Source of the DNA: Candidatus Thorarchaeota archaeon
GTDB taxonomy: Archaea; Asgardarchaeota; Thorarchaeia; Thorarchaeales; Thorarchaeaceae
Assembly: GCA_046482545.1 (NCBI GenBank)
Contig: JAWOEX010000010.1
Coordinates: 173,886-237,885, forward strand
Length of the DNA stretch: 64,000 bases
Reading direction: 5' to 3'
This document shows positions 1-64,000 of this stretch, one piece after another; positions within the stretch are counted from its first letter, which is position 1, and each line of letters opens with the position of its first letter. The notes below the pieces were generated by a model. It did not search any database. It saw nothing but the letters and a program-made list of their open reading frames with translations, and was not told where the DNA came from. Made by a program: the position numbers and the translations under genes.

Positions 1-38
1 GCGGTTTGATTCACAGATATTGGCTTTATGATTACAGT

Positions 39-60
39 TATAGCTTATGCTATAGCTTCA
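39..60. promoter_or_regulatory. Tandem TATAGCTTA repeat upstream of the RHH gene, possible operator
   Basis: gttatagcttatgctatagcttac contains two copies of tatagctta, 70-90 nt upstream of ATG131. Confidence 0.3.
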
Positions 61-130
61 CATTACCAACCGTGTATTACTTACAGTCATATCCTAAGGA
101 TATCGTTGTGTGGTCTAGGTGAATACCAAC

Positions 131-271
131 ATGAAGTTAGTAACTCTCCACGTACCCGAGACATACATAGCTGGTCTAGAGAAGTTGGTGGATAGTCAGC
201 TTTATCCCAATAGGTCGGAAGCAATTCGAATCGCTATCCGAGATCTCCTCAAGCGCGAGCTTTGGGGTTAG
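131..271 (+). CDS. Ribbon-helix-helix (CopG/CdrS-like) transcription regulator, 46 aa; not in ORF track
   Basis: Manual translation MKLVTLHVPETYIAGLEKLVDSQLYPNRSEAIRIAIRDLLKRELWG*; the YPNRSEAIR motif is typical of archaeal CdrS-type RHH proteins. Confidence 0.88.
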   Translation: MKLVTLHVPETYIAGLEKLVDSQLYPNRSEAIRIAIRDLLKRELWG

Positions 272-375
272 ACAACTCGCCTCTGGCCGTTCCTAGCAGC
301 CAAGATGAAACGCCAATAGATAGTGTAGTTCACATCTGTCCACATCAAAGAGCAACTCGTGCTTGAGACTATGAA

Positions 376-411
376 GTCCTGGGCACAGACCCAGGATTAC
401 TACTTTTCTTT
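376..411 (+). terminator. Hairpin plus T-tract after the RHH gene
   Basis: gtcctggg-cacaga-cccaggat followed by tacttttcttt. Confidence 0.45.
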
Positions 412-429
412 GTGTGGAATAGTGACCAA

Positions 430-1332
430 AGGTACAAGATTTCTGGGAAGATTTCCTGTTAGATTCCATATCAAGTCTAATCAGTTAGCAAGAATGGAGT
501 AATTGCCCCATTTCTTGTTTTCGAATAGTTATCTTTGCATAATCTTGGCTAATCTACCAGTCAATTCTAGTCGACAGTCCACATCTGGCCCGATAGTGAA
601 TCCTTGAGGTTACATGGCATATACTGCTGGCTTTGTTGAAGAGGTGTCCTCTTTCTTGACCACCTAGTCAAACATTTTCGCTATGATGTCCATTTTCACA
701 GATTTATTCTAATGCAATCGCCTTGTGAAGGTGGCAACTGGTGAATTCGTATACAAGAATATCTGAAGCGTTCTCATAGTTTCCCGCTGCAATTCCTGCA
801 ATTTGTATGGCCTTGGCAAGCATTGACTAAACGGATATTTCATTGTAATCCGTCAGGTCCCCTGATCCTATGTTACCTGCTCTAGGAGAGCCAATAGTCC
901 GTTTTTCGGTCAGCTGATTCCCTCCAAAATAGCACTATGTACACCCGTACATAGTACACCAATCCAAAATAATCCACTCTGTGCTCTCTAAATAATGAAC
1001 GAAAATAGCAATTAGCCAGTCTTGAAAAGCCACCGCTCTTCCATGAGAATACAGGGAATTGAATCCACAACATCGACAGTATTGCTCAGCGTACGCGTTT
1101 CATTATGAATAACGGACGAAACCTAAGGTTTCTTATCCAAAGAGACACTTTCCGGCTTCTTTGTTGATGACAGAAGCAGGAAGCCAGAAGAGATACTCTC
1201 TTGATAAACATGTACAAAGCCTCTGGTAACTCAAGGAGCAAGGGCACCCTTGAGGGCAGCGACCCTAGCACGGGAAGGGTGGAACATAGAAATTCTCCAA
1301 TTTGCTTTCACTCAAGTATAATGAATAGGTCA
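430..1332 (+). mobile_element. Degenerate non-autonomous copy (A) of the TnpB element family
   Basis: 436-461 aagatttctgggaagatttcctgtta matches the reverse complement of the left end at ~62791-62816; ~1170-1330 aligns with the right-end/omegaRNA segment 8390-8552 (gaccctagcacgggaagggtggaacataga...ctcaagtataatgaataggt); the interior is a stop-riddled minus-strand ORF remnant. Confidence 0.75.
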
Positions 1333-1355
1333 GAAGAAATGTTATTACAAGATAG

Positions 1356-2390
1356 TTGTTTGTTGAACGTGCGAAGCTTCAACAACTAGGAGCGTGTAGC
1401 TACATAGGTTCCGATATACCCAGTAAGTCTGATAAAATAGCTAAGCGGCTGGGAAGACGAAGTCAACCGGAATCTTTGGTGAGTGGTTGCCCCTGTTACA
1501 AAGAGTTTGGTGATGAGAGAGTTTGTTTAAACAACGATGATGTAGTTCAAATCAATCCCATCTCAGTTGCCACCTCATTTTTCCCCAGTATTGATTCATT
1601 CGAAAACTTGCAAGACCTCAAGAGCGACAAAGATAACGTTTGCTACTTGCTGGTATACTTGGATGAGGACAAAGACAAAGCATATTGTGTCAGCCAAGGA
1701 AAGAAACTCGTAATCAATGGAAATGATGTTCGTGCAGATGATCTTCGAGATGCACTTAGATTCGTTAATCTAGGCAGGAAATCCACAGATGGGGAAATAT
1801 GTTCAACCTGTATGTACAAGTATCTCATCACGCTTGGAGATGTATTTGAGGATGTACTATCCGAAGATGAACGAACAGAAATCATTGCAGACTATATCGA
1901 GGATATAGCCAATAGAATGGCACAAGACATGACTGGTGGAGATTTGGAGGGGCAAGAAACTGCGGATCAGGAGGAGTTCATCCAGATGCGAATTACGCAA
2001 CTGATGGAACAGAGGGCAGACTGGGAAGAGTTGATTCGTAAGAAAAGATCTGAGGGAGCAGATGAAAAGCAAATTCGCCTCTTGGATAATTACAGACGGC
2101 TGAACAGGCTGGAAGCGACGTTCCTTTCTCAAGTGCATACCATGATTGGAACTGAAATCACTACCCTCGCACTGAATGCCCTTCGCATGATGATAGCAGT
2201 GGCAAAAGAGACAACTGAAACATGTAATAGAATACGCAGTCTGACACACACTCTCACGGACAGCCGCAAGATGCCTGCTGATTTCGATCATCTACTGGAA
2301 CCACATGCTGAGAGGAGAAGAAAAATCGAACACAGATTCGACAGGGTCGAACGGGTGCTGAGTGAGATAGAAATCCAGCAACATCGTTGA
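1356..2390 (+). CDS. Hypothetical protein, Cys-rich N-terminal domain plus helical C-terminus; paralog of 2476-3444; start uncertain
   Basis: Shares GCPCYKxFGDExxCxNxD, YCVSQG and EICSxCxYK motifs with the next ORF. Confidence 0.8.
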   Translation: MFVERAKLQQLGACSYIGSDIPSKSDKIAKRLGRRSQPESLVSGCPCYKEFGDERVCLNNDDVVQINPISVATSFFPSIDSFENLQDLKSDKDNVCYLLVYLDEDKDKAYCVSQGKKLVINGNDVRADDLRDALRFVNLGRKSTDGEICSTCMYKYLITLGDVFEDVLSEDERTEIIADYIEDIANRMAQDMTGGDLEGQETADQEEFIQMRITQLMEQRADWEELIRKKRSEGADEKQIRLLDNYRRLNRLEATFLSQVHTMIGTEITTLALNALRMMIAVAKETTETCNRIRSLTHTLTDSRKMPADFDHLLEPHAERRRKIEHRFDRVERVLSEIEIQQHR

Positions 2391-2475
2391 GGTTTGTCCA
2401 TCAGGAAACAGAATATATTATACGGATGGATAGTGTACAATTAGATGAATCTTAGATTATTAGGGGCAGTATAGG

Positions 2476-3444
2476 GTGGATTCCAAGCTAATCGTCGGAA
2501 AAAACAAGAAAGAGATTCAGGTTGTAAGAGGATGTCCGTGCTACAAGGTGTTCGGCGATGAGAATCTCTGCGTCAACGACGACGAAATTCTAGAAGTTGA
2601 GGTAATTGAAGTCGATCCTTCACTTTTCTCCTTGCATGAAACGAAAGAAGACATGGAAGAAGAAATCGTCCACGAAGACAACATATGCTACTGCTCAGTC
2701 TACATGAATCCGGAGGATAACCGAGTTTACTGTGTATCCCAAGGCTGGCCACTACGGATACACGGAAGGTATGTACCTGCTGATGAGATGAGAGACGCTT
2801 TTCGATTTCTCTCCACAAAAGACCTTTCAGCCCCGGCAGAAATCTGCTCAGAATGTATCTACAAGTTTCTGTTGACACTGAGTGATACCTATTCAACCGA
2901 TATGACGAAGCAAGAACAGACTGATGAAATCAAGGGATATGTAGACAAGTTCTCGCTTATGATAGCTGTCAAGCTCAGCCAAATGGAAGGTATGCAAACC
3001 ATCGGCACAGAAGATGATATCGATAAAGGCGTGGATTACCTCGCATTTTTACGGGGGTATCTTGTACAGCTCCTCGAACAGCAGCAATTCTGGAGCGAAT
3101 TGCGAACCTCTTTGAAGGATGAAGGGACCGAAGAATGGTTGCTGGATTTGGTTGAGAAACGAGAAAAACTGGCACGGCTTGAGTATCAGTTCTACTCGCA
3201 GACTTTACAGCTTCATCATATCGATGATTTCAATCTACTGGTTCGAAACTTAGAATTCATTCTCAAGACTGCTGGAGGTATCCTTAGCCTGAATCAGGAA
3301 ATCCATTCGAAAATCAGATCCGAAGAGTTTCTTGAGAAGGCAGAAGGTGACAAACGACTTGACAAACTCGTAGCTTACGGGGAAAAATGCAGGGCGATTG
3401 AGCACAACTTTGCCAATATACTTCAGATATTGAACAAGCTGTGA
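2476..3444 (+). CDS. Hypothetical protein, Cys-rich domain plus helical bundle; paralog of 1356-2390
   Basis: 322-aa ORF with the same Cys motifs. Confidence 0.85.
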   Translation: MDSKLIVGKNKKEIQVVRGCPCYKVFGDENLCVNDDEILEVEVIEVDPSLFSLHETKEDMEEEIVHEDNICYCSVYMNPEDNRVYCVSQGWPLRIHGRYVPADEMRDAFRFLSTKDLSAPAEICSECIYKFLLTLSDTYSTDMTKQEQTDEIKGYVDKFSLMIAVKLSQMEGMQTIGTEDDIDKGVDYLAFLRGYLVQLLEQQQFWSELRTSLKDEGTEEWLLDLVEKREKLARLEYQFYSQTLQLHHIDDFNLLVRNLEFILKTAGGILSLNQEIHSKIRSEEFLEKAEGDKRLDKLVAYGEKCRAIEHNFANILQILNKL

Positions 3445-3519
3445 CAATCTGTATCTGAAACAGAGAGCAATACAGAGATGCTCAGCGGAGATTTCTTGCC
3501 ATTAGCCTTTTGCTAGAAT

Positions 3520-4470
3520 CTACCCGATAGGGCCAAATGTCTCCTTCAGCCATTGAATGTACTCTTTCACTCCTTGTTCTAGTGGGATCTCTGGTTTCCA
3601 TCCGTATGATTTGAGTAGGCTGATATCGATGTCCGTTATGACTACATCTCCAGACCATCCTCTTTTTGAGCCGGTATACTCAATCGAGGCATCAGGGACG
3701 CCCGCTGCTTCACAAACCAGTTCGGCAATCCTAGCCACCTTCAATCGTTCACCAGATCCTACGTTGATAGGCTGATAACCCTCTTGCATCTTTTCTGCAA
3801 GAAGCATAGTGGCAGCAACAGTGTCACTGACATACATGTAGGACTTCTCTTGTTGGCCATCTCCCAAGACCTCAAGGCAAGTAGGGTCCCGTTTCAGTTT
3901 CATATAGAAATCATACATCACACCATGAGTTGAACGTGGACCGATTATGTTGGCTAGCCGCATGCTCACGGAGTTGATTCCATACAGTTCAGCATAGGAA
4001 GATAGGTACATTTCAACAGCGCCTTTCGCAGCACCATAGTTGCTAATCGGGCGGAAAGGTGTGTTTTCTGGTGTCGGGAATACGTCGATCTGTCCATATA
4101 CTGTACCTCCTGAAGATGCAAAGATGAATCGGTTGATGTCTCGCTCGCGCATGGCCTCAAGGATGTTGATAGTTCCAACCACATTGATTCTAAAATCGAG
4201 TAAGGGTTGGTCCACACTTAACCGAACATCTGGTTGAGCTGCTAAATGGAAGACTGTATCGACTCCTTCTAGGGCGGAATCAATGTCCTCCTCAATCGTT
4301 ATGGATCCTTCAATAAAACGGAAGTGCTCTTTCTCCTCATGATGTACTATATTCCCGCGTTCTCCTCCAGAAAGGTCATCGAGCACTATCACCTCGTGTT
4401 CATCGATTAGACTGTCTACCAAGTGGCTACCAATGAACCCTGCACCGCCAGTAACTAGTACACGCTTCAA
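3520..4470 (-). CDS. NAD-dependent epimerase/dehydratase (UDP-glucose 4-epimerase-like)
   Basis: VLVTGGAGFIGSH, FHLAA, YGAAK (YxxxK) extended-SDR motifs. Confidence 0.93.
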   Translation of the reverse strand: MKRVLVTGGAGFIGSHLVDSLIDEHEVIVLDDLSGGERGNIVHHEEKEHFRFIEGSITIEEDIDSALEGVDTVFHLAAQPDVRLSVDQPLLDFRINVVGTINILEAMRERDINRFIFASSGGTVYGQIDVFPTPENTPFRPISNYGAAKGAVEMYLSSYAELYGINSVSMRLANIIGPRSTHGVMYDFYMKLKRDPTCLEVLGDGQQEKSYMYVSDTVAATMLLAEKMQEGYQPINVGSGERLKVARIAELVCEAAGVPDASIEYTGSKRGWSGDVVITDIDISLLKSYGWKPEIPLEQGVKEYIQWLKETFGPIG

Positions 4471-4518
4471 GTTTCATCACAACGATTCTGGTGGTCTCTA
4501 TCCAAAGCATAAAGGTTC

Positions 4519-5124
4519 CTACACGCTGAACCGCGAGTCTGAAAGGACAGCCTCCAAGAATGATAGAGCCGTGGGGTCCTTTTCCGTCCTATTCCATTCC
4601 TTTATGAACTCCTTGAAAATCTCCATCTCTTCGGTAACGCGTTGGCCGAGTCTTTGTAGATGTGAGGCTTTCACGTAGTCTCCTTCCCCCAGTCCCGAGC
4701 ATATATGCTTCATCGCATTCAATCCCCAAGCCAGTTCGCCATTCTTGCGACCGAAAACGAACGGGAATGATTTACATACACCGGGCCGATAGGGATAAAT
4801 CATGCACTTGTTCTCTCTTAGGAAGATACAGCCAGTATCTTCGATTTTTTTCAGTGCAACATATGCTCGACCCTTTTCAGTTTCAACTGAGGGAATTTTT
4901 CTAAGGCCCCGTGGTACACTTTCATTTTCACCAAGGATGTAAAAATCAATTGCCCTCAGGAGCTCCGTAGCGGTTAAATCCAGCAATTTCGCTATTCTTA
5001 CAATATCTGTACCTGTCAATGTCACAAGCATGTTTTCCTGAGTACAACAGGCGGCACATCCCGTACATTCGAAACGTACATCGACAGTTGTAGAGTCATC
5101 GGTTTCTTGCTTGCTGGTTGACAT
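4519..5124 (-). CDS. YkgJ/UPF0153 family cysteine-cluster protein
   Basis: FECTGCAACC ... CIFL..NKCMIYPYRPGVCKSFPF. Confidence 0.9.
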   Translation of the reverse strand: MSTSKQETDDSTTVDVRFECTGCAACCTQENMLVTLTGTDIVRIAKLLDLTATELLRAIDFYILGENESVPRGLRKIPSVETEKGRAYVALKKIEDTGCIFLRENKCMIYPYRPGVCKSFPFVFGRKNGELAWGLNAMKHICSGLGEGDYVKASHLQRLGQRVTEEMEIFKEFIKEWNRTEKDPTALSFLEAVLSDSRFSV

Positions 5125-5138
5125 CTCTAAGCTATAAC

Positions 5139-6305
5139 TCACATCAAGGTCTGTAAATATTTGTTTACCTTTGTAAGCCCTTCCTCAATAACGTCCATGC
5201 TAGTAGCAAAGCTGAAGCGTAGGTTGCTGTCGTAATCTGTTCCAAATACAGTCCCCGGAACCGAGGTGACGCCAGCTTTGAGAAGCAGCATCTCTGCGAG
5301 TGTTGCACTGCTTATTCCATAATGTGAGAAATCAGGAAACACATAGAAAGCCCCTGCAGGATTCACGCAATCGACGCCCTCCATGGAATAGAAGATATCG
5401 ATAATTCGGTCGCGTCTTTTCTGGTATTCCGCCCGCATCTGATCGATACCACTCTGATCGCCTTCCAATGCTTCAACTCCAGCATATTGTACGAACGATG
5501 CTGCGCATGAGGTAGTGTTCTGCTGAATTCGAACCATATTATCTATGGTCACAGCATTTCCAATAGCGTATCCGAGACGCCAACCGGTCATCGCGTAAGC
5601 CTTCGAGAAACCGTTGATTATGACAGTATGCTGAAGAGCGGGGTCAATTTCAAGCATCGAGGGTTGCTCGAAGCCATCAAAGACCAATTCTTCATAGATT
5701 TCGTCGCTAAATACGACAATATCATGGTCTATTGCCAAATCATGGATAAAACGCAGGTCGTCCTTATTTATGACGCCTCCAGTCGGATTGTTCGGGCTGT
5801 TGATAACCAGGCCTCTAACATCCTTGTTCAGAGCTGTTTTGAGAGATTCTCTATCAAGGCGGTAATCAGAATCTGTTGACACATCAATAGGAATTCCACC
5901 GGCTGTTCTCGTCAATACACGATAGGTTGGCCAAGCAGGAGCCAAAATCAGGACATCATCACCGCGGTCGATTGTAGATAATATGGCCCCGAAAAGAGCC
6001 ATTTTCGCGCCTGGAGTAACAACCACTTGTTGCTCAGGATCAAAATCCATGCCACGGTCCGCGTACACATCTGCTATTGCCTTCCGAAGAGGGGGATGAC
6101 CCCTCGCTGAAAGATAGCGTGTATGTCCCGCGTCGAGTGCGTCTTTCGCAGCCTTGACAATATTGGCAGGCGTATCGAAATCAGGTTGGCCCACCTCGAA
6201 ATGGTAGACTTTCTTGCCCTCAGCCTCCAACTTGTTTGCCAAGTCAAACATTTTCAGCGTTCCAGAAGCAGGAATACGCTCCATATGGTGCGATGGCCAT
6301 GCCAT
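5139..6305 (-). CDS. Class I/II PLP-dependent aminotransferase (aspartate aminotransferase-like)
   Basis: GQPDF, NSPNNPTG, SDEIY, GFSKAYAMTGWRLGY. Confidence 0.95.
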   Translation of the reverse strand: MAWPSHHMERIPASGTLKMFDLANKLEAEGKKVYHFEVGQPDFDTPANIVKAAKDALDAGHTRYLSARGHPPLRKAIADVYADRGMDFDPEQQVVVTPGAKMALFGAILSTIDRGDDVLILAPAWPTYRVLTRTAGGIPIDVSTDSDYRLDRESLKTALNKDVRGLVINSPNNPTGGVINKDDLRFIHDLAIDHDIVVFSDEIYEELVFDGFEQPSMLEIDPALQHTVIINGFSKAYAMTGWRLGYAIGNAVTIDNMVRIQQNTTSCAASFVQYAGVEALEGDQSGIDQMRAEYQKRRDRIIDIFYSMEGVDCVNPAGAFYVFPDFSHYGISSATLAEMLLLKAGVTSVPGTVFGTDYDSNLRFSFATSMDVIEEGLTKVNKYLQTLM

Positions 6306-6372
6306 TATTGGTCACCTTGCATTTAGTGCACTTAGGTAGTAGGAGGCGGTCATTGGTTCTTTATTACTATTT

Positions 6373-7218
6373 TCATGAGAACTTCGAAAAAACCTGCATC
6401 AACTGCTCTTTCTGATAGTCTGTACCAAGAATCTGTATTCGGTCGAGCATGGCTTCGCCCAGACCTTCACGATAGGCACGGAGAATATGGTCAATAGCCA
6501 AAGGATCGATGCCATATAATCCAGCACAGAAAGCGTCAAGAGCCAGTATATCAAGGCCAAGGGCTACACCGCCCAAATGGCGAGTCTCTCTATTTTCTCT
6601 AGGTCCGATAATTATTTCGGCTAAATCCATGACGGTGAGATCTGATTGATATGTACCAAGCAGGTCCATGAGTACATCGGTTATCTGGTCGTGGTATATC
6701 GATTTGTCTTCTTCAGGCAGCAAGCCGAAAAGGTTTTTGATGGCACCACTGTATGTGGAGATTTTGGGCTCAACCTTGGGAGTAGCAACATTGATGAAAA
6801 AGACGTTGCCATGCAGCAATTCGGGCATTTCTTTCTCTTCGAAATAGTTTCCGGGCATATCAACTGGAACCAATTCAGCCTCAGATAGATTGACAAGATT
6901 CACCCGATTGGACTCTAGTTCGTCATACCCGCATTTCGAGAATGCAGCCCAGGTGGTTCTTAGAGGGTTGTCACTCTCGACTATATAGACAGGTGCAACC
7001 TCTTCAAAAGAGTACACAATTGCCTTAAGTAGCTCCAATGAAGTGTTTCCGGGTAAATCAGGATCATAAATTGAGGGTTTGATTAAAATTCGGTCCAGAG
7101 GGCTCTGAAACGGAAGGGGTTCAGTCATCTTTGAAAGGGCCTTGTTGAGTGTCTCCCGTGGGTTTCTACGAACGGCAATGGCCACTTGCGACCCTGAAAT
7201 CATACCTGCCTTTAGCAC
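6373..7218 (-). CDS. DUF362 domain protein
   Basis: ILIKP, INVAxxK, SGAIKNLFG and DxLALD motifs. Confidence 0.8.
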   Translation of the reverse strand: MLKAGMISGSQVAIAVRRNPRETLNKALSKMTEPLPFQSPLDRILIKPSIYDPDLPGNTSLELLKAIVYSFEEVAPVYIVESDNPLRTTWAAFSKCGYDELESNRVNLVNLSEAELVPVDMPGNYFEEKEMPELLHGNVFFINVATPKVEPKISTYSGAIKNLFGLLPEEDKSIYHDQITDVLMDLLGTYQSDLTVMDLAEIIIGPRENRETRHLGGVALGLDILALDAFCAGLYGIDPLAIDHILRAYREGLGEAMLDRIQILGTDYQKEQLMQVFSKFS

Positions 7219-7260
7219 AGACTAACCCTTTAAGTTGATGTTTTGCAGGTTAGAATCGCC

Positions 7261-7438
7261 ATGACTCTAAGTGGTGACGAACGAACCAGATACTCGAGAA
7301 TGCTGCCACTGAGGCATTTTGATGAGAGCAAGATGGAGTCCATCAAAGAAACAAAGAGTTGCAGTGGCTGGCACTGGCGGTTTGGGATGCAACTTGCGCA
7401 GACTGCTTACTTCGTTCGGATTCGGACATATCAAGATA
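7261..7438 (+). pseudogene. ThiF/MoeB/UbaA (E1-like) 5' fragment, frameshifted and truncated by element B
   Basis: MTLSGDERTRYSRM..., then a frameshift near 7350-7356 to VAVAGTGGLG...FGFGHIKI (RYSR and GxGGLG motifs). Confidence 0.85.
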
Positions 7439-7875
7439 ACCCGTTTCTTACAGTTGAGTGAGTGGATCCAACTGAGGAAACTTCTGTGTTCCACCCTTCC
7501 CCTGCCAGCGTCACCGCCCCCAAGGTACCCGTAGGCCCTCGGGTCAGCAGGGGCTTTGTCCACGTTCACCGGAATAGGATTCCTCCCGCGGTCCTGGCTT
7601 CCTTCTCCTGTCGAACTCCGGTACATCACTCCCGGCGACAGCGAGTTCTTCCACAGTTCTTACCACGGCGTGGTCATGATCACCCACCTCAGCCTTGTCG
7701 CCGTAGCTGAGGAGATCCATCTGGACATGGTGAACAGCCGCGGACTCTCCAGGGTCTGATGGGACCCCTCGTTCGGAGAGTAAGGACTTCTGCTTAGAAG
7801 ACGACGTCTTCCTCACAGCCTTCGGGGCTGGGCGCTTCTCCCGTGGGGGAGTGGCTCACCGCCCTAGTCCTACTA
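7439..7875 (-). ncRNA. Putative TnpB omegaRNA scaffold (stand-alone copy B)
   Basis: Homologous to the region overlapping and downstream of the tnpB 3' end; TTTATTA box (7898-7904, minus strand) lies 23 nt upstream of the conserved agtaggac. Confidence 0.65.
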
Positions 7876-7997
7876 GACCGGACTCCCGTACTAGGCCTAA
7901 TAAACTCCCCTGCTTGAGAGAGAATCGTTACAGGAAATCTTACAGATATTTTACACTTTTCCACTCGGATTTTTTACGATTTTTGTAAAATTTACCC
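7439..7997 (-). mobile_element. Non-autonomous element B (left end plus omegaRNA/right end only)
   Basis: 7439-7870 closely aligns with 54640-55070 (3' end of tnpB and downstream); 7927-7997 matches the left-end hairpin at 62791-62859. Confidence 0.9.
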
Positions 7998-8007
7998 TTT
8001 CAAGACC

Positions 8008-8552
8008 TTTGTAAATCGTACAGAATCCTAAATAAATCAGCACAGTAGAGTGTAAGATTTCATCGAGCCCTTTTCGTGACCAAAAAGGAGTTTAGTAGAC
8101 AGACAACCGTACTGGATATCAGTAGGACCAGGCAAGTGGGCTAGCGCAGAAGCGCGAAGCACGCGGCTGAAAGATGTGAGGAAGTCCTGTGATTCTAAGC
8201 GGAAGTCCTTACTCTCCACAAAGAGAGCTTCATCGAACTCAGGAGGGTCCGCGGCTGTTCACCATGTCCAGATGGACCTTCTCATCTACGCTGACAAGGC
8301 TTATTCGGGTGATTGTGACCACGCCATGGTAAGAACTGTGGGAAACGTCGTTATCGCCGGAGTGACGACCCGGGATGACGACGGGAGGATGAAGCCAAGA
8401 CCGCAGGAGGAATCCCAATCCGATGAACGTGTGCAAAGCCTCTGCTTGCTCAAGGACTGAGAAGTATCTTGGGGCGGCGACCTTAGCAGGGGAAGGATGG
8501 AACACAGGAGTTTCCTCAGTTGGATTCACTCACTCAACTGTAAGAAACATGT
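8008..8552 (+). mobile_element. Non-autonomous element C, head-to-head with B
   Basis: 8011-8061 is the reverse complement of the left-end motif; 8120-8552 is homologous to the reverse complement of 54640-55070 and ends cactcaactgtaagaaacatgt|tatc. Confidence 0.9.
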
Positions 8553-8556
8553 TATC
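8121..8556 (+). ncRNA. Putative TnpB omegaRNA scaffold (stand-alone copy C)
   Basis: Same conserved block as B and E; TTTAGTA box at 8091-8097 lies 23 nt upstream of agtaggac. Confidence 0.6.
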
Positions 8557-8723
8557 CGGAGCTACTTCGAATCGTGACTGGAATTCAAGTGCGTGAAGCG
8601 GTACTGCTCGCTACATCTCGCAAGACCGAGCATATGGAGGTGCTGATGACAGTAGACTTGACTTCGCTAACTGTTGATAGGTTTGAAATTGCAAAGGATG
8701 CCAACTGCAAGATTTGCTCTTGA
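8553..8723 (+). pseudogene. ThiF/MoeB/UbaA 3' fragment
   Basis: YPELLRIVTGIQVREAVLL...FEIAKDANCKICS*: QxxEA helix and terminal CxxC of MoeB/ThiF. Confidence 0.8.
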
Positions 8724-8737
8724 TTAAAGATACAATC

Positions 8738-9769
8738 CTATGCTCCGAAGAAGAGTCTTCTGGCTCTCTTTCTCCGCTCATCTTCGTCTTCTTCACCTTG
8801 GGGCGGTGGTGGTGGTGGAGGTTCGGAGCGATTTTGCTTCTTAGAAGATTCGTTTTGGTCAACCTTGCCTTCTTCGTCATGGACTTCTCTCTCAACTACA
8901 CTTGTTGATTCATCTGATGCTTTCTCTTCAACTGAGGAGTCGTCCAATGGACTCCGGGTCTCTTCCTTTTCGGGGGGACTATCTGATTCCTTTTCGGAGG
9001 CTCCATATGGTGAAGCTACCCTAGGAGTCAATGCATCTTCATAGTCGTCCCAGCTAAAATCATCTTCCGTTTCTTCTTCTGATTCAGGTGCCATAGTATC
9101 TTCTGATGTTTCCATTGAGGAGGGGACTTGATCGGAAGATTCGATTTCAGTTTCGGCTTCCTCAGTGGGTTGCTCATATTCATCCTCCTCGGCAGTTGAT
9201 TTCATAGATTCTGGTTCAGCAAGGTGGAACTCCTTCGTGAAATCCTTGAAGGTTTCAGGCTCTGAAGGTTCTTCATCAGTGGATACGGACTTCTCGCCTT
9301 CTACGGGTTCAGCAACATCTGATTCTGAGACCGAAGCAGATTCTTGTGTTTCGGAATCTTCTGGGAACAAATCCATTTCTGTGTCTAATCCTTTCTCCTC
9401 ACTCACAACACTTGGTGCAACTGATTCTCCAGTTGGCATTTCGAAAGAGGGTTCTTCTAGCGATGCAGAGGGTGTTTCAGTCACGCTTTCATCGGTAGGA
9501 ACCTCGTCGCTGAAACTGGGCTCTTCAACCAACTCACTGGATGATTCTACTGGAAGACCTTCTTCATCATCACGAAAGTTAATACCCAAAGCATAGCTTA
9601 AGCATTCCTCGCAGCGTTTTGCAGCTGCAATGAGACCGTCATTGATGAAATCATCGAGACTTCTGGCTCGGTCAGGGTGGCGTTGAGACCACTTGAGAAA
9701 ACTGTCTACCATACGCAAAGCGTCTCGGACTCCAAGCCAATATGATTCGTCCTTTTTATGTGAAGTCAA
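8738..9769 (-). CDS. Acidic low-complexity protein with structured N-terminus, poly-Pro tract and basic C-terminal helix
   Basis: 343-aa ORF; E/S/D/P-rich middle; PPPPPPP then ERRKRARRLFFGA. Confidence 0.8.
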   Translation of the reverse strand: MTSHKKDESYWLGVRDALRMVDSFLKWSQRHPDRARSLDDFINDGLIAAAKRCEECLSYALGINFRDDEEGLPVESSSELVEEPSFSDEVPTDESVTETPSASLEEPSFEMPTGESVAPSVVSEEKGLDTEMDLFPEDSETQESASVSESDVAEPVEGEKSVSTDEEPSEPETFKDFTKEFHLAEPESMKSTAEEDEYEQPTEEAETEIESSDQVPSSMETSEDTMAPESEEETEDDFSWDDYEDALTPRVASPYGASEKESDSPPEKEETRSPLDDSSVEEKASDESTSVVEREVHDEEGKVDQNESSKKQNRSEPPPPPPPQGEEDEDERRKRARRLFFGA

Positions 9770-9828
9770 CTATTGCACCATCTCCACTTTAGACATGCTT
9801 ATGAAAAAAGCCTTTGTATCACTGCTTG

Positions 9829-10296
9829 CTATTTCTCGTTTCCTGCTTGATTCCGAGCATCAAGAAGACGCCCGACCAGTTCATCAAGGGCGTATGCTAT
9901 TTCATTCCGCGTGAATTCATCCACGCGGGATGACTCGCAGATGATAACCTTAACAGGTGTTTCCTTCCCGATTTCGTCTTTAATTTCGTTTCTATAGACC
10001 TCTTCAATATCTGGATCCTTTTCAGGCATTACAATGAGCGCGGCACTTGCGCCCCTGAATGTAACACCCAGAAGAACATCTAGAGCAGAGTGTTTGGGTG
10101 ACATCAGTAGCATGCGTACATCGGAATCGTCAGTCTCTACCTGTGCGCTACTGATTCTGATTCCGTCCAGAGAGATGACCTGTTCGTTTAAGACCGAAAG
10201 AACATCCATAACTAGGTCGTCATCGGGGCCGACTACTGTTATCTTGAAAGCAAAGCTTCCCTTTTCGTCGACGCTATCAATATCTTCAGATTTCAA
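9829..10296 (-). CDS. Degenerate small-GTPase (Ras/Rab-like) fold protein, ~155 aa
   Basis: FKITVVG...GIRIS...VRMLLMSP...TFRGASAALIV mirrors Rab beta1/G2/G3/YYRGA but lacks GKS and DxxG; TTG10296 has gagga upstream. Confidence 0.6.
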   Translation of the reverse strand: MKSEDIDSVDEKGSFAFKITVVGPDDDLVMDVLSVLNEQVISLDGIRISSAQVETDDSDVRMLLMSPKHSALDVLLGVTFRGASAALIVMPEKDPDIEEVYRNEIKDEIGKETPVKVIICESSRVDEFTRNEIAYALDELVGRLLDARNQAGNEK

Positions 10297-10411
10297 TAAT
10301 CGGCATCCTCTTTCAAAAACTTCACTCACTTGGAAATAAGTCTTCTCAATGCACCTTTTGCATAAGCTAACGTTGATAAAGTCATCTTGTTGGGTTGAAG
10401 AGTGAGATTGA

Positions 10412-10765
10412 ATGAAATTGACTACAAGGCAAGAAGTATTTGAAGCGCTGGAACCCGTCAAGGATCCAGAGCACCCGGTATCAGTAACGGACGAGCGCAT
10501 GGGTATTGTAAAAAAAGAATATATCGAAGTTGAAGACGAGAAAATTCGAGTTGACTTCAAGCCGACTGTACCCTATTGCCCCATGGGCGGACTGATTGGA
10601 GTCCTAATTCGCAACAGGTTGGAAGAAGTCTATCCAGATATGGATATCGAAGTCCGAGTTTTGCCAGGTTCGCATTCCCAAGAATCAGCGGTTAACGAGA
10701 TGGTCAGTAATGACGAAAAATACGAGAATGTGCTAGGCCAGATGAGAAGCAGAGGAATGATTTAA
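10412..10765 (+). CDS. DUF59 / MIP18 (CIA2/FAM96-like) Fe-S assembly protein
   Basis: VKDPEHP, FKPTVPYCPMGGLIG, PGSHSQESAVN. Confidence 0.88.
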   Translation: MKLTTRQEVFEALEPVKDPEHPVSVTDERMGIVKKEYIEVEDEKIRVDFKPTVPYCPMGGLIGVLIRNRLEEVYPDMDIEVRVLPGSHSQESAVNEMVSNDEKYENVLGQMRSRGMI

Positions 10766-10819
10766 TCGTCAGGCTAAAAGAAGACAAAGAATTCACTAGG
10801 TCTTTCAGAAGAACGAGGT

Positions 10820-11194
10820 GTGATCTCTATGGAATTCCCGGAGAAGCTCGTGATAACGGGTTTCATTTTGGTGACTCTGGGAATAGCTATCCTAGGTTTA
10901 CTTGGGGCAAGCGAGGGAAATGGCTTCTTTGTCGTGTTCCCATTCTTCTTCTTTGGAAGTACTGATGACACAGCAATTCTTCCGTTTATTGTCATGCTTG
11001 TCATCAATGTTTTGATTTTTGGATTGCTTCTATGCTGGGGTAACCGTCTTTGGAAGCAAAGTCGGGAAGGGAGCGAATGTGCATTGCTAGTTGAAGGAAA
11101 ATGCAGATTTTGTGGCTCTCCAATCCCAAAAGGTTCGGAATATTGCCCAAGTTGTGGGAAAGCGATTAGATATATGGATGATGAAATCGCTTGA
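10820..11194 (+). CDS. Membrane protein (DUF131-like) with C-terminal zinc ribbon
   Basis: 2-3 hydrophobic segments, GFFVVFPFFFFG, CRFCG...CPSCG. Confidence 0.75.
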   Translation: MISMEFPEKLVITGFILVTLGIAILGLLGASEGNGFFVVFPFFFFGSTDDTAILPFIVMLVINVLIFGLLLCWGNRLWKQSREGSECALLVEGKCRFCGSPIPKGSEYCPSCGKAIRYMDDEIA

Positions 11195-11220
11195 AAAGAG
11201 CGACTAGGAATCGATGAATT

Positions 11221-11685
11221 ATGCCGTACATAAGGGAAGTATCCAAAGATGACCTCGAAGCGATAAAGGAAATCGAGACATCCTGCTTTCCAGTCCCTTG
11301 GAACCCTGAGGTTTTCGATATCCTAGCACGATGGGAGGGGACAATTCCATTGAAAGGTGAGCGAATACTACACATGAAGGTCCTTGAAGACGACGGCAGA
11401 TTATGCGGCTATGTGGTGTGGGAAGAAAATAGCGAAGATTCTGAAGGACACCTCATGAATATCGCGATTGCCAATGATAGCCGGGGGCGGGGATTTGGAA
11501 AGAAGCTTCTGGAACATGTTCTCAAATCCCTGCGAGCTAGCGGTTCTACTGAATGCTGGCTTGAGGTAAGATCAGGAAATGAGAGCGCCAGATCCCTTTA
11601 TGAAAGCATGGGGATGAGGGCAAGTGAACGCATCCCCAATTATTACGACAACGAAGACGCCATAATATACCGAATTGATCTATGA
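11221..11685 (+). CDS. rimI: RimI/Ard1-like N-acetyltransferase
   Basis: HLMNIAI...RGRGFGKKL, LEVRxxNxxAxxLY, YYDNEDA. Confidence 0.88.
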   Translation: MPYIREVSKDDLEAIKEIETSCFPVPWNPEVFDILARWEGTIPLKGERILHMKVLEDDGRLCGYVVWEENSEDSEGHLMNIAIANDSRGRGFGKKLLEHVLKSLRASGSTECWLEVRSGNESARSLYESMGMRASERIPNYYDNEDAIIYRIDL

Positions 11686-14600
11686 CTCTTCGCGAATCCT
11701 GTTTTCTATAATACGTGGGCCTATGACATCATGGAAAAGCTGCAGGTACGCCTTATCCTGCGACACAAGAGCTATCGGAGGGCAGCTTTTGCGGGAACCA
11801 GCTAATAGTATCTCGCAGGAATCAATAGTCGCGAGCAAAGCTGGTGATCGCGTCCGCCAAATCCGCCAGCCTTCCATCTCCTCAAGTTCATGAGGTACAT
11901 CCGCAGATTCTGGTAAGACAAGGATGCGTCTTCCGGGTGCTTTCACCTTGCTCAGCACTTCGGAATCTAATGAAGCGGGATTATCAACCGACACAAGAAC
12001 AGACTCTTTTGCACGCCCAATCATGCCATGCAGGTAACCCTGAATCTCTTCATCACCGGAAACATACCAAGTCTTTTCGTTTGCTGGAACACTGAGCTTC
12101 TGGCCTGCTTCTGTAAGAGTTTCTAATCCATCTATTGCAGAGGATATCACATGGGTCATTCCCTCTATCGTCGTATCAAGGGATTGCCGCAATGAGTTGA
12201 CCTGCTTCTCTCGTTCAGTTTGCCAACGTTTCGACTCTTTCTCTATTGAACTGGTCAGAGCATTGACAGCCTCGTTTCTTGCTCGACGAATATTCGATTT
12301 CTTCTTGTTTGCAGCATTGTTGGCTTCAGTCACGCATTCAGTTATCTCGGTGTTAGTTTCAGCAATGTTAGACCTCACATCTTCCATCACACGATGATTC
12401 TCCTGACTCAGTTTTGTCTTGAGTTCAAGACCCAACGACTCAAATTTTCGTGATGCATACAGATTTGTCTCAATAAGACTCTCTAGCGCCTTATCAAATA
12501 CCACACCCGATTTCTTGCTGGTCTGTTCGGTAGTTTGGTCTAGCAAATCGCGGTATTCTTTTATTGCCCTGTTCTTGGACGCATTCATCTGATTTTTCTC
12601 TTCACCCAGTTTTGTAAGAACAGTATCACATTGGGAATTAGTCTTATTCACCAAGCTGGTAAAGGACTCATCCACAATATTGGAAAGTTTCTGTGGCAGG
12701 TCATCAACCGTATTTCTGCTTTCGTTCAGTTTTGTTGAGGTCGTTGCCTCAAACTCAGTAGCGTGAGATCTCAAACTCTCTTTAGTCTCTTTCAGATGTT
12801 TGGTTCCAAGAGTTTCCAACTGATCTGCATGCTCATCACCCATCTCAGAAAGGCTCTTCCCGATATCGATTGCGGTTTCGCCCAGCTGTTCTTGAGTGGA
12901 TTCAATTTCACCTGTAATATTCTCTTCAAGAGAGTTCAGAGATGATAACACCTTCGTAATTGAGGAGTCAATCTGAAGACCAGCGCCAGCTAATGCCGTT
13001 GATACTTCAGTCCTTCTTTGATTCATGCTGGAAAGAATTTCCTCTCCAAGTGCTCGCCTCTCTTTGAGTCCCTCCCTCTCTGCTTTTGCTAGAGATGATT
13101 CATAAGAGTCCATCCTCTCAGAAGATTTCTTTGTCATATCGGACGTAATTATATCCAGCTGCTTGCTCGCTTCTGTTAGGAGTCGTTGGTCTGAATCAGA
13201 TTGCTGGTTAATGGCGGTTGCAAGTAGATTCTGTACCCGTTTAGAGCTCCGCTCAATCTCACTTGCAGTTGCTTCTGAAAGGTTTGCAACACGTTCTTCC
13301 ACGTTGATGCCTGCCTGTTCAAGGGATTCACCGAACGTTCCAGAGAGAGTCTCTAATTCCTGATTGATTTGCACTATCGGTCCATCTCTCATCTCACGTA
13401 GAGACTGGACTGACTCGTCCATTGCGCTCTCGAGCTGCTGTACTGTCTCCTTGATATTCCGACTCATTTCTTGTTTTTTGCCCTGTGTGAACTCATCGAG
13501 CTTAGTTTGGATATCTGTAGGTAATTCTCGCACGAGATCGAGTCTCTGTCCAATTTCCGAAGAGTATTCTTGCTGCAGTTTCATAGAGGTCTCTTTGAGC
13601 CCAGTCATCTCACGCTTCAACGCAGTGTTGAACTCCGTGTGTGTTGATGACACAAAATCACGCGTCTCAATGACTTGACTGGTAACCAGTCCATTGAACG
13701 TTGTTTCTAGTCCTTCTGTAAGCGTGATGAATTGCTGTGTTATCTCGTCAAGCTGGCTGTGAAACTCATCCTTGATCCCCATCGCATGATTATCTATCCT
13801 AGAGATTTGGTCTTCAATGATAGATTCAATTTCACTCCGCGCCCTGCTTACATGCGAATTCATAGCTTGAACGGTCTCAGCCAGACGCTCATCCAGTTTT
13901 TGGTTTAGAATCTCGTACAGAACCTCGACTTCATCAACGTATTCTTGAGATGAGGTTGCAAATTGAGATGTAACCTCAGATATGTGTGTATGAAGATTGG
14001 ATTCAAAACGTTGAGCAGTAGTATTGATATCAGTCAAGATTGCATCATTCTTGTTAGATGCATTGGTTACAACGGTGCCGAAAGTGGAGGTTATTTCATT
14101 CTGCGTTTTCTCAGTAAGGGTTTTCAGTTCGTTTTCTCTCGTTACAAGGACTTCACCCACTTGGTTAGCAGTTTCTGAGAGGCGTGTATCTATGGCCTCG
14201 GTTGTCTCAGCAACCATTTCTTCCAAATCATCTTCAAGTTTGGCTCTGCCAGAATCCAGATTCTGACGACTTTCTTTCAATCGTTTCCGCAAGAATGATA
14301 GTAGCGTTGTCTTGGTTTCTTCAACGAATTCTGAGAAGTTAGTTTCAACAGCTGATGAAATCTCCTTCAAGTCTGTGTATTCTTCACCAACCACCGAATC
14401 GACTTTGTCCAGATGTCCTGAAATAGTAGTTTGAAGCGCATCAATGTAGTTCTTGTCGGCACTCTCCACTTTGTCAAGCTGTGCACGCATGGATCGGGAT
14501 GCTGAATCCATGTATGTGGCTACTTCCTCTCGCCAAGCTCCAAAAGCCTCATTCATAGCTCTGCTTTCACGTAGAGTAGATTGAATCTTGTCTCTCGCCA

Positions 14601-15579
14601 GTTGAGCATGCTCATGAGTCATAGAGCGGGTGTCTATGACCAGTTTCGACAAGGCTTCCTGTGCTTCGTCATGCGCTATGGAGATGTCTCGATCCATTTT
14701 GTCAACCGTGTCATTCAAATCAGCAGAGGCACGGTTTATCCTTTCTACTACTTCTTGAGAGAGTTGAGTAGTATCGTTCGTCAGTTGTTCGGATGTTTTC
14801 TTGCTGGCCTTGCGGATGATGTCAGTTGATTCCGATACAGCATCGGCAACAGCTGATTCCGCAATTTCCAGCAACCTGTCTGCATCTTCTCTGAACACCT
14901 TTACGGAATCTACTGCGGATGCTTTCCGTTCCTCAAGCTCTTGCTCCAATTCAGTCGATATACGTTCTACGTCTTGCTCTATTTCTTGTTGACCTTTGTC
15001 CAGCTCTGCGTGAAGTTGGCTCATATTGTCTCCGAGAGACTCCTCCATAGTCACGTCAATTTCCGACAAAGCAGACTCCATAGAATTGGAGAATTCCTCT
15101 AGAGAAGCACGCGCGATTTCAGAGACAGTCTCAGTTTGAGATTTTACTGCCTCGAGCATTTCATCCTCACATGAGCTCAAATCGCTTTCAATTCGCTTGC
15201 TGCTCTTCTCTGCTTGCTTAACAACTGAGCTAGCAGTCTCTGAAGTCGCTTCGATATCGGTATCAAGCGATTCGTAAGAAGATTCAGCAAAACCGTTGAC
15301 ATCAGTTACTAGAGTTCCAAGGCGCTCAGAGAATGTCAAACCAAGGGGAACTGGTCGATAGATTGGAACTACGCCGTCAATCTTGGTGACTAAACCTTTC
15401 TTCTGAAGGCGGTTTAAAGCTCTCTCCACCTTCGTTATTGTCTCTTCAGAGACAAGAGCAACAGCCCCAGCGGTCATATTGCCGCCTAGAAAAACTGGTA
15501 TTAGGACTTTGGCCTCTAGCTCTGTTACATCCAGATTAGCCCTTAATGCGGGTATTGTTTCTGTTATGGTATTACTCAA
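11680..15579 (-). CDS. 1299-aa protein: TrmB-like wHTH, ~1000-aa helical/coiled-coil rod, C-terminal TrmB/PLD-like domain
   Basis: N-terminal LDVTELEAKV...LNRLQKKGLV; apolipoprotein-like repeats; C-terminal TWYVSG..I...L..MI.RAKESV...IDSCEILL. Confidence 0.8.
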   Translation of the reverse strand: MSNTITETIPALRANLDVTELEAKVLIPVFLGGNMTAGAVALVSEETITKVERALNRLQKKGLVTKIDGVVPIYRPVPLGLTFSERLGTLVTDVNGFAESSYESLDTDIEATSETASSVVKQAEKSSKRIESDLSSCEDEMLEAVKSQTETVSEIARASLEEFSNSMESALSEIDVTMEESLGDNMSQLHAELDKGQQEIEQDVERISTELEQELEERKASAVDSVKVFREDADRLLEIAESAVADAVSESTDIIRKASKKTSEQLTNDTTQLSQEVVERINRASADLNDTVDKMDRDISIAHDEAQEALSKLVIDTRSMTHEHAQLARDKIQSTLRESRAMNEAFGAWREEVATYMDSASRSMRAQLDKVESADKNYIDALQTTISGHLDKVDSVVGEEYTDLKEISSAVETNFSEFVEETKTTLLSFLRKRLKESRQNLDSGRAKLEDDLEEMVAETTEAIDTRLSETANQVGEVLVTRENELKTLTEKTQNEITSTFGTVVTNASNKNDAILTDINTTAQRFESNLHTHISEVTSQFATSSQEYVDEVEVLYEILNQKLDERLAETVQAMNSHVSRARSEIESIIEDQISRIDNHAMGIKDEFHSQLDEITQQFITLTEGLETTFNGLVTSQVIETRDFVSSTHTEFNTALKREMTGLKETSMKLQQEYSSEIGQRLDLVRELPTDIQTKLDEFTQGKKQEMSRNIKETVQQLESAMDESVQSLREMRDGPIVQINQELETLSGTFGESLEQAGINVEERVANLSEATASEIERSSKRVQNLLATAINQQSDSDQRLLTEASKQLDIITSDMTKKSSERMDSYESSLAKAEREGLKERRALGEEILSSMNQRRTEVSTALAGAGLQIDSSITKVLSSLNSLEENITGEIESTQEQLGETAIDIGKSLSEMGDEHADQLETLGTKHLKETKESLRSHATEFEATTSTKLNESRNTVDDLPQKLSNIVDESFTSLVNKTNSQCDTVLTKLGEEKNQMNASKNRAIKEYRDLLDQTTEQTSKKSGVVFDKALESLIETNLYASRKFESLGLELKTKLSQENHRVMEDVRSNIAETNTEITECVTEANNAANKKKSNIRRARNEAVNALTSSIEKESKRWQTEREKQVNSLRQSLDTTIEGMTHVISSAIDGLETLTEAGQKLSVPANEKTWYVSGDEEIQGYLHGMIGRAKESVLVSVDNPASLDSEVLSKVKAPGRRILVLPESADVPHELEEMEGWRIWRTRSPALLATIDSCEILLAGSRKSCPPIALVSQDKAYLQLFHDVIGPRIIENRIREES

Positions 15580-15630
15580 ATTGCATCCCTCTGTTATACA
15601 ACGGATATGTTACAAGATTACTCTTTATCT

Positions 15631-16452
15631 TCAGTCGATTTTATTTTCTTTCAATTCTAAAGCGAGATCGAAAACCCGCTTCAAGACATGCACCTCTATT
15701 GGAGAACAACCTGAACCCGTCATAACCTCGACCGATATTTTAATCGAGTCTCTTGACGAGTTCACTTGAAAAGCTTCAAAGCTTGCCGGAATACTTTTTC
15801 GGAGTAAATCAACCTCCTTCTTGCTATACGCTCCCTCTGCTGCTATGGTTAAAATCCACCAGTTTAGAGTCATATCATCGATATTCGATTTCAAGCCAAA
15901 ATGATCTGAAAGAACAGAAGTATAGAGATTAAAAGTCTCAAAATCATCGATCTTATAGTGCGAGGGGTTTAGTATGACTAGGCTTCTTGAGTAATCAAAG
16001 TGGAATAGCAGGTCATCACCAGCAACCAGCATAAGGTTGTTCTCTTGAGCTTCTGTGAATTTGCCCCACATTCTCCGGAATCTACTAGTGAAGTGCTTGA
16101 TAGAGCTAACACGTAGGGTATCCAGAAAATCTTGAATAGGTAAACGTCTATCAGTCATTCGTTTACCTTTTCGCTCCAATATGTATCTTCGTACCTCATC
16201 GAGATACTGACGGTAGCAGAAACCCGGTAAATCTTGGGGGTCTACCCCTAAATCAATGAGCAGATTCAGAAAGCTACGGTCTTTGCAAGCGGGTCGTACG
16301 GTGCAAGTCAATCGATCCTCTTGACAAGCAAGGCACTTCTCTTCAAACAGCTCCAAGAATTCCTTAGCAAGTACCTCATCAACTGCAGTATCAAGGATTT
16401 CAATCCTTTCTGCTAGCTTTTTGCTTTCTTTCTCTAAGGCTTTGTCGCTCAT
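15631..16452 (-). CDS. Hypothetical protein with Cys cluster (CLAC-x6-C-x5-C ... FCY)
   Basis: 273-aa ORF co-oriented with its neighbours. Confidence 0.8.
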   Translation of the reverse strand: MSDKALEKESKKLAERIEILDTAVDEVLAKEFLELFEEKCLACQEDRLTCTVRPACKDRSFLNLLIDLGVDPQDLPGFCYRQYLDEVRRYILERKGKRMTDRRLPIQDFLDTLRVSSIKHFTSRFRRMWGKFTEAQENNLMLVAGDDLLFHFDYSRSLVILNPSHYKIDDFETFNLYTSVLSDHFGLKSNIDDMTLNWWILTIAAEGAYSKKEVDLLRKSIPASFEAFQVNSSRDSIKISVEVMTGSGCSPIEVHVLKRVFDLALELKENKID

Positions 16453-16629
16453 AATGTGGTGCCACCGAAATGAAGCCGACCCAGTGTTATGCCAAGAAGT
16501 GTCATTTACAAGGGGATTGGTTCTCAGGAATCCAACATTAAACTATAAGAGATAAATCTATGGCCCTGAACGAGCCTTTTCAGCATCCAAAACTGGGAAC
16601 TCAATCAGCAGTTTCCCGTCTATCCAGAA

Positions 16630-17096
16630 GACAGCACTCGCTGGAGAGCATGGTTTATCAAATTCGATTATGGAGAAACACTGCTGGGATTGGATGATAC
16701 GCGGCTGAGCATCTATGATGTCGGCCACCTGATCGAGAGCAGGCAGCTCTATGATAGTGACACCAAGAAGTTGCATTCAATGTATGTCATCTTGAACAAG
16801 GTCAAGGACTTCTCTACCCAGGCTGACCTCTCGGAGTTCCCGCTGTTTGCAGAAAAACTCAGAAAGAGCACGGAGACCAAGCAACCCTCAAACAGCTGAC
16901 CGGGTGGTGGGCGTGAATGCCGGAGATCTGTTAAGCTCATGACACAACCTACAATCCCAACGTAGGTTGCTAGATTCCTGACATACGGGTAGGATATCAA
17001 CTTGGTGTATGCAGGATGGTCTATCTCCCACATGAGGTAACAGGAAATCTTACACTTCTATGCGCCGATTTATTTAGGATTCTGTAAGATTTCCAC
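16630..17096. mobile_element. Left-end-only remnant D, flanked by the 10-bp direct repeat CTATCCAGAA
   Basis: Homologous to ~62370-62859; ends in the left-end hairpin; repeat at 16620-16629 and 17097-17106; carries a gene 3' fragment (to 16899). Confidence 0.8.
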
Positions 17097-18365
17097 CTAT
17101 CCAGAAATATGAGTAAGCTTCTCTCGCCATTCCCTGATCTCGCTATTCAGCCGAGCGATGTCATTCTCATTAAGAGTGGCTGTAGGGGGATACGATTTGA
17201 GCTCATTGGCTCGTTTGCCCAGTTTAAAAAGAATCGGAGTGTGAGTGTCGATAATGGTGGTGAGTTGATCTCTCACAGATTCTATTGCCACAGCCATTTC
17301 GTTGGCCTCGACATCAGCATCTACCATATCGAGCAGGTATTGCATCAGCGAATCAAGATCCTCTGGCATATCACTCTTGGGTGCAGCAGTTGTCTCTTCT
17401 TCAGTCTCCTTTTCAGAAATGGCTCTCGGTTTCATCTCTTGTCGTGTAATCGAGGTGCCCAGTTTATCGGTTGTTTCTTCAACCAGAGTAATGGCATTAT
17501 CAACCTTCTCTAGGGTTTTATTGTATTTACGCTCAATATCATCCAGCTGTCTAACAATGATGCCGACAATTTCTTTTGTCTCAACAATAGAGGAATTCAG
17601 ATCATGAAAGCGATCCTCGAGGGCCGATAGGTCCGCTATGTAGGTTTCAATGCTGTCAATCTTCTTCTGAATTACGTCAGATTCACTAGAATCCTTAATC
17701 TTGTTCATTGTATTACCTAGACCGACAACTGAACCAAGAATATCCTCTATCTTCTGCCCGAAATCCTCCCTCCCGTCTTCAAGTCTTGAATCGATGGATT
17801 CCAGCTTGTCTACAACATCCTCATCACTGGTTAGTTCTGAGAGCTGGTCTTGCAGGTCGCCAAACTTCTTGTCGGACACATTCTTTGAAGAATCGATTTC
17901 ATCTTTGACATCTGTTAGCGAAAGCAGAATCTCATCAAGCTTCTTGAAAATGACTTCGGTCTCTTTCGATTCGTTCATTTCAGTAAGAAGCTCGTTCATC
18001 TTGCCAATTGTTTCATTTGTTTCATCAAGTGTGGAAAGAGAGGAAAGATCCCCCCTTATGTCATCCATCTTTGAATTCAGAGAGTCGTGATGTTTTTCGA
18101 AATAGTCATTTATCTCATCCAGCTTCTTATGAAATGTAATTTCTTGCGAATCTACCTTCTTGGAAATATCAGGAATCTGTTCTACTTCACTGACTTGTTT
18201 TTCTATAGCAATGAGCTGCTCACTGAAGGCTTCAATATCCTCCAGCTTGGGCGTGGAGACGGAAAGCTGATTAATCTCATCACGAAGAGCGGCAACTTCG
18301 CTAAGAAGTTTGTCGAGACTCTTTTCCATTTTCTTGACACTTTCTTTGTCCTCTTTGGCGGGCAA
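17097..18365 (-). CDS. Coiled-coil protein with C-terminal helical domain
   Basis: 422-aa ORF with heptad pattern, linker, and C-terminal ...EIREWREKL. Confidence 0.85.
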   Translation of the reverse strand: MPAKEDKESVKKMEKSLDKLLSEVAALRDEINQLSVSTPKLEDIEAFSEQLIAIEKQVSEVEQIPDISKKVDSQEITFHKKLDEINDYFEKHHDSLNSKMDDIRGDLSSLSTLDETNETIGKMNELLTEMNESKETEVIFKKLDEILLSLTDVKDEIDSSKNVSDKKFGDLQDQLSELTSDEDVVDKLESIDSRLEDGREDFGQKIEDILGSVVGLGNTMNKIKDSSESDVIQKKIDSIETYIADLSALEDRFHDLNSSIVETKEIVGIIVRQLDDIERKYNKTLEKVDNAITLVEETTDKLGTSITRQEMKPRAISEKETEEETTAAPKSDMPEDLDSLMQYLLDMVDADVEANEMAVAIESVRDQLTTIIDTHTPILFKLGKRANELKSYPPTATLNENDIARLNSEIREWREKLTHISG

Positions 18366-18481
18366 TTCAGTCCCCTACCTGGCACTTTCTGTTTGTTTCA
18401 TTTCTATACTCAGTATTTAGCCTTTCGGAACAATGGAGGTTTAGCTCTTGGTGGTCATTCTAGGTATTATTAGACTATCAA

Positions 18482-19306
18482 TCAGAAATCTCGGGCTCTT
18501 AGAAGTTCGATTCCCCGCTCTTCTAATATCGGCAGTAGATAATCTCGCTGGGTCGAATTCGTCCCTTTCCAATCGATAATCGCAGCCTTCACATGCTCTG
18601 TAGAACGCTCAGCCATGAGGTCGATGACCTCGGGCGTCAGTCCGCTCAAAGCGTACTTGGGAGCTATGTGACCCATCGCAATATCCTCGGTCAATTCGAG
18701 TTTATTGAAGATACTTGCATAATGCGTACCACCGAAGCCAATGTAAGCACTATTCCCAATCGGTTCTTCAGCACATTTCATAACCGCTGCAGTTACAGCT
18801 TTCGCTCCACCTTCATGACGCCAATACTCTTCATCGCTCCCAAGCTCAACAAAGAGCATAGGAACATCCATCTCTGTTGGCCCGTGATGTGTCACTTCGA
18901 GGGACACATCGAACTCGTCAAGACCCTTGGAATTACGCTGACTGTAAAGCTCCTTGAATGCAGTCCTAACGAGCGTAGCAGTAGAAACAGAGAGTCGATA
19001 AGGTTCTCCCCCGTATTTTGCCTCTGGACCAAGATTACCAGTGCTATGAACTAGAAGAGAGGGTCTGCCCGATTTGGATTGATGGCGAGAACAGAAAATG
19101 AACACTTCCACATCAAAATGTTCTTCGAGATGATTCGTATAAATCAAGTCTCTCTCAGTCGTAATGAGTTTAAGTTGGTCATCCAAGGCGAAAACGGGAT
19201 GGCCTTCGAAATCCTCTCCTGTCTTATCGAAGCCATAATCACTGAGAAGCACATCTTTGATGGTTTGAGATGCTATATCTTTCTCGGAGGTTACTAGAAG
19301 CCTCAA
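18482..19306 (-). CDS. dtdA: Archaeal D-aminoacyl-tRNA deacylase
   Basis: SRHQS, VHSTGN, EVTHHGPT, FVELGS, GFGGTHYA, IIDWK. Confidence 0.95.
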   Translation of the reverse strand: MRLLVTSEKDIASQTIKDVLLSDYGFDKTGEDFEGHPVFALDDQLKLITTERDLIYTNHLEEHFDVEVFIFCSRHQSKSGRPSLLVHSTGNLGPEAKYGGEPYRLSVSTATLVRTAFKELYSQRNSKGLDEFDVSLEVTHHGPTEMDVPMLFVELGSDEEYWRHEGGAKAVTAAVMKCAEEPIGNSAYIGFGGTHYASIFNKLELTEDIAMGHIAPKYALSGLTPEVIDLMAERSTEHVKAAIIDWKGTNSTQRDYLLPILEERGIELLRARDF

Positions 19307-20544
19307 TCGGCATCAACCCTGCATAGCTTTAGCAATGGTTCTAGTGTTGTTCCGACTTTGATTTCGACTTTCTCGCCAAAAGCTTTCCGGAGATCCTTCT
19401 CAATTCTAATTTTGTAGAGTTTGACCTTCTTGAGTTGTTTGATGATATCATCGCGCACCCGCAGCAAATCATTCTTGTGGTATTCCAAATTCTTCTTTGC
19501 TTCCTCGAGCTGTTCCTTCAGTTCGTCTCTACGAGCGTATACGTCTGAATCAGCGTATTCTCGCCGCTTTCGTTCAATTTCTTTTGCTTGTTCCTGAAAC
19601 TCAAGAAGAGCACCACCCTCGATTTTCTCTGCTTCCTCAACAGCCCGACGCATTAGCCGGTCTTTCAGAGGAAAGGCCTCTTTCTCAACCGCTGCTTTCA
19701 AGCCCTTCAAACCGGAGATGAGATGTGGGTATCCGTCGGGATCATTGACAATAGCTTCGTATGGGTCCTCGAAATAGTCATTGAGGGCTCTTTGGCCTTG
19801 AGGGGGAACTCGGACCCCAGTATCATGTTGTAGAAACTTCTTCACAGGCTTCTTCAGGGTGTTGAGCTGCATTCTCAAGACTGTTGCTAGGTGTTGAGCA
19901 TCGTCATCAAGGGTTAGTAGGTCTGCCACATTAGAACTTTCCTTAAATTCGTTGAACTCCTTCTCAGCATCTTCGTATTCTTCAGCCGCGGTTTTAATCT
20001 TGCTTCGCTTTAGACGAATCTCCTTCTCAAACTTCTCACGGCTGTGGGATAAATCACGCAACGTACTAATGCGGTCACCGATTCGTTCAACGGCTCGCAC
20101 CCACTTGTATTCGTATAGCAACTTGCCTATCTTCTTGACTTCAACGGAGAGCTCTTTCATCATTCTATCTAGCTGCTTGATGATACCCTTGTAGCTTGTA
20201 TCCATACGTTTAATCCATCTTGCTCCTGCGCCCCAGATGTCTTCGATTAGGTGGCGAATCTCTTCCTGCATCTCCTCAGTGCTTTCGTGTGTTATCTCCT
20301 CTTCGACATCAAAGTCAGCCACAACATCGTCTATTTTTCGAGCGAATCTGGTGGCTATAGCAGTGGATTCTTCATCATCATCTTCGCTCTCTTCCAGCAA
20401 TTCTTCGGCAAGTAGTTCCATGTCTTTCAGGGTTCGGTCGACAGACTCGTAGCTCTTCTTGGCCTCTTCGCGGAAATCACTGGATTTCTCTGCAAGTTGT
20501 TCCCGATACCAATCATCGAGCTCCCCTAAATCAAGTTTCTTCAT
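19303..20544 (-). CDS. Coiled-coil hypothetical protein
   Basis: 413-aa E/K-rich helical ORF overlapping the dtdA start by 4 nt. Confidence 0.85.
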   Translation of the reverse strand: MKKLDLGELDDWYREQLAEKSSDFREEAKKSYESVDRTLKDMELLAEELLEESEDDDEESTAIATRFARKIDDVVADFDVEEEITHESTEEMQEEIRHLIEDIWGAGARWIKRMDTSYKGIIKQLDRMMKELSVEVKKIGKLLYEYKWVRAVERIGDRISTLRDLSHSREKFEKEIRLKRSKIKTAAEEYEDAEKEFNEFKESSNVADLLTLDDDAQHLATVLRMQLNTLKKPVKKFLQHDTGVRVPPQGQRALNDYFEDPYEAIVNDPDGYPHLISGLKGLKAAVEKEAFPLKDRLMRRAVEEAEKIEGGALLEFQEQAKEIERKRREYADSDVYARRDELKEQLEEAKKNLEYHKNDLLRVRDDIIKQLKKVKLYKIRIEKDLRKAFGEKVEIKVGTTLEPLLKLCRVDAD

Positions 20545-20714
20545 GCAGCTTACACCTAATCGAGTTAAGGGCCTTTGTGAAGTTTATCAACTTTGTGAAG
20601 GGCCAACGATTGTTGCAGATTCATGTGCCTTACATAGGGCAATATGAAGGGGATTAGTAACATAGACTTATATCGGCTCTCAGACAGCCGGTCTCAATGA
20701 ATTAGTGATTAATC

Positions 20715-21521
20715 ATGTCTGAAACTCTGAAAACAGGAAATAAAGTCCCGCGACTGGACGTGGTCTACCGCGTCGAGTGCTCGTCATGAGGCAAAGGTCG
20801 CAGGGGGTTCTACGTTAAAGAGCTCAGCTTAGTAGATTCAGATGGGTCAGAGAATCAGCTACTACGGAATCCTGCTGGATACAAGAGCGGATTTTGGACT
20901 TCATTCATAGTGGGTGATACAACATCCATGACAGAATCGACAGAGGAGATGGATGTCTTCAAAATCGAGAAGATAGATGAAAAGGAAGGGTCAGTCAGAG
21001 TGCATCTGAAATATACATCCGATGAAATGGAGGACCTTCACCTTGACTTCGAAGTGGATCTCTGGACCTTTGAAAAGACATTCATGCTCATGAGGTATAC
21101 TACAACAAATAGGAGCTCTAAGACGCTGGAGGACTTCAAAATCTATTACTTCATGGATTTTGATGTAGGAGGACCAAAGAGCTACAAAGATGATATGGGC
21201 AAGTATGACGCAGAGAAGCAAGTGATGCATCTCTGGGATGAAAACCCTTTGCATGTAACTCTTAGCTCTTCCAGTGACCTGGATGGATGGGAAATTTCTT
21301 CGCCGACTAGGCTCAAGATACAAGAAGATAATCGAGACCTGAAGAAGAATACGACGCTCGGTCCCCGAGACATAGCAGGAGCTCTCCAATGGAATTTGGG
21401 TAGTTTAGAGACGAATGAGAAACAATCTGTAGAAGCCCTTGTGACAGCAGCAAAGACCAAGGAAGAAGCCTTCAAGCGGATTTCTGAAGGATGGGACTGG
21501 ATAAACCGGAACCTACGATGA
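20715..21521 (+). CDS. Candidate selenoprotein, 268 aa, CxxU motif (UGA at codon 25), probable beta-sandwich body
   Basis: ATG20715 is in frame with ORF 20910-21521; the only interruption is TGA 20787-20789 in ECSS*GKG; a SECIS-like hairpin sits at the stop codon. Confidence 0.78.
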
Positions 21522-21555
21522 CGCCGGTATGTAAAGCCTAGCAGTACCGGTGGAG
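21518..21555 (+). promoter_or_regulatory. Eukaryote/Lokiarchaeota-type SECIS element
   Basis: ATGAC-GCCGGTAT-gtAAAgcctagca-GTACCGGT-GGAG: AUGA...GA core, 8-9 bp stem, AAA in the apical loop. Confidence 0.75.
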
Positions 21556-21589
21556 TACGGAGTTGCCCTCCGTTGTGTTCTGATTTGAA

Positions 21590-21627
21590 ATAAAAAAGAG
21601 CAGAAGGGGTTAGGCCCCCTGTCTGCC
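21590..21627 (-). terminator. Hairpin plus T-tract for the minus-strand gene
   Basis: aaaaaa-gagcagaagggg-ttagg-cccctgtctgc. Confidence 0.5.
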
Positions 21628-22065
21628 TTAGTCTAAATGCTCAGCCAGCAACTTTGCGCTACCTGTAAGTCGGGCCGAAAGGCCCTTGTGCTCTGAGTTG
21701 CCGCCTTCTAGCAAGCCCATATCCATCAACGACCGAAGATTCCACTTGGCAGTCGAATATGGTACTTCTGTCTGTTCCGATAATAAATCAGCGAGACCAG
21801 TTACTGTTAGGTCATGGTATCTCAATAAATCCGCACTCTTCTGGAGTACGTATTTCTGAGTGGCAGATAACCTCGCCTCTGCCAAATCACGGAATGCTTG
21901 TACCAAGCTGCGAAAAGTAGGCCTGTCGCTTTCCCTATGTTGAGGACAGGCTTCACAAGTGGTTGCGCAGCTGGAGAATGCACTCTCCTCGCGACTCGAT
22001 TTCGTAGTCACCTTCTGCTGCGCCGACCTGACGCTGATGGGCAGGCAATGTAGACGTAGATTCAC
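21628..22065 (-). CDS. Winged-helix protein; 5' end possibly frameshifted
   Basis: LSATQKYVL...TVTGLADLLS...VPYSTAKWNLRSLMDMGLL; the SD-preceded ATG22072 is in another frame. Confidence 0.7.
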   Translation of the reverse strand: MNLRLHCLPISVRSAQQKVTTKSSREESAFSSCATTCEACPQHRESDRPTFRSLVQAFRDLAEARLSATQKYVLQKSADLLRYHDLTVTGLADLLSEQTEVPYSTAKWNLRSLMDMGLLEGGNSEHKGLSARLTGSAKLLAEHLD

Positions 22066-22226
22066 TACCCATTTCGATTTGTCACCTCATGTTTCTATTA
22101 GATTAAGTCTCAATAGAATCTATCCGGTTATAAACTTAATCAGGGCGCGAATAAAGGAAAGTCCGTAGGATCAGTGACACAAAAAATATGGGCTCTGATA
22201 GCCGCCTTCGAGACCATATCAGCTAA

Positions 22227-22721
22227 TCATCGCATCTCTTCGGGTATATGCCGACCCTGTTCACGTAACTTCCCAAATCCCTCGCTGTAGAGGCTCATGT
22301 GATGGCGTATATCTTCTTCAATCTCTGCAAGCTTTTCAAGGTGTATCTGAACCACCTCCAGACCCTCTTCATCATAATCGTCTATCATATGTGTGAAAAC
22401 ATCGCTCATTTGAAGCATGGATTCCTCAAGGCGAATACTCAGGTCAATCATTGATTGGACGGTGTGAATAGATTCCTCTTCAGATAACTGAGCCATAAAG
22501 TCCTCAAGCGCTATCCGGGCTTGTCGAGCACTATCGATTCTACCTGGTATAACCTCATTGCGCATGGTATGCATCCACCCCAAACGCTCACTGTGGGTAA
22601 GAGTCCGTAGCTCTTTGATTGAGAAATAGGTGGTCCATGGAGCGAACTCGGAACTCTCGTACTCTATCCAGTCTTCGAAAGCATCGATAACTAGTGCCCA
22701 ACCATCTTCGGAAGCTGACAT
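22227..22721 (-). CDS. Hypothetical acidic helical protein
   Basis: Likely start MSASEDGW (22721), which avoids overlap with the divergent gene. Confidence 0.75.
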   Translation of the reverse strand: MSASEDGWALVIDAFEDWIEYESSEFAPWTTYFSIKELRTLTHSERLGWMHTMRNEVIPGRIDSARQARIALEDFMAQLSEEESIHTVQSMIDLSIRLEESMLQMSDVFTHMIDDYDEEGLEVVQIHLEKLAEIEEDIRHHMSLYSEGFGKLREQGRHIPEEMR

Positions 22722-22785
22722 ATCACATCTGATACTTGGTGAACATCCAAGGTTATAAAACTGAACCCAAATCTTTGCCATACCA

Positions 22786-23475
22786 ATGAACCAGCAATCC
22801 ACTGACATAATGCTTGACATTCTGGAGAAATGCAAGGAAGATGACCGCATTCCCAATCCAGAGGAGAATCATACTCGCTTTCTGATGGCAAATGGTATGG
22901 GTCAGAGAGAAGGAGAGGAATGGAAAATATCCAGAGAAGAGAGAATAGACATCGCAATGGCCTTGATGGCAGAGGGTGTTGACGCAGAGAAAGTTGTCCA
23001 GCACATGACTTGGAAAGACTTCGAAGGGCTTGTGGCTGGAATCCTTGAGCGGAATGGTTATCGGTGTACCGAAAGTTTCCGGCACGTTGGCAATGAAGAT
23101 GTCAACGGCATGGAAATTGATGTCATCGGAGTCAAGGGAAGAACAATCCTTTCCGTGGATGCTAAGATGTGGGGAATTCGAAAGGGGAAGGCTTCCGCCC
23201 TCAAATCGGCAGCGGAAAACCAGTTCAAACGAACTAAGCGTCTGAGAAATCAACTTGATGTTGTTTCTGAGAAAGTCGGAGGGTTGAAGTCAGGGAACTA
23301 TGAGTTAACACCTGTACTAGTGACATGGTTCGTAGAGGAGATTCGGTTCCATGAAGGTATACCGATGGTTCCTGTGTTCAAGCTCAACTCTTTCGTGTTG
23401 GAATTGGACAGATATCACAGCCTTATCAAGCACATGGAGTCATCCTTTGCTGGTGATCAGCAGACACTCCAATGA
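22786..23475 (+). CDS. PD-(D/E)XK restriction-endonuclease-like (Mrr/NERD) protein
   Basis: WKDFEGLVAGILERNGY, EIDVIG, VDAKMW. Confidence 0.85.
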   Translation: MNQQSTDIMLDILEKCKEDDRIPNPEENHTRFLMANGMGQREGEEWKISREERIDIAMALMAEGVDAEKVVQHMTWKDFEGLVAGILERNGYRCTESFRHVGNEDVNGMEIDVIGVKGRTILSVDAKMWGIRKGKASALKSAAENQFKRTKRLRNQLDVVSEKVGGLKSGNYELTPVLVTWFVEEIRFHEGIPMVPVFKLNSFVLELDRYHSLIKHMESSFAGDQQTLQ

Positions 23476-23601
23476 TTCAGGGGAAAATAGCGGGCATAAT
23501 CAATTACCCGGGCGGTTCTACTGCTAGCAGTGAGCTTCACCTTTTTATGGTGACATGTTCCCCCATCAGATAGTACTAACGGAAGAAATGAGGTAAAGCC
23601 A

Positions 23602-24498
23602 ATGGCGAGAAAGAAGTTCGGCCTAGTCTATCACGAGAACGTGAATAACTGGGCTACACGAAGTCTGAAAGAGAAGATAGAAGAGAAGGGACATGAAGCA
23701 AAGCCATTTCGACTAACCGATGTTGCGGCGCAGGTACCCAATCGATTCACCTACTTAGACGAGGAAGACATCTCCGATATGGATGGAATCGTGCTTAGAA
23801 CTGTCGGCTTTGGTACAGGCGACCAAATCACCTTCCGAATCAGCCTCTTAGAACACTTTGAGGATGCTGGCATCTATGTGATGAATCCAGCGTACGCGTT
23901 CCGCCGAGCCAAGGATAAATATGCTACGTTGACAGCTCTCCACAAGGCCGAGGTACCTGTTCCACGAACGTATATCGGAGAGAATCTGGAAGCAGCTATC
24001 GATTTTGCTGAAGAAGTTGGCGACGTAATCATCAAGCCACTTATTGGAGCCCGAGGCTTGGGGGCAATCAGATCAGAGAATACTGCATTGGCATACCGTG
24101 CGATGAAATTCGTTCATCAACTTGGACAGGTTCTCTATGTACAGGAAACCATCCAGAAACCTGGTCGGGATATACGAGCCTTTGTCATAGGAGATGAAGT
24201 AGTAGGAGCTATGTATCGCTACCTGCCGGAGAATAAGGAAGACGAGTGGAGAACTAATGTTCATACGGGGGGGAGAGCAGAGGAAACGGAGCTGAGTGAG
24301 GAATATGAAGAATGTGCAATCAATGCAGCTCATGTTTTGGGGCTCGACTACACAGGGGTGGACATCTTGGAATCTCCCGATGGACCCTATGTCATAGAAG
24401 CGAATGCTGCTCCGTCATGGAGTGCACTATCCAGAGTCACAGGATTGGATGTTGCAGATATGATAATCGACAAATTGATTGAGAAGGCGAGCAAGTAA
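23602..24498 (+). CDS. RimK/LysX/MptN family ATP-grasp ligase
   Basis: DKY, IIKPLIGARGLG, YVQE, RDIRAFV, WRTNVHTGG, GVDI, EANAAP. Confidence 0.93.
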   Translation: MARKKFGLVYHENVNNWATRSLKEKIEEKGHEAKPFRLTDVAAQVPNRFTYLDEEDISDMDGIVLRTVGFGTGDQITFRISLLEHFEDAGIYVMNPAYAFRRAKDKYATLTALHKAEVPVPRTYIGENLEAAIDFAEEVGDVIIKPLIGARGLGAIRSENTALAYRAMKFVHQLGQVLYVQETIQKPGRDIRAFVIGDEVVGAMYRYLPENKEDEWRTNVHTGGRAEETELSEEYEECAINAAHVLGLDYTGVDILESPDGPYVIEANAAPSWSALSRVTGLDVADMIIDKLIEKASK

Positions 24499-24685
24499 TT
24501 CGGTTTTAATCAAGTGTAGTTTAACCCTCGTGACGCAATCACCAATTGCTGGACTGTGAATATTCCAGCGGAAATATGTATCTTTAAAAATCACTTTCAT
24601 TGCCTAGAAATCCCGCTGCGAGTACGCCGAAGCATAGCAAGTCCAACAATCACATCGATTAGTACGACCAATCTGAGGACTTTCC

Positions 24686-25024
24686 ATGACCAAACATGCG
24701 GCAACACGGCATCATGAGAACTGTGCAACCTGTGACCAAAGCTATTGTATTAGATTTTACAAAAGCGAAAAATGCCCCTTTTGTGATATGGCTGAACAAA
24801 TTCTCATCGAGAGTATAGCGGACTATGGTATCATAAGAGAGCAAATCTTAGAAGTTGATCTGGACGAACACGTGAATGATGAGAAGTATGATTTTCCTGG
24901 TCTGCCGGCCATAGAAATCTGCGATTCATACATATTTGGTATCCCGCAGACAGATAATATCGACGATTTGGTAAGCCGCATGTTGCACAAAGTCTGTTTT
25001 GCGAAACCAAAAAACCCGCGCTAA
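24686..25024 (+). CDS. Thioredoxin-like protein (CPFC); paralog of 63220-63579
   Basis: FYxSExCPFC...GLPAIEIC...FGIP. Confidence 0.75.
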   Translation: MTKHAATRHHENCATCDQSYCIRFYKSEKCPFCDMAEQILIESIADYGIIREQILEVDLDEHVNDEKYDFPGLPAIEICDSYIFGIPQTDNIDDLVSRMLHKVCFAKPKNPR

Positions 25025-25767
25025 TTCGCAGTCATTTTCGTAAGAATTTTCTCGATTTCATCTTCTTTGAGAAGCGTGAATTGTCGGTCATCCACATTGA
25101 TACGACCAATATCGATTGTTTCAGCCTTTTCTTTGGGGTCGATTTCTGCTTCTTCTCCTTCGGCTCTAAGTAGTCCTTCCAGAGCCAGTTCCTGGACAGC
25201 ATCCAAGTCCATATTTGGCTCGTACTGCTCATTGAAGAAATCGCGAATGACATCGGATTCCTTGCCTATAGCTGTTGCCTTCCAACCCCAGAAAGAACCT
25301 GAGGGGTCAGTTGTGTAAAGCTGTGGTCCATGAAAGTCAACTCCTCCAACTAGCAGAGAAACGCCAAATGGTCGAACGCCACCATACTGGGTATGCATTT
25401 GCTTAGTATCACAAATATTAACGACCAAAGAGTGCACGGATATGGGTTCTTCATAGCTGAGGCGGTTCACTTGAGCTTGAACCCGGGCTTGGTCTATCAG
25501 TTTTCTAGCGTCAGCGTGTAACCCTGCTATTGCTGTTCCAACATGATCATCAATCAGCAATATCTTCTTCAAAGTCTTCAAATCAACGAGGCTATGCGGT
25601 AATCTTTTTTCACCCGCAAGTACTACACCGTCTTCTCCTTTTACACCGACGGCCAAAGGACCATGTCTGACGGCCTCAGTAGCGTACTCAACCTGATAGA
25701 GGCGGCCTTCTGGACTGAAGACTGTTATTGCCCTGTCGTAACCCATACTTCCTTGCTGTGGGAACAT
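25021..25767 (-). CDS. psmA: Proteasome alpha subunit
   Basis: YDRAITVFSPEGRLYQVEYA signature; RPFGVSLL; TDPSG. Confidence 0.97.
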   Translation of the reverse strand: MFPQQGSMGYDRAITVFSPEGRLYQVEYATEAVRHGPLAVGVKGEDGVVLAGEKRLPHSLVDLKTLKKILLIDDHVGTAIAGLHADARKLIDQARVQAQVNRLSYEEPISVHSLVVNICDTKQMHTQYGGVRPFGVSLLVGGVDFHGPQLYTTDPSGSFWGWKATAIGKESDVIRDFFNEQYEPNMDLDAVQELALEGLLRAEGEEAEIDPKEKAETIDIGRINVDDRQFTLLKEDEIEKILTKMTAN

Positions 25768-25866
25768 GTTTTGATAACACTCCGAAATTGTAAGATACTA
25801 ACCAGTAATTGTCTGGACAATTGGACGCATCAGGCTGGCAATATAGGTATTTCTATACGATAAACG

Positions 25867-26562
25867 TTATCTCCATTGGTACTTTAGCTCTATCCCACTG
25901 GGCATTTTATCCTCGATACCGGCTAAGTCGTCCAAATCAGGCTCTTCCAGGCCTTCAGCTTCATCTTCACGTATACCTGCGGATGCAACGTAATTCTGTA
26001 CCAGATAGTCTCCAGAGTATCCAAGAGCGTCAAGGGTCTCTCCAATGCAAACTAAATCGTCGGGAGTCATCAATCCACCGACGTATGTAGTACGCGGCCA
26101 CAGCTCAACATCAGAATCTAGAACAATTTTAATGCTCTCTGCAACCTTTGGCCACCAATCCGTCTTGGTTCTCGTTACAGCTTGGTATGTGTCTGGGGAA
26201 CTTTTTACATCCAGCCAGACAGAATCCAAGCAGGATATGCACTCCTGAAGGGTTTTTGGAACAGAACCTTGCGTATTTAGATTAATGTGGCCACCAGGTC
26301 CTTCCTTTAGAGCCCTAGTCAAGTCAACAAGCCCTTTCTGAATTGTTGGTTCACCACCAGTAATGCAAAACCCGTCGATTAGATTCCCTTCTGTGGAAGA
26401 TACAATCTCTTGCACAGACATTTTCTTTCCAGAATCTAGCGGAAGAAGCTCAGCGTTATGGCAATAAGGGCAGTCGAAGTTACAGCCCGCTGTGAATATC
26501 ACAGAGACAGGAATCTTTGGCACATCTACTAGGCTTAAGTCAAGAATAGAACCAATCCGCAT
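25867..26562 (-). CDS. Radical SAM, anaerobic ribonucleotide reductase activase-like
   Basis: GCNFDCPYCHN, ITGGEPT. Confidence 0.9.
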   Translation of the reverse strand: MRIGSILDLSLVDVPKIPVSVIFTAGCNFDCPYCHNAELLPLDSGKKMSVQEIVSSTEGNLIDGFCITGGEPTIQKGLVDLTRALKEGPGGHINLNTQGSVPKTLQECISCLDSVWLDVKSSPDTYQAVTRTKTDWWPKVAESIKIVLDSDVELWPRTTYVGGLMTPDDLVCIGETLDALGYSGDYLVQNYVASAGIREDEAEGLEEPDLDDLAGIEDKMPSGIELKYQWR

Positions 26563-26711
26563 TGTAAGATTGCCTCATCTGGAGCAGACTATACCCAATT
26601 ATATCTATGTTCATAATGAAGAATGAAAACTGTGGGTAATTGGTGGAGAACTTTTTCTAGAACATTAATATATCATATTCAATCATCAGAGGGCATGGGG
26701 ACACATTAGGA

Positions 26712-26993
26712 ATGGAAACACAAGCTGCATTAGAACACTCAGAAATACTAGATGGTACATTATTTCATATCCAGGTCAATCACTGCCAATATATTGACGA
26801 CTTCCCGGAGGAGGTCGCTAATGTCTTCAAGGAGAATATGAGTGGTCATCTCGTCAAAGACTTTGACACAATCAAGGATGACCTCAAAAAAATCGACACG
26901 AACTTCTTCAAAATTAACAAAAGCCGAATCAACAAGAATGAATTCTACAAATCACTTTATGAAAGGATAACCAAGCGTGCTAAAAGGGCATAA
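26712..26993 (+). CDS. Small hypothetical protein
   Basis: 93-aa ORF filling the gap, AT-rich promoter upstream. Confidence 0.6.
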   Translation: METQAALEHSEILDGTLFHIQVNHCQYIDDFPEEVANVFKENMSGHLVKDFDTIKDDLKKIDTNFFKINKSRINKNEFYKSLYERITKRAKRA

Positions 26994-27041
26994 TGCAAAT
27001 CTGCCCGAGATTCGTACCATAAATGGCCTACCTATAGGGAT

Positions 27042-28469
27042 TTAACTCTCGACCAGAGGTAGTGTCAAGACGAACTTGGCCCCCTCTGTGACCTTGCCAG
27101 GAACTCGATCCTCTATGCAGATGCTACCACCATGTTTCTTTATCATCTGAGAAACGAGCATCAGGCCAACACCCCTTCTGCGTTTGTTAGTATCGAGAAT
27201 CTCCTCCTTTCGAGGGTCGCTGATTCCAGGACCATTATCAGCTACTGCTATCTCGACAGAACCATCAGTTACCTCAACTTCAATCCATATCTTTTTCTCT
27301 GGCTTGGGATTGTGATAGACGGCATTCTCAAGGATATTCCATAGCATGTCACCCAGTAAATCATCAGCAAGCACTTGAATCTCTTTATCCAACCCCTTAG
27401 TGATTACTTCGACACAATGGACGCGTTTGAGAACTTGCGTTCGATATGCAATCACGTCAGTAAGATTCACCTCATGCCGCGGCAAATCTCTAAGCTGACT
27501 TATACGCTTGACTTTCGTTATGAGACGATTACAAAGTTCGACTGATTCCAGAATGTCATCCCTAGCTTCACGAACATAATATCGGGGTAAATCACAGTCG
27601 ACCAAACCGGCTGCTGTCATGATAACCTGAAGCTGATTGGCTATGTCGTGGGTAAGCAAATCGAGATAGAAGCGCTGAGTCTGCTCCATCTCTTTGAGTG
27701 AGCTTACATCAGTCACCACTGCAAAGGATCCAACGTAATCGCCATTTTGACCGAAGTAGGGTGTTGCCGATATAATAGTAGGCACCTCTTCCCCCTGACT
27801 GTTCAGCCAAGTGACCTCATAACGGCCCTTCTTTCCCTTTCTTCTCTTCTTCGCTCTTCTAAGGGCCATTTCTTTGTCTTGGTCTTGTGTGAACTTCATC
27901 CACTTCTTGCCCATGATATCTTCTCTATCATAACCAAGCATATCACAGAAAGAATCATTTGCAAATATAATCCGGTCATCATCATCGTTCATAATGATGC
28001 CTTCATTCATTGTCTCGACCAGTATTCTATTCCGTCTCTGGGCTTCTCTTAAGGCTCGCTTGTCCGTTTCCTGCTGAGTAACATCAAGAACATGGGCAAT
28101 GCTCTTCAGATTTCCTTGACTATCTTGTGCGAGTTCCACACGTGCCTCAAGTGTAACAGGAGATTGATTCTTACGCTTCAGACGAAATTTGTAGACGGAA
28201 GGGGGACTACCACCCTGCCTGCGAATCTCAAAGCGTTTCGATACAAGATCTCTGTCTTCGTCGACAACTAATGGCCTGAAATCGTGGCCAACGAGATCCT
28301 CCTTCGTGCCCCCGAAAATTCTGCACGCTTCTCTGTTTGCGTATTCAATCTCATAAGATGAGTTGATGATTACAATACCATCATGGGAGTTATCTATCAT
28401 TGCTTTCAATACTTCATCCTCAGGCGAAAAATCACCGATTTCTTCTGAGGCTTCCTCATCTTTGGTCAT
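27042..28469 (-). CDS. PAS-PAS sensor histidine kinase
   Basis: Two PAS/PAC domains; THDIAN H-box; NILENA, DNGPGI, GVGL. Confidence 0.93.
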   Translation of the reverse strand: MTKDEEASEEIGDFSPEDEVLKAMIDNSHDGIVIINSSYEIEYANREACRIFGGTKEDLVGHDFRPLVVDEDRDLVSKRFEIRRQGGSPPSVYKFRLKRKNQSPVTLEARVELAQDSQGNLKSIAHVLDVTQQETDKRALREAQRRNRILVETMNEGIIMNDDDDRIIFANDSFCDMLGYDREDIMGKKWMKFTQDQDKEMALRRAKKRRKGKKGRYEVTWLNSQGEEVPTIISATPYFGQNGDYVGSFAVVTDVSSLKEMEQTQRFYLDLLTHDIANQLQVIMTAAGLVDCDLPRYYVREARDDILESVELCNRLITKVKRISQLRDLPRHEVNLTDVIAYRTQVLKRVHCVEVITKGLDKEIQVLADDLLGDMLWNILENAVYHNPKPEKKIWIEVEVTDGSVEIAVADNGPGISDPRKEEILDTNKRRRGVGLMLVSQMIKKHGGSICIEDRVPGKVTEGAKFVLTLPLVES

Positions 28470-28721
28470 AACATCAGAGCACTCCTCTGAATCATTTGCT
28501 TCACGAATTGACTCTCGCTCATCACAAGTATTATTTGCATGTAGACGCGGCTCAAGACTATGCTTCCATTGCGGGCTATACGAAGCAATGATGCCTTAAT
28601 AGGCTTGTGAGTTCATGTGAAACACGAAGTATACAACCCCAACAGATTAACTTTTCTAAGGCACGTGCATTCCCATTATCCAAGCAGTATGCTCTCAAAC
28701 AGGGGCATATAGCAAACTAGG

Positions 28722-30326
28722 TTGGTGTCCAAGACGAAAAATGCCCTAGTAGTTTTCGAACCAACAGGCCTACGAATCTCCAGTCCAGAAGAGGCTAGCA
28801 TACTTCAGGCAGCCCGGTCAGGAGGACTTCATATTCCTTCTGAATGTGGGGGAAAAGGCACATGCGGCAGCTGCAAAGTGATAATGCACCCGGTTCCCAG
28901 TCCAAAACCAAGTGACCTTCAATGCTTGAGCAAAGAAGAAATCGTACAAGGGTATCGTCTCGCCTGTCAGCACAACCCGGTTAACGGTATGAGAGTGGTT
29001 ATTCCACAAACTGTAACTGAAGCGAAAATCCTGACGGATACCAAGCCCAGTTCCAGAGAAATAACACCCGACCCAAATCTCGAAGGGAAGGTAGGATTCG
29101 CTGTTGATATAGGGACAACTACGATAGTTGTGTATATGATGGACCTTGGGAATGGGGCCCAGATAGCACAAGCTGCAGCCCTCAATCCCCAAATCGCATT
29201 TGGCGAAGACGTAATGTCGCGTATAACCTATGCTATGGAAAATGAAGAAGGTCTAGCAACACTGAGAGAGAAGGTAGTTACTCGCGTGGAAAAACTGATC
29301 TCTGAGCTGTGCGAAGCACAATCTGTTGAGAGCGCGAAAGTACTCAGATATTCAATAGTTGGCAATACAGCTATGCATCATCTGTTCCTAGGGCTTGAAG
29401 TATCAAATCTTGGTCTATCTCCATATCGCCCCACAATCAGCAAAGCACTCACCAAGACTGCTCAGGATGTTGGACTAACCTCAACAGGTCAAGCAGAAGT
29501 GTACTTGGCTCCTAATCTGGCTGGATTTGTTGGAGGTGACACGGTTGGTTTTATTTTATCTCAGGAGCTATACCAAAGCGATACGGTCAGTCTTGGCATA
29601 GATGTCGGCACCAACGGTGAAATTGTCATATCAAAGAAAGGACAGATCTTCTGCTGTTCTGCTGCGGCAGGGTCAGCCTTCGAAGGTGCGACTATTCGCT
29701 ATGGCATGAGAGGGCAGAAAGGAGCAATAGAGTATGTTTCCATAACATCTCCGAATGAACCGCCAGAGCTGACGGTGATAGGTGATACAACGCCAAAAGG
29801 AATTTGTGGATCGGCTATAGTAGATATCGTTGTCGAGCTAAAGGAAAATGGGCTTTTGGATTCGGGTGGACGGTTAATGAGTGGGAATCGAATAGAAGAA
29901 CATGAAGATATCGGAAGGCTGTATGTGGTTGTAGAAGAGGGGGAATTGGGCGCTACTCGAAGAATTGTATTCACTCAGAAGGATGTCCGGCAGGTTCAGC
30001 TCGCCAAGGCTGCAATCAGGGCAGGTACCCAGATTCTCATGCAAGAAGCAGAAATTGAGATAGAGGAGTTGTCGGTGCTTTACCTCGCAGGCGCGTTTGG
30101 AAACTACATCCGTCCGTCAAGCGCACTGAAACTGGGACTTCTTCCACCTGTGGGTAAATCAAGGGTGGTACCAGTAGGTAATGCCGCAGGGGATGGGGCA
30201 AAACGATTGCTCCTTTCCAAAGATGAGAGAAGAAAGGCAGAGCGATTTGCGCAGCGAGTAAAATATATCGAGCTAGCAAAGCATCAAGATTTTACCGAGA
30301 ATTTCACTAGTGCCATCTCACTTTAG
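28722..30326 (+). CDS. ASKHA/DUF4445 corrinoid reductive activator (RACo-like) with 2Fe-2S domain
   Basis: CGGKGTCGSC...RLAC; VDIGTTT; IDVGTNGE; GICGS; LAGAFG. Confidence 0.93.
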   Translation: MVSKTKNALVVFEPTGLRISSPEEASILQAARSGGLHIPSECGGKGTCGSCKVIMHPVPSPKPSDLQCLSKEEIVQGYRLACQHNPVNGMRVVIPQTVTEAKILTDTKPSSREITPDPNLEGKVGFAVDIGTTTIVVYMMDLGNGAQIAQAAALNPQIAFGEDVMSRITYAMENEEGLATLREKVVTRVEKLISELCEAQSVESAKVLRYSIVGNTAMHHLFLGLEVSNLGLSPYRPTISKALTKTAQDVGLTSTGQAEVYLAPNLAGFVGGDTVGFILSQELYQSDTVSLGIDVGTNGEIVISKKGQIFCCSAAAGSAFEGATIRYGMRGQKGAIEYVSITSPNEPPELTVIGDTTPKGICGSAIVDIVVELKENGLLDSGGRLMSGNRIEEHEDIGRLYVVVEEGELGATRRIVFTQKDVRQVQLAKAAIRAGTQILMQEAEIEIEELSVLYLAGAFGNYIRPSSALKLGLLPPVGKSRVVPVGNAAGDGAKRLLLSKDERRKAERFAQRVKYIELAKHQDFTENFTSAISL

Positions 30327-30409
30327 TATAGGTGACAAAGATATTGTGAGAGAAGCACACCATTTATCGATTGCACTGAATCTAGTAGGGAGGGACACTT
30401 GCAAACCAT

Positions 30410-31081
30410 TCAATCGGTATTGAACTCTTCCAGTATCTGAACCACTTCTTCATCGGTCAAATCATGCCAATCTCTATATGCGTTAGCGACAGCAAATACA
30501 AATCCTGTCTCGATTCTCGGACAAATAAACTCATCAACAACTGACTCCACGCGGTTCGCAGCACTATCTGATGCAGTAGGGACCAAGACAGTAATAGACT
30601 CAGGATGTTGCTCTCGAACCGAGCGGACAGCTGCAAGCATGGTATATCCTGAAGCTAGACCATCATCAACCAGTACAACATGAAGGGTTTCGGGATCAAT
30701 ATCCTTGAGATACTGAGCGTAAGTGTTGCGCCGCCGCTCAATCTGTTGTTCTGTTCTCTCCTTAGCGTGTTCTATTTTCTCGTCAGAAAGGTTTAGTCTC
30801 GCCAACAACTGATTATTGAGAATCATGGTTCCAAAAGAGGTTAGTGCTCCAAATCCAGCTTCGGGGTTGTATGGAATCTGCATTTTTCTGACTATGATGA
30901 GACTCAACGACGCACCTGTCTCCTGTGCGATTGGGGCAGCAACCGCAATCCCTCCGTTGGGAATGGCTAGTATCACACTTGCTTCGTCAATTCCCGCTTC
31001 AACTGCCTTTTCCGCGAGTACCTCGCCCGCATCTTTTCTGTTCACATAGTCCCAGCTCATATGGGAATACCGCTTGGACAA
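30410..31081 (-). CDS. Phosphoribosyltransferase family protein
   Basis: VLVDDGLASGYT PRPP motif; RKDAG..LA. Confidence 0.9.
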   Translation of the reverse strand: MSKRYSHMSWDYVNRKDAGEVLAEKAVEAGIDEASVILAIPNGGIAVAAPIAQETGASLSLIIVRKMQIPYNPEAGFGALTSFGTMILNNQLLARLNLSDEKIEHAKERTEQQIERRRNTYAQYLKDIDPETLHVVLVDDGLASGYTMLAAVRSVREQHPESITVLVPTASDSAANRVESVVDEFICPRIETGFVFAVANAYRDWHDLTDEEVVQILEEFNTD

Positions 31082-31120
31082 TGATGAATTCCATCTTATG
31101 GTTTCTGGGGTAGCGAGTTT

Positions 31121-32197
31121 TCACAGTCCGTGAATTGGATAAATCAAGTCCTTTAGTCGAGAGACACGTTGTTTGACAATGTCCCAGGTCTCTTTGTTGT
31201 CTTCAAAGGGCGCCTGTTGTGAGGGAGGAGTATACGAATGACCAGAAAGCTCGGAAAAGACGACGCCTAAACCCCATCGATAAGCGTCAGGATCATAGCC
31301 TCCTGCACCTAGAGCAACAAGATTTCCATCAGCGAAATTATGCGCTGTCTTGTGGAGATAGCCTGCAATATGCTCCACAGGTCGTGTCGTGAGAACCATG
31401 TGGGTCAATGGATCCAAATAATGGTTATCAAATCCAGGTAAGTAGAGTATCGCCTGTGGATTGAATGCCCCAATCAATGCAGGCACCAAGTTCTCGAAAG
31501 CATAGAGGTACACTTCATCGCCAGAATCCATCGGGAAAGGCATATTGATATTGTAGCCCTTCCCCTCCCCTCGGCCGATGTCTTTGATGTAACCATCGTG
31601 GGGGTACATCCACTCTGGATCTTCATGAAATGAAATTTGCATCACTGATGGATCATCATAGAAATATTCCTGTGTGCCATTGCCATGATGAGCGTCAAAA
31701 TCGGCAATCAGAATCCTCTCCTTTCCTGAATTCTTGAGAACCTGCACAGCAGCAGCAACATCATTGAAAATGCAGAATCCACCACCCTTGTGGTACTTGG
31801 CATGATGAAATCCTCCTGTAGGCGAGATGCAATGGGTGAAATCTCCTTCGACAACTGCATCTACTGCCAGTACGGTTGCACCACACTGAATGCGCGCATT
31901 ATCGTAAATCCCCTTGAAACCAGGTGTATCTATATCGATGTCCCCCTCACCGGTTTCCGATACCTCTTGCACGAATGAAATATACTCTTGCGAATGGATT
32001 CTAGCAAGCAATTCTTCAGAGATGGGGTCTGGGTTCAGCAGGGCAATTTGAGGGGCATCTAAGAATCCTTGTTTCAGAAGGAAATCATGTGCTTCAAAGA
32101 ATCGACCTTTGCGCAATGGATGCTTCCGCCCGTAATCGAATTCCTCGAAAAGTGGGCTCCACATGAAGCCTACTTTGCACGAGGGGGAAGATGACAT
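31121..32197 (-). CDS. Histone deacetylase/AcuC family
   Basis: GGFHHA, GFCIFND, DFDAHHGNGTQ, GAGGY. Confidence 0.95.
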   Translation of the reverse strand: MSSSPSCKVGFMWSPLFEEFDYGRKHPLRKGRFFEAHDFLLKQGFLDAPQIALLNPDPISEELLARIHSQEYISFVQEVSETGEGDIDIDTPGFKGIYDNARIQCGATVLAVDAVVEGDFTHCISPTGGFHHAKYHKGGGFCIFNDVAAAVQVLKNSGKERILIADFDAHHGNGTQEYFYDDPSVMQISFHEDPEWMYPHDGYIKDIGRGEGKGYNINMPFPMDSGDEVYLYAFENLVPALIGAFNPQAILYLPGFDNHYLDPLTHMVLTTRPVEHIAGYLHKTAHNFADGNLVALGAGGYDPDAYRWGLGVVFSELSGHSYTPPSQQAPFEDNKETWDIVKQRVSRLKDLIYPIHGL

Positions 32198-32340
32198 GGT
32201 AATCTGTATTAGTGGAAGTGACGGTCCACTTAAAGTGCCATCATCGAGGAAAAAACAAGTTAATCATAAGCGAACTCACATTAAGCCTCGCTACATAGTG
32301 AATTCAAGGATCGCCACCATTTAGCAAGACCCAAAGAGAG

Positions 32341-33147
32341 GTGCTATTGATGAAGGAGAAAACTCAAGCGAAGTTCAACCAAGTTCGGGGCATACTACGT
32401 GATAGGAACGTGCTTGTAGCCGTAAGTGGTGGTGTTGATAGCTCTGTACTTGCAGCTCTTGCTGTTGATAGTGCAAAGAAGGTGGTCCTTCTTACGATTG
32501 ACAGCAGCATAGTGACTTCTACAGATCGGAAAGGACTCGACGATCTTGCTGAGAAGTTTGATGTGGAACCGGTTGTCGTTGAATTCGACTGGATTGGACA
32601 TGACAAGCTTGCTAAGAACCCGCCTGAACGTTGCTACAACTGTAAGAAGGAACTTGCAGCCCTCTGGAAGAAGGAAGCAGAAAGGAGGGGACTTGACATG
32701 GTTGTAGAAGGAACCAATGCCTCCGATTTGGGTAAAGACAGGCCTGGCATCAAAGCCCTGAAAGAACTGGGCATAAGGTCGCCCCTTGCGGAAGCGGGGA
32801 TTACAAAGCGTGAAATCAGGGAGTATGCAGCTGAACGTGACCTTCCGAGTGCGCATATCCCCTCCAGCACGTGCTTAGCGACTCGCTTCCAGTCAGGTAC
32901 ACAAATAACTGAGGAAAGGCTAGACAAAATCGCAGCCGCAGAGGAAATCGTGAGAAGCCTATTTGGTATTCAGTGTGTTAGGGCGCGGTATCATGGAAAT
33001 TTAGTCAGGGTTGAGGTTGGCAATGATGAAAGAAAAAATCTCTTCGATTTACAGAAGCTGGACAATCTCCACAGAGAACTGAAGGATCTTGGTTTTGACT
33101 ATGTTACAATAGATGTGTACGGCTACCAATCCGGTTCAATGGGGTAA
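32341..33147 (+). CDS. larE: ATP-dependent sacrificial sulfur transferase LarE
   Basis: SGGVDSS, RCYNCK, EGTNASD, RPG, CLATR. Confidence 0.92.
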   Translation: MLLMKEKTQAKFNQVRGILRDRNVLVAVSGGVDSSVLAALAVDSAKKVVLLTIDSSIVTSTDRKGLDDLAEKFDVEPVVVEFDWIGHDKLAKNPPERCYNCKKELAALWKKEAERRGLDMVVEGTNASDLGKDRPGIKALKELGIRSPLAEAGITKREIREYAAERDLPSAHIPSSTCLATRFQSGTQITEERLDKIAAAEEIVRSLFGIQCVRARYHGNLVRVEVGNDERKNLFDLQKLDNLHRELKDLGFDYVTIDVYGYQSGSMG

Positions 33148-33199
33148 TACAGATACTGAATGTTGGGTGGAGACGCCCATAGAACGCTCTCTTCCGAAA

Positions 33200-33346
33200 C
33201 TACTTCTCTTCTGTCCACCTTCGTACCAAGCGGTATAGATGGGTTGTCTGCTCTTCTGTGAGATCCTTCAGTCTTGCATTGATGAATTTGCGCATCATCT
33301 TAAGGCTTACAAATCGCTCTGCTAGTTCCTTAGCCTTATTCGGCAT
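33200..33346 (-). CDS. Small basic hypothetical protein (~48 aa)
   Basis: MPNKAKELAERF... preceded by AGGAG. Confidence 0.45.
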   Translation of the reverse strand: MPNKAKELAERFVSLKMMRKFINARLKDLTEEQTTHLYRLVRRWTEEK

Positions 33347-33402
33347 TGGTCTTCTCTGTCTCCTAAAGCCTGCTTTGGTGTTGTAAGAGCGCAGATAAAG
33401 AT

Positions 33403-34587
33403 TCACTCTATGCAAATGAGCTCCTCTTGCGGCATTGATAGGAATTCACACCCATCATCAGTCACCACAACATCTTCTTCTAGACTCAGCTGGCCGTAAT
33501 CTTCTGTTCTAACATATAACTCAAGGGTGAACACATTGCCCACCTCCACTTCCCCTTTTGGACTATCTCCATAGCGATCCCATAGTGGCCCAAGAAGGAT
33601 TCCTCCATCATGAGCTGCCCGACCAACCTGGTGGCCTAGTGCATGTTGATATTCCTCGTAACCTCTCTCCTTGACATAGTCGCGAGCAATGGTATCGACT
33701 TCGTGCCCCTTCACGCCTGGTTTCAAATGCTGTGAAGATTTCTGTATAGCCCCATAGACTGTATCAAACGCATCCTGAATCTGTTCAGGAATTTCAGTTG
33801 GCGAGCCAAAGTAGAACATCCGTTGTATATCAGAACAGTATCCCTCTTTCTTAACGCCAAAATCGAAATGGAGCAAATGGCCGGATTTAGTCTTATTCTC
33901 TGTCGGACCCGAATGCCCAAATTCCTTGTTCGGACCAGCATCAACAGCCGGATTATGCTCTGGGTCCCAAGCATCCCCCACATTATAGTCAGACATTCTC
34001 TGTTTGAAAAATTCGTAGATTTCTATCTCGGAGAGTCCAGGCCTAACGAAGGCCTCGGCATCGTTGTAGATGGTTTCTGTGATGCGGACTGCATTTCTAA
34101 TCCTCTCAATCTCCGATGATGTTTTCCTCCCTCTCAAACTGCCTATTACATGCTCCGCACTCACTAACCTGTCTTGATAGGGAGTGCCTTCCAGATACTC
34201 CTGCAATAGGAGATGCATACCTACTGTCAATCCATCTGCGGCCACATCATTTTTGCTGAAGTTTATTGCAATCTTGTTCGGATTAATCTTCTCAAGAACA
34301 GTGATGAGTTGGTCTCTGATTCCCTCCGTGTAAGGAACAACTTCATCGAAAATTCCTGCTTGCTCAATTCCGTCTGCGTCAAAATTGCCAACAATCGCGG
34401 TCCTTATTCCGTCTTTTGAATAGACTAACGCAGATTGCCAGACTAGGTCTCTGCCCAAGATGATCGGAAGCACAGGATCTGCCATTTGAGAGGTCTCGCG
34501 CACCCAAATCAACCATGCATCCAAATCAAATTCGTCAAGTATTTCACATGCTTGGGCGCTCTTCTCCAATTCCAAGTTCTTACTCAA
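33403..34587 (-). CDS. M24 Xaa-Pro aminopeptidase
   Basis: DFG...YCSDIQR, HALGHQVG..HD, TLE, EEDV. Confidence 0.93.
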   Translation of the reverse strand: MSKNLELEKSAQACEILDEFDLDAWLIWVRETSQMADPVLPIILGRDLVWQSALVYSKDGIRTAIVGNFDADGIEQAGIFDEVVPYTEGIRDQLITVLEKINPNKIAINFSKNDVAADGLTVGMHLLLQEYLEGTPYQDRLVSAEHVIGSLRGRKTSSEIERIRNAVRITETIYNDAEAFVRPGLSEIEIYEFFKQRMSDYNVGDAWDPEHNPAVDAGPNKEFGHSGPTENKTKSGHLLHFDFGVKKEGYCSDIQRMFYFGSPTEIPEQIQDAFDTVYGAIQKSSQHLKPGVKGHEVDTIARDYVKERGYEEYQHALGHQVGRAAHDGGILLGPLWDRYGDSPKGEVEVGNVFTLELYVRTEDYGQLSLEEDVVVTDDGCEFLSMPQEELICIE

Positions 34588-34699
34588 GGGACATCCTCCA
34601 GACTCTGGAAGACAGAGGGTAGGTTATAATCTGAACGGAATGAAGGGGAAGTCTTATTCGATGCTTAACTTTGTTCTAGTTCGAGTAAGGGTATGCGAA

Positions 34700-35110
34700 A
34701 TGTTCACCATGGAAATTGGGGAAGTACAGCCCAGTCAGCTATACATAAGCCAGAAGAAACTCGACTTGGTGCAAAAGCATTTCGGGAAAGGAAATCAATC
34801 AGAACTTGAGCCTATACCCGTGAAAAGGCTTGATGACGACATAGTTGCCACAGATGGGCATACACGAGGGCTCGCCTGGTTCCTGAACGGTCACTTGGAT
34901 CTACCGTTGATTTGGGAAGATGAGGAATTGGATTGGGAAGCTTACAGGATCTGTGTTCAATGGTGTAAGGATGAAGGAATATCGTCTATGGCGGACCTAA
35001 AGACGCGGATTGTTCCACACGACGAATATGAGGAAATATGGCTAGACAGATGCAGGGTGATGCAGGGTGAACTAGCTGAGAAGCGCAGCGAAAGGAAGCA
35101 ACCTGAATGA
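34700..35110 (+). CDS. ParB-N/Srx-like small protein
   Basis: QPSQLYIS, PIPV, TDGHTR. Confidence 0.7.
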   Translation: MFTMEIGEVQPSQLYISQKKLDLVQKHFGKGNQSELEPIPVKRLDDDIVATDGHTRGLAWFLNGHLDLPLIWEDEELDWEAYRICVQWCKDEGISSMADLKTRIVPHDEYEEIWLDRCRVMQGELAEKRSERKQPE

Positions 35111-35159
35111 TTCTGTTGAAATGGTATAAAAGCCGTCTCAGTCCATACTTCTTGGGAAA

Positions 35160-36119
35160 CTAATAGTAGGGAGACTTGTAGAGCAGATATCTCCGTACTA
35201 GCGGACGGAAGAGTCTGACCAGCATCCTCTTTTTACCCATCTCGTCCTTGAAATCCTCCAAGAATTTCTCAAAAGACCTAGTTTGATATCCTAAGAGCTC
35301 CTGAGCCTCTTTGCTATCCATCCAATCAGTATGAAAATAATCCTCTTCAGTTTCAGGAGTGATAAACGCCTCATCGGGCAGCATACCAATACCCAGCGCA
35401 TCAAGCATTGACGCCAGAAAGTCTCTATAATACATTCGACAATCTTTTCCCCCACCAAGAAGCAATACTTTACCCACGGTATCAGCCGGAACGCCCTTTG
35501 CAAGAGCTAGGCCGATATCCTTGGTGTGCACGAACTCTATCCGCTGATCGAGAGGTATCTCGAACATAATCGAATCAATGTCCATGCTAAGTCGAAGCGG
35601 CGTTACGACTCCGAACCGCATGATTGTCCACGGAAGTCCACTTTCCTTCACGATGTGTTCGCTCTCAATCTTGTGTGCAGTATACGCATCAGTTGCCACT
35701 TGTGGGTCACCAGCTTTTCTAGGCGGACCGTCTCCCGTACAATGGCCGTAGGTGGCAATTGAACTCGCGTATACGAATCGGGGATTCTTCTCGGATTGCA
35801 ATGCAGCATCAACAAGATTCTTCGTACCGCCGACATTGACTTCCTTGGCAAGCTGGGGATTTCTGTCTGCTTGAGGCGGAATGATTGCTGCTAGGTGAAT
35901 AACAGCATCCTTACCACCTAAAGCCTGCGACACCTCGGAATAATCCCTTATGTCTCCCCAAAAAATGTCAAACTCAAATTCCATGCAGAGTTTTTCAGCC
36001 CTTTGGCGGTTCCTCTTGTTTGGGAGATCAAAACAGCATATATCATGGCCATGATAGTGAAGAGACTCCAAAGTACTCTCACCAACGTTACCAAAGGCTC
36101 CAGTTAGCAGTACTTTCAT
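35160..36119 (-). CDS. NAD-dependent epimerase/dehydratase
   Basis: MKVLLTGAFGNVG, IHLAA, YTAHK. Confidence 0.9.
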   Translation of the reverse strand: MKVLLTGAFGNVGESTLESLHYHGHDICCFDLPNKRNRQRAEKLCMEFEFDIFWGDIRDYSEVSQALGGKDAVIHLAAIIPPQADRNPQLAKEVNVGGTKNLVDAALQSEKNPRFVYASSIATYGHCTGDGPPRKAGDPQVATDAYTAHKIESEHIVKESGLPWTIMRFGVVTPLRLSMDIDSIMFEIPLDQRIEFVHTKDIGLALAKGVPADTVGKVLLLGGGKDCRMYYRDFLASMLDALGIGMLPDEAFITPETEEDYFHTDWMDSKEAQELLGYQTRSFEKFLEDFKDEMGKKRMLVRLFRPLVRRYLLYKSPYY

Positions 36120-36291
36120 GACAGCATATATTCGCATGGATAGCAGATTAACCTTTGCAGTACCGAATAAAGCATACAAGTCAGGCAAATCAGAGGGCTA
36201 AGTGGCTATAGAGTCCTAGAAGGGTCGTTTTCGGAACTCTAACATCGGGAGATTTTATCCTAGAGAGAAGATACACTTGGTTTGATGTGTT

Positions 36292-36466
36292 ATGACAAAC
36301 TGCCATGAAATGTACAAGGGTCAGATACACGTCTGTAAGGAATTGTGGACTTGAACTCCAATTTGTTGCTGAGTGTGAATCTTGCGGCACAGACCCGAAT
36401 CAGTGTGCCTGCGATGAACCCCGTACCTTCTGCTGCTATAGCGAAGAACTTACCCTAAAAGATTAG
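36292..36466 (+). pseudogene. Small Cys-rich desulforedoxin-like protein with a 1-nt frameshift
   Basis: MTNCHEMYKGQIHVCKE / CGLELQFVAECESCGTDPNQCACDEPRTFCCYSEELTLKD*; one extra T in aaggaattgtgg. Confidence 0.6.
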
Positions 36467-36592
36467 GCTCATTAACTCCTATTCATTCCTCGCTTTCTTC
36501 TTCGTGTTGATAGTACATTCTGAAATCCGGTGCTTAGCTTGGTAATTGTTTCTTTACAAAAACTTAATAGGAACTCTTAACTATATTGAAGT

Positions 36593-37462
36593 ATGATTGA
36601 TAAGGAACCATACGGACATGGCGAGCTGAAGTGGGTATCAACAGATTGGCTGGAAGATCATATGGACGAAGTAAAAGTCGTCGATACACAGCCAGATGTG
36701 CATGATTATTTCACAGCACATATTCCTGGAGCTGTATATCTTGCAGGGAAGACTTTCAGAGCTCCGTTGAACGGATTACCAGCTCAATACGTAACTCCGC
36801 GACACATTGAAGGGTTGTTCGGAAGAATCGGACTCAGCGAGGACACACCCGTTGTTGTCTATACTGGTAAAGGAAGGCACAAGGGATGGGGTGATGGACT
36901 GGGACAGCCTATGATGGCCTACACTCTCTTGAGGCATGGTGCCAAGGAGGTGTATCTGCTTGATGGCGGTATCGACAAGTGGATAGATGAAGGAAAAGAG
37001 ATCAGCCAAGAATTCCCAGATGTAGTTGCTGATGTCTTCGAAGCAGAAGTCAACGAAGACGTATACATTACTCTTGATGAAGTCAAAGAACAGAAAGACA
37101 AAGACGACGTTATTCTCCTAGACGCTAGGCCGCCCAAATTCTATACGGGAGAAGAATCCCCCTGGATCAAAGACGGGCATATTCCAGGAGCTGTCAACCT
37201 TCCATGGTCAATGCTCATGACCGACGACAACAAGACCGAGCTCAAATCGTTAGAAGAGATAAAAAGTCTGGCAGAAGAAGTAGGAGCAACCAAAGATAAG
37301 CTAATCATCTGCAGCTGTGGAACAGGAAGAGAAGCAACAGCAGAGTATACAATCTTCAAACATCTATTGGGATATCCAAAGGTCAAACTCTTCGAGGGTA
37401 GTTTCACAGAATGGTCAGCTGATCCTAGCAGAGAGATTGTGAAAGGTAAAGACCCGTACTAA
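36593..37462 (+). CDS. Tandem-rhodanese sulfurtransferase (SseA/TST)
   Basis: HIPGA twice, LLDGG, CSCGTGREA, FEGSFTEWS. Confidence 0.93.
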   Translation: MIDKEPYGHGELKWVSTDWLEDHMDEVKVVDTQPDVHDYFTAHIPGAVYLAGKTFRAPLNGLPAQYVTPRHIEGLFGRIGLSEDTPVVVYTGKGRHKGWGDGLGQPMMAYTLLRHGAKEVYLLDGGIDKWIDEGKEISQEFPDVVADVFEAEVNEDVYITLDEVKEQKDKDDVILLDARPPKFYTGEESPWIKDGHIPGAVNLPWSMLMTDDNKTELKSLEEIKSLAEEVGATKDKLIICSCGTGREATAEYTIFKHLLGYPKVKLFEGSFTEWSADPSREIVKGKDPY

Positions 37463-37684
37463 TCAGACCAATTGACATTCAACCTTAACCAATCCCAAAC
37501 AATCTACAGCATACCCACAGAATAGTTTACAGGTGCGCCCAGACAGTAATTCAAGGGCGCACATACTTCTTTCTTTTCTTGTATTACTTGACAGGTCACT
37601 GGAGCCTATATGCAGGTACACCTACGTGAGTGATACACAAAATCAATAACACGGAAATTGTGGATTACCTTGACCACTGTGTGA

Positions 37685-38398
37685 TTGAGCATGGAAACAC
37701 AAACTAACAATGGTATTGGCACTCTATCAGAGACCACTCTCCATGCTCAGCTCAAGGAAATCTACGCCGGAAAAACAGGACAAATGGAAGTGCCTATAGA
37801 TGGATTTGTAGCAGATGTTTTGAAAGATGAGCGAATAGTTGAGATACAAACTGCTAATTTCTCGGGAATTCGGGATAAGCTTCGAAGACTCATAAGAAAC
37901 CACGAGGTTCTTCTTGTCTATCCAGTTGCGGCAGAAAAGTGGATCATAAAGGAGACGAACACATTCGGCGAAGAAATACAGAGGAGGAAATCACCCAAGC
38001 ACGGAGGATTTGAGCAGGTCTTCTATGAGCTTGTCAGTATGCCTCATCTGATAAACAGCAGCAACTTCTCGATTGAAGTTGTGTTGACCGAAGAGGAAGA
38101 TATCCGCAGGAAGAGTGATGATGCAAGCTGGAGAAGAAGAGGATGGAAGACAGTCAATCGCAAACTTCTAAGAATCATTGACAAGTCGTTATTCGAACAA
38201 CCAGGTGATTTTCTTGCTTTCTTACCCCCATCATTGGACACGCCATTTACAAACAAGGAACTTGCAACAGCCACGGGATATACCAAGAGATTAGCCCAGA
38301 AAGTTACTTACTGCCTCAGGAAAATGGGGGTTCTTGAAGTACCGAAGAAGAGAGGCAGAGCATACCTCCATGACATTCTAGAAGAGATCCGCCACTAG
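37685..38398 (+). CDS. Hypothetical PD-(D/E)XK-like nuclease with C-terminal HTH
   Basis: ETTLH, GFVADV, IVEIQT. Confidence 0.75.
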   Translation: MSMETQTNNGIGTLSETTLHAQLKEIYAGKTGQMEVPIDGFVADVLKDERIVEIQTANFSGIRDKLRRLIRNHEVLLVYPVAAEKWIIKETNTFGEEIQRRKSPKHGGFEQVFYELVSMPHLINSSNFSIEVVLTEEEDIRRKSDDASWRRRGWKTVNRKLLRIIDKSLFEQPGDFLAFLPPSLDTPFTNKELATATGYTKRLAQKVTYCLRKMGVLEVPKKRGRAYLHDILEEIRH

Positions 38399-38455
38399 GA
38401 AAACATCGGAACCGTCATATAGTCATCCTTTTTAGGGTGTTTTATATTAACTATA

Positions 38456-38710
38456 GTGAAATATATAATGAGCAATGCGCTGAAACCATCCAAAACCATT
38501 GATTGTGTAGGTCTCTACTGTCCTCAGCCGCTCTTCCAAACCCGTGAAGCCATGGATGAGTTAGAATCAGGGGAAATCCTCGAAGTTCTAGCAGATGATC
38601 CCGGTGCAGAAAGCGATCTGAACAGCTTTGCCAGACGGACCGGAAATCAAATTGTTCTAACGGAAAGATTAAGCGAGGGAGTAATGCGATTTCTCATAGA
38701 GAAAGAATAA
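38456..38710 (+). CDS. tusA: Sulfur carrier TusA
   Basis: IDCVGLYCPQP, LEVLADDP. Confidence 0.92.
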   Translation: MKYIMSNALKPSKTIDCVGLYCPQPLFQTREAMDELESGEILEVLADDPGAESDLNSFARRTGNQIVLTERLSEGVMRFLIEKE

Positions 38711-38715
38711 ACAAA

Positions 38716-39909
38716 ATGTGGAGAATGCCAAGAAAAATGAAGCATGCTTATCTTGATTATCAGTCGGCAAAACCGGTTGACCCTAGAGTGGTCGATGCAA
38801 TGCTCCCCTATTTCACAGAGAAATTTGGCAACCCATCAGCACTCCACGAAATCGGCGATGAGGCAACTGAAGCTCTGGAGAATAGCAGAAAACAGATTAA
38901 AGAGTTCATCAATGGTGGAGAGGAAAATATCGTCTTCACCTCAGGAGCAACGGAATCAATCAATTTGGGAATCATTGGCTATGCTCGTCGCAACCGAAGG
39001 AAAGGAAAACACATAGTCATCTCAGAAGTGGAGCATATATCAATTCGGAACATAGCCAAGTACCTGGAGAGGGAAGGGTTCACCGTATCTAGAGTTCCCG
39101 TCGATCAGTATGGGATGATTCAGCTGGAGAAACTCGAGCGTAGACTCAGGGATGATACTATCCTTGTATCAATTGGTTATGCAAACAACGAGATAGGCAC
39201 TATCCAACCGATGGAAGAAATCGGAAAAATGACAAGTGAACAAGGCATTGCCCTGCATACGGATGCGGTCGCTGCAGAAAGCCTTGTTCATCTCGATGTT
39301 GAACGAGATAACATCGACCTTATGACAATGTCCTCCAACGATATCTACGGGCCAAGAGGAGCAGGCATACTCTACTACAGAAGCCGTTCAAGACCCAACC
39401 CCGTTATGTTGGGAGGCGGACAAGAAGGCGGTCTGCGATCTGGCACTGAGAATCTGCCAGCAATAGTTGGAATGAGTGAAGCTGCGAAAATCATGGAACA
39501 CGAAATGGATTCAGAGGTGAAAGAACTAGAGAGCTTCCGTGACAAACTCATAGACGGAGTCCTCAACACCGTACCTGATTCACACCTAAACGGTCATCCG
39601 ACACAGCGTTTGGCCAATAACGCTCATTTCAGATTCGATGGTGTTGAAGGAGAAGCAATACTTCTCTCATTCAAGGATAAAGGAATCTCAGTATCAACAG
39701 GGTCTGCATGTACGTCTAGAACACTTCAGCCCTCACACACACTTATTGCTACAGGTCTCTTGCATGAGGAAGCACATGGTTCATTACAATTCACAGTAGG
39801 AAGATTCACAGAAGATAACGATGTGGAGCGTGCTCTTGAGGCTACACCCGATATCATTAGAAGACTAAGAGAAATGTCGCCAATTTACAAAAGAAAGGAA
39901 GGTGCATAG
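38716..39909 (+). CDS. iscS: IscS/NifS-like protein with Asp at the PLP-lysine position
   Basis: YLD, FTSGATES, ANNEIGT, SSNDIYGPRG (canonical SxHKxYGPKG), STGSACTS. Confidence 0.9.
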   Translation: MWRMPRKMKHAYLDYQSAKPVDPRVVDAMLPYFTEKFGNPSALHEIGDEATEALENSRKQIKEFINGGEENIVFTSGATESINLGIIGYARRNRRKGKHIVISEVEHISIRNIAKYLEREGFTVSRVPVDQYGMIQLEKLERRLRDDTILVSIGYANNEIGTIQPMEEIGKMTSEQGIALHTDAVAAESLVHLDVERDNIDLMTMSSNDIYGPRGAGILYYRSRSRPNPVMLGGGQEGGLRSGTENLPAIVGMSEAAKIMEHEMDSEVKELESFRDKLIDGVLNTVPDSHLNGHPTQRLANNAHFRFDGVEGEAILLSFKDKGISVSTGSACTSRTLQPSHTLIATGLLHEEAHGSLQFTVGRFTEDNDVERALEATPDIIRRLREMSPIYKRKEGA

Positions 39910-39912
39910 AAG

Positions 39913-40686
39913 ATGAAATCAACGCAGTATTCAGACAAAGTCATGGATCACTTCCAGAACCCTAGGAATGTTGGAACACTAGAAGGAAAAAATGTTGCCG
40001 TGGGGAGAGTAGGTAATCCTACGTGCGGTGATCTGATGGAGATGTTTGTTAGAATAGAAGATGACCGTATTGAGGATATCAAATTCCGTACCTTCGGTTG
40101 TGGTTCGGCAATTGCAACTAGCAGCATGATTACTGAAATGGTAAAGGGAAAAACAATCGAAGAAGCAATGAAAATAACCCGACAAGATGTCGCAGACGAG
40201 CTTGACGGGTTGCCAGCCATAAAGATGCATTGTTCCAATTTGGCATCAAGAGCCTTACACGAGGCGATACGGCAGTATCAAAAAGGAGAGGGAGAAGAGA
40301 TAGAGTCAGAACTGGAACCCTGTCAGAAGGATAAGATTGAGGGGCTGGAGGAATTCATCGGAAAGGGCCTCTATCGAGAGGTAGAGAACCTAGAGGATTT
40401 GAAAGACAAGAGAATCCTCATCGTTCACAGAAACGATTCATCAATAGAAATGGCAATCAAACTCACTGGTTACTCTAATCGTGTTGTTCTCATGACGTGC
40501 ACAAAGAGCTTCGAGACAACCAAGGACTTGGAGAAAGCTCTCGAAGAGTCCTCGGTAAAGCTTCTCAAGGAATCTCAGCTTCTAGGTGTCTCTGGTGAAT
40601 TGGAAGTTGAAAAAGCTCGGATCCGTGATTTGGACGATCATGATGAATACGAACTGTTTACTGATGCTGTTGTGATTGGCAAGTAA
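39913..40686 (+). CDS. iscU: IscU/NifU scaffold fused to an extra C-terminal domain
   Basis: DHFQNPRNVG, GNPTCGD, FGCGSAIA, KMHCSNLA, then ~120 additional aa. Confidence 0.92.
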   Translation: MKSTQYSDKVMDHFQNPRNVGTLEGKNVAVGRVGNPTCGDLMEMFVRIEDDRIEDIKFRTFGCGSAIATSSMITEMVKGKTIEEAMKITRQDVADELDGLPAIKMHCSNLASRALHEAIRQYQKGEGEEIESELEPCQKDKIEGLEEFIGKGLYREVENLEDLKDKRILIVHRNDSSIEMAIKLTGYSNRVVLMTCTKSFETTKDLEKALEESSVKLLKESQLLGVSGELEVEKARIRDLDDHDEYELFTDAVVIGK

Positions 40687-40730
40687 GGATTGAAGCTAGT
40701 CCCATTGGGGCTGGCCATTTCCATCAGACT

Positions 40731-41405
40731 TCATTCCACACCAAAGTTCTCTGCAATAGAGCGGTCATACGGAGCTCTTCTGCCAATGCATTTTTCGCGC
40801 TCACAGATTTGACAGCTGTAGAAAGGCTCTTCGCTCTTGAAGTAAAGACCTGATATCGATTTTCTTGGATACATTATCAGGTTCTCCTGCAACTTCACGC
40901 CAATCCGCTCTCGAACATCGCCCAACAGTCGAAACAAGTCTCGCTGCCCTTCTAGTTTGAAATCGTCAACTGAACCAGGGTTGTACCACGATAAGGTGGA
41001 GCTTCCTGAGAGGAGTTGCAGATGCTGCTGTAATCGTTGTGATGCCTGCAATAAGACGAAATCGCCGAGATATTCATAACAATACTGTTGGAGAGAATCA
41101 TCAACTCGCCTAGCTCTTTTCTCAACAGCGTCACCGATGGTCATCACGAAAGGAAAAACTGAATCCGATTCCGAAAGCACGCGTGCAAGTACATTGCTTT
41201 GGAAACGTGAACCGTCTATTACTACGACTCCTTCACCTACTTCTTGAACATGGCAATGCTCCCAGACAGCTTTCGGTTCTGCAATGCTCTGAACTTCTTC
41301 CAGTATTGAAGTGAAATCAGCTTCTCTTGTTTGTTCTTCAGTCAAATGGAGCTTGTCTGCGGCAATCTCTAAGCGAATGTCAACCTCTATCTTGAAAACC
41401 GGCAA
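40731..41405 (-). CDS. B12-dependent methionine synthase activation-domain-like protein
   Basis: FVMTIG, NPG...Q..LF, IGV.L...MYPRKSISG, C-x2-C-x4-C. Confidence 0.8.
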   Translation of the reverse strand: MPVFKIEVDIRLEIAADKLHLTEEQTREADFTSILEEVQSIAEPKAVWEHCHVQEVGEGVVVIDGSRFQSNVLARVLSESDSVFPFVMTIGDAVEKRARRVDDSLQQYCYEYLGDFVLLQASQRLQQHLQLLSGSSTLSWYNPGSVDDFKLEGQRDLFRLLGDVRERIGVKLQENLIMYPRKSISGLYFKSEEPFYSCQICEREKCIGRRAPYDRSIAENFGVE

Positions 41406-41650
41406 TGAAGTTCCCCGAAAAACTATGTACTTACAAAGAAAAAACCATTGTCATGTAGGAGTTATCCGAATTTGAGAGCAATACGAATCGACAGAAATAC
41501 AAAATAGCAGAAAGCGGTTAGGAATGTATCTCAATAATCATCTACATCAGCTTAGAATCTCGACTGACTGCCCAAAAGACAGCTTATATGTACGTTATAA
41601 TGTATACATAATAATGTATATTAATTCGTTCTCAAGAACAAAATCTGAAG

Positions 41651-41956
41651 ATGATTCAATCGGAGAATGGATCTAATGGCTCGCGAATCGGACTTCCCGA
41701 AGCCATGGACAGAGTGCTAGACGCCTTGAGTGAAGATGTTTCGTATTCTATCTCAAAGCTGTCAAGGAAAACAGGCCTTGATAGAAGAACAGTCGACAAA
41801 GTCATCGACATAATTCTTGAGATGCAGAAGACACTGAGATCGAAGACTCTGACGAAGAAGAGAGCAGGGCGCAGCTATGTCATTCAATTGCGGGATAGAA
41901 TCAAGAAAGCAAAAGAACGCGTGTCGGGCTTGAGGAAGAAATCAAAGGAGGCGTAA
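41651..41956 (+). CDS. HTH protein
   Basis: SISKLSRKTGLDRRTVDK. Confidence 0.75.
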   Translation: MIQSENGSNGSRIGLPEAMDRVLDALSEDVSYSISKLSRKTGLDRRTVDKVIDIILEMQKTLRSKTLTKKRAGRSYVIQLRDRIKKAKERVSGLRKKSKEA

Positions 41957-41961
41957 TTCTG

Positions 41962-42486
41962 ATGTCTGTCAGAAATGGAGTCATTATGACTGCGTGTATG
42001 GTGTTTTTAGGGTCCGCAACTACCCATATGCTGTATCAGTCCCATGGGGTAGGTGTGGGTATACAAATAATGGTGACGCTCACCGTTGCAACTATTGGTG
42101 AGCACTACGTATCTAGTGAAGGGTACTATCATTATACCTCCATGAACGGTATTTTCGTAGGTCGCGTTCCTATATGGATTCCATTCATGTGGCTGGTGAT
42201 TGTGCAGTCAGCCTATTTGATACCCTCAGTACTAGGAATGTCGGGTATAACCAGCATCATCTCAGCTGGCATCATCGGTCTGCTTTGTGACATGGCGTTC
42301 ATTGAGCCAGTCCTTTGCAGGATAGGAGGCTTATGGAAGTGGACACCTGTTTCCAATGGATACTTCAGCTTCGTACCTTCTATGCTGAATCGCCTGATAG
42401 CACCGTTTGGTAATTACTTTGTTTGGTTTGTTTTCCCCGTGCTCATGGCTACAATCCTTGAAATCAGTCTTGTAATCACCGCCTAA
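41962..42486 (+). CDS. DUF422/CruF-like membrane protein
   Basis: GYYHY, GRVPIWIPFMW, D..IEP, W.W, GNYFVWF. Confidence 0.75.
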   Translation: MSVRNGVIMTACMVFLGSATTHMLYQSHGVGVGIQIMVTLTVATIGEHYVSSEGYYHYTSMNGIFVGRVPIWIPFMWLVIVQSAYLIPSVLGMSGITSIISAGIIGLLCDMAFIEPVLCRIGGLWKWTPVSNGYFSFVPSMLNRLIAPFGNYFVWFVFPVLMATILEISLVITA

Positions 42487-42528
42487 GCCGCTCACAATTT
42501 CTGCAGGAAGACACTCCATCAATGGACG

Positions 42529-43383
42529 CTAGACCAATGTATCGTGTGAAACTGATTTGAGCCAATTCAATGCTTGGAGGAAATTCGGCCAGCTTTCTTC
42601 ATCAATCCCCCCTTCAGGTTCCAGGGTTAGGGGTCCATCGTACCCCCATCTCCGAACGACTAGTTCAATGGCATCTTGAAAGCTAAACGGTGCTTCAGGT
42701 AACTCCCATCTCCCACCTTGAAGATATCCACGGACATGAATATTGGCAATTCTGTCCATTAGTCGCTCAAACTTGGACAACTCATCATACATCGCTGCCC
42801 ATCTGGTATCAAGCGTAATCCAATCGAATTGTTCAACCAGTGCTACTGGGGTAAGATCTGGAAGATGTGTAGGTACGTTTTCAACAGATGCAACTATACC
42901 AGGAAAATGGCTACCTTCTTCACTCAATATCGCTTCTAGTTGATCAATGTTGAAAGACTTGCTATACGTGTCCCAGGCATGGAAGACTGCAATATTGGCT
43001 CCTACTCTTTCTGCAAGCTCCAGCGTATCATGTATCATTTTGCGGCCATACTGGATTTCTGCATCGTTGCCACAGAGATAGATGCCAACATCCCTGTTTG
43101 CATGCACGGAAAGAATGGGTACACCGGAATCCGTAAGAATCTTCGCTAGCGAATCCACATCATAACCCGAGCTTTCTTTCCAAGGTTCCCTTCGAATCCC
43201 GGGACTACTTTCTACCTTAGGGGGAAACTTTTTCTCCCACTCTGCTAGCCACTGAAACTCAAAGCCGTTTACAACTGATTCATCACATAGCTTCTGCATC
43301 ACACACAGAGTTGCATCCACATCATAGTACGTGCGTCCTACTAAAGCCGGTAATGGAGCGGAAGTCACAGAGAGTCTGTTCAA
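42529..43383 (-). CDS. AP-endonuclease-2 / sugar-phosphate isomerase TIM barrel
   Basis: SVHA, VFH, VENVP, TLD, NIH, TLE. Confidence 0.8.
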   Translation of the reverse strand: MNRLSVTSAPLPALVGRTYYDVDATLCVMQKLCDESVVNGFEFQWLAEWEKKFPPKVESSPGIRREPWKESSGYDVDSLAKILTDSGVPILSVHANRDVGIYLCGNDAEIQYGRKMIHDTLELAERVGANIAVFHAWDTYSKSFNIDQLEAILSEEGSHFPGIVASVENVPTHLPDLTPVALVEQFDWITLDTRWAAMYDELSKFERLMDRIANIHVRGYLQGGRWELPEAPFSFQDAIELVVRRWGYDGPLTLEPEGGIDEESWPNFLQALNWLKSVSHDTLV

Positions 43384-43591
43384 ACTGTCATGCCTCGATG
43401 TCCAGAAAGTCGTTCTGAATTCGCTGTTGTCTTGAGTGTATTAAGTACTGAGGCTGGCTCAATACTCAGAAAATTTGAAGCAATAATCGTTTTTTCTTTT
43501 CAAAAGAGTAGTAAGCAACCAAAGCATATATGTCAATGGAATTTGCCAACTGTTGAATGGCGAATACCTCGTAAAGTGAGGTTCGATTGAT

Positions 43592-43867
43592 ATGCCTTTG
43601 ACTAACAGCACATTGCTAGTACTCGGACAACTTCTGAAGAGAGGCCCGATGCCCCCTAAGGAAATCTCGAAGAAAGCAGGTGTCGCGCCGCGTACTGTCT
43701 CAAATGCTCTTCGTGAGCTCAGAAATAGGAACCTCTGTGCAAAGATGCCAAACTTACAAGATATGCGCAGTCCACTGTATTATGCCAACAAAGACAGAAT
43801 CAGAGAGATCTACGGAAAGCCCGATGTCTGGTTATCCCAGCTGACATCAAGAATGAAGAATATGTAA
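43592..43867 (+). CDS. Small wHTH regulator (paralog 1 of 3)
   Basis: GPMPPKEIS...PRTVS.ALRELR...PNLQDMRSPLYYANK. Confidence 0.85.
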   Translation: MPLTNSTLLVLGQLLKRGPMPPKEISKKAGVAPRTVSNALRELRNRNLCAKMPNLQDMRSPLYYANKDRIREIYGKPDVWLSQLTSRMKNM

Positions 43868-43926
43868 CAAAAGGCCCATTAGCACCTGTCTATGGCTGCA
43901 CAACCAAGCTTGAGAAAGGGTGTCAT

Positions 43927-44484
43927 TTGACTGAAAGACTAACCGAGAAGGAAATAGTCAGAATAGGCAAATTCATGGCTTACCTCTTGCGTCATCACCC
44001 CGAGGCACAGGGCCTTGAAATAGACCGAGAGGGGGGATGGGTTTCTGTTGACAAAATGCTGCGAATCCTAGATATCTCCCTAGTACAGCTTGAGCAAATT
44101 GTTAGAAGAGATAGCAAAGGCCGCTTTTCTTTCGAAGATGATTCACATCAAAGAATCCGAGCAAATTACGGTCACAGCATAGACATAGAGTTGGATCTGG
44201 AGGAAATCGAACCACCCGATTTGCTTTACCATGGAACTGCTGAGCGCAAGTTGAGCCACATTCTCAAGAAGGGCATCAAAAAGATGAATCGACGCTATGT
44301 TCATCTTTCCAAAGAGTTTGAAACAGCGGTAACGGTTGGGCGGAGACATGGGAAGGCTACTGTTATTGTTATCAATGCCAAAATGATGCATAACCATGGA
44401 AAGAAATTCTTCCTGTCAGGTGATGAGACCTTTCTTACAGAATTTGTGCATCCGCGATACTTCAAACGGGTAGAGAAACCATAG
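43927..44484 (+). CDS. kptA: RNA 2'-phosphotransferase
   Basis: LLRHHP, KGRF, IRANYGHS, LYHGT, RRYVHLS. Confidence 0.95.
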   Translation: MTERLTEKEIVRIGKFMAYLLRHHPEAQGLEIDREGGWVSVDKMLRILDISLVQLEQIVRRDSKGRFSFEDDSHQRIRANYGHSIDIELDLEEIEPPDLLYHGTAERKLSHILKKGIKKMNRRYVHLSKEFETAVTVGRRHGKATVIVINAKMMHNHGKKFFLSGDETFLTEFVHPRYFKRVEKP

Positions 44485-44506
44485 CTAGATGGTTGGGATT
44501 TCGGAA

Positions 44507-45646
44507 TCATTGGGCAGATAAGGAACGAATCAAGTCCAAGGAGTCATCAACGGGTATCACCCATGTGTTCTTCTCGGAATCAAAAAGGTCAAAGACACTT
44601 TCATGTTCACCGCTCTTCCTCCTGAGAAGTGCTTGGTATTGGAGAAAATAGGATTTCAAGTAGGGTCGTAGGACATGGAATCGATCCATAAAATGCTTGA
44701 AAATTCCACTTGAGATTCCGATTTTAAGGCAGTACTTGTTCAATGATTCAGCAGAGATTCCGATAAGGAACGGCAACTCAGAAATCTTGGCCAAAACGGC
44801 CCACGGATTCTTTGCTATCTCGATATAGAGAGCAACATGAATCCGTTCGCCCCCGGGAGTGTATGCAGGTTTATACCCCTTGATGATGCCTTCATTCTCC
44901 ATGCGTCGTATTCTAGCCGATACAGATCCTTCAGAAAGCTCGAGCTCCTTTGCTAGCTTCCGTTGTGTAATCTTGCTATTCTGAATCATCTTTTCAAGTA
45001 TCAAGACATCTTGATGGTCAAATTGAGCTACTCCGGTTCCTTTACTAAAGTTAAGATCCAGCGGAATATCTTCTGGGTTGATACTGGTAAAGTCTCCAGG
45101 CCAACTCTGCCAATCCCAGTTCAAACTGTTATCAGGTTGTATCCGATGGAAGTCGGTTGTCTTCAGTTCATAGTCAACGATATCCAAAATATGATAGTCA
45201 CTAATGAGACCAACATCCCGCATCTCTTCCAGCAGCATTCGGTCTAAATTCGGCATTGTCAGGGGATACATGGCATGCACTTCGTATCCATTATACTTCC
45301 CATAAACGGCGGTCCACCAGTAAAAGCTAGGAATGGCCTCGATGATCCGGAGAAGCCGTTTGGTTTCGCTCGGAATCTCTTCAATCTCGATTATGTGTTC
45401 TCCCAACCCCATTTTCCGTTCATGAGTCATAATCCGTGGTGAATGGAGCAATTCCTTTTCGTAAAGCTTGTTGAGCCTATACCTGATTGTCCTTGGTTTT
45501 GGCAAGTCAGTCGTAGATTTGGTATCCCCTTTTTCATACGCTTTTTTGAGGTGATTGTAAATCTCCCTCGCCGATGTTTTAGCCCCCAACTGGTCCAATG
45601 CAGCCATGATATGAAGGTCTGTTTGGTCAATGTCAAGTCTGCTCAT
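44507..45646 (-). CDS. Double Lrp/AsnC-type regulator
   Basis: Two wHTH units (RTIRYRL; QRKLAKELELSEGSVSARIRRME); paralog of 46114-47205. Confidence 0.85.
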   Translation of the reverse strand: MSRLDIDQTDLHIMAALDQLGAKTSAREIYNHLKKAYEKGDTKSTTDLPKPRTIRYRLNKLYEKELLHSPRIMTHERKMGLGEHIIEIEEIPSETKRLLRIIEAIPSFYWWTAVYGKYNGYEVHAMYPLTMPNLDRMLLEEMRDVGLISDYHILDIVDYELKTTDFHRIQPDNSLNWDWQSWPGDFTSINPEDIPLDLNFSKGTGVAQFDHQDVLILEKMIQNSKITQRKLAKELELSEGSVSARIRRMENEGIIKGYKPAYTPGGERIHVALYIEIAKNPWAVLAKISELPFLIGISAESLNKYCLKIGISSGIFKHFMDRFHVLRPYLKSYFLQYQALLRRKSGEHESVFDLFDSEKNTWVIPVDDSLDLIRSLSAQ

Positions 45647-45649
45647 GCA

Positions 45650-45925
45650 ATGATCTCTACGCATTTCTGTCGGTCAATCAACGCATTCCCACATATAGTG
45701 TCAGCTTGCCCACAGAGCGAGTACGGTAATGTGGTTACGTATTTGGCAAGCCAAGGTCCTGCATGTCCCAAAGAGATTGCAGATAAACTAGACATAGCTC
45801 CAAGAACCGTTAGTTTCGCCCTGCGAAAGCTCCGTAAAAGAATCCCCAACTTCCATGATATGCGTAAACCCAAGTACCTTGCAAACAAAGAAAAACTCCA
45901 GGAACTTGAGGCAAAAAATCGATGA
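45650..45925 (+). CDS. Small wHTH regulator (paralog 2), possibly degenerate
   Basis: GPACPKEIA...PRTVSFALRKLRKRIPNFHDMRKP; ~5-aa deletion relative to its paralogs. Confidence 0.6.
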   Translation: MISTHFCRSINAFPHIVSACPQSEYGNVVTYLASQGPACPKEIADKLDIAPRTVSFALRKLRKRIPNFHDMRKPKYLANKEKLQELEAKNR

Positions 45926-46113
45926 GTGGCGTGCCCAGCTGAATGTACAGCTCGAGGTGCTCTAGCGGTATTCAACCAAATCAAACGTGACTAAACGTCC
46001 CCTGCAAATCAGGGTCGATATCTCTCCATCTCCTCAGAAGGATAGACGGGCACATAACAAGAAGGAGATTTCCCTCTTTCTCTCACACAATCCGTTTGAT
46101 GTTTCAGCAGTGG

Positions 46114-47205
46114 TTACCTCGTATCAGCGAATTCGTCGATAACCTGAATGCATCTGGCCTTCATGGACTGCCAGCTGTTCTTCTCTTCATCATATAGGTC
46201 GTAGGCACGATAGGTCGGCACCAATGACGGATCGTGTTGGGTTTGAAAGAAGAAAGATTCAAGGTGAGGGCGCAGTTCATCGAATGCCTGAAGGAAATCC
46301 TTGGTCTCTTCCATCGGGAGTCCAAATCTAATGCAGAACTCAGTTGGAGATTGCATCATGACATACAATGGAAAGGGCAATTGATAGAAACAACTCAGAA
46401 CTGAGTCGTAGGGGCGCAGAAGCTGAATGAAACATGAAACGAGTAATTCCTGGCCGAATTCACCAATGACACATTTGTACCCCTTGATGACCCCTTCCTG
46501 TTCCAAGTGATTTATTCTCCTGTTGATTTGTGTCTCCGATAGATTGAGGATATCACCGAGATCCTTGAGCGTCATGTCAGCATTCCGCGTTAGATATCGC
46601 AGCAGTCTAATATCCTTTGAATTGAAGGAAACAGGATGAGGATCCTGTGTGATAGGAGGATGGAATTCATCTTTCATTAGGCATTTTTCCACGATATCGG
46701 GCCATCGTGACCAATCCCAAATCCATCTGTCTTCGTGACAATAATGGCTGAAATCAACAGGCTTGACATGAAAATCAACCATGTCAAACAGGTAATAGTC
46801 AGAAATCAGGTTATGCTTCTTCATCTGATATAGAATCTGCTCGTTCACTTCGGAGTCAGAAAGAGGATAGACCGAATGGACTACATACCCATTGTATTTC
46901 CCATAGGTGGGACTGAACCAGTAGAAAGGGGGCATGGCTTTTATCAATCGGTCAAGCCCTAGTTTGCTCGGATTCTTTTGATTCATTATCAGAATATGCT
47001 CGCCCAAACCAAGTTTCCGTTCGTATGTCATTGCATAGGGAGAAAGAAGGATTTTGTTTTCCTTCATTTTGGATAGGCGATATCGGATTGTTCTTGCGGG
47101 TATGCCCAGTATGTTTTCAAGCTCTTCTGTGGACTTCTTCGCGCCATGTTTTTCCAGCGCATTGAGTATGCGTATGTCCTTATCATCGAGCTCATATTCA
47201 GCCAT
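46114..47205 (-). CDS. Double Lrp/AsnC-type regulator
   Basis: LDDKDIRIL...RTIRYRL; a second HTH; shares ERKxGLGEH and YGKYNGY with 44507-45646. Confidence 0.87.
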   Translation of the reverse strand: MAEYELDDKDIRILNALEKHGAKKSTEELENILGIPARTIRYRLSKMKENKILLSPYAMTYERKLGLGEHILIMNQKNPSKLGLDRLIKAMPPFYWFSPTYGKYNGYVVHSVYPLSDSEVNEQILYQMKKHNLISDYYLFDMVDFHVKPVDFSHYCHEDRWIWDWSRWPDIVEKCLMKDEFHPPITQDPHPVSFNSKDIRLLRYLTRNADMTLKDLGDILNLSETQINRRINHLEQEGVIKGYKCVIGEFGQELLVSCFIQLLRPYDSVLSCFYQLPFPLYVMMQSPTEFCIRFGLPMEETKDFLQAFDELRPHLESFFFQTQHDPSLVPTYRAYDLYDEEKNSWQSMKARCIQVIDEFADTR

Positions 47206-47402
47206 TGCATCTCCAGCCTTGAAAGTTTACGGCGTTCTGCAAATCAAAAGGCGCTCTAGTAGGCACCAGAGCTTATCTTCTTCCTAGTTGGTCGTAGGAC
47301 AAACATGGCAAAACCCTTAATAACGTATTTGCCAAAAGTAACATTGCTATGGGAAAAACGGCAATATTCTGATATTAGTTTGCCATCTTTCTCATTCAAA
47401 AT

Positions 47403-47714
47403 TTGGAGAAAAAGCAGATGGCTGGTGGCAATGCTGTTCCGAATTTCACCGCGAGTACAGTAGAAGTGCTCAAGCATCTGGCTAGCGAGGGTCCGATGTG
47501 TCCAAAAGATATCTCCAAAGAAACAGGAGTTTCACTTCGAACCGTTTCTTTTGCCCTACGTGAGCTTCGCCAAGAAAATCTGTGCCGGAGGATTCCCAAC
47601 CTCCAAGATATGCGAAAGCCGCTTTACTCGGCTAATAAAGAGAACCTGCGACATCTTCAAAACAAAATCGATACTTGGCGTGCACTGATTCGGTCTCGCA
47701 TGAAAGAAATGTAA
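47403..47714 (+). CDS. Small wHTH regulator (paralog 3)
   Basis: GPMCPKDIS...RTVSFALRELR...IPNLQDMRKPLYSANK. Confidence 0.85.
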   Translation: MEKKQMAGGNAVPNFTASTVEVLKHLASEGPMCPKDISKETGVSLRTVSFALRELRQENLCRRIPNLQDMRKPLYSANKENLRHLQNKIDTWRALIRSRMKEM

Positions 47715-47814
47715 GACCCACCCACTTCTGGGCGGGATTCTCGCTCTCACGTAGTGTTGTATGCGTTTGACAGTTGCTTGTACGATTCTCTCTGGCAGGT
47801 TGACTGCCTCTATA

Positions 47815-48288
47815 TTAGCCTGGAACCGGGGGCCAGCTACCTTGGATTTTGCGATTAGCAACAATTTGACCGATGTGATATGAGTTGTGCAATTCAAGAA
47901 TCATGAAGGCTCGAGCAGCAGGCATATCTCGCCATCGATGAAGAGGTGTATCAGCATCTATATTCTCAATGACTCGCTCCGCTTCTTCAATTCCGTGCTC
48001 GAATTTGTCCACTAGTTCGTCCCACGAATGAGCTTCTTGCTCTTCGTAAGATGGCCAATCCGATTCCGCTGCTTCTTCCCAATTAACAGGTTTTCCTCTG
48101 ATTGCATCAAGTATACGTTCCTGCCAATACACAGTATGGTAGAGTAACTCCCAAGAAGAAAACTGATCTGGATTGAGTTCCTGAGCAGCTTTCTTGTGGC
48201 TGAGACCGCTCAATGCTTCAACAGGGTCAACATGTGAAAGGTCCGCGGTTAATCCGTTAGTCAATATTTCTCTGATTACGCCTTCCAT
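47815..48288 (-). CDS. DinB family protein
   Basis: WELLYH..YWQ, HNSYHIGQI. Confidence 0.88.
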   Translation of the reverse strand: MEGVIREILTNGLTADLSHVDPVEALSGLSHKKAAQELNPDQFSSWELLYHTVYWQERILDAIRGKPVNWEEAAESDWPSYEEQEAHSWDELVDKFEHGIEEAERVIENIDADTPLHRWRDMPAARAFMILELHNSYHIGQIVANRKIQGSWPPVPG

Positions 48289-48372
48289 GATTTCCTCCTC
48301 TGAAAAGATCGATTTCTTGTATATTGTTAAGATATGATAGGTTTCAAGGTTTGCCTTTCCGAACCTCCGAGA

Positions 48373-49578
48373 TTAGAAGAGCATTTTGAGACCGGTGAGA
48401 GCATGCCGGCTCAGCACCCGCCACATCAACGATTTGCGCAAGTCGGTATAGGACCTGAGCCCTCCAATAAGATCAGTCATGTGACTGCGCATGACCTCGT
48501 CTCGCGAAGCCATCTGAATAATGCGTTCCATGTTTTCTTCGGAGTTGAACAACAAATTGGCCAAGAAATTGGCAGCATCCATGTCCTTTCCAATTCCTTC
48601 TTTCCATCTCCTCTGATACTCACGAGTACCATCCACATTTCCTTTAAGAGTTCCAGCAACAACCTCAGCGGCTATATGACCCGTATCTATAGCGTAGTAA
48701 ATACCTTCTCCCGTAGCAGGTGAGACAAAACCAGCGGCATCACCAACCAGCATGATTCTGTTGGATATCGTGTTCTCGATTGGGCCAGCTAGAGGGACAC
48801 GCCATGCCGTCTCTCTGCTCAAATCCAAATCTACTGAATACATGTCTTCGAATTCGAAAACAAACTCACTCCAAGCATCCTTGAGATTTTTTGCAAACGG
48901 CATCAAACATCCCATCCCCAGTGAGATTTCGCCCCTCTTCGGAAAGCACCAAGCATACCCATGCTCCAGACCGCCAAAGTAGATTTGGATGCAGATCCTT
49001 CCTGATTCATAGGGAGCCAATGTTATTCTCTCAATTTCTTCGTCATCCATCGGGATTGGGGCCTCCATACAGAGACCAATCGCTTCCTGCTCCCAGCGTT
49101 TCATGATACCGGAAGTTCGAGCTACCTTACTGTTGACTCCGTCTGCACCAACTAGATACTTGCCAGTAAAGCGATCACCATCTTGAGTGTAGGCTTCAAC
49201 TTGGTTGGTGGCCTCAATGACATCAACGACTTCCATGTTTTGTTGAACTTCAGCCCCAGCCCCAATCGCCTTGTCCAGAAGCAGTTTATCGAAGACCTCC
49301 CGTTTCACAGTGTACCCAGTTATTTCATCATTGGTACACACAACTTTCGTTCTCGAAGGCGAGAATAGATGGGAGCCACTACTTTCGCGGTCGATTGCGG
49401 AAGATATATCGAAATCCAGTAGGTCGGGTAATCCTGCTCTGAACCCACCTCCGCAAGCCTTCCTTCGTGGGTGTTCCTCCTTCTCGAGAAGAAGGACATC
49501 CAATCCTTCTTGGGCTGCTCTTCGCGCACATGATGCACCAGCGGGGCCGCCGCCAACAACTATCAAGTCACGGGTCAA
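48373..49578 (-). CDS. Geranylgeranyl reductase family flavoprotein
   Basis: GGGPAG, PRRKACGGG, GADGVNS, GYAWCFPK, GDAAGFVSPATGEGI. Confidence 0.93.
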   Translation of the reverse strand: MTRDLIVVGGGPAGASCARRAAQEGLDVLLLEKEEHPRRKACGGGFRAGLPDLLDFDISSAIDRESSGSHLFSPSRTKVVCTNDEITGYTVKREVFDKLLLDKAIGAGAEVQQNMEVVDVIEATNQVEAYTQDGDRFTGKYLVGADGVNSKVARTSGIMKRWEQEAIGLCMEAPIPMDDEEIERITLAPYESGRICIQIYFGGLEHGYAWCFPKRGEISLGMGCLMPFAKNLKDAWSEFVFEFEDMYSVDLDLSRETAWRVPLAGPIENTISNRIMLVGDAAGFVSPATGEGIYYAIDTGHIAAEVVAGTLKGNVDGTREYQRRWKEGIGKDMDAANFLANLLFNSEENMERIIQMASRDEVMRSHMTDLIGGLRSYTDLRKSLMWRVLSRHALTGLKMLF

Positions 49579-49717
49579 CGTATCATATCTCCAACTTGAT
49601 AGGTCAATCTAGAGCCGCGCTACTTATCTGTTTTCGATAGAATGCTAAGCAGATTACGTCAAAACATGAATATTACAGTCTGATGGCGGCATACTGAAAG
49701 ATTCTGAATTAACAGCA

Positions 49718-51229
49718 TCAATACGATCTGAAGCCTTTTGGCAATTCACTTAGATACTCCTTGAAGCCGTCAGGCCATTTCTCTGAATCAAGTCCGTTCT
49801 GTGCGAGAAATACGACAGCCCAACGCTCAAGTCCGATTCCACTGCATCCTGACCAGAGATCGCCCTTCTGGGTCTTTATTGTAAATGCATCGGTGAATTT
49901 GTCACCTGCAATAGTCAGGTTCTGGAATTCAAGCCAGCTATCATTATCGGAATTGTCACCACGGTACGGAAGAAATGCCTCAAAATCGATGGTTCCCAGA
50001 ATATGCTCTGTTTCATCTTCAACACCATCTTGTCCCGATTGCTGCATATACCAGGGTGTGACCCAAGCCATCCGCCAATTAATCTCAAGAATATCATCGA
50101 AAACATGATGGAAACGTTCAATCAGCTCCTCTTTTAACTCGTTCAGCTGCTCAGGGGTACCGATGTAGACAATTTCGATTCGATGGAATTCATCACTTCT
50201 TTCAATGCCATGCCTGCCACCGGATTCGTACCTAGCTGAAGCTACCGTGTTCTCAAAAATCTTCAATGGGAGGTCTTCCTCGGGAATTACGGCTTTCTCG
50301 AACGACCAGTAAATGTTGGGGCATTGAGCGTATACAATGCCACCCTTAGGGTCTGATACCAACTTTCGTAGCTCGTCAATATCTACCTCATTTGTTATGT
50401 ACACCTTGTCTTGGAACTCCTGCCAGAACGCGGGGTCTCGTGTCGCTGGTTCACTAAAATAGTAGACCTCATTGGGTACACCCATCATATGGCCTGTGCG
50501 GCGCCATACATCGAAAGGAACGAAGTTTGATTCTATCACTTCCTGAAATCCCATGGGCTCAAGAATCTCTTTTTTGGCAATCTCTTTCATCGCATTAAGA
50601 ATGGCTGTGATTTCTGGACGGTAGAACCATTTGCCTTTCGTAGGACCTTTTACAATCCATTCCCGGTCCACCATTTCAGAAGATGGATCTTTCTCCCATT
50701 TCGGTTCACGGTATGAAGATTCTTCCATGAGTTCCCAGAACTCTTCCTTCCCCTCGTAATACTGTTTTTCAACGCGTTCCTCGATACGCCGCATCAGCCG
50801 TTCGACAGCACCACCAATAATGAAATTATTATCAACATTTCCGAGAATAACGGTGCATTTCTTATCATCGAACTCAAGTTTCTCGGCAAAAGGCATACTG
50901 AGTTCAGTGAGGGGCTCGGTTTCCAGCTCGAACCGTATTTCAAGCCGATCAATCATGGCGTCCTTTATGCCTAGATGGTATTCGCGGCCCAGCTTCTTGC
51001 CAAGGCATTTTTGCAGTCTGTAGAATAGCCTGTGAACAGGAGCTGCTTCAATCTCCAGCTGAACACGAACTTCGTCGCCAGCGATATTGCAGTCTCGAGT
51101 TTTCCAGTTCTGGTCTTCTGAAATGAACTCACCCGTACATTCTGCGAAGGCTTGTGTGAATTCCTCGTTCAAATCATCTGCACTCTTGCTCAAGCGCAAA
51201 ATTCCTGTCAACTTGTACTGATTGTCCAT
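49718..51229 (-). CDS. serS: Methanogen-type (type 2) seryl-tRNA synthetase
   Basis: LG..Y.LGI N-domain, YAQC, RYESGG.HGIER.DEFHRIE, LEFQN, WSGCSGIGLERW. Confidence 0.93.
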   Translation of the reverse strand: MDNQYKLTGILRLSKSADDLNEEFTQAFAECTGEFISEDQNWKTRDCNIAGDEVRVQLEIEAAPVHRLFYRLQKCLGKKLGREYHLGIKDAMIDRLEIRFELETEPLTELSMPFAEKLEFDDKKCTVILGNVDNNFIIGGAVERLMRRIEERVEKQYYEGKEEFWELMEESSYREPKWEKDPSSEMVDREWIVKGPTKGKWFYRPEITAILNAMKEIAKKEILEPMGFQEVIESNFVPFDVWRRTGHMMGVPNEVYYFSEPATRDPAFWQEFQDKVYITNEVDIDELRKLVSDPKGGIVYAQCPNIYWSFEKAVIPEEDLPLKIFENTVASARYESGGRHGIERSDEFHRIEIVYIGTPEQLNELKEELIERFHHVFDDILEINWRMAWVTPWYMQQSGQDGVEDETEHILGTIDFEAFLPYRGDNSDNDSWLEFQNLTIAGDKFTDAFTIKTQKGDLWSGCSGIGLERWAVVFLAQNGLDSEKWPDGFKEYLSELPKGFRSY

Positions 51230-51387
51230 TGTTTTTCCGTCCAGATGAGTGGTTGTTCAAGTCCAGAGGCAATGCCCAGTCAATAAAATGGTTGTTGTAT
51301 ACTCACCGTAAAGGGAAATAAGATGGAGAATCAACTGTCTTGTCAGATCCTCCGTCGATGGGGATGTTGTGAACTACTTCCGTGGCT

Positions 51388-51609
51388 TTACTTCACAGCA
51401 CCAATAATGAGGAGAAGGACACCAAGTCCAGTCAAACCCAGCATTACTTCAGTGAATGTATAACCAGCCAGATTGAGCGAGTATATGCCTTGATCGAAGT
51501 ATGGCAATACCGTAGCCAAGCTCACGTAAGATTCGATGAAAACAGCCCATAAAGGAAGAAGACCTGCGATGATAAGCAGTAATCCCAGAATTGTAAGTGC
51601 CTTACTCAT
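51388..51609 (-). CDS. Small membrane protein
   Basis: Two hydrophobic helices. Confidence 0.7.
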   Translation of the reverse strand: MSKALTILGLLLIIAGLLPLWAVFIESYVSLATVLPYFDQGIYSLNLAGYTFTEVMLGLTGLGVLLLIIGAVK

Positions 51610-51826
51610 ATCTATTAACAACCTTGGATTATTACTCTATACACCACCCCATATTAATTGATTGGGGAAAATACCTGCATTGATATCATGGACTTTGATT
51701 GAGGCGAATCGATTGCATGCGCTCATTGGCTAATTTGGAATCTTACCTGACAAACTAAGCACTCCACAAAATTTATAGTTTTCAACACAAGTAGAGCATG
51801 ACTCTATCCGGAGAGGAGAATCGAAT

Positions 51827-53653
51827 TTGAGAAAGCGAAAGACTATGATTCTATGCTCTGTAATTGGAATAATAGCTCTTACGGCAATCCCTGTGAACCC
51901 CTTTATGATAAAGACTCAAGCCAATCCGTCTGGTCCGTATCTGGACAAAATTAGGTACGAGGTTACTACAGACGAGGAACAGGCGATTGCATCTCTGGGT
52001 GACGGTGACATCGATTTGATTGGGGAATTGCTCGATCCCACTTACCTTACAGAGTTGGAAGAAATGGAAAATGTTGCAGCTCAGGAGAGCCTAGAGAATG
52101 GATATGTTAGCATCATAGTCAACTGTCATAGGTATCCGTTAAATCTAACTGCGTTCAGAAGAGCGCTTTCCTTTGCTGTAGACAAATACGCCCTTCGTGA
52201 TGATGTCTTGGATGGTCTCGGTGTCCCACTTGATAGCTGTGTACCCAAAGTGAACCCTTTCTCTATTGAAAATCAGCTATCGAATCATTACTATGATGGA
52301 GATGTTCAGCGAGGTAAAGACATCTTGGCTGCAGCTGGATTCGAAGATTACGACCAAGATGGGGTGTTAGAGGCACCAAACGAATCAGAGTTCACTGTTG
52401 TCTTCGAAGCTGATGAGTACCTTCCCATAACCGTTGATATCGGGCAGCGATTTGTTGATACCCTGAATTCTCTAGACATTGATGCCGAGATTCACTTGAA
52501 CGATGGATCACAACGCTACTTGGACAGTATGCACTACGGAGACTTCGATCTCATTTTGTTGGGGCACCATTTTCCAAGTTTTGATGTTGATTGGCTGGCT
52601 TATGAATACTGGTCAGAAATGGTGGATGATGAATATGCCGTCTCCAATTATCCTAGATTTGAAAATGCAAGCTATGATTTCTGGAGGGAACAACTCCTCA
52701 ACGGAACTGAATATGATGAGGTGTATGAAGCGGCCATAGAAATGCAGAAGATCTGGGTTTATCAATGCCCAGAAATCGTTTGCTGTGAATACATCAAGGC
52801 ATCCGCCTATAGAACAGATAAATTCGATGGCTTCAAGAACGAAGCTAGTTGTGGCGTTCCTGGATTCTGGACTAATTATCAAGTTCATCCCAAGGATTCC
52901 GAGGGAGGGACTTTGAAATGGAGCAATCCATCAACGATTGACACGTTCAATTACATCGACAGTCAGTTTCCATCCTCAAAGATTGTTCTGAATATGCTTT
53001 ATGACCCACTCATTAGACGACACTGGAACGGGGAGGACATAATGTGGCTGGCTGAAGATTACACTGTTCTAACACATGAAGACAATTCCATAGTACCAGA
53101 AGGCCACATGCGATTTGATATTGATATCATTCAAAATGCCACTTGGTCCGATGGAGAACCATTGACGGCCGAGGACATAGTGTTTTCACTTAATTACTAC
53201 AACAATTCGCCCAACTATCCATTTAGCTACGAATTCAAGAAAATGGTGAAAGCTGAAAAAATCCACCCATACAGGCTCTTCGTAGAGTTCGAAAGCGAGT
53301 CATTCTGGCACCTTCATGAATTCTGCTACAAGCCAATCATGCCTCAACACATATTCGAAAACACAAGTCCAAGCGGCTGGGACGATTGGGATCCAAACCC
53401 ACCTGATGAAGAAATGGTAACTTCAGGCCCGTTCAATGTCTCTAGTTATGTCTCGGATGATTTCTGCGAATTAAGCAGAAACCCGAACTACTTCTATACT
53501 AGCAGTTATTCAAGCCCAACAACAACGACTACTGGAAATACCACAACAGGAATACTACTTCCTCTTGACAATTTCACCCTAATGATTACTATTGGCGCAG
53601 TAGCAGCAGTCGCCTTGGTCATCATCGTGATTGTGAAAACACGCAAGACTTGA
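51827..53653 (+). CDS. ABC transporter substrate-binding protein (family 5), C-terminally anchored
   Basis: Signal peptide, FRRALSFAVD, WSDGEPLTAEDIVFS, SGPF, NPNYF, Thr-rich linker plus TM. Confidence 0.92.
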   Translation: MRKRKTMILCSVIGIIALTAIPVNPFMIKTQANPSGPYLDKIRYEVTTDEEQAIASLGDGDIDLIGELLDPTYLTELEEMENVAAQESLENGYVSIIVNCHRYPLNLTAFRRALSFAVDKYALRDDVLDGLGVPLDSCVPKVNPFSIENQLSNHYYDGDVQRGKDILAAAGFEDYDQDGVLEAPNESEFTVVFEADEYLPITVDIGQRFVDTLNSLDIDAEIHLNDGSQRYLDSMHYGDFDLILLGHHFPSFDVDWLAYEYWSEMVDDEYAVSNYPRFENASYDFWREQLLNGTEYDEVYEAAIEMQKIWVYQCPEIVCCEYIKASAYRTDKFDGFKNEASCGVPGFWTNYQVHPKDSEGGTLKWSNPSTIDTFNYIDSQFPSSKIVLNMLYDPLIRRHWNGEDIMWLAEDYTVLTHEDNSIVPEGHMRFDIDIIQNATWSDGEPLTAEDIVFSLNYYNNSPNYPFSYEFKKMVKAEKIHPYRLFVEFESESFWHLHEFCYKPIMPQHIFENTSPSGWDDWDPNPPDEEMVTSGPFNVSSYVSDDFCELSRNPNYFYTSSYSSPTTTTTGNTTTGILLPLDNFTLMITIGAVAAVALVIIVIVKTRKT

Positions 53654-53903
53654 CTTCCTGGGTTGAATGAACCTCTGTTTTCTCCAGGAATAGATACAAG
53701 AAGCTGGTGATTCCAAACTGACGAACCTCTGATATTGAATCGATTAAGTGTAGCATTCACAATAGTGGGAGTGATTCTGCTCCTGTTAAAGCGACAATGC
53801 CGATTGTAGAATGGTTTTCAAAACAGTGGGGTATTCAAAATCCTCAGTTTCTGATTTTTTAAGAAACCATATGGTGGGAGAAAGTCCATTCTCTGGGGAG
53901 AAT

Positions 53904-54639
53904 TCAATCTATCATTTTTTCCATGATGCATCCAAGTAGCTCGAAGCCCATACTTCGACATAATTCCAGTTCGATATCATGTTCGGCATGCAACTGAAAA
54001 TATAGACTGGAGCAGTCTTTCTCAGCAGCCCAGTGCACTGCCTGCGATAGAAGCATCTGGCCCGCGCCACTAGGAGGCTCTTCACCAACCGCGAAGTCAT
54101 AGATTGCAGCAGTCTTCTTGTTGTGTTTGGCACGACCTACCCATACGAAACCAACAACACCCTCATCGGGGGACTCAAGCACGAATCGCTGCTGATTGCT
54201 ACCAAGACTGAAGCGCCGCCGCAGAAGCTCTTCGTATCGTTTGACAATATCCGCATCAGAAGCATCTGTACTGAACAACACGAGCCTTCTGAACCTCCGT
54301 AACCCAAGCATCTCTACTCGCTTTTCATCCTGAGGTTCTTGCTCACGAACAATAAGATCAGGTGATTTTTGTAACCTCACATGTTTCGGTTCAATGACAA
54401 GCGGATAGGCACGATACGCGTAGCCCTGAGATTCATACAATTGCTGCGCGGGAAAGTTATGTTCATGTACGAAAAGTCCAATGTTCCGGCCAAGTGTCCT
54501 CGCATATTCTTCTGCTCTTGCGATTAGCTTTCTCCCAAGGCCCTTTCGACGGTACTCCTTGTCAACAATGATGTCGTATATCCACAGAGCGCGTTCGATA
54601 TCCCAGATTTCCCGTTCTGTTCGGAGTGCAATCCAGATA
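53904..54639 (-). pseudogene. 3' part of a tandem GNAT acetyltransferase split by element E
   Basis: IWIA|LRTER...IVDKEYRRKGLGRKL; joins in frame to 62872-63128 (993 nt in total). Confidence 0.9.
54628..54639. repeat. 12-bp direct repeat GCAATCCAGATA (partner at 62860-62871)
   Basis: Exact match at both junctions of element E. Confidence 0.92.
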
Positions 54640-55075
54640 ACCCATTTCTTACAGTTGAGTGAGTGAACCCAACCGAGGAAACTCCTGTGTTCCACCCTTT
54701 CCTTGCCCAGTGTCACCACAATACCAAGGCGCTACCCCCGGCCAAGCAAGGACTTTGACCGCCATCATCAGGACACGGTCCCTCCTGCGGTCTCGGCTTC
54801 TGTCTCCTGCCCTGACCCGGATACATCACATCCGGGGGCAGCGAGGTCTTCCACAGCTTTTGCCACGGCGGGGTTATTATCGCTCTGCCCAGTCTCGTCA
54901 CCGAAACCAGACAGGTCCAATTGGACACAGCGAACAGCCGCGGACTCTCCGGGGTCTGATGAGGACCCCTTTTTGGAGAGTGAGGACTTCTGCTTAGAAG
55001 AACGAGTCTTCCTCACAGCCTTCGGGGCTGAACCGTTCCCCCGTTCGGGGGTGGCCCACCGCCCTAGTCCAGTCT
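54636..55075 (-). ncRNA. Putative omegaRNA of element E, overlapping the tnpB 3' end
   Basis: Position typical of TnpB omegaRNA/reRNA; this is the block retained in B and C. Confidence 0.7.
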
Positions 55076-56447
55076 CATCCTTAAGTGAAGGAATGAGCGT
55101 AAGTAAACGACGTGCGATGTTGAGGGAGCCATTCCGGTCGGCGTTGGTGCGGAAGCCGCACGTGTGGCATACGAACAAAGCCTGTTTCGGCCGTACTCCC
55201 TTGTTGCCACACTTCCAGCACATTATCGAGGTCCAGTTTTCAGGCACCGCATGGAATCGGCTATCCTTGCCTTCCACTTCCCACCCGAGCTGTTCGAGTC
55301 CGTTTTTAAGCCCCTCGGTAATACGCGAGAAGCTCCACCTGTGCACCATACCCCTGAACTTGGAACCTTTGTAGTTGCCACGCCTAGCGGCATTCCGGAT
55401 ACCCTTGAGCCTCCCGATACCAACATAGAGCTGATACTGTTGGCTTAGCTTTTCGACATACGACAAGAGATCGCTGACGAGGGCCCGATCATAGGTCTTA
55501 GCCGCATCCGCCCGCTTCGTTTTGAGCTCCTTGAGCTTGCTGATCAACCCGTCACAGTCGTTCCCATTGCTCCTCCTGATATCGAGGTCGTGCTGGAGGT
55601 CCGCTATCCGCTCCTCATATTGGAGGAACACTTGGTGCTTCTCTTCCTGCCTGAAGTACCGGGTGCTTGATATTCTCTTCTCAGTAACGAGGGTCGTGCA
55701 TGCTGCACAATTGATACCCAGGTCAATACCAAGGACAGCAGGCGGTAACTCAGCATCCTTTATTTTCTCAATAGCGGTAAGGCGTATCGCAATAGCAGCC
55801 CACCACTTCCCATGCCGGTCGGTGAATACCTGTACAGCTTTAGGCTTCCCTCGATCCAGTTCCTCAAGGTGATAGGGTGAGGTTTTCAGGGGGATGCGGA
55901 GCCTGTCATGGATCCTGCGGCCTTCTGGTACAGAGTCCAGTGAATCACGGATGTCGAGCCACAGCCGCGCGATCGTCGTTTCGTGCTCAACAAGCTTCGC
56001 CCTGTAGGGAATGTACATCATCCGGGGAATCCGCCTTTCGCTGTTGGTCTCTGCAGGCCGGGAGGCCTTTCTCCACTTCTTAACGCGCAGGGCCAGGTAG
56101 CTCTCGTAGTTGGCTATAGCGATACGCCGACACTCTTGAAGTTCATTGGCTGATATCCGGGGAAACCGTGCTTTGAGGTCATGGTCAACTTCCAGTCTCT
56201 GTTCCTCACCATGAGCAACCCGCAAGGCAGTCATGGTCATCACATCGAGCTTGTTCTCATCGATGCGCTTCTTCGCCTTGCCTCTAAGCAGGTCTTCCTC
56301 GTTTTCTTCTATGATACCGAAGAATGCATGAATGACCCGTGAATCCCTTCCCGTGATCTGTTCCAATCGCTGACGACTGGAGCTGGTCATCTCTTTCCAT
56401 GCTATGGGAATCTTGACCGTAATCACAGGGGTGTTGGAGTCTGTCAT
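54768..56447 (-). CDS. tnpB: TnpB-family RNA-guided nuclease, 559 aa, rearranged RuvC-II
   Basis: LGIDLG (RuvC-I); VGIGRL where E is expected; VPENWTSIMCWKC; CHTC; NADRNGSLNIA (RuvC-III). Confidence 0.92.
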   Translation of the reverse strand: MTDSNTPVITVKIPIAWKEMTSSSRQRLEQITGRDSRVIHAFFGIIEENEEDLLRGKAKKRIDENKLDVMTMTALRVAHGEEQRLEVDHDLKARFPRISANELQECRRIAIANYESYLALRVKKWRKASRPAETNSERRIPRMMYIPYRAKLVEHETTIARLWLDIRDSLDSVPEGRRIHDRLRIPLKTSPYHLEELDRGKPKAVQVFTDRHGKWWAAIAIRLTAIEKIKDAELPPAVLGIDLGINCAACTTLVTEKRISSTRYFRQEEKHQVFLQYEERIADLQHDLDIRRSNGNDCDGLISKLKELKTKRADAAKTYDRALVSDLLSYVEKLSQQYQLYVGIGRLKGIRNAARRGNYKGSKFRGMVHRWSFSRITEGLKNGLEQLGWEVEGKDSRFHAVPENWTSIMCWKCGNKGVRPKQALFVCHTCGFRTNADRNGSLNIARRLLTLIPSLKDETGLGRWATPERGNGSAPKAVRKTRSSKQKSSLSKKGSSSDPGESAAVRCVQLDLSGFGDETGQSDNNPAVAKAVEDLAAPGCDVSGSGQETEAETAGGTVS

Positions 56448-56702
56448 GGGTATCGCCTATTTAAACCTCTAACCTGTTTCGGGGGTAGTTGAGTTCACTC
56501 CTCATGTAGTTTTGACCCGAGGTAATGAACTCATATTCTGATACAGCATAGTCATATTTAAACCTATTAAGAAGAAATATTAATTCAATATTTGATACTC
56601 TTCTAAGGTCATTAGAAACTCCCCAGTTTCATTTCTATACTTAACTATAATAAATAACAACCCGCAAAAAATATAAGAAAATAAACCCCCAGCGTACCAC
56701 CA
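56448..56702. promoter_or_regulatory. AT-rich divergent promoter region between tnpB and the 1410-aa gene
   Basis: Several TTTAAA/TATAA tracts between the head-to-head starts. Confidence 0.55.
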
Positions 56703-59700
56703 TTGTCAAGAAGTCGTGGACGGCCTTCAAAGGTCATGCCTAAACACCCAAACAAGGTGATCTCACTCGCGGTTCGCAGAGGCCTTTCTGCCGCTGTTGA
56801 ATTGCAGCGGAATATCCAGAATAAAAAAACTGAGAACCTCTATCGAAGTTCGCGTGACAGTTTGGCAGCCGCAAAGGATGTCTATTATCAGACCGTTGAA
56901 AGTGGTGAAGGCGACCACAAGTATATCATCAAGGCAGAGTCGACCATCAGGAAGAACCTCCTGAAGATGATCATGGAAAACACCGCCGCTTATGGGAACA
57001 CCGAAGTGAAACGTGTCAGGAACCCTCACGCGAAAGTTGGGCCGCTAAATCAGCGGTTCAATGTCCTGGGTGCCCAGCTCCGCAATTTTGGTATGACCCG
57101 GTACCTCTTCCCAGACCCCAAGTTGTTCCGTTATGAAACTCGGATAGTCGGAGAAAAAAGGAAGGAATACCGTGTAGCAGGATACCCTCCGGATTCCTAC
57201 GGTCCTCGCACTCCCCTGGTCCATCCGAATCTTCCGTCCCTTGACCTGGTCGACTCAATCAGGCACCACCTCGACTATTTCGCAGGCTACGCCTTCATCT
57301 ACGATATACCTCCAAGGGAGGCCGGCCGCTACTGGAACCTCTACCAGCTACGAGCCCGGCCCTATCTGGATTATTTATACTCCGAGTGCCTTATCGGAAC
57401 GAACGGGTTCAGAGGAGGAACCGATAGTATACTCAGGGAACTGAAAGAAGACGTTGAGTATCACTATGAAACCCGTCAAGGAGCACCAAGAACGGTCACA
57501 GAGTCCAAGCCAGAGAGGAAACCGACCCTGTCCACGGATATCTGTCGCAATTGGATTGAGGAGGCATACTCTAAGGGAATCACTCATGAGTCGATTGAAG
57601 AGTTTGAGTTGGTAGTCGAAGATGAGTCGCTGTTCCGGGAGGGCGATATGGCTAGGCTCTATTCTCGCCTAGAAGAGAAAGCCAGTAAGACTGGCTCACG
57701 GGTTCATGAATTTGTGTTCAGCCAATTAACCAGCCCCTGGTCGCTCCGTGACGCGATTACACGGGGTGACTCGTACGGAAGCAGCGACGGGTATCTCGTG
57801 TGTTTTGAGACCCCTCTCGATACAGAGAAAGGCAAAGGAAAAGCGGATGTGATCCTCTTGCGGCGGGTAGTATCTGAGCAGGGAAATCAAGCCCATTACC
57901 GACCGGTTATGGTGCTGGATTTGAAAACAAAACTGGGGCCCACTATAACACTCGGGATCAAAGACATCCACTCCGAAGTGGACTCAAAACGCACATTCGT
58001 GGAGCGAACCTTCCCGCCTGAGTATGCGTTCAGAAAGCAAGAGGAAGAGAAAAAGAGATACAAACGGGTCATAGACTACCGCTTCGGTCGGAGGCCGCTG
58101 GATGACGAGGAATGGGAAGCATTCATTCAGGCCATGCCGGACGAAGACACACAAAAACAGATAGACGCCTATACAGCTGCAGTTTCGGATATATACAAGG
58201 AATTGACCGACTGCGGGGAGAAGCCCGCCATCTTCACAGGTACAATGCTTGTTGACGTGACCGAAGACATAAGACTGCTTCGAGACATGCTCCGCGGGTT
58301 GATCATCAATGCCTACGAAGAAGTCGCAAAGGGGCCTCTGAGGGAGGGCAGGGTCGTGCTTGAACCAAAGGTCCGTGGCCACAAGCCCCGTGTCGCTCTG
58401 GTCATGAACGAACAAGAACAGCCGGTGAAAGCTACCGAAACGCCAATACAACCTTCATGGCGACCCCCATACAATCCATTAACACTGGCACAATCTCACG
58501 GAAGGCGATTCCTCCTCTTTACATCAGCAGCATCACCAACCTCTTCCGGTATTTCAGCGGCGTGGCATGCGAAGTACTACCATGGGCTACAGGAAATCAA
58601 GCAGATGACTGAAGAACACGAGTACGATGATATCGTCTGGATAGACCTGGCCAGCGATTTCATAGAACCGGAGCTTCGTGAAGCTCGGTTGTTGCTCCGA
58701 CCCTACTCAAACGATGAGGAAGACACTCGGCGGGCCCACCGGCAGGATGTCCAGGAACTTGTTGATAGGATTTCGTTCAGGGGGCTTTTTGACGAAGTTG
58801 ATTCGTTCATCTTCCGCAATGGTGCCGCTGAAGCTGTAGGAAAACGATTGGAATCGCTCCCGCAAGAAGACTGCTTGATTGTAGTCTCCGGGATGGATAC
58901 AATCCGATACGCAACACCTGAGCCTTATCGTTGGCAATTGAATCCCCTCCTCAGAATCATACTTTCACAGCTCCCAACTTCGGACTCAGCCACCATCTTC
59001 TGGTTTGACTCACCTGTACCAGCAGCAGAAATGTCCACCCCCTATTCAAAACGGTCACTGCTCCCGTTCTATGACTCGTCTCCCCTGCGGGGTGTTGTCA
59101 GCCAGATCATCTGGAACCTGCCTGTGGCGCCGCGGGATGAAGTCCTTCCCGGGGAGTGGTTCTTGCCTTATCCCACAAAAACGCCGATGTACGACGATAT
59201 TAGAGTCATAGTCAGGCAAAAGAAAACAGGCTTCTCGATAGAATCGACCCTCGTTCCCCTGCTTATGGAGTGGTCGAAAAGATTCGATAACAGGGGCATG
59301 GGCAAAGTCTCCCATAGAAATAGCTTTGCTGAAGTAGTACCCGATGCCTCGGTCAGGGCCCGGATGGAAACCCTTGCGCTTTCTCTGATCCCCTGGCTCG
59401 TCGACCTGCATCCGACCCAGAAGATGGACGCCAAGCACGGATTCCAGTGTATTCGTCAAGAGTACGAACAAATGCTTTCAGAATACTCGATTCCCCAGGA
59501 CATAATCACCTTTGACCGGTCGGTACTGGCGACTCCTCTTGGCAGTGCACCTTCTCTCCTTAAACGCGTGCGAATCCGGCCTGACGGTGCTGGAGGGGGA
59601 AAGGCCTTTCAACCGTTGTATGTCGGTGTCATCAATTATCCCCGGATATACCATGAATCACAGAAACTGAAAACCAAACCTTGGCGGCTCCAGCAGAAAC

Positions 59701-60935
59701 CATCCCCAGCACAAGACCAGGTAGACCTTGTCGATATTCGCTTCGTGATGACCCTTTCATCATATGGAGAAGAGTATGAGTGGCGTGCTGTCCTGGACCC
59801 GAGTACGACAGCGGGCATCGCATTCGGGTTGTTTCCGACTGGTCAAACCAAGGAGGGCATTGAATGGGGCCTCCAGCGACTGGATTTGGTTCAGCAAGCC
59901 GCAAAACGATTGCATCGCTTCAATGACGTAAAGATATACATCCTCAGAAGGAAAAGGAACCCGAATTCGGATGCAGAGAAGAGCCCCGGGTGGTGGATGT
60001 GGAGGCAGACTGATGGACCATCGGCCTGGACATTTGTCGGTACGTGTGACTATGTCCTGCGTCGGAGTTCAGCTGACATCGCTCTGCAAGGTTTTGGCAT
60101 CAATCCAAGGGATCCCCCGGGGGGAGTTTCGGTCCCAGATATGCCGTTCCCTTCGGGTTTCGAAACTGGTCTGCGGAGCGCTATTCGCGACCTGTCGGAG
60201 AATCTTGGGAGGGTACAAGCGGTGAAGGTGCAGCTGCGTAAGTATGGTGAACGTTGTGCGGTCAAGTTCATAGACAGTGAAAGCGAGGAATCCCTTCACA
60301 CACTCCTACTCAACAATACAGTTGATGTCCTGAGGTTGCTCAAGTGGCCATGGACAGCGGGACGGCCACTGCGGGTGGGGAACCTGCACCTGACATGGAA
60401 CACGCTCCACGATTATTCCCGGATAGAACCAGACATCGACTTTGGAGAAGAGTATAGATTCCTAGAAAGTTACATGGTGAGCACCTCAAGGGGTTTGAGA
60501 CCGTCGCTCTCTCCCCTCATCGATGCTGCTGTGGAAGACTTACAACCAGAGCAAATCACCATCTATCACAATGAGGTGTTATGTCCCCTTACCAAAGACC
60601 CGAGGCTAGACCATGATGCCTGTTGGGCTGTGGAGCTGTCGCCAAGCAGCTGGCAGCTCTTGGGTGGCAAGAACACTGCCATTCACGAAGGATTGACAGA
60701 TACGCAGGTGAGAGAACTCATCGATACCCTAGAAGGGGCACTGGAAGGACAGCGAATCGCACTGACATTTGACCCTGGTAAAACCGATGTTGACAGACTC
60801 GTCTTCAGCGAAAGCGAAGTCATGCGAGAATTATCGGCAAAGCACAGGGGGATATCTATGACAAAGCACCATCCTGGTCATACTGTCCGCATCAAGATCA
60901 TGCGAGAGCGGTATGGGATTGAGGGAGATGAATGA
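56703..60935 (+). CDS. 1410-aa protein: AT-hook, Cas4/RecB-like PD-(D/E)XK nuclease, degenerate RecA-like domain, unknown C-terminus
   Basis: SRGRPS; GSRVHE...FETPL...GKADVI...LDLKT...QIDAY; LLFTSAASPTSSGIS...IVWID...LIVVSGMD. Confidence 0.8.
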   Translation: MSRSRGRPSKVMPKHPNKVISLAVRRGLSAAVELQRNIQNKKTENLYRSSRDSLAAAKDVYYQTVESGEGDHKYIIKAESTIRKNLLKMIMENTAAYGNTEVKRVRNPHAKVGPLNQRFNVLGAQLRNFGMTRYLFPDPKLFRYETRIVGEKRKEYRVAGYPPDSYGPRTPLVHPNLPSLDLVDSIRHHLDYFAGYAFIYDIPPREAGRYWNLYQLRARPYLDYLYSECLIGTNGFRGGTDSILRELKEDVEYHYETRQGAPRTVTESKPERKPTLSTDICRNWIEEAYSKGITHESIEEFELVVEDESLFREGDMARLYSRLEEKASKTGSRVHEFVFSQLTSPWSLRDAITRGDSYGSSDGYLVCFETPLDTEKGKGKADVILLRRVVSEQGNQAHYRPVMVLDLKTKLGPTITLGIKDIHSEVDSKRTFVERTFPPEYAFRKQEEEKKRYKRVIDYRFGRRPLDDEEWEAFIQAMPDEDTQKQIDAYTAAVSDIYKELTDCGEKPAIFTGTMLVDVTEDIRLLRDMLRGLIINAYEEVAKGPLREGRVVLEPKVRGHKPRVALVMNEQEQPVKATETPIQPSWRPPYNPLTLAQSHGRRFLLFTSAASPTSSGISAAWHAKYYHGLQEIKQMTEEHEYDDIVWIDLASDFIEPELREARLLLRPYSNDEEDTRRAHRQDVQELVDRISFRGLFDEVDSFIFRNGAAEAVGKRLESLPQEDCLIVVSGMDTIRYATPEPYRWQLNPLLRIILSQLPTSDSATIFWFDSPVPAAEMSTPYSKRSLLPFYDSSPLRGVVSQIIWNLPVAPRDEVLPGEWFLPYPTKTPMYDDIRVIVRQKKTGFSIESTLVPLLMEWSKRFDNRGMGKVSHRNSFAEVVPDASVRARMETLALSLIPWLVDLHPTQKMDAKHGFQCIRQEYEQMLSEYSIPQDIITFDRSVLATPLGSAPSLLKRVRIRPDGAGGGKAFQPLYVGVINYPRIYHESQKLKTKPWRLQQKPSPAQDQVDLVDIRFVMTLSSYGEEYEWRAVLDPSTTAGIAFGLFPTGQTKEGIEWGLQRLDLVQQAAKRLHRFNDVKIYILRRKRNPNSDAEKSPGWWMWRQTDGPSAWTFVGTCDYVLRRSSADIALQGFGINPRDPPGGVSVPDMPFPSGFETGLRSAIRDLSENLGRVQAVKVQLRKYGERCAVKFIDSESEESLHTLLLNNTVDVLRLLKWPWTAGRPLRVGNLHLTWNTLHDYSRIEPDIDFGEEYRFLESYMVSTSRGLRPSLSPLIDAAVEDLQPEQITIYHNEVLCPLTKDPRLDHDACWAVELSPSSWQLLGGKNTAIHEGLTDTQVRELIDTLEGALEGQRIALTFDPGKTDVDRLVFSESEVMRELSAKHRGISMTKHHPGHTVRIKIMRERYGIEGDE

Positions 60936-60937
60936 GG

Positions 60938-61558
60938 TCACTTTCCAGAGCGTTGCCCCCTGATGATTTCGGTCGCCCCGAACCTATGCGCGTGCCGTTC
61001 TTCCCCCTCTTTCTCAAACTGGGTGAGTCCCCAGTACATCGTAGAGACCATGAGCACTTTCTGATCATTCAGAGGATCTGCAGAGTATCCGAATGTGATA
61101 TCTGGACTCTTCTCTATTCCCCCTGAGAGAGCTGCAGGTAATGATATCGTTGCCTTTATCGCAGTGACGGACGGGTCTCCTGGGGGCTGTTTGCATATGT
61201 AGCCCCAGAACCGTGGGTACAGTCCGATTGGTCCCTGAATCCTGTGGATGGCAGTGGGTACGAGGAGCAAGGAGCAGTCAACCAAGTCGTCGCTCCAGGT
61301 CAGCTCCTCGTACTGTGAATCAGTATCGAGGAACATAATCTCGTCCATACACTCGTAGACGAACATCTGCCAGAGCGCCTGTTCTTCCCCTAGATCTTCT
61401 ACTTCGTCACAGTCTTCGTACATTTCGGGATACCAGTCAAGATCGACATCGATCGCCTTGCCAGTCATGACTTTGAGTACGTACGGGCTGTCCCCGTCGG
61501 ACCCCCTTGGACCCATGAACTCGCTGAGATCGTCTGAGCCTGTATCGTCGCTCATCAC
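60938..61558 (-). CDS. Acidic hypothetical cargo protein
   Basis: 206-aa ORF with GGAG upstream, convergent on the giant gene. Confidence 0.7.
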   Translation of the reverse strand: MMSDDTGSDDLSEFMGPRGSDGDSPYVLKVMTGKAIDVDLDWYPEMYEDCDEVEDLGEEQALWQMFVYECMDEIMFLDTDSQYEELTWSDDLVDCSLLLVPTAIHRIQGPIGLYPRFWGYICKQPPGDPSVTAIKATISLPAALSGGIEKSPDITFGYSADPLNDQKVLMVSTMYWGLTQFEKEGEERHAHRFGATEIIRGQRSGK

Positions 61559-62290
61559 ACATTCTCTCCCATAGAAGAAACTCGTGCCGGGTCGTGAGCT
61601 GAAATTGCGTTGGTATGATATTGAATTCCCAAGTCGTTGAGTCTATATTCAGCCCGGGAACGTAGACGATTTGATGCTATGCTCCCGCTTCCCTGATACT
61701 GGTGAGGCTTTCGGTTTCCATGTCGTTTCGTAATCGCTTGAGTAGTTCCTTTATTTGGTTCTTTCAGCATAGGTAACCTGTTCATAGGACATACCCTCTG
61801 ATAGTATAGCTACTAGAAACTGGCTGGCATCAATCTTTCGGTTTTCATACCCGGGGTGTATGAGGGTTTTTGAGAACCCATCTGAGCGGTCATACTATTT
61901 TTTACATATTCATTTCACCTTAAAACTTCTAGATTTTACTAATCAGACCTATAAATGCCCAGATGAAAAGACCTTTGCAGTAGTTTCCCGGTCTCCACGG
62001 TTTTTTTAGGCGCCATGCTTGTCATTATGATAGTACAAAGCCATATTCCACTGAGAAATCTGCAATCCGCATGTGTGCATGGAACCCGGGAAAGTCACTC
62101 CGCAGGGATAGGCTGAAATTGCACCCTTGAAGGTGTCCAGCTCAGCTTGGGTATCGCTGATAAGAACGTTCTATCAAAGCTTGGTGGGTTGTGACCTTGA
62201 AGGACTAGAAGAACCACTTCCTGAAAATATCACTCTCAACGTTGCAATGCACATATTCTCTTGAGCTTGGAGTCTGGTTACTATGGTGGA

Positions 62291-62360
62291 GTTAAGAGAA
62301 AATCATACAAGCATTGCACATCTGGAACTGTTGATTTTTTGAGGATTTTGTAAAATCCAT
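62291..62360. repeat. Internal degenerate second copy of the left end
   Basis: gttaagagaaaatcataca...gattttttgaggattttgtaaaatcc versus ggtaacaggaaatcttaca...gatttatttaggattttgtaaaattcc. Confidence 0.7.
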
Positions 62361-62790
62361 TGTGTTCCAAGAGACAAGACTCGCTGCAGAGTATGGTTTC
62401 TTGAACCTAATTGTGGAGAAATACTGCTGGGACTGGATGATACGCGGCTGAGCATCTACGGTGACGGCCACCTGATCGAGAACTAGCAGCCCTATGAATG
62501 TGACACCAAGAAATTACATTCGACGTACATCATCTTGAACAGGGTCAAGGACTTTTCTACTTGCGCTGACCTCTCGGAGTTCACGCTGTTTGCAGAGAAG
62601 CTCAAAGAGAACAAGGAATAGAAGAAGACGAAACAGACCTTGAGCAGCTGGCGGGGGAGGCAGGTGTTAAGGCTGTAGATTTGTTACGCTCATGACACAG
62701 TCTATACTCTCAATATGGGTGGCTGGATTCCTGCCATACGGGTAGGATACCGACTTGGTGTATGCAAGATGGTCTATCTCCCACACGAGG

Positions 62791-62859
62791 TAACAGGAAA
62801 TCTTACAGAAATCTTACACTTCTATGTGCCGATTTATTTAGGATTTTGTAAAATTCCGA
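62791..62859. repeat. Left-end hairpin with GAAATCTTACA repeats
   Basis: ggaaatcttacagaaatcttaca...ggattttgtaaaattcc: two direct copies and one inverted copy. Confidence 0.85.
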
Positions 62860-63128
62860 GCAATCCAGATATGACCGGCATAGGTTCCATCCTCATCTTC
62901 AGCAATGAAAATGCGACAGTCATCACGCTCCAAGTCATAAGAGTCCACAACTTCATCCTTGAATATCTGGAATATCTCTTCCTCTGACCTGTCAGGATAT
63001 TTTTCCTTCAACTCGATATAGTGCCTATCATTAGTTGATCTAGCAGTTTCAAAGGACATGCGATAGAAGTTCTGCATATCTTCCTCATCTTTTCGTCGGC
63101 GGATATTGAATTGCATTATGGACGCCAC
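62860..63128 (-). pseudogene. 5' part of the split GNAT gene
   Basis: MASIMQFNIRR...IFIAEDEDGTYAGHIWIA, then runs into element sequence and stops. Confidence 0.9.
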
Positions 63129-63219
63129 GCACTAATGGATTCCGTTTTCAGTTTAGCAATATCTATCCAAATAGGAGGAGCCTTCCTTTTGTATTTGTTT
63201 CCAACTGGTGATGTGGCCT

Positions 63220-63579
63220 CTATTGGTGAGAAGAAGAATGGGCTAGGGAGAAACAGTCGTTTATCATCGATTGCATGATTGCAGTTCTGATGGTACCTAC
63301 ATCTGGAAGTCCGCTGAACATCCTATTACAGATTCTGATTATCGGTAGCATAAATTGTCTCGGCATCGGCAATTCGTCTGCAGAGCATTCGTTGATATCG
63401 ACCCTCTTTATAGCAGAGGGATCAATGGCGAGGTCTGTGACAGCCTCTAGCAATGCCTTCCAAGCGGCTCCGCACCACAGGCAATCCTCACTGCCGTAGA
63501 ACATAATGCATGACCTTCTGCCACATGACGTTTGCGTGGTCGTTTTGACTTTTGCAGACTTCCAGATATCTAATGTCAT
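63220..63579 (-). CDS. Thioredoxin-like protein (CLWC); paralog of 24686-25024
   Basis: FYGSEDCLWC...LPIIRIC...FSGLP. Confidence 0.75.
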   Translation of the reverse strand: MTLDIWKSAKVKTTTQTSCGRRSCIMFYGSEDCLWCGAAWKALLEAVTDLAIDPSAIKRVDINECSADELPMPRQFMLPIIRICNRMFSGLPDVGTIRTAIMQSMINDCFSLAHSSSHQ

Positions 63580-63811
63580 CGTCCTGTAGGACTATTTTGT
63601 TTTGGAGCATAATATAGGTTGTAATGATGTCCCTCTCCACAGAAATGGCGGTAGCGGTTCTCTAGTCATGTTTGTAGGCACTTTGTTTTGGAAGAACTCT
63701 GGCGGCTGGTACGCAAGGATAATTGCTCTAAAAACAGGCCATAAGTTGATACAGTCTTCTTAACAAACGGACAATCGCTAGGTATACCTTCGTTTCCTAT
63801 GAACAATGGCA

Positions 63812-64000
63812 TTACTTTGGAATGTCAAGCTCGAGAAGCTTTCTGCAGCATTCGATGCGTTCTTCCAAGATGTTCGCCCTATGAAGGTTGGTCACAACGA
63901 GCTTTCCTTGATTAGTATAGGTAGGGGCAGATTTACCACGGTACTCGCCAAACAGATAGCCCACTTTTCCAATCTTGATTACGCCGTAGAGTAAAGCAAG
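63812..64000 (-). CDS. 3' end of a gene starting beyond the window
   Basis: Open frame LALLYGVIKIG...CCRKLLELDIPK* running to the window edge. Confidence 0.5.
   Translation of the reverse strand, partial: LALLYGVIKIGKVGYLFGEYRGKSAPTYTNQGKLVVTNLHRANILEERIECCRKLLELDIPK

Follow-up and report, generated by a model that had tools for sequence, protein, structure and literature searches.

aCas1 is said to have been treated by Makarova in 2020. In the available part of Altae-Tran 2023 (PMC10691335), Asgard aCas1-TnpB transposons (Cas1H-Asgard-1 and Cas1H-Asgard-2) were reported, the transposase role of aCas1 was inferred, and the position of the guide was left open. A rearranged RuvC-II pattern, the TnpB2 type, with Gly or Pro at RuvC-II and an alternative Glu downstream, was described in PMC10530073. 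Our literature search found no paper naming both "TnpB" and "Thorarchaeota". In this study, we analyzed a window of 64,000 nucleotides, the whole stretch of DNA from a Candidatus Thorarchaeota archaeon, whose elements match the published Asgard aCas1-TnpB family. Two short elements in it, B and C, lie in the remains of a ThiF/MoeB-family gene and had been taken, in a sequence-only reading, for a natural dual-guide deletion drive. On balance, we consider B and C to be accidental debris of an active non-autonomous RNA-cassette family from an Asgard aCas1-TnpB transposon, with C inserted first, B nested in it, and a deletion following. Nested insertions plus a deletion in a redundant gene, taking both routes weighed below together, are highly probable. 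The features of the locus are as follows, numbered by position in the window.

7261 to 7436, plus strand: 5′ remnant of the ThiF/MoeB-family gene, about 58 codons, placed by alignment to the intact orthologs (L014 and L015) and by tblastn in two frames.
7431 to 7436, minus strand: 6-bp site at the right end of B, TCTTGA on B's strand, gene-derived; the same hexamer stands here in the intact ortholog L015.
7437 to 7999, minus strand: mini-element B (563 bp), comprising left end, putative promoter, RNA region of about 438 nt from the tnpB 3′ end, and right end.
7460 to 7480, minus strand: candidate internal guide of B, a hypervariable plus GTTCACTC-like segment, the candidate named in PMC10691335.
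7897 to 7910, minus strand: putative BRE/TATA-like promoter of B (GGGGAG-TTTATTAG); the conserved RNA start follows about 23 nt later, at 7874.
8000 to 8005, no strand assigned: single 6-bp site, TCAAGA/TCTTGA, common to the left ends of B and C.
8006 to 8554, plus strand: mini-element C (549 bp), with mismatched sites, TCAAGA on the left and TCCGGA on the right.
8085 to 8098, plus strand: putative BRE/TATA-like promoter of C (AAGGAG-TTTAGTAG), with the RNA start near 8121.
8511 to 8531, plus strand: candidate internal guide of C, one base unlike that of B.
8555 to 8723, plus strand: 3′ remnant of the ThiF gene, 55 codons and a stop, starting with TCCGGA (8555–8560).

B and C are divergent and 72% identical, and their left ends abut, in keeping with the head-to-head arrangement described earlier. 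However, what had been read as about 10 nt between the left ends is actually one common 6-bp site, TCAAGA at 8000–8005. B carries matching sites (TCTTGA at each end), and the site mismatch of C marks the deletion junction. The two guide strings predicted earlier do occur, as strings and candidate guides. The "TATC" in front of them, read as an IS605 tetramer, instead joins the TA at the end of the element to the TC that opens the duplicated TCNNGA site; a weak V-N-H-T-C motif would agree with a guide starting right after TATC.

Based on ortholog comparison, one ThiF-family gene (PF00899) is the source of both flanks. This gene is intact (247 aa) and syntenic, with the same neighbors, in two same-genus Thorarchaeota-like sister genomes (G001 and G002; the genome under study is G000) and in an ENA contig. 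Alignment to the intact orthologs gives collinear flanks, and the earlier claims that both remnants come from a single gene and that its middle is missing are borne out: 400 bp, approximately codons 60–192, are absent between the two junction sites in ortholog coordinates. The link of this deletion to B and C is likewise supported. The remnant lengths given earlier (about 59 and 56 codons) are corrected to about 58 N-terminal and 55 C-terminal codons, and the N-terminal stretch is not open, with a +1 frameshift near 7352–7355 that recurs identically in a Logan unitig and fits neutral decay. The 3′ remnant protein is 65% identical to ortholog residues 193–247, and two intact ThiF paralogs are still present in G000. 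The named homologs nearest the ThiF ortholog are mostly from Ca. Thorarchaeota, while the top match is labeled Lokiarchaeota; these homologs identify the host as Asgard, most likely Thorarchaeota.

The mini-element family to which B and C belong occupies about 100 loci in G000, 28 of them full-length, and many loci in both sister genomes. In a full copy, of about 555 bp, a short left end and a BRE/TATA-like motif are accompanied by about 430 nt with homology to the tnpB 3′ end and its trailer; all copies are mosaic. The BRE/TATA-like motif stands at fixed spacing in all 28 full-length copies and would function as an archaeal promoter, and both cassettes are probably transcribed. A sigma-70 promoter scan was set aside as inapplicable to archaea. 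The consensus fold of the aligned RNA region has 96 pairs, 23 with compensatory changes, and 97.7% of cells are paired; since the structure was derived from the same alignment and the copies are related, this covariation is supportive rather than statistical proof. A search of Rfam returned no family matching the RNA region at E<=1, and the 3′ 250 nt of B and C, folded as single sequences, showed no signal (z about −0.9). The earlier view of B and C as TnpB RNA cassettes that stand alone agrees with the conserved promoter, the covarying structure, and the intact TnpB elsewhere in the genome. A second mini type combines the same left end with the 3′ tail of a giant gene described below (16621–17105 and 62366–62869 in the window; C28:70.5k and C33:20.6k in G000). 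Its copy at 16.6–17.1 kb has TCTGGA at both ends and is without the TnpB-type right end.

The family inserts at V-N-H-TCNNGA, leaving 6 bp on both sides. TC-NN-GA stands at both junctions, its outer four bases near-invariant; the central NN is equal in 21/28 full copies (chance 0.16), all six core bases are equal in 17/28, and six bases are repeated. At one position, G000 has an empty site, 95% identical, with a single TCAGGA, and G002 there has an element between two TCAGGA. An insertion with no target duplication was rejected, as the 6-bp duplication is seen against this empty site. Moreover, T at position −3 upstream of the left core occurs in none of 42 insertions, compared with 29% in the background (P about 5e-7), and the element's own right junction reads TTA, that is, T at −3. 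This rule may reflect an integrase preference, a TnpB motif sparing filled sites, or both. Inheritance of the core follows element lineages (left end p=5e-5, right end p=0.001), suggesting that the element takes its core along and selects matching targets. The two ends are asymmetric and have in common only a short subterminal TGTAAGA motif.

Mismatched cores do not always mark rearrangement, because copy C2, whose sites differ, inserted cleanly; elsewhere, copies with mismatched sites mark an inversion at C23 and, at C22, a composite that has captured DNA. At C23, a segment of about 33 kb lies in the opposite orientation to that in both sister genomes, and each of its breakpoints holds a copy of the element (G000:C23:26119 and 59077–59664). 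The composite element (G000:C22:202865–204534) has matching outer sites, TCGAGA, and about 1 kb of cargo that partly matches another sister-genome locus. A further arrangement at G000:C41:25041–25595 is either a second such pair, opposed and touching, or an inversion inside the element at TCNNGA; compared with the sister genomes, the host has lost no large segment there. Its copy at 25046–25595 is 96.6% identical to C in the left half and 70.7% in the right half.

The same ends also bound parent elements of 7.6–8.3 kb, one of which lies in the window.

54632 to 62869, minus strand: parent-type element (8.2 kb), with ends as in the mini-elements and TCTGGA at both junctions.
54768 to 56447, minus strand: tnpB, 559 aa, with a rearranged RuvC site (PF07282).
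56470 to 56500, minus strand: conserved site immediately 5′ of the tnpB TATA box, an inverted near-copy of the internal guide candidate, found in 21/21 parent loci scored.
56703 to 60935, plus strand: giant aCas1-type gene, 1410 aa, with predicted Cas1-like helical domain, Cas4-like nuclease, and RecA-like domain; candidate transposase.

In TnpB, D242, G345 (replacing E), the alternative E403, and D437 are invariant in 14 homologs. Gly at RuvC-II, a downstream Glu, and Asp at RuvC-I and RuvC-III place this protein in the TnpB2 type, the alternative Glu lying 58 residues away compared with about 45 in PMC10530073. The RuvC site is apparently complete though rearranged. The last ~100 codons of tnpB (54768–55075) are low-complexity and overlap the structured RNA, and the position of the stop varies among homologs. 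The 8.2-kb parent appears to split an acetyltransferase-like gene (53904–54631 and 62870–63128), with 10 or more junction bases repeated. A parent sub-lineage (L029, L050, L052, L061, and L062) is without the TGTAAGAAAC-GGTTA right end, and most of its members adjoin tRNA-like sequence, which suggests different targeting. Some loci (L061 and L062) have a second GGAACAC scaffold-end motif, and L062 has a second TnpB-like gene of 703 aa downstream of the first.

The giant gene adjoins tnpB in 18/22 loci and measures 1400–1960 aa across parents. In its structural models (pLDDT 79.6 and 88.5), the predicted fold of residues 1–230 matches the Cas1 catalytic domain (Z 13.2), residues ~250–560 match Cas4 weakly (Z 7.6), and residues 587–870 match the RecA fold (Z 10.4). 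The top seven VIA matches are Cas1 or casposase (Z 13.2–10.5, rmsd 3.1–3.9, 166–184 aligned), and the top ten Foldseek matches are all Cas1 (best E 7.5e-3). Furthermore, E90, H163, D173, and R176 are invariant, the numbering of E90, H163, and D173 counting from the Met at 56736. Searches of Pfam, NCBIfam, and PDB sequences gave no match to the protein, and Atlas matches stayed below 0.9, so that its Cas1 assignment rests on predicted folds. Searches of G000 (98.9% complete) found no match to PF00239 for serine recombinases or to PF00589 for tyrosine recombinases, the latter being present in 14/14 control genomes. The only IS200 tnpA locus in the genome has no DNA in common with the elements; it could still act in trans. 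We infer that the giant Cas1-fold protein is the transposase and mobilizes the mini-elements in trans; a transposase-less reading of the family was rejected.

The guide may not lie in the flank. An internal guide, preceding GTTCACTC and near-identical in B and C, would target the tnpB promoter region of the element itself and its right end; we regard this as a serious possibility, short of an even chance. The segment is the candidate guide named in the available part of PMC10691335 and comes after the scaffold-closing helix, and its near-copy adjoins the tnpB TATA box in 21/21 parents scored, most often beside a conserved TRACCTG. Scores between internal segment and leader are 8.9 for cognate, 7.0 for non-cognate, and −6.1 for random pairs, with a permutation p of 6e-5 that overstates the case because related elements, which are not independent, have both sequences in common. 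However, the matches are gapped, the segment also forms a hairpin with the right end, the pair could be protein-bound inverted repeats, and the −3 rule fits a flank guide well. The inverted near-copy may reflect RNA-guided autoregulation or inverted repeats. Several loci show matching changes in the internal guide candidate and the TATA-box site (56470–56500 and 54661–54681; L028–L030 and L060–L077). An internal guide, serving autoregulation or end recognition, is compatible with the explanation of the locus preferred here; in that case, neither RNA points into the ThiF gene.

A mechanism for the whole family can be proposed only tentatively. An Asgard Cas1-fold transposase would move promoter-bearing TnpB RNA cassettes of ~430 nt via the 6-bp core and avoid T at −3, so that TnpB tells empty from filled sites; or the internal segment would guide TnpB to its own promoter. 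If true, every copy would be its own homing guide, and B and C could spread as a block, deletion included, by C's guide alone. Whatever TnpB does with these RNAs would hold for every copy.

In the history that we favor for the locus, a C-type copy would first have entered TCAAGA of the intact gene. B would then have entered the same hexamer at the left junction of C in opposite orientation, and the TCTTGA at both of its ends identifies B as a clean insertion. Subsequently, DNA on the right side of C would have been lost up to TCCGGA, either by recombination involving a third copy, at TCCGGA and similarly oriented, or through a mis-paired integrase reaction, and the dead gene would have decayed while two paralogs buffered its loss. 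The order is suggested by the −3 base of B, which is A if the target was the left junction of C and T if it was the intact gene, as read from both orthologs; an ancestral Val codon would alter this base, and the orthologs, the sole source for the deleted bases, are only ~75% identical. Since T at −3 is absent from the 42 insertions, B probably entered C's end. Moreover, all four C-type left ends carry TCAAGA, so the foreign junction would be the right end of C, whose lineage mostly sits at TCC.GA.

The other route, two insertions followed by a left-end-associated deletion as first proposed, is the less likely of the two and retains a minor share of our belief. Here, B would have inserted at TCAAGA and C at TCCGGA 400 bp away, after which the left end of C would have attacked the left junction of B and deleted the intervening DNA. 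This route needs just two insertions, and left ends do join rearrangements, since C41 may be read as the inversion of a left half, and C22 as a left-end capture. However, it puts B at a site with T at −3 (0/42), must join non-matching cores, and requires TCCGGA at a left end whose lineage carries TCAAGA in every other copy. It is kept because one mismatched copy is clean and because mosaicism, common to all copies, leaves a chimera test of C unable to separate the routes. Nothing suggests selection for the pair: touching copies in opposed orientation occur twice among about 100, B and C being one of the two cases, the 5′ remnant is frameshifted, and two intact ThiF paralogs remain.

A functional dual-guide deletion drive, in which TnpB with the B and C RNAs would cut an intact allele twice and repair would copy the cassettes together with the deletion, is very improbable. 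Promoter and structured RNA are kept in both cassettes, a TnpB whose catalytic residues are intact is available in trans, filled sites could be spared through the −3 rule acting as a motif, and IS605 TnpB is known to work by cut-and-copy, a mode also proposed for minis without protein genes (PMC10055086). However, a self/non-self signal appears to be absent at B's site, where the intact gene has ATTA-core and the filled junction has GTTA-core, so that the two agree through −3, the sole strong-rule position. Both orthologs thus read TTA before the core on B's strand, like the right junction of B, and a motif sparing the filled allele would also spare the intact one; this speaks against the proposed double cut. 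The true empty site of B is probably the C-only allele, and because this C-containing allele rather than the intact gene is the empty site, the pair would not be a two-cut device. The −3 base of C falls on a wobble position and differs between the orthologs (A in G001, T in G002), so with B lacking discrimination at most one cut is plausible, by C alone, as would hold for any single copy. Furthermore, the gene remnant is frameshifted, the guide candidate in the available part of PMC10691335 is internal, and the records found include no intact conspecific allele, exact-pattern and protein scans having yielded nothing useful. Elsewhere in G000, the flank guides match only with 2 mismatches, never perfectly.

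Fusion of two repeat copies by assembly is the weakest alternative, extremely unlikely even though contig breaks are frequent in these repeats and no second record spans the B/C join, because collapse is not expected of copies only 72% identical, the flanks are collinear with two sister genomes, and both outer junctions recur in other assemblies. A Logan unitig (SRR31818008) equals 139–7459 of the window at 100%, covering the right junction of B and the frameshift, and GCA_051748335.1 equals 8154–13769 at 99.96%, covering the right junction of C; the two may share one study.

The locus itself is minor, a pseudogene with two nested mobile copies; the family matters more. Its copies provide exact ends, a 6-bp duplication backed by an empty site, a target rule, a natural donor of 555 bp, and two competing guide positions, which makes the questions of aCas1 as transposase and of guide position directly testable. 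If a Cas1-fold integrase does work together with an RNA-guided nuclease, this would be relevant to how CRISPR adaptation arose and to integration tools.

Compared with known systems, the family resembles IS200/IS605 elements with PATE-like minis (Meers 2023, PMC10055086) in its many protein-less minis that keep the right end and the RNA and are presumably served in trans. In contrast, these elements have no Y1 partner of their own, an RNA region of about 430 nt, and a rearranged TnpB RuvC site, and they duplicate 6 bp on insertion; membership in IS200/IS605, which inserts without target duplication, was rejected for the last reason. Similar to IS607 TnpB and IStrons (PMC10690162), a core sequence stands at both junctions, the last scaffold bases match the last target-motif bases, and an upstream base separates empty from filled sites. 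Six bases are repeated rather than the two of IS607, but with the outer four near-invariant the crossover may be central, as in IS607; the genome yielded no serine recombinase, and the parents carry the giant gene. Casposons likewise combine a Cas1-fold candidate integrase with target duplication, but the present elements have asymmetric ends in place of terminal inverted repeats, dispersed sites, and fused Cas4 and RecA-like domains, and the ORF lists of complete parents leave no room for a PolB-sized gene. The casposon duplication is ~14–15 bp, compared with 6 bp here. The closest match is the Asgard aCas1-TnpB group as described in the available part of PMC10691335: an Asgard host, a divergent Cas1 homolog beside tnpB, flanking repeats, and, downstream of tnpB, a hypervariable region followed by GTTCACTCA, all found here too. 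The mini-elements, the 6-bp core, the −3 rule, and the leader match were not found in that part of the source. Beyond its description, the present elements add exact ends, the 6-bp duplication, a target rule, a lineage-inherited core, promoter-bearing minis, and a candidate target for the hypervariable segment, and the end, target, and promoter rules are the useful result for this aCas1-TnpB mini family.

Follow-up and report, generated by a model that had tools for sequence, protein, structure and literature searches.

A six-base core, TCNNGA, at the insertion sites of a Thorarchaeota transposon family encoding TnpB and a giant protein with a predicted Cas1-like fold

The insertion sites of this transposon family share just six bases, TCNNGA. 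We give about an even chance to the reading that these bases are the core of a Thorarchaeota aCas1-TnpB transposon family that moves by core-dependent exchange. The evidence comes from the window, i.e., the whole 64,000-nucleotide stretch of Thorarchaeota DNA under analysis, and from the element ends identified across the genome.

Element copies and their ends

Copies B, C, D, and E lie in the window, with the following features.

7431..7436, unstranded: left core of B, TCAAGA
7437..7999, + strand: miniature copy B, 563 bp
8000..8005, unstranded: core TCAAGA/TCTTGA common to B (right) and C (right, opposite strand)
8006..8554, - strand: miniature copy C, inverted
8555..8560, unstranded: left core of C, TCCGGA on either strand, unlike C's right core
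16623..17105, + strand: D, right-end derivative; starts with an internal TCCAGA (16623-16628) and finishes with the right core (17100-17105); its terminal box is 17083-17091 and its spacer 17092-17099
54632..54637, unstranded: left core of E, TCCAGA, target side, identical to the right core
54638..62863, + strand: element E, 8.2 kb; begins at the TAAC terminus and runs through the right spacer CCGAGCAA
54638..55080, - strand: structured RNA, an omegaRNA-like scaffold on the tnpB strand (predicted pairs, compensatory changes)
54645..54654, + strand: left box of E, TTTCTTACAG, 7 nt (TAACCCA) inside the terminus; invariant in at least 50 of 54 copies
54660-54668, - strand (reverse complement): GTTCACTCA motif inside the RNA region
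54768..56447, - strand: tnpB, 559 aa (Pfam PF07282, Cas12f1-like_TNB, 4e-11)
56703..60935, + strand: giant protein gene, 1410 aa (fold matches)
60938..61558, - strand: acidic ORF, 206 aa, without a family match; single copy in the genome
62292..62372, + strand: internal right-end-like sequence, then a degenerate core TCCAAGA (62366-62372)
62797..62855, + strand: right-end hairpin of E, with boxes at 62801 and 62812 (+) and a degenerate terminal inverted box TGTAAAATT at 62847-62855
62864..62869, unstranded: right core of E, TCCAGA, following the 8-nt spacer 62856-62863

Copies B and C are gene-less miniatures of ~560 bp, and B is inserted in the terminal core of C. D is a right-end deletion derivative: its left boundary is an internal conserved TCCAGA sequence of full-length copies, the edge that a core-by-core deletion would give.

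The six junction 10-mers of the original prediction are all present where it had placed them (TATCAAGATA at 7429, TATCCGGAGC at 8553, TATCCAGAAA at 17098, AATCCAGATA at both 54630 and 62862, and TTTCAAGACC at 7998), as are its TCTTACA boxes. The window contains 19 occurrences of TCTTACA where 7.8 are expected, and none of 100 shuffles had as many; nine of the 19 fall in element ends (7446, 7938, 8051, 8539, 17048, 17083, 54647, 62801, and 62812). TATCNNGATA is not enriched in the window (3 versus 1.06 expected; at least 3 in 11 of 100 shuffles). Inverted TCTTACAG boxes stand 9-10 bp off each core at both ends, which bears out the proposed inverted TCTTACA(G) end motif. The layout fits a two-fold symmetric enzyme complex; binding of the boxes by the giant protein is only putative.

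The insertion site consensus

The genome-wide junction set comprises 54 left ends and 38 right ends, with 32 paired copies. Sequence logos of this set show only T-C-N-N-G-A conserved at the junctions, and TCNNGA is in register at 33 of the 54 left ends and 31 of the 38 right ends. The copies are old (76-95% identical), so the cores have been blurred by mutation. Each copy is flanked by one core per side: the left core precedes the TAAC terminus, and the other core comes after the right end, 7-8 nt past the terminal TGTAAGATT box. Departures from TC..GA are about equal in left and right cores, and an origin of the left core alone from the target is thus not established.

The consensus TATC-NN-GATA, read previously from the window copies, is ruled out by the logos of the 54 and 38 junctions. 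TATC occupies positions -8 to -5 in 5 of the 54 left ends and the full 10-mer is found in three, while of the 38 right cores just one, that of E, is followed by "TA". As for "GATA", its "TA" starts the element's own invariant terminus TAAC, whose first base is T in 54 of 54 left ends and whose second is A in 51 of 54. What survives of the earlier proposal is a palindromic, selective target, reduced to the 6-bp core. The dimeric, sequence-selective enzyme that it envisaged likewise fits the two-fold symmetry of the palindromic site and inverted boxes, although on a 6-bp site.

Inheritance of the core and the empty site

In 22 of the 32 pairs the left hexamer equals the right one; 10,000 shuffles gave 5 such pairs on average and never more than 12. 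As 14 of the 22 matched pairs have no identity past the 6 bp, the repeated unit is 6 bp. We rejected a duplication of ~14 bp given these 14 pairs and the fact that spacers are common to sister copies.

The core is the same in 20 of 25 sister pairs (7-nt spacers at most one base apart) versus 56 of 437 other pairs, counts that are not independent because sister copies are kin, and the spacer-core association was matched by 0 of 10,000 permutations. The two central bases are co-inherited with the right-end spacer and lineage; the outer flanks differ. For example, TCTGGA accompanies tctaac spacers five times, and TCTTGA is found with tgccta spacers in three species. A core that travels with the right-end lineage is not predicted by arbitrary target duplication.

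The empty site corresponds to a single core. When 54640-62871 is removed to leave one copy, an intact GNAT ORF is restored, which aligns without gaps across the junction with four homologues from four genera. We found no paralogous empty sites in the genome besides the B/C nesting, and no orthologous empty site in same-genus genomes, where the flanks have diverged too far (65% identity) and which lack the GNAT gene. The exact empty-site word and the head-to-tail or circle junction pattern had no match among metagenome and genome contigs. Neither an excised circle nor a nucleotide-level empty allele was found, and the genome has no tandem head-to-tail junction.

TnpB and the scaffold RNA

The TnpB of E, with RuvC and zinc-ribbon regions, also matches TnpB structures (1.6e-10) and has the RuvC-I D and the RuvC-III NADRN. 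The RuvC-II Glu is replaced by G, A, or S in 14 copies, a type of rearrangement that is already known. The scaffold RNA region has 95 predicted pairs, 20 of them with compensatory changes among 13 copies, and the whole 440-nt scaffold is retained even by the 560-bp miniatures. Hairpins adjoin both ends, and the left one also shows compensatory changes (e.g., CAGTTG/CAACTG versus CAGTTC/GAACTG).

TATC had been suggested to double as the TnpB TAM, with an 8-nt seed left at the filled left junction. Read along the TnpB strand, each filled junction has GTTA|TCNNGA and thereby always contains TATC, which occurs in one of 38 reconstructed empty sites. This does not support TATC as a TAM: beside a guide match it could not distinguish filled from empty sites. 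The proposed seed turned out to be an oddity of copy E, which has a 12-nt match. We looked for an internal guide matching spacer plus core and found none.

The giant protein

The best Foldseek matches of the giant protein are Cas1. Residues 4-240 are predicted to adopt the Cas1 catalytic-domain fold (183 aligned, rmsd 4.5, Z as high as 13.3) and residues 262-571 a Cas4-like PD-(D/E)xK fold. The 20 highest-ranking rows are all Cas1 entries (Z 9.4-13.3); below them, the first unrelated row scores a Z of ~6. Sequence-level tests for Cas1 (Pfam model, PDB profile search, and hhalign against six Asgard Cas1) were negative; as judged from the structural models, the Cas1 likeness holds at the fold level only. 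Residues E79, E92, E101, H189, an acidic residue at 206, D382, an acidic residue at 406, and K408 are conserved. The C-terminal half, 800 aa, gave no convincing fold (best Z 5.7); weak RNase H-like rows occur at residues ~1172-1260. A tyrosine recombinase was detected neither by Pfam nor as a fold match in either half (the C-terminal model being of low confidence, pLDDT 66). The protein atlas gave weak leads only, to restriction-endonuclease-like clusters with scores of 0.75-0.77.

The giant family is multi-copy and confined to one Thorarchaeota family. In the genome, the giant gene and tnpB are paired at four loci, and there are several diverged giant genes. Giant homologues were also seen on metagenome contigs of 6.1-6.8 kb. 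In a distant branch of the giant family, serine recombinases adjoin, but the ends are other ones. Serine recombinases (PF00239) have 0 matches in the genome studied here (98.9% complete) and its three relatives. Element E encodes no Y1/HUH TnpA and no family B DNA polymerase, and the sole Pfam match of its three ORFs is the TnpB domain. The only Y1 TnpA in the genome (contig C24, 6161-6457) is unlinked, with no family boxes nearby.

Mechanism and alternatives

In the reading to which we give an even chance, the element would move through symmetric, conservative exchange at the core, whose role would resemble that of an att core or of a sticky 6-nt overlap rather than that of an arbitrary gap-filling duplication. 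Integration would be favoured at targets whose core is the same as that of the element, with TC and GA read by protein, and joining of the ends would create a palindrome with the order box - 9/10 bp - TCNNGA - 9 bp - box. Less firmly, the enzyme may be the giant protein, as it is the only candidate in the element and combines predicted Cas1-type and Cas4-like folds with invariant acidic, His, and Lys residues; this Cas1/Cas4-like protein is thus the sole, unproven candidate. TnpB and the long scaffold RNA might serve retention or targeting. Known Cas1 enzymes act by 3'-OH attack and generate long duplications, not conservative exchange, and this chemistry counts against conservative exchange by a Cas1-type enzyme.

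An ordinary 6-bp target-site duplication, in which gap filling follows 6-bp staggered cuts made by a Cas1-type or other transposase at a preferred TCNNGA palindrome, is possible, although we consider it the less probable account. The fixed length of 6 bp and a palindromic consensus suited to a symmetric cut agree with it, as does the finding of the same spacer, ttcgtta, with different, internally matched cores (TCCTGA in C16, TCATGA in C25). The lineage-specific central bases would then be preferences of very divergent cognate giant proteins (28-34% identical), and several such genes are indeed present in the genome. Sister copies at unrelated loci nevertheless share cores far above chance, and lineage-specific cores are kept even by miniatures for whose hairpin type the genome holds no autonomous partner. 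We know of no case in which a protein preference tracks non-coding end sequence.

Two further accounts were weighed. IS200/IS605-like single-strand "peel and paste" of the window's + strand, with an element-borne right core, cuts 3' of TCNNGA at both ends, and pasting 3' of a target TCNNGA, would make the subterminal hairpins recognition elements. The hairpins beside both ends (the left one with its compensatory changes), the encoded TnpB, and the tacaaag lineage, in which the right core is constant and the left core varies, are what it would lead one to expect. We find it quite improbable, given that the element lacks a Y1/HUH transposase and the genome's only one is unlinked and without these ends, that single-strand recognition does not predict a palindromic target, and that the orientation of tnpB would be opposite to the canonical IS605 layout. 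It is very improbable that TnpB and omegaRNA cut or mark the sites and that the core was left over, as a TAM or seed, from homing or guided insertion. The full scaffold in the miniatures, and 10-12 nt of identity between left flank and right end in E, C18, C9_140391, and D, speak for such RNA-guided events. Yet most matched pairs share the 6 bp only, longer matches do not occur more often than in cross-comparisons (3 of 22 versus 5 of 138), spacer plus core is matched by no internal sequence, and a TAM consisting of the core or TATC would also stand at every filled junction.

A bolder version of core-dependent exchange, which we regard as doubtful, is that the Cas1-fold/Cas4-like fusion carries out conservative integration through 6-nt overlaps that pair with the target, or that an omegaRNA across the joined ends guides with core plus spacer. 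Pairing of the overlap would make the two central bases of TCNNGA a heritable, reprogrammable address. If either version were true, the Cas1 family would gain a new chemistry or a new logic of targeting, and would do so within an Asgard lineage close to the TnpB-Fanzor transition.

Implications

So far, aCas1-TnpB elements, with the Cas1 relative as a putative transposase, have only been predicted. The window and genome supply exact termini, a natural mini-substrate of 563 bp (copy B), candidate binding boxes, and a 6-bp target core. With defined ends and target, this type of transposon becomes testable, and the prediction is that altered central bases would alter the target. If the core is a heritable address, it would offer a simple way to steer a Cas1-type integrase.

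Comparison with known systems

Aloposons (PMC8813620) were considered and set aside as another kind of element, tRNA-integrating and with proteins of 3000-6000 aa. The family resembles casposons in its Cas1-fold candidate integrase and in the inverted sequences near its ends. It differs in the 6-bp repeat, the lack of polymerase B, and the presence of TnpB, the Cas4-like fusion, and the 800-aa region of no convincing fold. The casposon target duplication is 14-15 bp.

As in IS607, serine or tyrosine recombinase att-core, and Crypton recombination, a short core occupies each of the two junctions, and the empty site has a single one. Central-base identity between element and target, favoured in our model, and the palindrome that the joined ends would form also recall these systems; unlike IS607, there is no serine recombinase in the genome or three relatives. 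A 6-bp repeat at a palindromic target is likewise found in IS481-type elements, which generate a 6-bp duplication at NCTAGN. These differ in having DDE transposases and in that their duplications are not known to be inherited between copies.

The closest counterparts involve aCas1, which reportedly comes from Makarova et al. 2020. The aCas1-TnpB loci of Asgard archaea (Cas1H-Asgard-1 and -2) are a computational prediction only, in which the GTTCACTCA motif downstream of tnpB was named (Altae-Tran et al., 2023; PMC10691335). Our elements share with them a TnpB beside a giant Cas1-fold protein, flanking repeats, GTTCACTCA downstream of tnpB, and an Asgard host, for which the source names Thorarchaeota and Lokiarchaeota. 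What was published as a "hypervariable region" matches, in our elements, a variable hairpin rather than an obvious guide. That paper gives no ends, target site, or miniatures, whereas here the termini, the boxes, and the 6-bp core with its inheritance are defined.

Copies of the element

Repeat finding and sequence reading identified four related elements in the window (G000:C20:173886-237885), which belongs to a 3.05 Mb genome of 45 contigs and whose proteins have homologues with Thorarchaeota and Lokiarchaeota as source names:

7437-7999, copy B
8006-8554, copy C, inverted
16623-17105, copy D
54638-62863, element E, 8.2 kb

A BLAST census of the genome with the ends of E, counting left ends where the alignment reaches the terminus, yielded 54 left ends and 38 right ends. 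The majority belong to gene-less copies of ~560 bp, built of a 440 nt left end and a right end of about 100 nt. Both ends are present in 25 copies of this genome. With nine pairs added from two same-genus genomes and two doubtful pairs removed, 32 pairs were analyzed. The copies are old (76-95% identical).

Junctions and end architecture

The original prediction proposed TATC-NN-GATA as a shared target. Every 10-mer quoted for it is present at its position in the window, and TATCNNGATA is not enriched (3 matches versus 1.06 expected; at least 3 in 11 of 100 shuffles). The larger genomic set of junctions does have a consensus, and the logos of both ends retain only TCNNGA, the core. At the left junction, conservation outside the element is limited to T-C-N-N-G-A, with T at position -8 in 29 of the 54 copies, A at -7 in only 10, TATC at -8 to -5 in five and the full 10-mer in three. 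On the element side, an invariant terminus, TAAC(C/A)YG, is followed by the box TTTCTTACAG. The right end runs from a terminal inverted box, TGTAAGATT, through a 7-8 nt spacer to TCNNGA (31/38) and an unconserved flank, and “TA” directly follows the core in only one of 38 copies. Given the rarity of this TA and of TATC, “GATA” is explained as the GA of the core plus the element's own TA, and “TATC” as TC plus chance.

The inverted TCTTACA end motif was borne out. TCTTACA is over-represented in the window (19 matches versus 7.8 expected), and the box (A/T)TCTTACAG is found 9 bp away from the left core; an inverted copy is 9-10 bp away from the right core. The right end carries one or two extra direct box copies, which form a ~50-nt hairpin. 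Brought together, the two ends would give the palindromic arrangement box - 9/10 bp - TCNNGA - 9 bp - box. The left 440 nt, read on the tnpB strand, have a conserved predicted fold with compensatory changes at 20 of 95 pairs; the left box is partly paired within it, and the variable hairpin adjoining the box has compensatory stems.

Removal of 54640-62871 restores a 331-codon GNAT frame, and the rebuilt protein aligns without gaps over the junction (…AGHIWIALRTE…) to homologues of four other genera. This protein-level evidence shows a single core in the empty site; a search for a nucleotide-level empty allele found none.

Nested and derived copies

Copy B is inserted, in inverted orientation, within the terminal core of C; the hexamer at 8000-8005 is common to both, and the left core of B is identical in sequence. 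The left edge of D (16600-16640) corresponds to a conserved TATCCAGAAGAC inside the full-length copies of contig 28 (G000:C28:141110-141235 and C28:70950-71080), so D looks like a deletion between a left core and an internal TCCAGA resembling the core, rather than an insertion module of its own. Within E, a right-end-like stretch and a degenerate core lie at 62292-62372.

The right-end module contains a conserved 250-nt block (16623-16880 and 62366-62620), with an open frame of ~80 codons in D and a stop in E, which may encode a small protein or RNA. A full-length relative with 88% identity in a same-genus genome (L029, G001:C64:50300-59500) sits within a tRNA gene, with the 3′ half of a tRNA, on the opposite strand, as its left flank. 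The last 1 kb of E is missing from it, and a tRNA with TCCAGA in the anticodon arm region comes next. Elsewhere in the window, a 1299-aa protein (11680-15579, minus strand) carries a TrmB-type HTH at its N-terminus along with long helical repeats of apolipoprotein-like type, and adjoining ORFs are coiled-coil (17097-18365).

Matching and inheritance of the core

In 22 of 32 pairs the left hexamer equals the right one (10,000 shuffles: mean 5.0, maximum 12). Identity beyond the hexamer is absent in 14 of the 22 matched pairs. Longer matches, of 10-12 nt, are seen in E, D and two census copies (C18 and C9_140391), and they only weakly exceed cross-comparisons (3/22 versus 5/138). The repeat unit is six bases and non-random.

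Right ends counted as sisters if their 7-nt spacers were identical or differed at a single base. Despite differing outer flanks, 20 of 25 sister pairs share the core, versus 56 of 437 other pairs. None of 10,000 permutations reached this level of sharing, although the pairs are not independent since the copies are related. TCTGGA occurs five times with tctaac/tctaat spacers, TCTTGA with tgccta/tgcctt spacers in three species, and TCAAGA three times with taccct spacers. By these comparisons of old and related copies, the core is inherited with the right-end lineage.

Copies have a core on each side and the empty site has one; the central bases are matched between the two cores of a copy and recur within a lineage, and the boxes are symmetric. 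Together these features suggest a conservative exchange at the core. Such an exchange would favor targets whose core equals that of the element, and the core may work as att cores do, or as a sticky overlap of 6 nt. The strongest competing explanation is plain duplication of 6 bp, with preferences that differ between lineages. It fits the counter-examples: ttcgtta spacers go with TCCTGA in one copy and with TCATGA in a second, and in either copy the left core equals the right. The sharing of cores among sisters in different flanks argues against this explanation, and we consider it rather unlikely. A single-strand IS605-like route, for which the genome's only Y1 transposase is unlinked to the element family, and RNA-guided routes are less likely still.

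TnpB and the candidate enzyme

For the 559-aa TnpB, there are matches to the TnpB zinc-ribbon domain and to TnpBs of known structure. In each of the 14 copies compared (window 54768-56447, minus strand, and 13 homologues), G, A or S takes the place of the RuvC-II glutamate, and the RuvC-I D and RuvC-III NADRN are retained in the family; this type of RuvC-II rearrangement has been described as probably active. It had been suggested that TATC could double as the TnpB TAM. Read on the tnpB strand, each filled site has GTTA|TCNNGA at its junction, and TATC adjoins the guide-matching flank in all filled sites and in few empty ones. By this sequence argument, TATC cannot be a TAM that leaves the donor untouched.

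The giant protein (1410 aa) encoded in E has no sequence match in Pfam or PDB. In its AlphaFold model (pLDDT 75.6), residues 4-240 resemble the Cas1 catalytic domain (about 20 structures, Z 9.4-13.3; next unrelated fold near Z 6), and residues 262-571 resemble Cas4 and further PD-(D/E)xK nucleases (Z 4-6.4). Conserved residues are E79, E92, E101, H189, acidic 206, D382, acidic 406 and K408. Structure comparison gave no clear fold for the C-terminal half; in its C-terminal part, weak RNase H-like matches (Z 3.3-3.9) and an invariant, possibly zinc-binding H-x4-C-P...H-x2-C-W motif lie in residues about 1172-1260 and 1289-1307.

The giant gene is divergent to tnpB, the two being paired at four loci. 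Of 24 genomes of one family, 17 carry the giant gene in several copies, and the sampled genomes outside that family gave no match. Many homologues lie on metagenome contigs of 6.1-6.8 kb, the size expected of a minimal tnpB plus giant element or an excised form. A search for serine recombinases in this genome and three relatives (G001-G003) was negative; such enzymes adjoin a distant branch of the giant family, whose ends differ. The sole Y1 TnpA match (C24:6122-6871, L001) covers profile positions 1-98 of 121 in a 250-codon frame and may be fused or truncated. As the only candidate, and from its modeled folds, the giant protein may be the enzyme.

Relation to known aCas1-TnpB pairs

The gene pair of E is of the aCas1-TnpB kind, published from computation only (PMC10691335), and the element in the window contains the GTTCACTCA motif which that paper names. 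Our literature search found no description of the ends, target or mini-copies of such elements. The mechanistic detail of the element in the window renders the aCas1-TnpB kind testable.

Follow-up and report, generated by a model that had tools for sequence, protein, structure and literature searches.

The question raised by this locus is which enzyme moves a TnpB-bearing element lodged in a gene of a Candidatus Thorarchaeota genome, and how its insertion site is chosen. A preliminary description of the window (the whole 64,000-nt stretch analysed, from contig JAWOEX010000010.1) had proposed a transposase-less element that pairs TnpB with a giant Cas4/RecB-like nuclease. We read it as a composite, recently inserted Thorarchaeota aCas1-TnpB transposon with a Cas1-type mover and a carried hexamer, at a probability of roughly 0.65.

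The proposed insertion into a GNAT gene was borne out. Copies of a 12-mer repeat begin at exactly 54628 and 62860 in the window, and removal of the element with one copy leaves an open 330-aa GNAT frame (GHIWIA|LRTER). A GNAT homologue (L039) reads GHVWVAIRNSE at the same junction, so the empty site holds a single copy of the hexamer. Both 12-bp copies are where the preliminary description put them, but the junction repeat of the family is 6 bp, TCNNGA (TCCAGA here). The "TA" after the left hexamer forms the first two element bases in nearly all copies; matches past the hexamer are at chance level across the family, and the element therefore has the span given in Table 1. It is inserted at a TCNNGA hexamer within the host gene, apparently recently. 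GC content is 51%–56% across most of 54500–61500, compared to 41%–46% in most flanking segments. The three ORFs of the preliminary description (tnpB, the 1,410-aa gene, and the 206-aa gene) were recovered at the same positions.

Table 1. Features of the element and the interrupted gene, in window coordinates
Feature	Position	Strand	Basis or detail
Host double-GNAT gene, 3' part	53904..54637	-	Target hexamer TCCAGA (54632-54637) forms the final 6 bp on +; empty-site reading
Element	54638..62869	.	8232 bp including right hexamer; ends set by ~70 genomic copies and empty-site reading
tnpB-distal end with omega-RNA scaffold	54638..55070	-	Overlaps tnpB 3' tail; derivatives, covariation
"Hypervariable" arm and GTTCACTCA motif	54660..54682	-	Motif known from PMC10691335; behaves as anti-repeat
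TnpB, 559 aa	54768..56447	-	Pfam PF07282, E=4e-11; rearranged RuvC-II type
tnpB leader	56448..56562	-	Conserved in all 18 leaders shown
Second TATA-like box, tnpB leader	56458-56465	-	Putative promoter
crRNA-like repeat, tnpB leader	56470-56500	-	Ends like element terminus
Conserved hairpin, tnpB leader	56488-56532	-	z=-2.4
TATA-like box, tnpB leader	56555-56562	-	Putative promoter
Giant aCas1 fusion protein, 1410 aa	56703..60935	+	39 full-length homologues; 125 clusters at 50% identity
Cas1 catalytic (helical) domain	56745..57437	+	E79, H174, D181, D184; giant residues ~15-245; model pLDDT 90.5
PD-(D/E)XK nuclease, RecB/AddB type (predicted)	57660..58292	+	H335, E369, D382, K408, Q486-x3-Y490
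RecA/RadA/KaiC-fold domain	58491..59267	+	Foldseek E~5e-5 to RAD51/KaiC; VIA Z 11.5
206-aa accessory ORF	60938..61558	-	43-44% identity in L002, L003, L072; kept only by this subfamily
Older decayed internal right end	62289..62371	+	Hexamer TCCAAG at 62366-62371; 71% repeat of outer end
Pseudogene piece, C-terminus of other giant paralogue	62367..62591	+	C28-type, 65% aa identity, one stop
Outer right end	62787..62869	+	Repeated AATCTTAC motifs, inverted left-end motif copy, 10-bp linker, hexamer TCCAGA (62864-62869)
Interrupted GNAT gene, 5' part	62870..63128	-	ORF and empty-site reading, L039

The two ends are found again at dozens of further sites in the genome (69 left ends and 51 right ends). 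Four full elements occur there, together with about 70 short derivatives. The derivatives are ~550 bp long and consist of the tnpB-distal block joined to the right end. DNA that the preliminary description had called decayed contains an internal right end and a pseudogene piece, whose homology to three other copies in the genome begins exactly at a TCCAGA hexamer. The element is composite, because an older right end and a piece of another giant paralogue lie inside it. A deletion derivative in a sister genome terminates at the counterpart of this internal right end. The decayed DNA was also considered as a remnant of radA-like cargo, which is present in some relatives, and this was rejected.

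No Pfam family matches the giant ORF, no match was found in a PDB sequence search, and the Cas1 domain was revealed by fold search alone. Twelve Cas1 or casposase chains are the top 12 VIA matches (Z of 8.7–12.9, with the next fold at 6.0), and the top nine Foldseek rows are Cas1 (E of 0.009–0.13). Across 93 homologues E79 and H174 are invariant, D181 is kept in 92, and position 184 is D or E in all. Catalytic residues were mapped by motif and a weak profile alignment (hhalign, E=0.028, not significant) that places E79 on the Glu of the Cas1 "GIEA" motif and N116 on "DPvN"; a distant homologue matches Pfam Cas1 (E=0.005). The domain has no N-terminal beta-sandwich, the Cas1 dimerisation beta-domain being missing, and an RGRP (AT-hook-like) motif lies upstream of it. 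Judged from motifs that are invariant or nearly so in 96 homologues, the next domain is a RecB/AddB-type PD-(D/E)XK nuclease, with a weak Atlas lead to the same fold. The RecB-like half of the earlier label stands, but giant residues 321–620 contain no conserved Cys and the four cysteines of a Cas4 Fe-S cluster were not found. Fold search also identified a RecA-type domain, predicted to be ATPase-dead, with a Walker A that has no lysine. In all three domains synonymous and amino-acid changes stand at about 2:1 relative to an 89%-identical orthologue inserted elsewhere. Named homologues come from Thorarchaeota, with one exception labelled Lokiarchaeota. The 206-aa ORF is present in 12 of 30 group-1 loci and has no Pfam family or Atlas match.

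With a Cas1-type domain and intact catalytic-type residues, the element is not transposase-less, and the earlier suggestion of the giant protein as the likely mover gains support. Other movers were sought. Searches of the 98.9%-complete genome that covered serine recombinases, tyrosine integrases, IS110, and Y1 TnpA found none of the first three and one truncated Y1 TnpA elsewhere. An HUH (Y1) TnpA is absent by tblastn from the element and 54 related loci, and an IS607 MerR-HTH serine recombinase TnpA from the element, this genome, and two sister genomes. Each of the three same-genus genomes in which these derivatives occur encodes aCas1 giants, and none has a match to an IS607-type TnpA or IS110. 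The Cas1-like domain is quite probably the transposase, mobilising full elements and, in trans, the ~550-bp derivatives through binding to short TCTTACA-type motifs at both ends.

The tnpB gene and the giant gene are paired head-to-head in all 52 assessable related loci, so the co-occurrence anticipated in the preliminary description is strict. TnpB is of a RuvC-II rearrangement type known from PMC10691335, with D242, G345 at the canonical Glu position, an alternative E403, and D437, all invariant in 29–31 homologue matches. It is predicted from these residues to be a catalytically intact RNA-guided nuclease. The region 54638–54960 has no Rfam match and shows the covariation of an omega-RNA, with 80 consensus pairs of which 43 have two-sided changes (19 loci, related to one another).

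The "hypervariable" arm of the omega-RNA has a partner in the conserved repeat of the tnpB leader; the two pair and covary in the manner of crRNA:tracrRNA. The duplex is predicted at -23.9 versus -10.0 kcal/mol for the cis arm, beats all 20,000 shuffled pairings, also without the invariant core, and favours the tnpB strand in 21 of 24 cases. It probably forms in vivo. In this genome the leader "spacer", over its first 14 nt, matches no locus but its own; a sigma-70 scan is uninformative, the host being an archaeon. Structure prediction for the TnpB core with the C-terminal 411 residues of the giant scored 0.00, which says nothing either way. Most simply, the duplex would serve autoregulation at the promoter of tnpB or determine which guide is used. 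We found no report among the accessible papers of a leader repeat pairing with an omega-RNA arm.

Site choice was addressed through the hexamers. Left and right hexamers are identical in 21 of 38 copies, compared to 3.6 expected by permutation (maximum 11), and in 8 of 15 pairs from sister genomes, with the same trend. Both track the right-end tree (P about 0.007), and the signal is absent from the whole-derivative and left-end trees. Among copies with a mismatch, the right hexamer lies closer to that of the sister copy in 14 cases versus one. The left hexamer strays further from TCNNGA in 14 cases versus two. The register of the right hexamer was picked among 3–4 offsets for consensus fit, a bias toward the right side that applies to the latter count. 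Mismatched copies are older (neighbour identity of 0.84 versus 0.895, P=0.002), so decay accounts for part of the mismatch. Duplications of 12 bp and 8 bp were rejected as family features, with matches past 6 bp at chance level (P of 0.08–0.28, one extension test leaving out eight sister copies); a few sites match over 10–11 bp. No clear TAM was found beyond the right end.

The right hexamer apparently moves together with the element, and the target hexamer matches it; the identity in 21 of 38 copies together with the 14:1 polarity suggests cis-directed targeting and not plain duplication. A tentative view, given slightly less than even odds, counts the right hexamer as belonging to the element. 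The element would then pass through an intermediate, which would most simply be a circle that brings the right hexamer up against the left end, and would integrate next to a target hexamer that matches the one it carries. The flanking repeat would then be a donor-target match and not a filled-in duplication. More speculatively, the RecB-like nuclease may process the ends and the dead RecA fold may aid pairing. TnpB would not have to contribute to integration. Against this view of the hexamer, it is not obvious why a transesterase should require donor-target homology. The full combination, a Cas1-family transposase with its site set in cis by the carried 6-bp end sequence (through DNA pairing or a TnpB guide) and a TnpB with a split tracr/crRNA-like guide, is unlikely to hold in every part. 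No report of a carried right hexamer matching its target was found among the accessible papers.

The same element and transposase could instead make an ordinary casposon-like 6-bp target-site duplication, with hexamer inheritance reflecting the target tastes of paralogous giants, later decay, and gene conversion. Cas1 chemistry does yield true duplications (PMC9939771), four divergent giants (28%–32% identical) coexist in the genome, and both the rise of mismatch with copy age and the lack of signal in the full-copy tree fit. Decay would strike both copies equally, however, which the 14:1 polarity contradicts, as does the straying of the left copy, subject to its register bias; in addition, one linker-plus-hexamer right end recurs across three genomes. 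We regard this alternative as somewhat unlikely. It is improbable that insertion is RNA-guided as in CASTs, with TnpB and an omega-RNA read across the circle junction (carried hexamer and linker as guide) leading the aCas1 giant to matching targets. The strict gene pairing, the retention of exactly the omega-RNA block by derivatives, the hexamer match with its few longer sites, and the missing TAM, with which classical homing fits poorly, agree with such guidance. On the other side, matches past 6 bp do not reach significance, guide position 2 would fall on the hexamer position that varies most, unlike a seed, and TnpB appears catalytically intact, whereas Cas12k of CASTs is inactive. Movement in trans by an IS607-type serine recombinase at TC-NN-GA, with a central overlap dinucleotide and the giant gene as cargo, is very improbable: IS607 works through a circular intermediate with an overlap dinucleotide that matches (PMC4058570), 26 of 38 copies agree in the central NN, and such a recombinase is carried by five related loci in the 700-aa-TnpB group, but by none of 30 loci of the present TnpB group; none was found in this genome or two sister genomes, the 700-aa group lacks the present group's terminal motif, and NN differs in 12 of 38 copies.

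A literature search turned up no experimental test of the aCas1-TnpB class. The copy in this genome is intact and apparently recent, its ends are exact and its empty site is verified; about 70 insertions supply a target consensus, mini-elements occur naturally, and the catalytic residues are named. Targeting by the carried hexamer, if real, would mean a Cas1 integrase that works differently from CRISPR Cas1 and from casposases. If the leader repeat proves to be a true crRNA-like partner, archaea would supply a case of the RNA split presumed to precede type V CRISPR. Should both hold, a living transposon would join Cas1 integration, a Cas12 ancestor, and repeat:anti-repeat RNA, and retargeting might be possible through editing of the element end.

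aCas1 reportedly comes from Makarova et al. in 2020 (CRISPR J). The element matches the aCas1-TnpB (Cas1H-Asgard) class, which is already described: Altae-Tran et al. 2023 (PMC10691335) report such loci, Cas1H-Asgard-1 and -2, in Asgard archaea from gene neighbourhoods, propose aCas1 as the transposase, and suggest the hypervariable region as a possible guide. The preliminary description was right to separate the element from IS200/IS605 and IS607, but the class it took to be new is this one. Shared with these loci are a diverged Cas1 adjoining tnpB, flanking repeats (hexamers here), an Asgard host, with named homologues mostly from Thorarchaeota, and, downstream of tnpB, a hypervariable region bounded by a conserved T and GTTCACTCA. 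That region here covaries with the leader repeat and resembles an anti-repeat rather than a guide, and no analysis of junctions, description of short derivatives, map of domains, or leader RNA appears in the main text of PMC10691335.

Like IS200/IS605 and IS607, the element has an omega-RNA that overlaps the 3' end of tnpB beside the element terminus, derivatives without genes, and apparently insertion without true duplication. It differs in having no HUH or serine TnpA, in its length of about 8 kb, and in a target motif on the omega-RNA side, with no clear TAM upstream of the tnpB-proximal end. The apparent split of the right-end RNA into an anti-repeat and a separately encoded repeat recalls the split crRNA:tracrRNA of TranC and Cas12f, as summarised in bioRxiv 10.64898/2026.03.27.714800; here there is one repeat in the tnpB leader and no CRISPR array, the element's own TATA-like box follows the repeat, and the transposon is apparently still mobile. 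Casposons (PMC9939771, PMC6977970) share a Cas1-family integrase as transposase. In the present element none of the three ORFs over 200 aa is a PolB, long terminal inverted repeats give way to a short imperfect inverted motif, and the junction repeat is 6 bp, compared to the true duplication of about 15 bp produced by known casposases (PMC9939771). Its Cas1 is fused to nuclease and RecA folds without the beta-domain, and it carries TnpB. Several of its relatives are located at tRNA genes, a further likeness to casposons.

Deletion of the element (54638–62869 of the window) with one copy of the 12-mer found at 54628 and 62860 restores an open 330-aa double-GNAT frame, as the preliminary description had it: the host gene is cleanly interrupted. 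The junction in a GNAT homologue from a related genome, GHVWVAIRNSE, fits an empty site with one hexamer and not a site without it. ORF content is also as described, with TnpB and GNAT recognized by Pfam and no Pfam family found for the giant 1410-aa protein or the 206-aa ORF. The 12 bp proposed as the duplication unit gave way to a 6-bp family repeat, TCNNGA; across the family, identity continues past 6 bp no more often than chance predicts, so the 12-bp match here is a lucky case.

The element had been called transposase-less, which no longer applies because the giant protein carries a Cas1-fold domain with conserved E79, H174, D181, and D184. The predicted model of residues 15–265 matches Cas1 and has a pLDDT of 90.5. 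Foldseek placed Cas1 in all of its first nine rows, at weak significance (E 0.009–0.13), and the top twelve chains of an exhaustive structural search were all Cas1 or casposase (Z 8.7–12.9, including casposase 6opm), followed by the next fold at Z 6.0. The match spans the helical catalytic domain only. All 93 diverse homologues share E79, N116, H174, and R187 and have D or E at position 184, and 92 of them have D181. Profile alignments set the conserved residues on Cas1 motifs, without statistical significance; the E. coli Cas1 residues are E141, H208, D218, and D221 (PMC9939771). Residues 320–530 have a RecB/AddB-type PD-(D/E)XK signature and no Cas4 cysteines, and residues ~597–855 have a RecA/RadA/KaiC fold whose Walker A lacks its lysine. 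In all three domains, synonymous codons are about twice as frequent as amino-acid-changing ones relative to an orthologue. Two distant homologues, P0141 and P0145, are 2,200–2,350 aa long and end in TPR repeats.

We favor, with a probability of roughly 0.65, a reading in which the diverged Cas1 (aCas1) domain mobilizes both the element and its short derivatives, probably via an intermediate that retains the right hexamer, and in which TnpB would be an RNA-guided companion with a role in regulation or retention. This assignment and its alternatives are not mutually exclusive. Of 38 paired elements, 21 have the same hexamer on the left and on the right, versus 3.6 expected (maximum 11 in 20,000 permutations), as do 8 of 15 elements of sister genomes. 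Plain duplication of 6 bp is a conceivable but less likely source of this identity. The right hexamer, in a register that had been fitted to the consensus, tracks the tree of right ends, needing 24 changes where no shuffling gave fewer than 26; both hexamers do so in the paired set (p about 0.007), and no such signal was found in whole-copy or left-end trees. In 14 of 17 mismatched copies it is the right hexamer that lies nearer the sister element, and in one copy it is the left. These patterns fit a hexamer carried by the element, with the target chosen to match, although mismatched copies are older than matched ones.

TnpB has a rearranged RuvC-II site, with Gly at the canonical Glu position and an alternative Glu403; such a site is regarded as active (PMC10691335), and every catalytic position is invariant among homologues. 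The 320 nt adjoining the element end form an RNA structure with covarying pairs, encoded on the tnpB strand, and the "hypervariable region + GTTCACTCA" published for aCas1-TnpB loci (PMC10691335) was located at 54660–54682. A conserved unit upstream of tnpB comprises a TATA-like box, a hairpin, a GAGTGAAC-type leader repeat that terminates like the element terminus, and a second TATA-like box. Over 24 loci, which are related to one another, pairing between leader repeat and hypervariable arm averages −23.9 kcal/mol, whereas the arm with its own 3' partner reaches −10.0. Pairing within cognate leader:arm sets is better than in all 20,000 shuffled pairings, also with the invariant core removed; the tnpB strand is favored in 21 of the 24 loci, and compensatory sets occur (e.g., GCAC/GTGC and GGAC/GTCC). 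This duplex, deduced from sequence, suggests that the hypervariable region acts as an anti-repeat and not as a guide. The partners could meet in trans, through a small RNA, or as opposite ends of a single long transcript. Insertion guided by TnpB itself is unlikely. The terminal 30 nt of the element (54638–54668, −) start with GTTCACT and contain TAAGAAA, features that we take to recall type I-F CRISPR repeat ends. The best Cas1 fold matches of the giant protein are type I-F, and the likeness to I-F repeat ends may be coincidence.

A serine recombinase acting in trans is very unlikely. Searches of the source genome yielded no serine recombinase, tyrosine integrase, or IS110, and its sole Y1 TnpA is truncated. 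IS607-type recombinases among related loci occur only beside a sister group with a ~700-aa TnpB, from which the terminal motif of the window element is absent. There the recombinase often follows the giant gene, and such loci therefore hold two candidate transposases.

The pairing of tnpB with the giant gene seen in the preliminary description recurs, head to head, at all 52 related loci whose flanks were long enough (some redundant), 30 with the 560-aa TnpB type of the window element and 22 with the ~700-aa type. The source genome (3.05 Mb, 98.9% complete, Thorarchaeota-like from the names of its homologues) has three further pairs, with giant proteins 28–32% identical, as well as 69 left ends and 51 right ends whose terminal motifs are intact. 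Many of these ends belong to ~550-bp gene-less derivatives consisting of the omega-RNA block and right end, which are also present in two same-genus genomes. A further genome has an 88%-identical copy whose insertion site differs. Many contig ends (C9, C23, C28, C34, C40, and C41) fall inside elements whose ends are almost identical; the youngest copies have therefore been collapsed, and the copy number is an underestimate.

Features of the element family in the window, in contigs (C) of the source genome G000, and in related loci (L)
Feature	Location	Strand	Remark
Two ~550-bp derivatives, tail to tail	window 7439–7990; 8016–8552	+; −	~25 bp between anchors
Additional left end	window near 1330	−	
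Right end with giant remnant	window near 17089	+	
Y1 TnpA remnant	G000 C24:6134–6460 (L041)		cut just before catalytic tyrosine helix; continues into host gene
700-aa-TnpB loci with serine recombinase	L019:7899–8516; L020:14913–15539; L021; L058; L060		
tRNA-associated element starts	G000 C23:124209–124302; L013:7806–7900; L062:377–470; L071:7890–7935		
Loci with RadA-like paralogue and membrane-protein-like ORF	L072:14830–16435; L074:14882–16469; L043, L044, L048, L049		

The window element is composite. A deletion derivative of its subfamily in a sister genome ends at window ~62357, at a decayed right end; beyond this, from a TCCAGA-type hexamer, lie the disrupted 3' end of another giant paralogue and the right end of that paralogue's element. 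On the simplest reading, the inner element had at one time jumped into an older relative and was subsequently mobilized with the outer end; the ends of different subfamilies would then be interchangeable.

A distinct TnpB element class had been proposed; the class, aCas1-TnpB, is already described (PMC10691335). The window element resembles casposons in its likely enzyme and IS605 and IS607 in TnpB and derivatives, yet it qualifies as a member of none of the three. Judged by the searchable literature, the exact ends, target consensus, derivative burst, junction polarity, and leader:arm duplex are new. Several full elements begin just 3' of tRNA-Gly(TCC) or within tRNA-like sequence, with atypical ends, and this tRNA-gene insertion is casposon-like. 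In some relatives, the 206-aa homologue is followed by probable cargo: a complete RadA-like paralogue and an ORF resembling a membrane protein.

Follow-up and report, generated by a model that had tools for sequence, protein, structure and literature searches.

The window, the whole 64,000-nucleotide stretch of DNA analysed here, carries a tnpB gene that forms the right-hand part of an 8.2-kb insertion (54638-62863); a GNAT gene is interrupted by this insertion, and the hexamer TCTGGA has been duplicated. The features of the insertion and its flanks, in window coordinates, are as follows.

53904-54631, minus strand: C-terminal part of the GNAT gene; joined in frame, the two parts encode 330 aa
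54632-54637, minus strand: right copy of TCTGGA (consensus TCNNGA)
54638-55070, minus strand: right end and putative omega-RNA scaffold (z -2.6), containing the GTTCACTCA loop motif; dozens of gene-less copies in the genome repeat it
54768-56447, minus strand: tnpB, a 559-aa ORF matching Pfam PF07282
56470-56532, no strand assigned: conserved leader made up of GAGTTCA, a variable hairpin and GAGTGAACTC, partly repeating the right end
56703-60935, plus strand: 1,410-aa giant, head-to-head with tnpB, with a Cas1 fold, a PD-(D/E)xK domain and a P-loop-like region
60938-61558, minus strand: 206-aa ORF inside the element, without a family match
62367-62591, plus strand: C-terminal remnant of another giant allele (65% with the giant of locus L024), adjoining the left end
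62750-62863, minus strand: left end, an imperfect inverted repeat of the right end with internal TGTAAGA-type repeats
62864-62869, minus strand: left copy of TCTGGA
62864-63128, minus strand: N-terminal part of the interrupted GNAT gene

Removal of the 8.2 kb together with one repeat copy restored the 330-aa GNAT frame; no uninterrupted GNAT orthologue was found in two genomes of the same genus. The remnant of another giant allele beside the left end suggests that the giant gene has been replaced inside the element. Outside the insertion, at 49718-51229 of the window, lies a gene for a class II tRNA synthetase of 503 aa that includes a tRNA_bind_4 domain, which we take to be probably a methanogen-type SerRS.

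The last 430 nt of tnpB recur across the genome, with 81 right-end and 55 left-end matches. About 30 right/left end pairs form gene-less copies of about 550 bp, and these pairs define the ends at 54638 and 62863. Nearest-copy identities of 71 to 95% suggest that the bursts are over and not ongoing. Two gene-less copies lie back to back in opposite orientation within the window (7435-8555; C20 181320-182440).

In 19 of 32 elements the left and right TCNNGA hexamers were the same, with nine spellings represented; shuffles gave 3.1. The target duplication may be read as 6, 5 or 4 bp, or as a 2-bp crossover core. A 12-bp duplication as the rule was rejected, the similarity of the left end to the flank past the hexamer being at chance level (p 0.23). 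We found no TAM-like consensus upstream of the duplications among the elements compared. TCNNGA itself, read as a TAM, would target the filled junction. Simple homing therefore fits poorly: TCNNGA and flank stand at the filled right junction, and the upstream sequence shows no consensus like a TAM.

In the giant, residues ~8 to 245 form a helical domain with a Cas1 fold, like the Cas1 catalytic domain: in a fold search with the giant N terminus, the best 12 of 48,161 chains were all Cas1 or casposase (Z 8.8 to 12.5), and the best 16 Foldseek matches were Cas1, at E values of 1e-3 or weaker. The domain is missing the N-terminal part of Cas1, the alignments beginning at about Cas1 residues 80 to 113. 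E79, H174, D181, D184 and R187 were conserved in every aligned row that covered them, and judged by motif they may correspond to the Cas1 triad. An hhalign profile comparison with Asgard Cas1s was not significant, and E79 fell on the Cas1 catalytic Glu only in a forced alignment. Searches of Pfam, NCBIfam and PDB sequences with the giant gave no match, and the Pfam Cas1 profile matched nowhere in the genome. Other Asgard genomes gave weak Cas1 matches in ORFs of 1,300 aa, which proved unrelated to the giant. Further along, residues ~328 to 549 resemble PD-(D/E)xK nucleases (Z 7.1), with E369, D382 and K408 invariant; a degenerate P-loop-like region at ~600 to 860 is a lead only. So are the atlas feature matches (Mrr-type nuclease, AAA), which scored below 0.9, and the atlas fold search was uninformative.

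Homologues of the giant stand head-to-head with tnpB in four copies in the genome, one of them with an intervening 224-aa ORF, and upstream of tnpB in 35 of the 49 loci with enough upstream DNA, duplicates included. Giants within one genome are 24 to 32% identical, and the element ends are nearly identical. One copy (L037:14235-16435) has three extra genes by the giant, one encoding a RecA/Rad51-like ATPase. At G000:C32:32738-34214 (L030), a host gene for a 378-aa membrane-transporter-like protein is bracketed by a left end and an incomplete right end, a possible case of cargo capture.

The Cas1 fold, together with a T/variable region/GTTCACTCA signature downstream of tnpB, identifies the locus as an element of the published aCas1-TnpB (Cas1H-Asgard) type. 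The aCas1 designation reportedly goes back to Makarova et al. 2020. As in the passages of Altae-Tran et al. (2023; PMC10691335) that describe Cas1H-Asgard-1 and -2, the host is an Asgard archaeon, a Cas1-fold gene is adjacent, repeats flank the element (here imperfect inverted ends and the TCNNGA duplication), and the giant is found with two distinct groups of TnpB. Those passages describe neither ends nor a duplication motif, and mention neither gene-less derivatives nor a link to IS607; our analysis adds TCNNGA duplications, ~30 gene-less 550-bp copies and giants that also occur in IS607 elements. Casposons (PMC9939771) offer a second comparison: they share with the element a Cas1-fold candidate integrase, terminal inverted repeats and a target duplication, and one subclade of the element sits at tRNA-Gly. 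In contrast to casposons, the element has no PolB gene, only the giant, tnpB and the 206-aa ORF lying between its ends; its duplication is 6 bp, where the A. boonei casposase makes one of 15 bp (PMC9939771); its truncated Cas1 domain is fused to a nuclease; and it carries TnpB. The tRNA-abutting subclade, which is close to our TnpB (L025:12229-12303, which is G000:C23; L032:11823-11898; L043, L044 and L045), lies tail-to-tail with the tRNA 3' end, which is that of tRNA-Gly(TCC) in L025 and L032, and its right end is decayed. At L032:5040-5155, a duplicate of ~45 bp of the tRNA 3' half and an older right end at the other side resemble a tandem tRNA-targeted insertion.

What moves the element? 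The Cas1-fold domain is the sole integrase-like candidate inside it, and we tentatively regard this domain as the integrase for both the element and its gene-less copies, an assignment that has close to an even chance of being right. A less probable but serious contender is movement in trans, by a lost or unassembled IS607-type serine TnpA or another recombinase, in which case the giant would be a swapped passenger, TC-NN-GA would be the crossover core and TnpB would still be active. Many intact Thorarchaeota IS607 tnpA genes adjoin the 3' end of a giant, and a relative of TnpB is located behind an IS607 tnpA. On a tree, giants from the two kinds of element are intermixed, which argues that the giant has been exchanged between elements. 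Two post hoc observations on the hexamer also favour a crossover core: left/right mismatches fell at positions 2 and 3 in 9 of 11 cases, and copies with a neighbour of at least 92% identity all shared NN=AA (overall p 0.09 to 0.15). Inheritance of NN along lineages was not significant overall. Against movement in trans, the TnpB of the IS607-giant elements is another one, ~730 aa long with the canonical Glu, and their ends differ as well; searches of the 99%-complete genome found neither an IS607 TnpA nor a resolvase or tyrosine recombinase. Nor did left ends across the genus contain a transposase; the DDE elements of the genome have other ends, and its Y1 match is a fragment. The failure to find a tyrosine recombinase (PF00589) in this archaeal genome was unexpected. 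Archaea usually have XerA.

Five loci illustrate the IS607 arrangement (L452, L454, L455, L457 and L458), in which tnpA is accompanied by the Cas1-like giant, converging, and by a divergent TnpB with the canonical Glu; this TnpB has ~710 to 730 aa and is shorter or split in L457 and L458. The genome also holds four DDE insertion sequences of ~985 bp with GGCTCTGTAAAAT ends (G000:C29, C4, C9 and C18; L489, L492), two of them adjoined by a separate 130- to 140-bp repeat family of more than a dozen copies.

Whichever enzyme moves the element, its right end overlaps the 3' end of tnpB, and we think it quite likely that the ~430-nt structured region there is the guide scaffold; an Rfam search with it gave no match. 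For the Cas1H-Asgard loci, the relevant passages of Altae-Tran et al. (PMC10691335) describe a T, a hypervariable stretch and GTTCACTCA downstream of tnpB, the stretch being proposed as a possible, spacer-like guide. Here the stretch is instead one arm of a covarying hairpin, pairing with the sequence after the loop, and the reading as an internal guide was rejected. Cognate arms gave -10.8 kcal/mol versus -7.7 kcal/mol for swapped arms, a difference reached in 0 of 20,000 permutations, a result inflated by the kinship of the sequences.

In the mechanism that we propose, TnpB would bind the structured RNA made from the 3' end of its own gene, use as its guide the sequence just outside the right end and cut element-free alleles, which would favour retention of the element, as established for IS200/605 and IS607 TnpBs. 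On balance we favour such selfish upkeep of the element as the role of TnpB. A bolder scheme would make the Cas1-fold transposase and the TnpB-omega-RNA complex one machine, a polymerase-free Cas1 transposon with RNA-influenced integration and dozens of gene-less copies supplying different guides; a fixed TCNNGA with random flanks fits unguided insertion better, and we think RNA-coupled integration improbable.

The residues of TnpB that bear on nuclease activity are these.

55722-55724, minus strand: RuvC-I Asp242 (VLGIDLG), kept in 116 of 116 homologues
55413-55415, minus strand: Gly345 (YVGIGRL) at the canonical RuvC-II Glu position, on strand 339-346, in 115 of 116 homologues
55239-55241, minus strand: alternative catalytic Glu403, just after strand 398-402, in 116 of 116 homologues
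55158-55220, minus strand: C4 zinc finger (C410, C413, C427 and C430, the second pair reading CHTC)
55137-55139, minus strand: RuvC-III Asp437 (NADRN), kept in 116 of 116 homologues

The original prediction, which covered residues 235 to 446, described a TnpB with both RuvC Asp residues intact, YVGIGRL at the RuvC-II position and a Glu about 58 aa later. All of this held: the two Asp residues are D242 and D437, and G345 and E403 are exactly 58 residues apart. The column of G345 is that of the RuvC-II Glu in Cas12f and TnpB structures in our alignment. VPENWTSIMCWKC holds E403 (VPENWTS) followed by C410 and C413, so that the shifted Glu comes six residues before the zinc finger (ExxxxxxC). Because D242, E403 and D437 occur in every homologue and G345 in all but one, the pattern is not due to chance, and the Gly plus ExxTS pattern extends across a much wider clade than these 116 proteins. 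The product scored 83.8 bits against NCBIfam guided_TnpB (NF040570), under the cut-off of 100; its folded core runs up to residue ~455, and the tail beyond is encoded over the putative guide-RNA scaffold. The named homologues are mostly from Thorarchaeota, which supports the Asgard host that had been thought probable, and the family is present in 55 of the 87 genomes of the order. A literature search returned no paper containing both "Thorarchaeota" and "TnpB."

In the AlphaFold model of TnpB (pLDDT 84.7), D242 belongs to the first RuvC strand, and the last RuvC helix begins at D437. The model topology fits the RuvC-II-rearranged (RIIr) layout, in which, as set out in the part of Altae-Tran et al. 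(2023; PMC10691335) devoted to it, the catalytic Glu has moved onto the next core strand. When TnpB was aligned with Fanzor2-like proteins of giant viruses, E403 stood in an invariant column that corresponds to E467 of ApmFz2, the mimivirus Fanzor2, which reads ICIGKL at the RuvC-II position. E467 is essential in ApmFz2 (Jiang et al. 2023; PMC10530073), whose triad is D324/E467/D501 (PDB 9B0L). An archaeal TnpB with the same swap, TvTnpB, is active and does not show collateral cutting (Jiang et al. 2023; PMC10530073). Because the residues are invariant, the topology is RIIr-like, the E467 column matches and TvTnpB is active, TnpB is likely an intact, active enzyme with a relocated Glu, as judged from conservation, model topology and the ApmFz2 alignment. 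By analogy, D242, E403 and D437 would very probably bind Mg2+ as D324, E467 and D501 do in ApmFz2, with TnpB cutting guide-matched double-stranded DNA beside a TAM, probably without collateral activity, as in TvTnpB.

An alternative reading would make the protein a TldR-like repressor, guided by RNA but dead as a nuclease, that might act on its own divergent promoter. The leader lies upstream of a TATA-like box at 56459-56465 and has a short match to the scaffold loop, one variant being found at both sites in two close loci; a sigma-70 promoter scan, using a model unsuited to an archaeon, stayed at chance level. The matched leader segment is, however, a hairpin arm and loop rather than a free guide. 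Loss of the triad, the hallmark of TldRs, is not seen, all three acidic residues being invariant, and the identical swap is active in ApmFz2 and TvTnpB. A repressor is therefore very unlikely, and we retain the active nuclease.

The original prediction had also held that the swap characterises Fanzors and their closest relatives and that the protein might bear on Fanzor origins. The first of these does not hold: a shifted Glu alone was found in 5,053 TnpBs (Yoon et al., bioRxiv 10.1101/2023.08.09.552727), and TvTnpB has one too. Pro-Fanzors combine the shifted Glu with DPG and come mostly from cyanobacterial IS607 elements, the published source of Fanzors (Yoon et al., bioRxiv 10.1101/2023.08.09.552727). 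In TnpB the shifted Glu occupies the ApmFz2 column, with the ExxxxxxC spacing that ApmFz2 also has. TnpB differs from Fanzor2 and pro-Fanzors in reading DLG rather than DPG at RuvC-I (L243 in 116 of 116 homologues), a difference on which the original prediction was silent, and NADxN rather than RDxN, in falling in a separate clade and in having no IS607 tnpA in cis. It resembles TnpB2/TvTnpB of Thermoplasma volcanium (PMC10530073) and the RIIr branches, as presented in the sections of PMC10691335 concerned, with Gly at RuvC-II, an alternative Glu before the zinc finger, a D-phi-G RuvC-I motif and an archaeal host. It departs from these in its length of 559 aa and a shift of 58 residues (about 45 is quoted), and from TvTnpB, which belongs to an IS605 (Y1) element, in having a Cas1-fold partner. 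The nearest folds were Cas12f (Z 20.5 to 21.9), with ApmFz2 behind (Z 17.6), and a profile search gave the same order (E 1e-14 to 1e-9 for Cas12f, 0.0012 for ApmFz2).

A phylogeny against Fanzors had been proposed. Ours (92 rows, a short alignment of 237 columns) drew on viral contigs and plasmids for its Fanzor2-like DPG proteins and canonical TnpBs, with Fanzor1, named pro-Fanzors and TvTnpB outside the set. TnpB fell apart from the Fanzor2-like proteins, in a shifted-Glu clade of 34 rows (99/99); the named members of that clade belong to Thorarchaeota and to Odin-, Heimdall- and Hodarchaeota. This clade was placed among canonical TnpBs with NADxN, its exact sister group being weakly supported. 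The Fanzor2-like proteins formed their own clade (100/100), on the same side of a 96/91 branch as DRDxN-type TnpBs. Forced grouping of the two was rejected (AU p=0.02) with the motif columns, which should favour grouping, kept in and with the long-branch row P0303 dropped from the tested clade post hoc, after the tree had been seen. Phage TnpBs made up a third shifted-Glu group, separate again, which shows the swap to be recurrent, as had been anticipated. At L389:7312-9725 an IS607 serine TnpA accompanies P0182, an Asgard relative of TnpB with the shifted Glu, so the Asgard shifted-Glu clade has switched carriers.

From its DLG and NADxN motifs, Cas12f-like fold and position in the tree, we conclude that the swap arose here separately from that of Fanzors, the independent convergence that had been offered as the other outcome. 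That the family is ancestral or sister to Fanzors and passed to eukaryotes from an Asgard host, as the Gly plus ExxTS swap common to TnpB and ApmFz2, the Asgard host, the IS607-linked relative and the suggestion of Jiang et al. (PMC10530073), made with this clade out of view, that TnpBs came from both endosymbiotic partners might invite, is most unlikely given the invariant L243 in place of DPG, the closer match to Cas12f, the AU result even with motif columns retained and the published cyanobacterial source.

Taken together, we consider it likely that this TnpB is an intact RNA-guided nuclease of a Thorarchaeota-wide family, standing at the right end of an 8.2-kb aCas1-TnpB-type mobile element and bearing a swap separate from that of Fanzors. 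Weighing against this reading are the low identity of the giants (only 24 to 32%) beside nearly identical ends, the related giants in IS607 elements that have a serine TnpA of their own, the N-terminal part of Cas1 that the domain is missing, the non-significant profile comparison and the poor fit of simple homing. The catalytic rearrangement was already known and has evolved repeatedly, and an active archaeal example, TvTnpB, is published; the picture of Fanzor origins is therefore unchanged, except for an argument against an Asgard source as far as this clade is concerned. By analogy with TvTnpB, the protein may be a further candidate for a compact nuclease without collateral cutting. With exact ends, a target motif, a split host gene and ~30 mini-copies in hand, the published idea that Cas1 homologues may act as transposases in Asgard archaea becomes directly testable, and the IS607-linked giants provide a clear competing hypothesis to Cas1 transposition.
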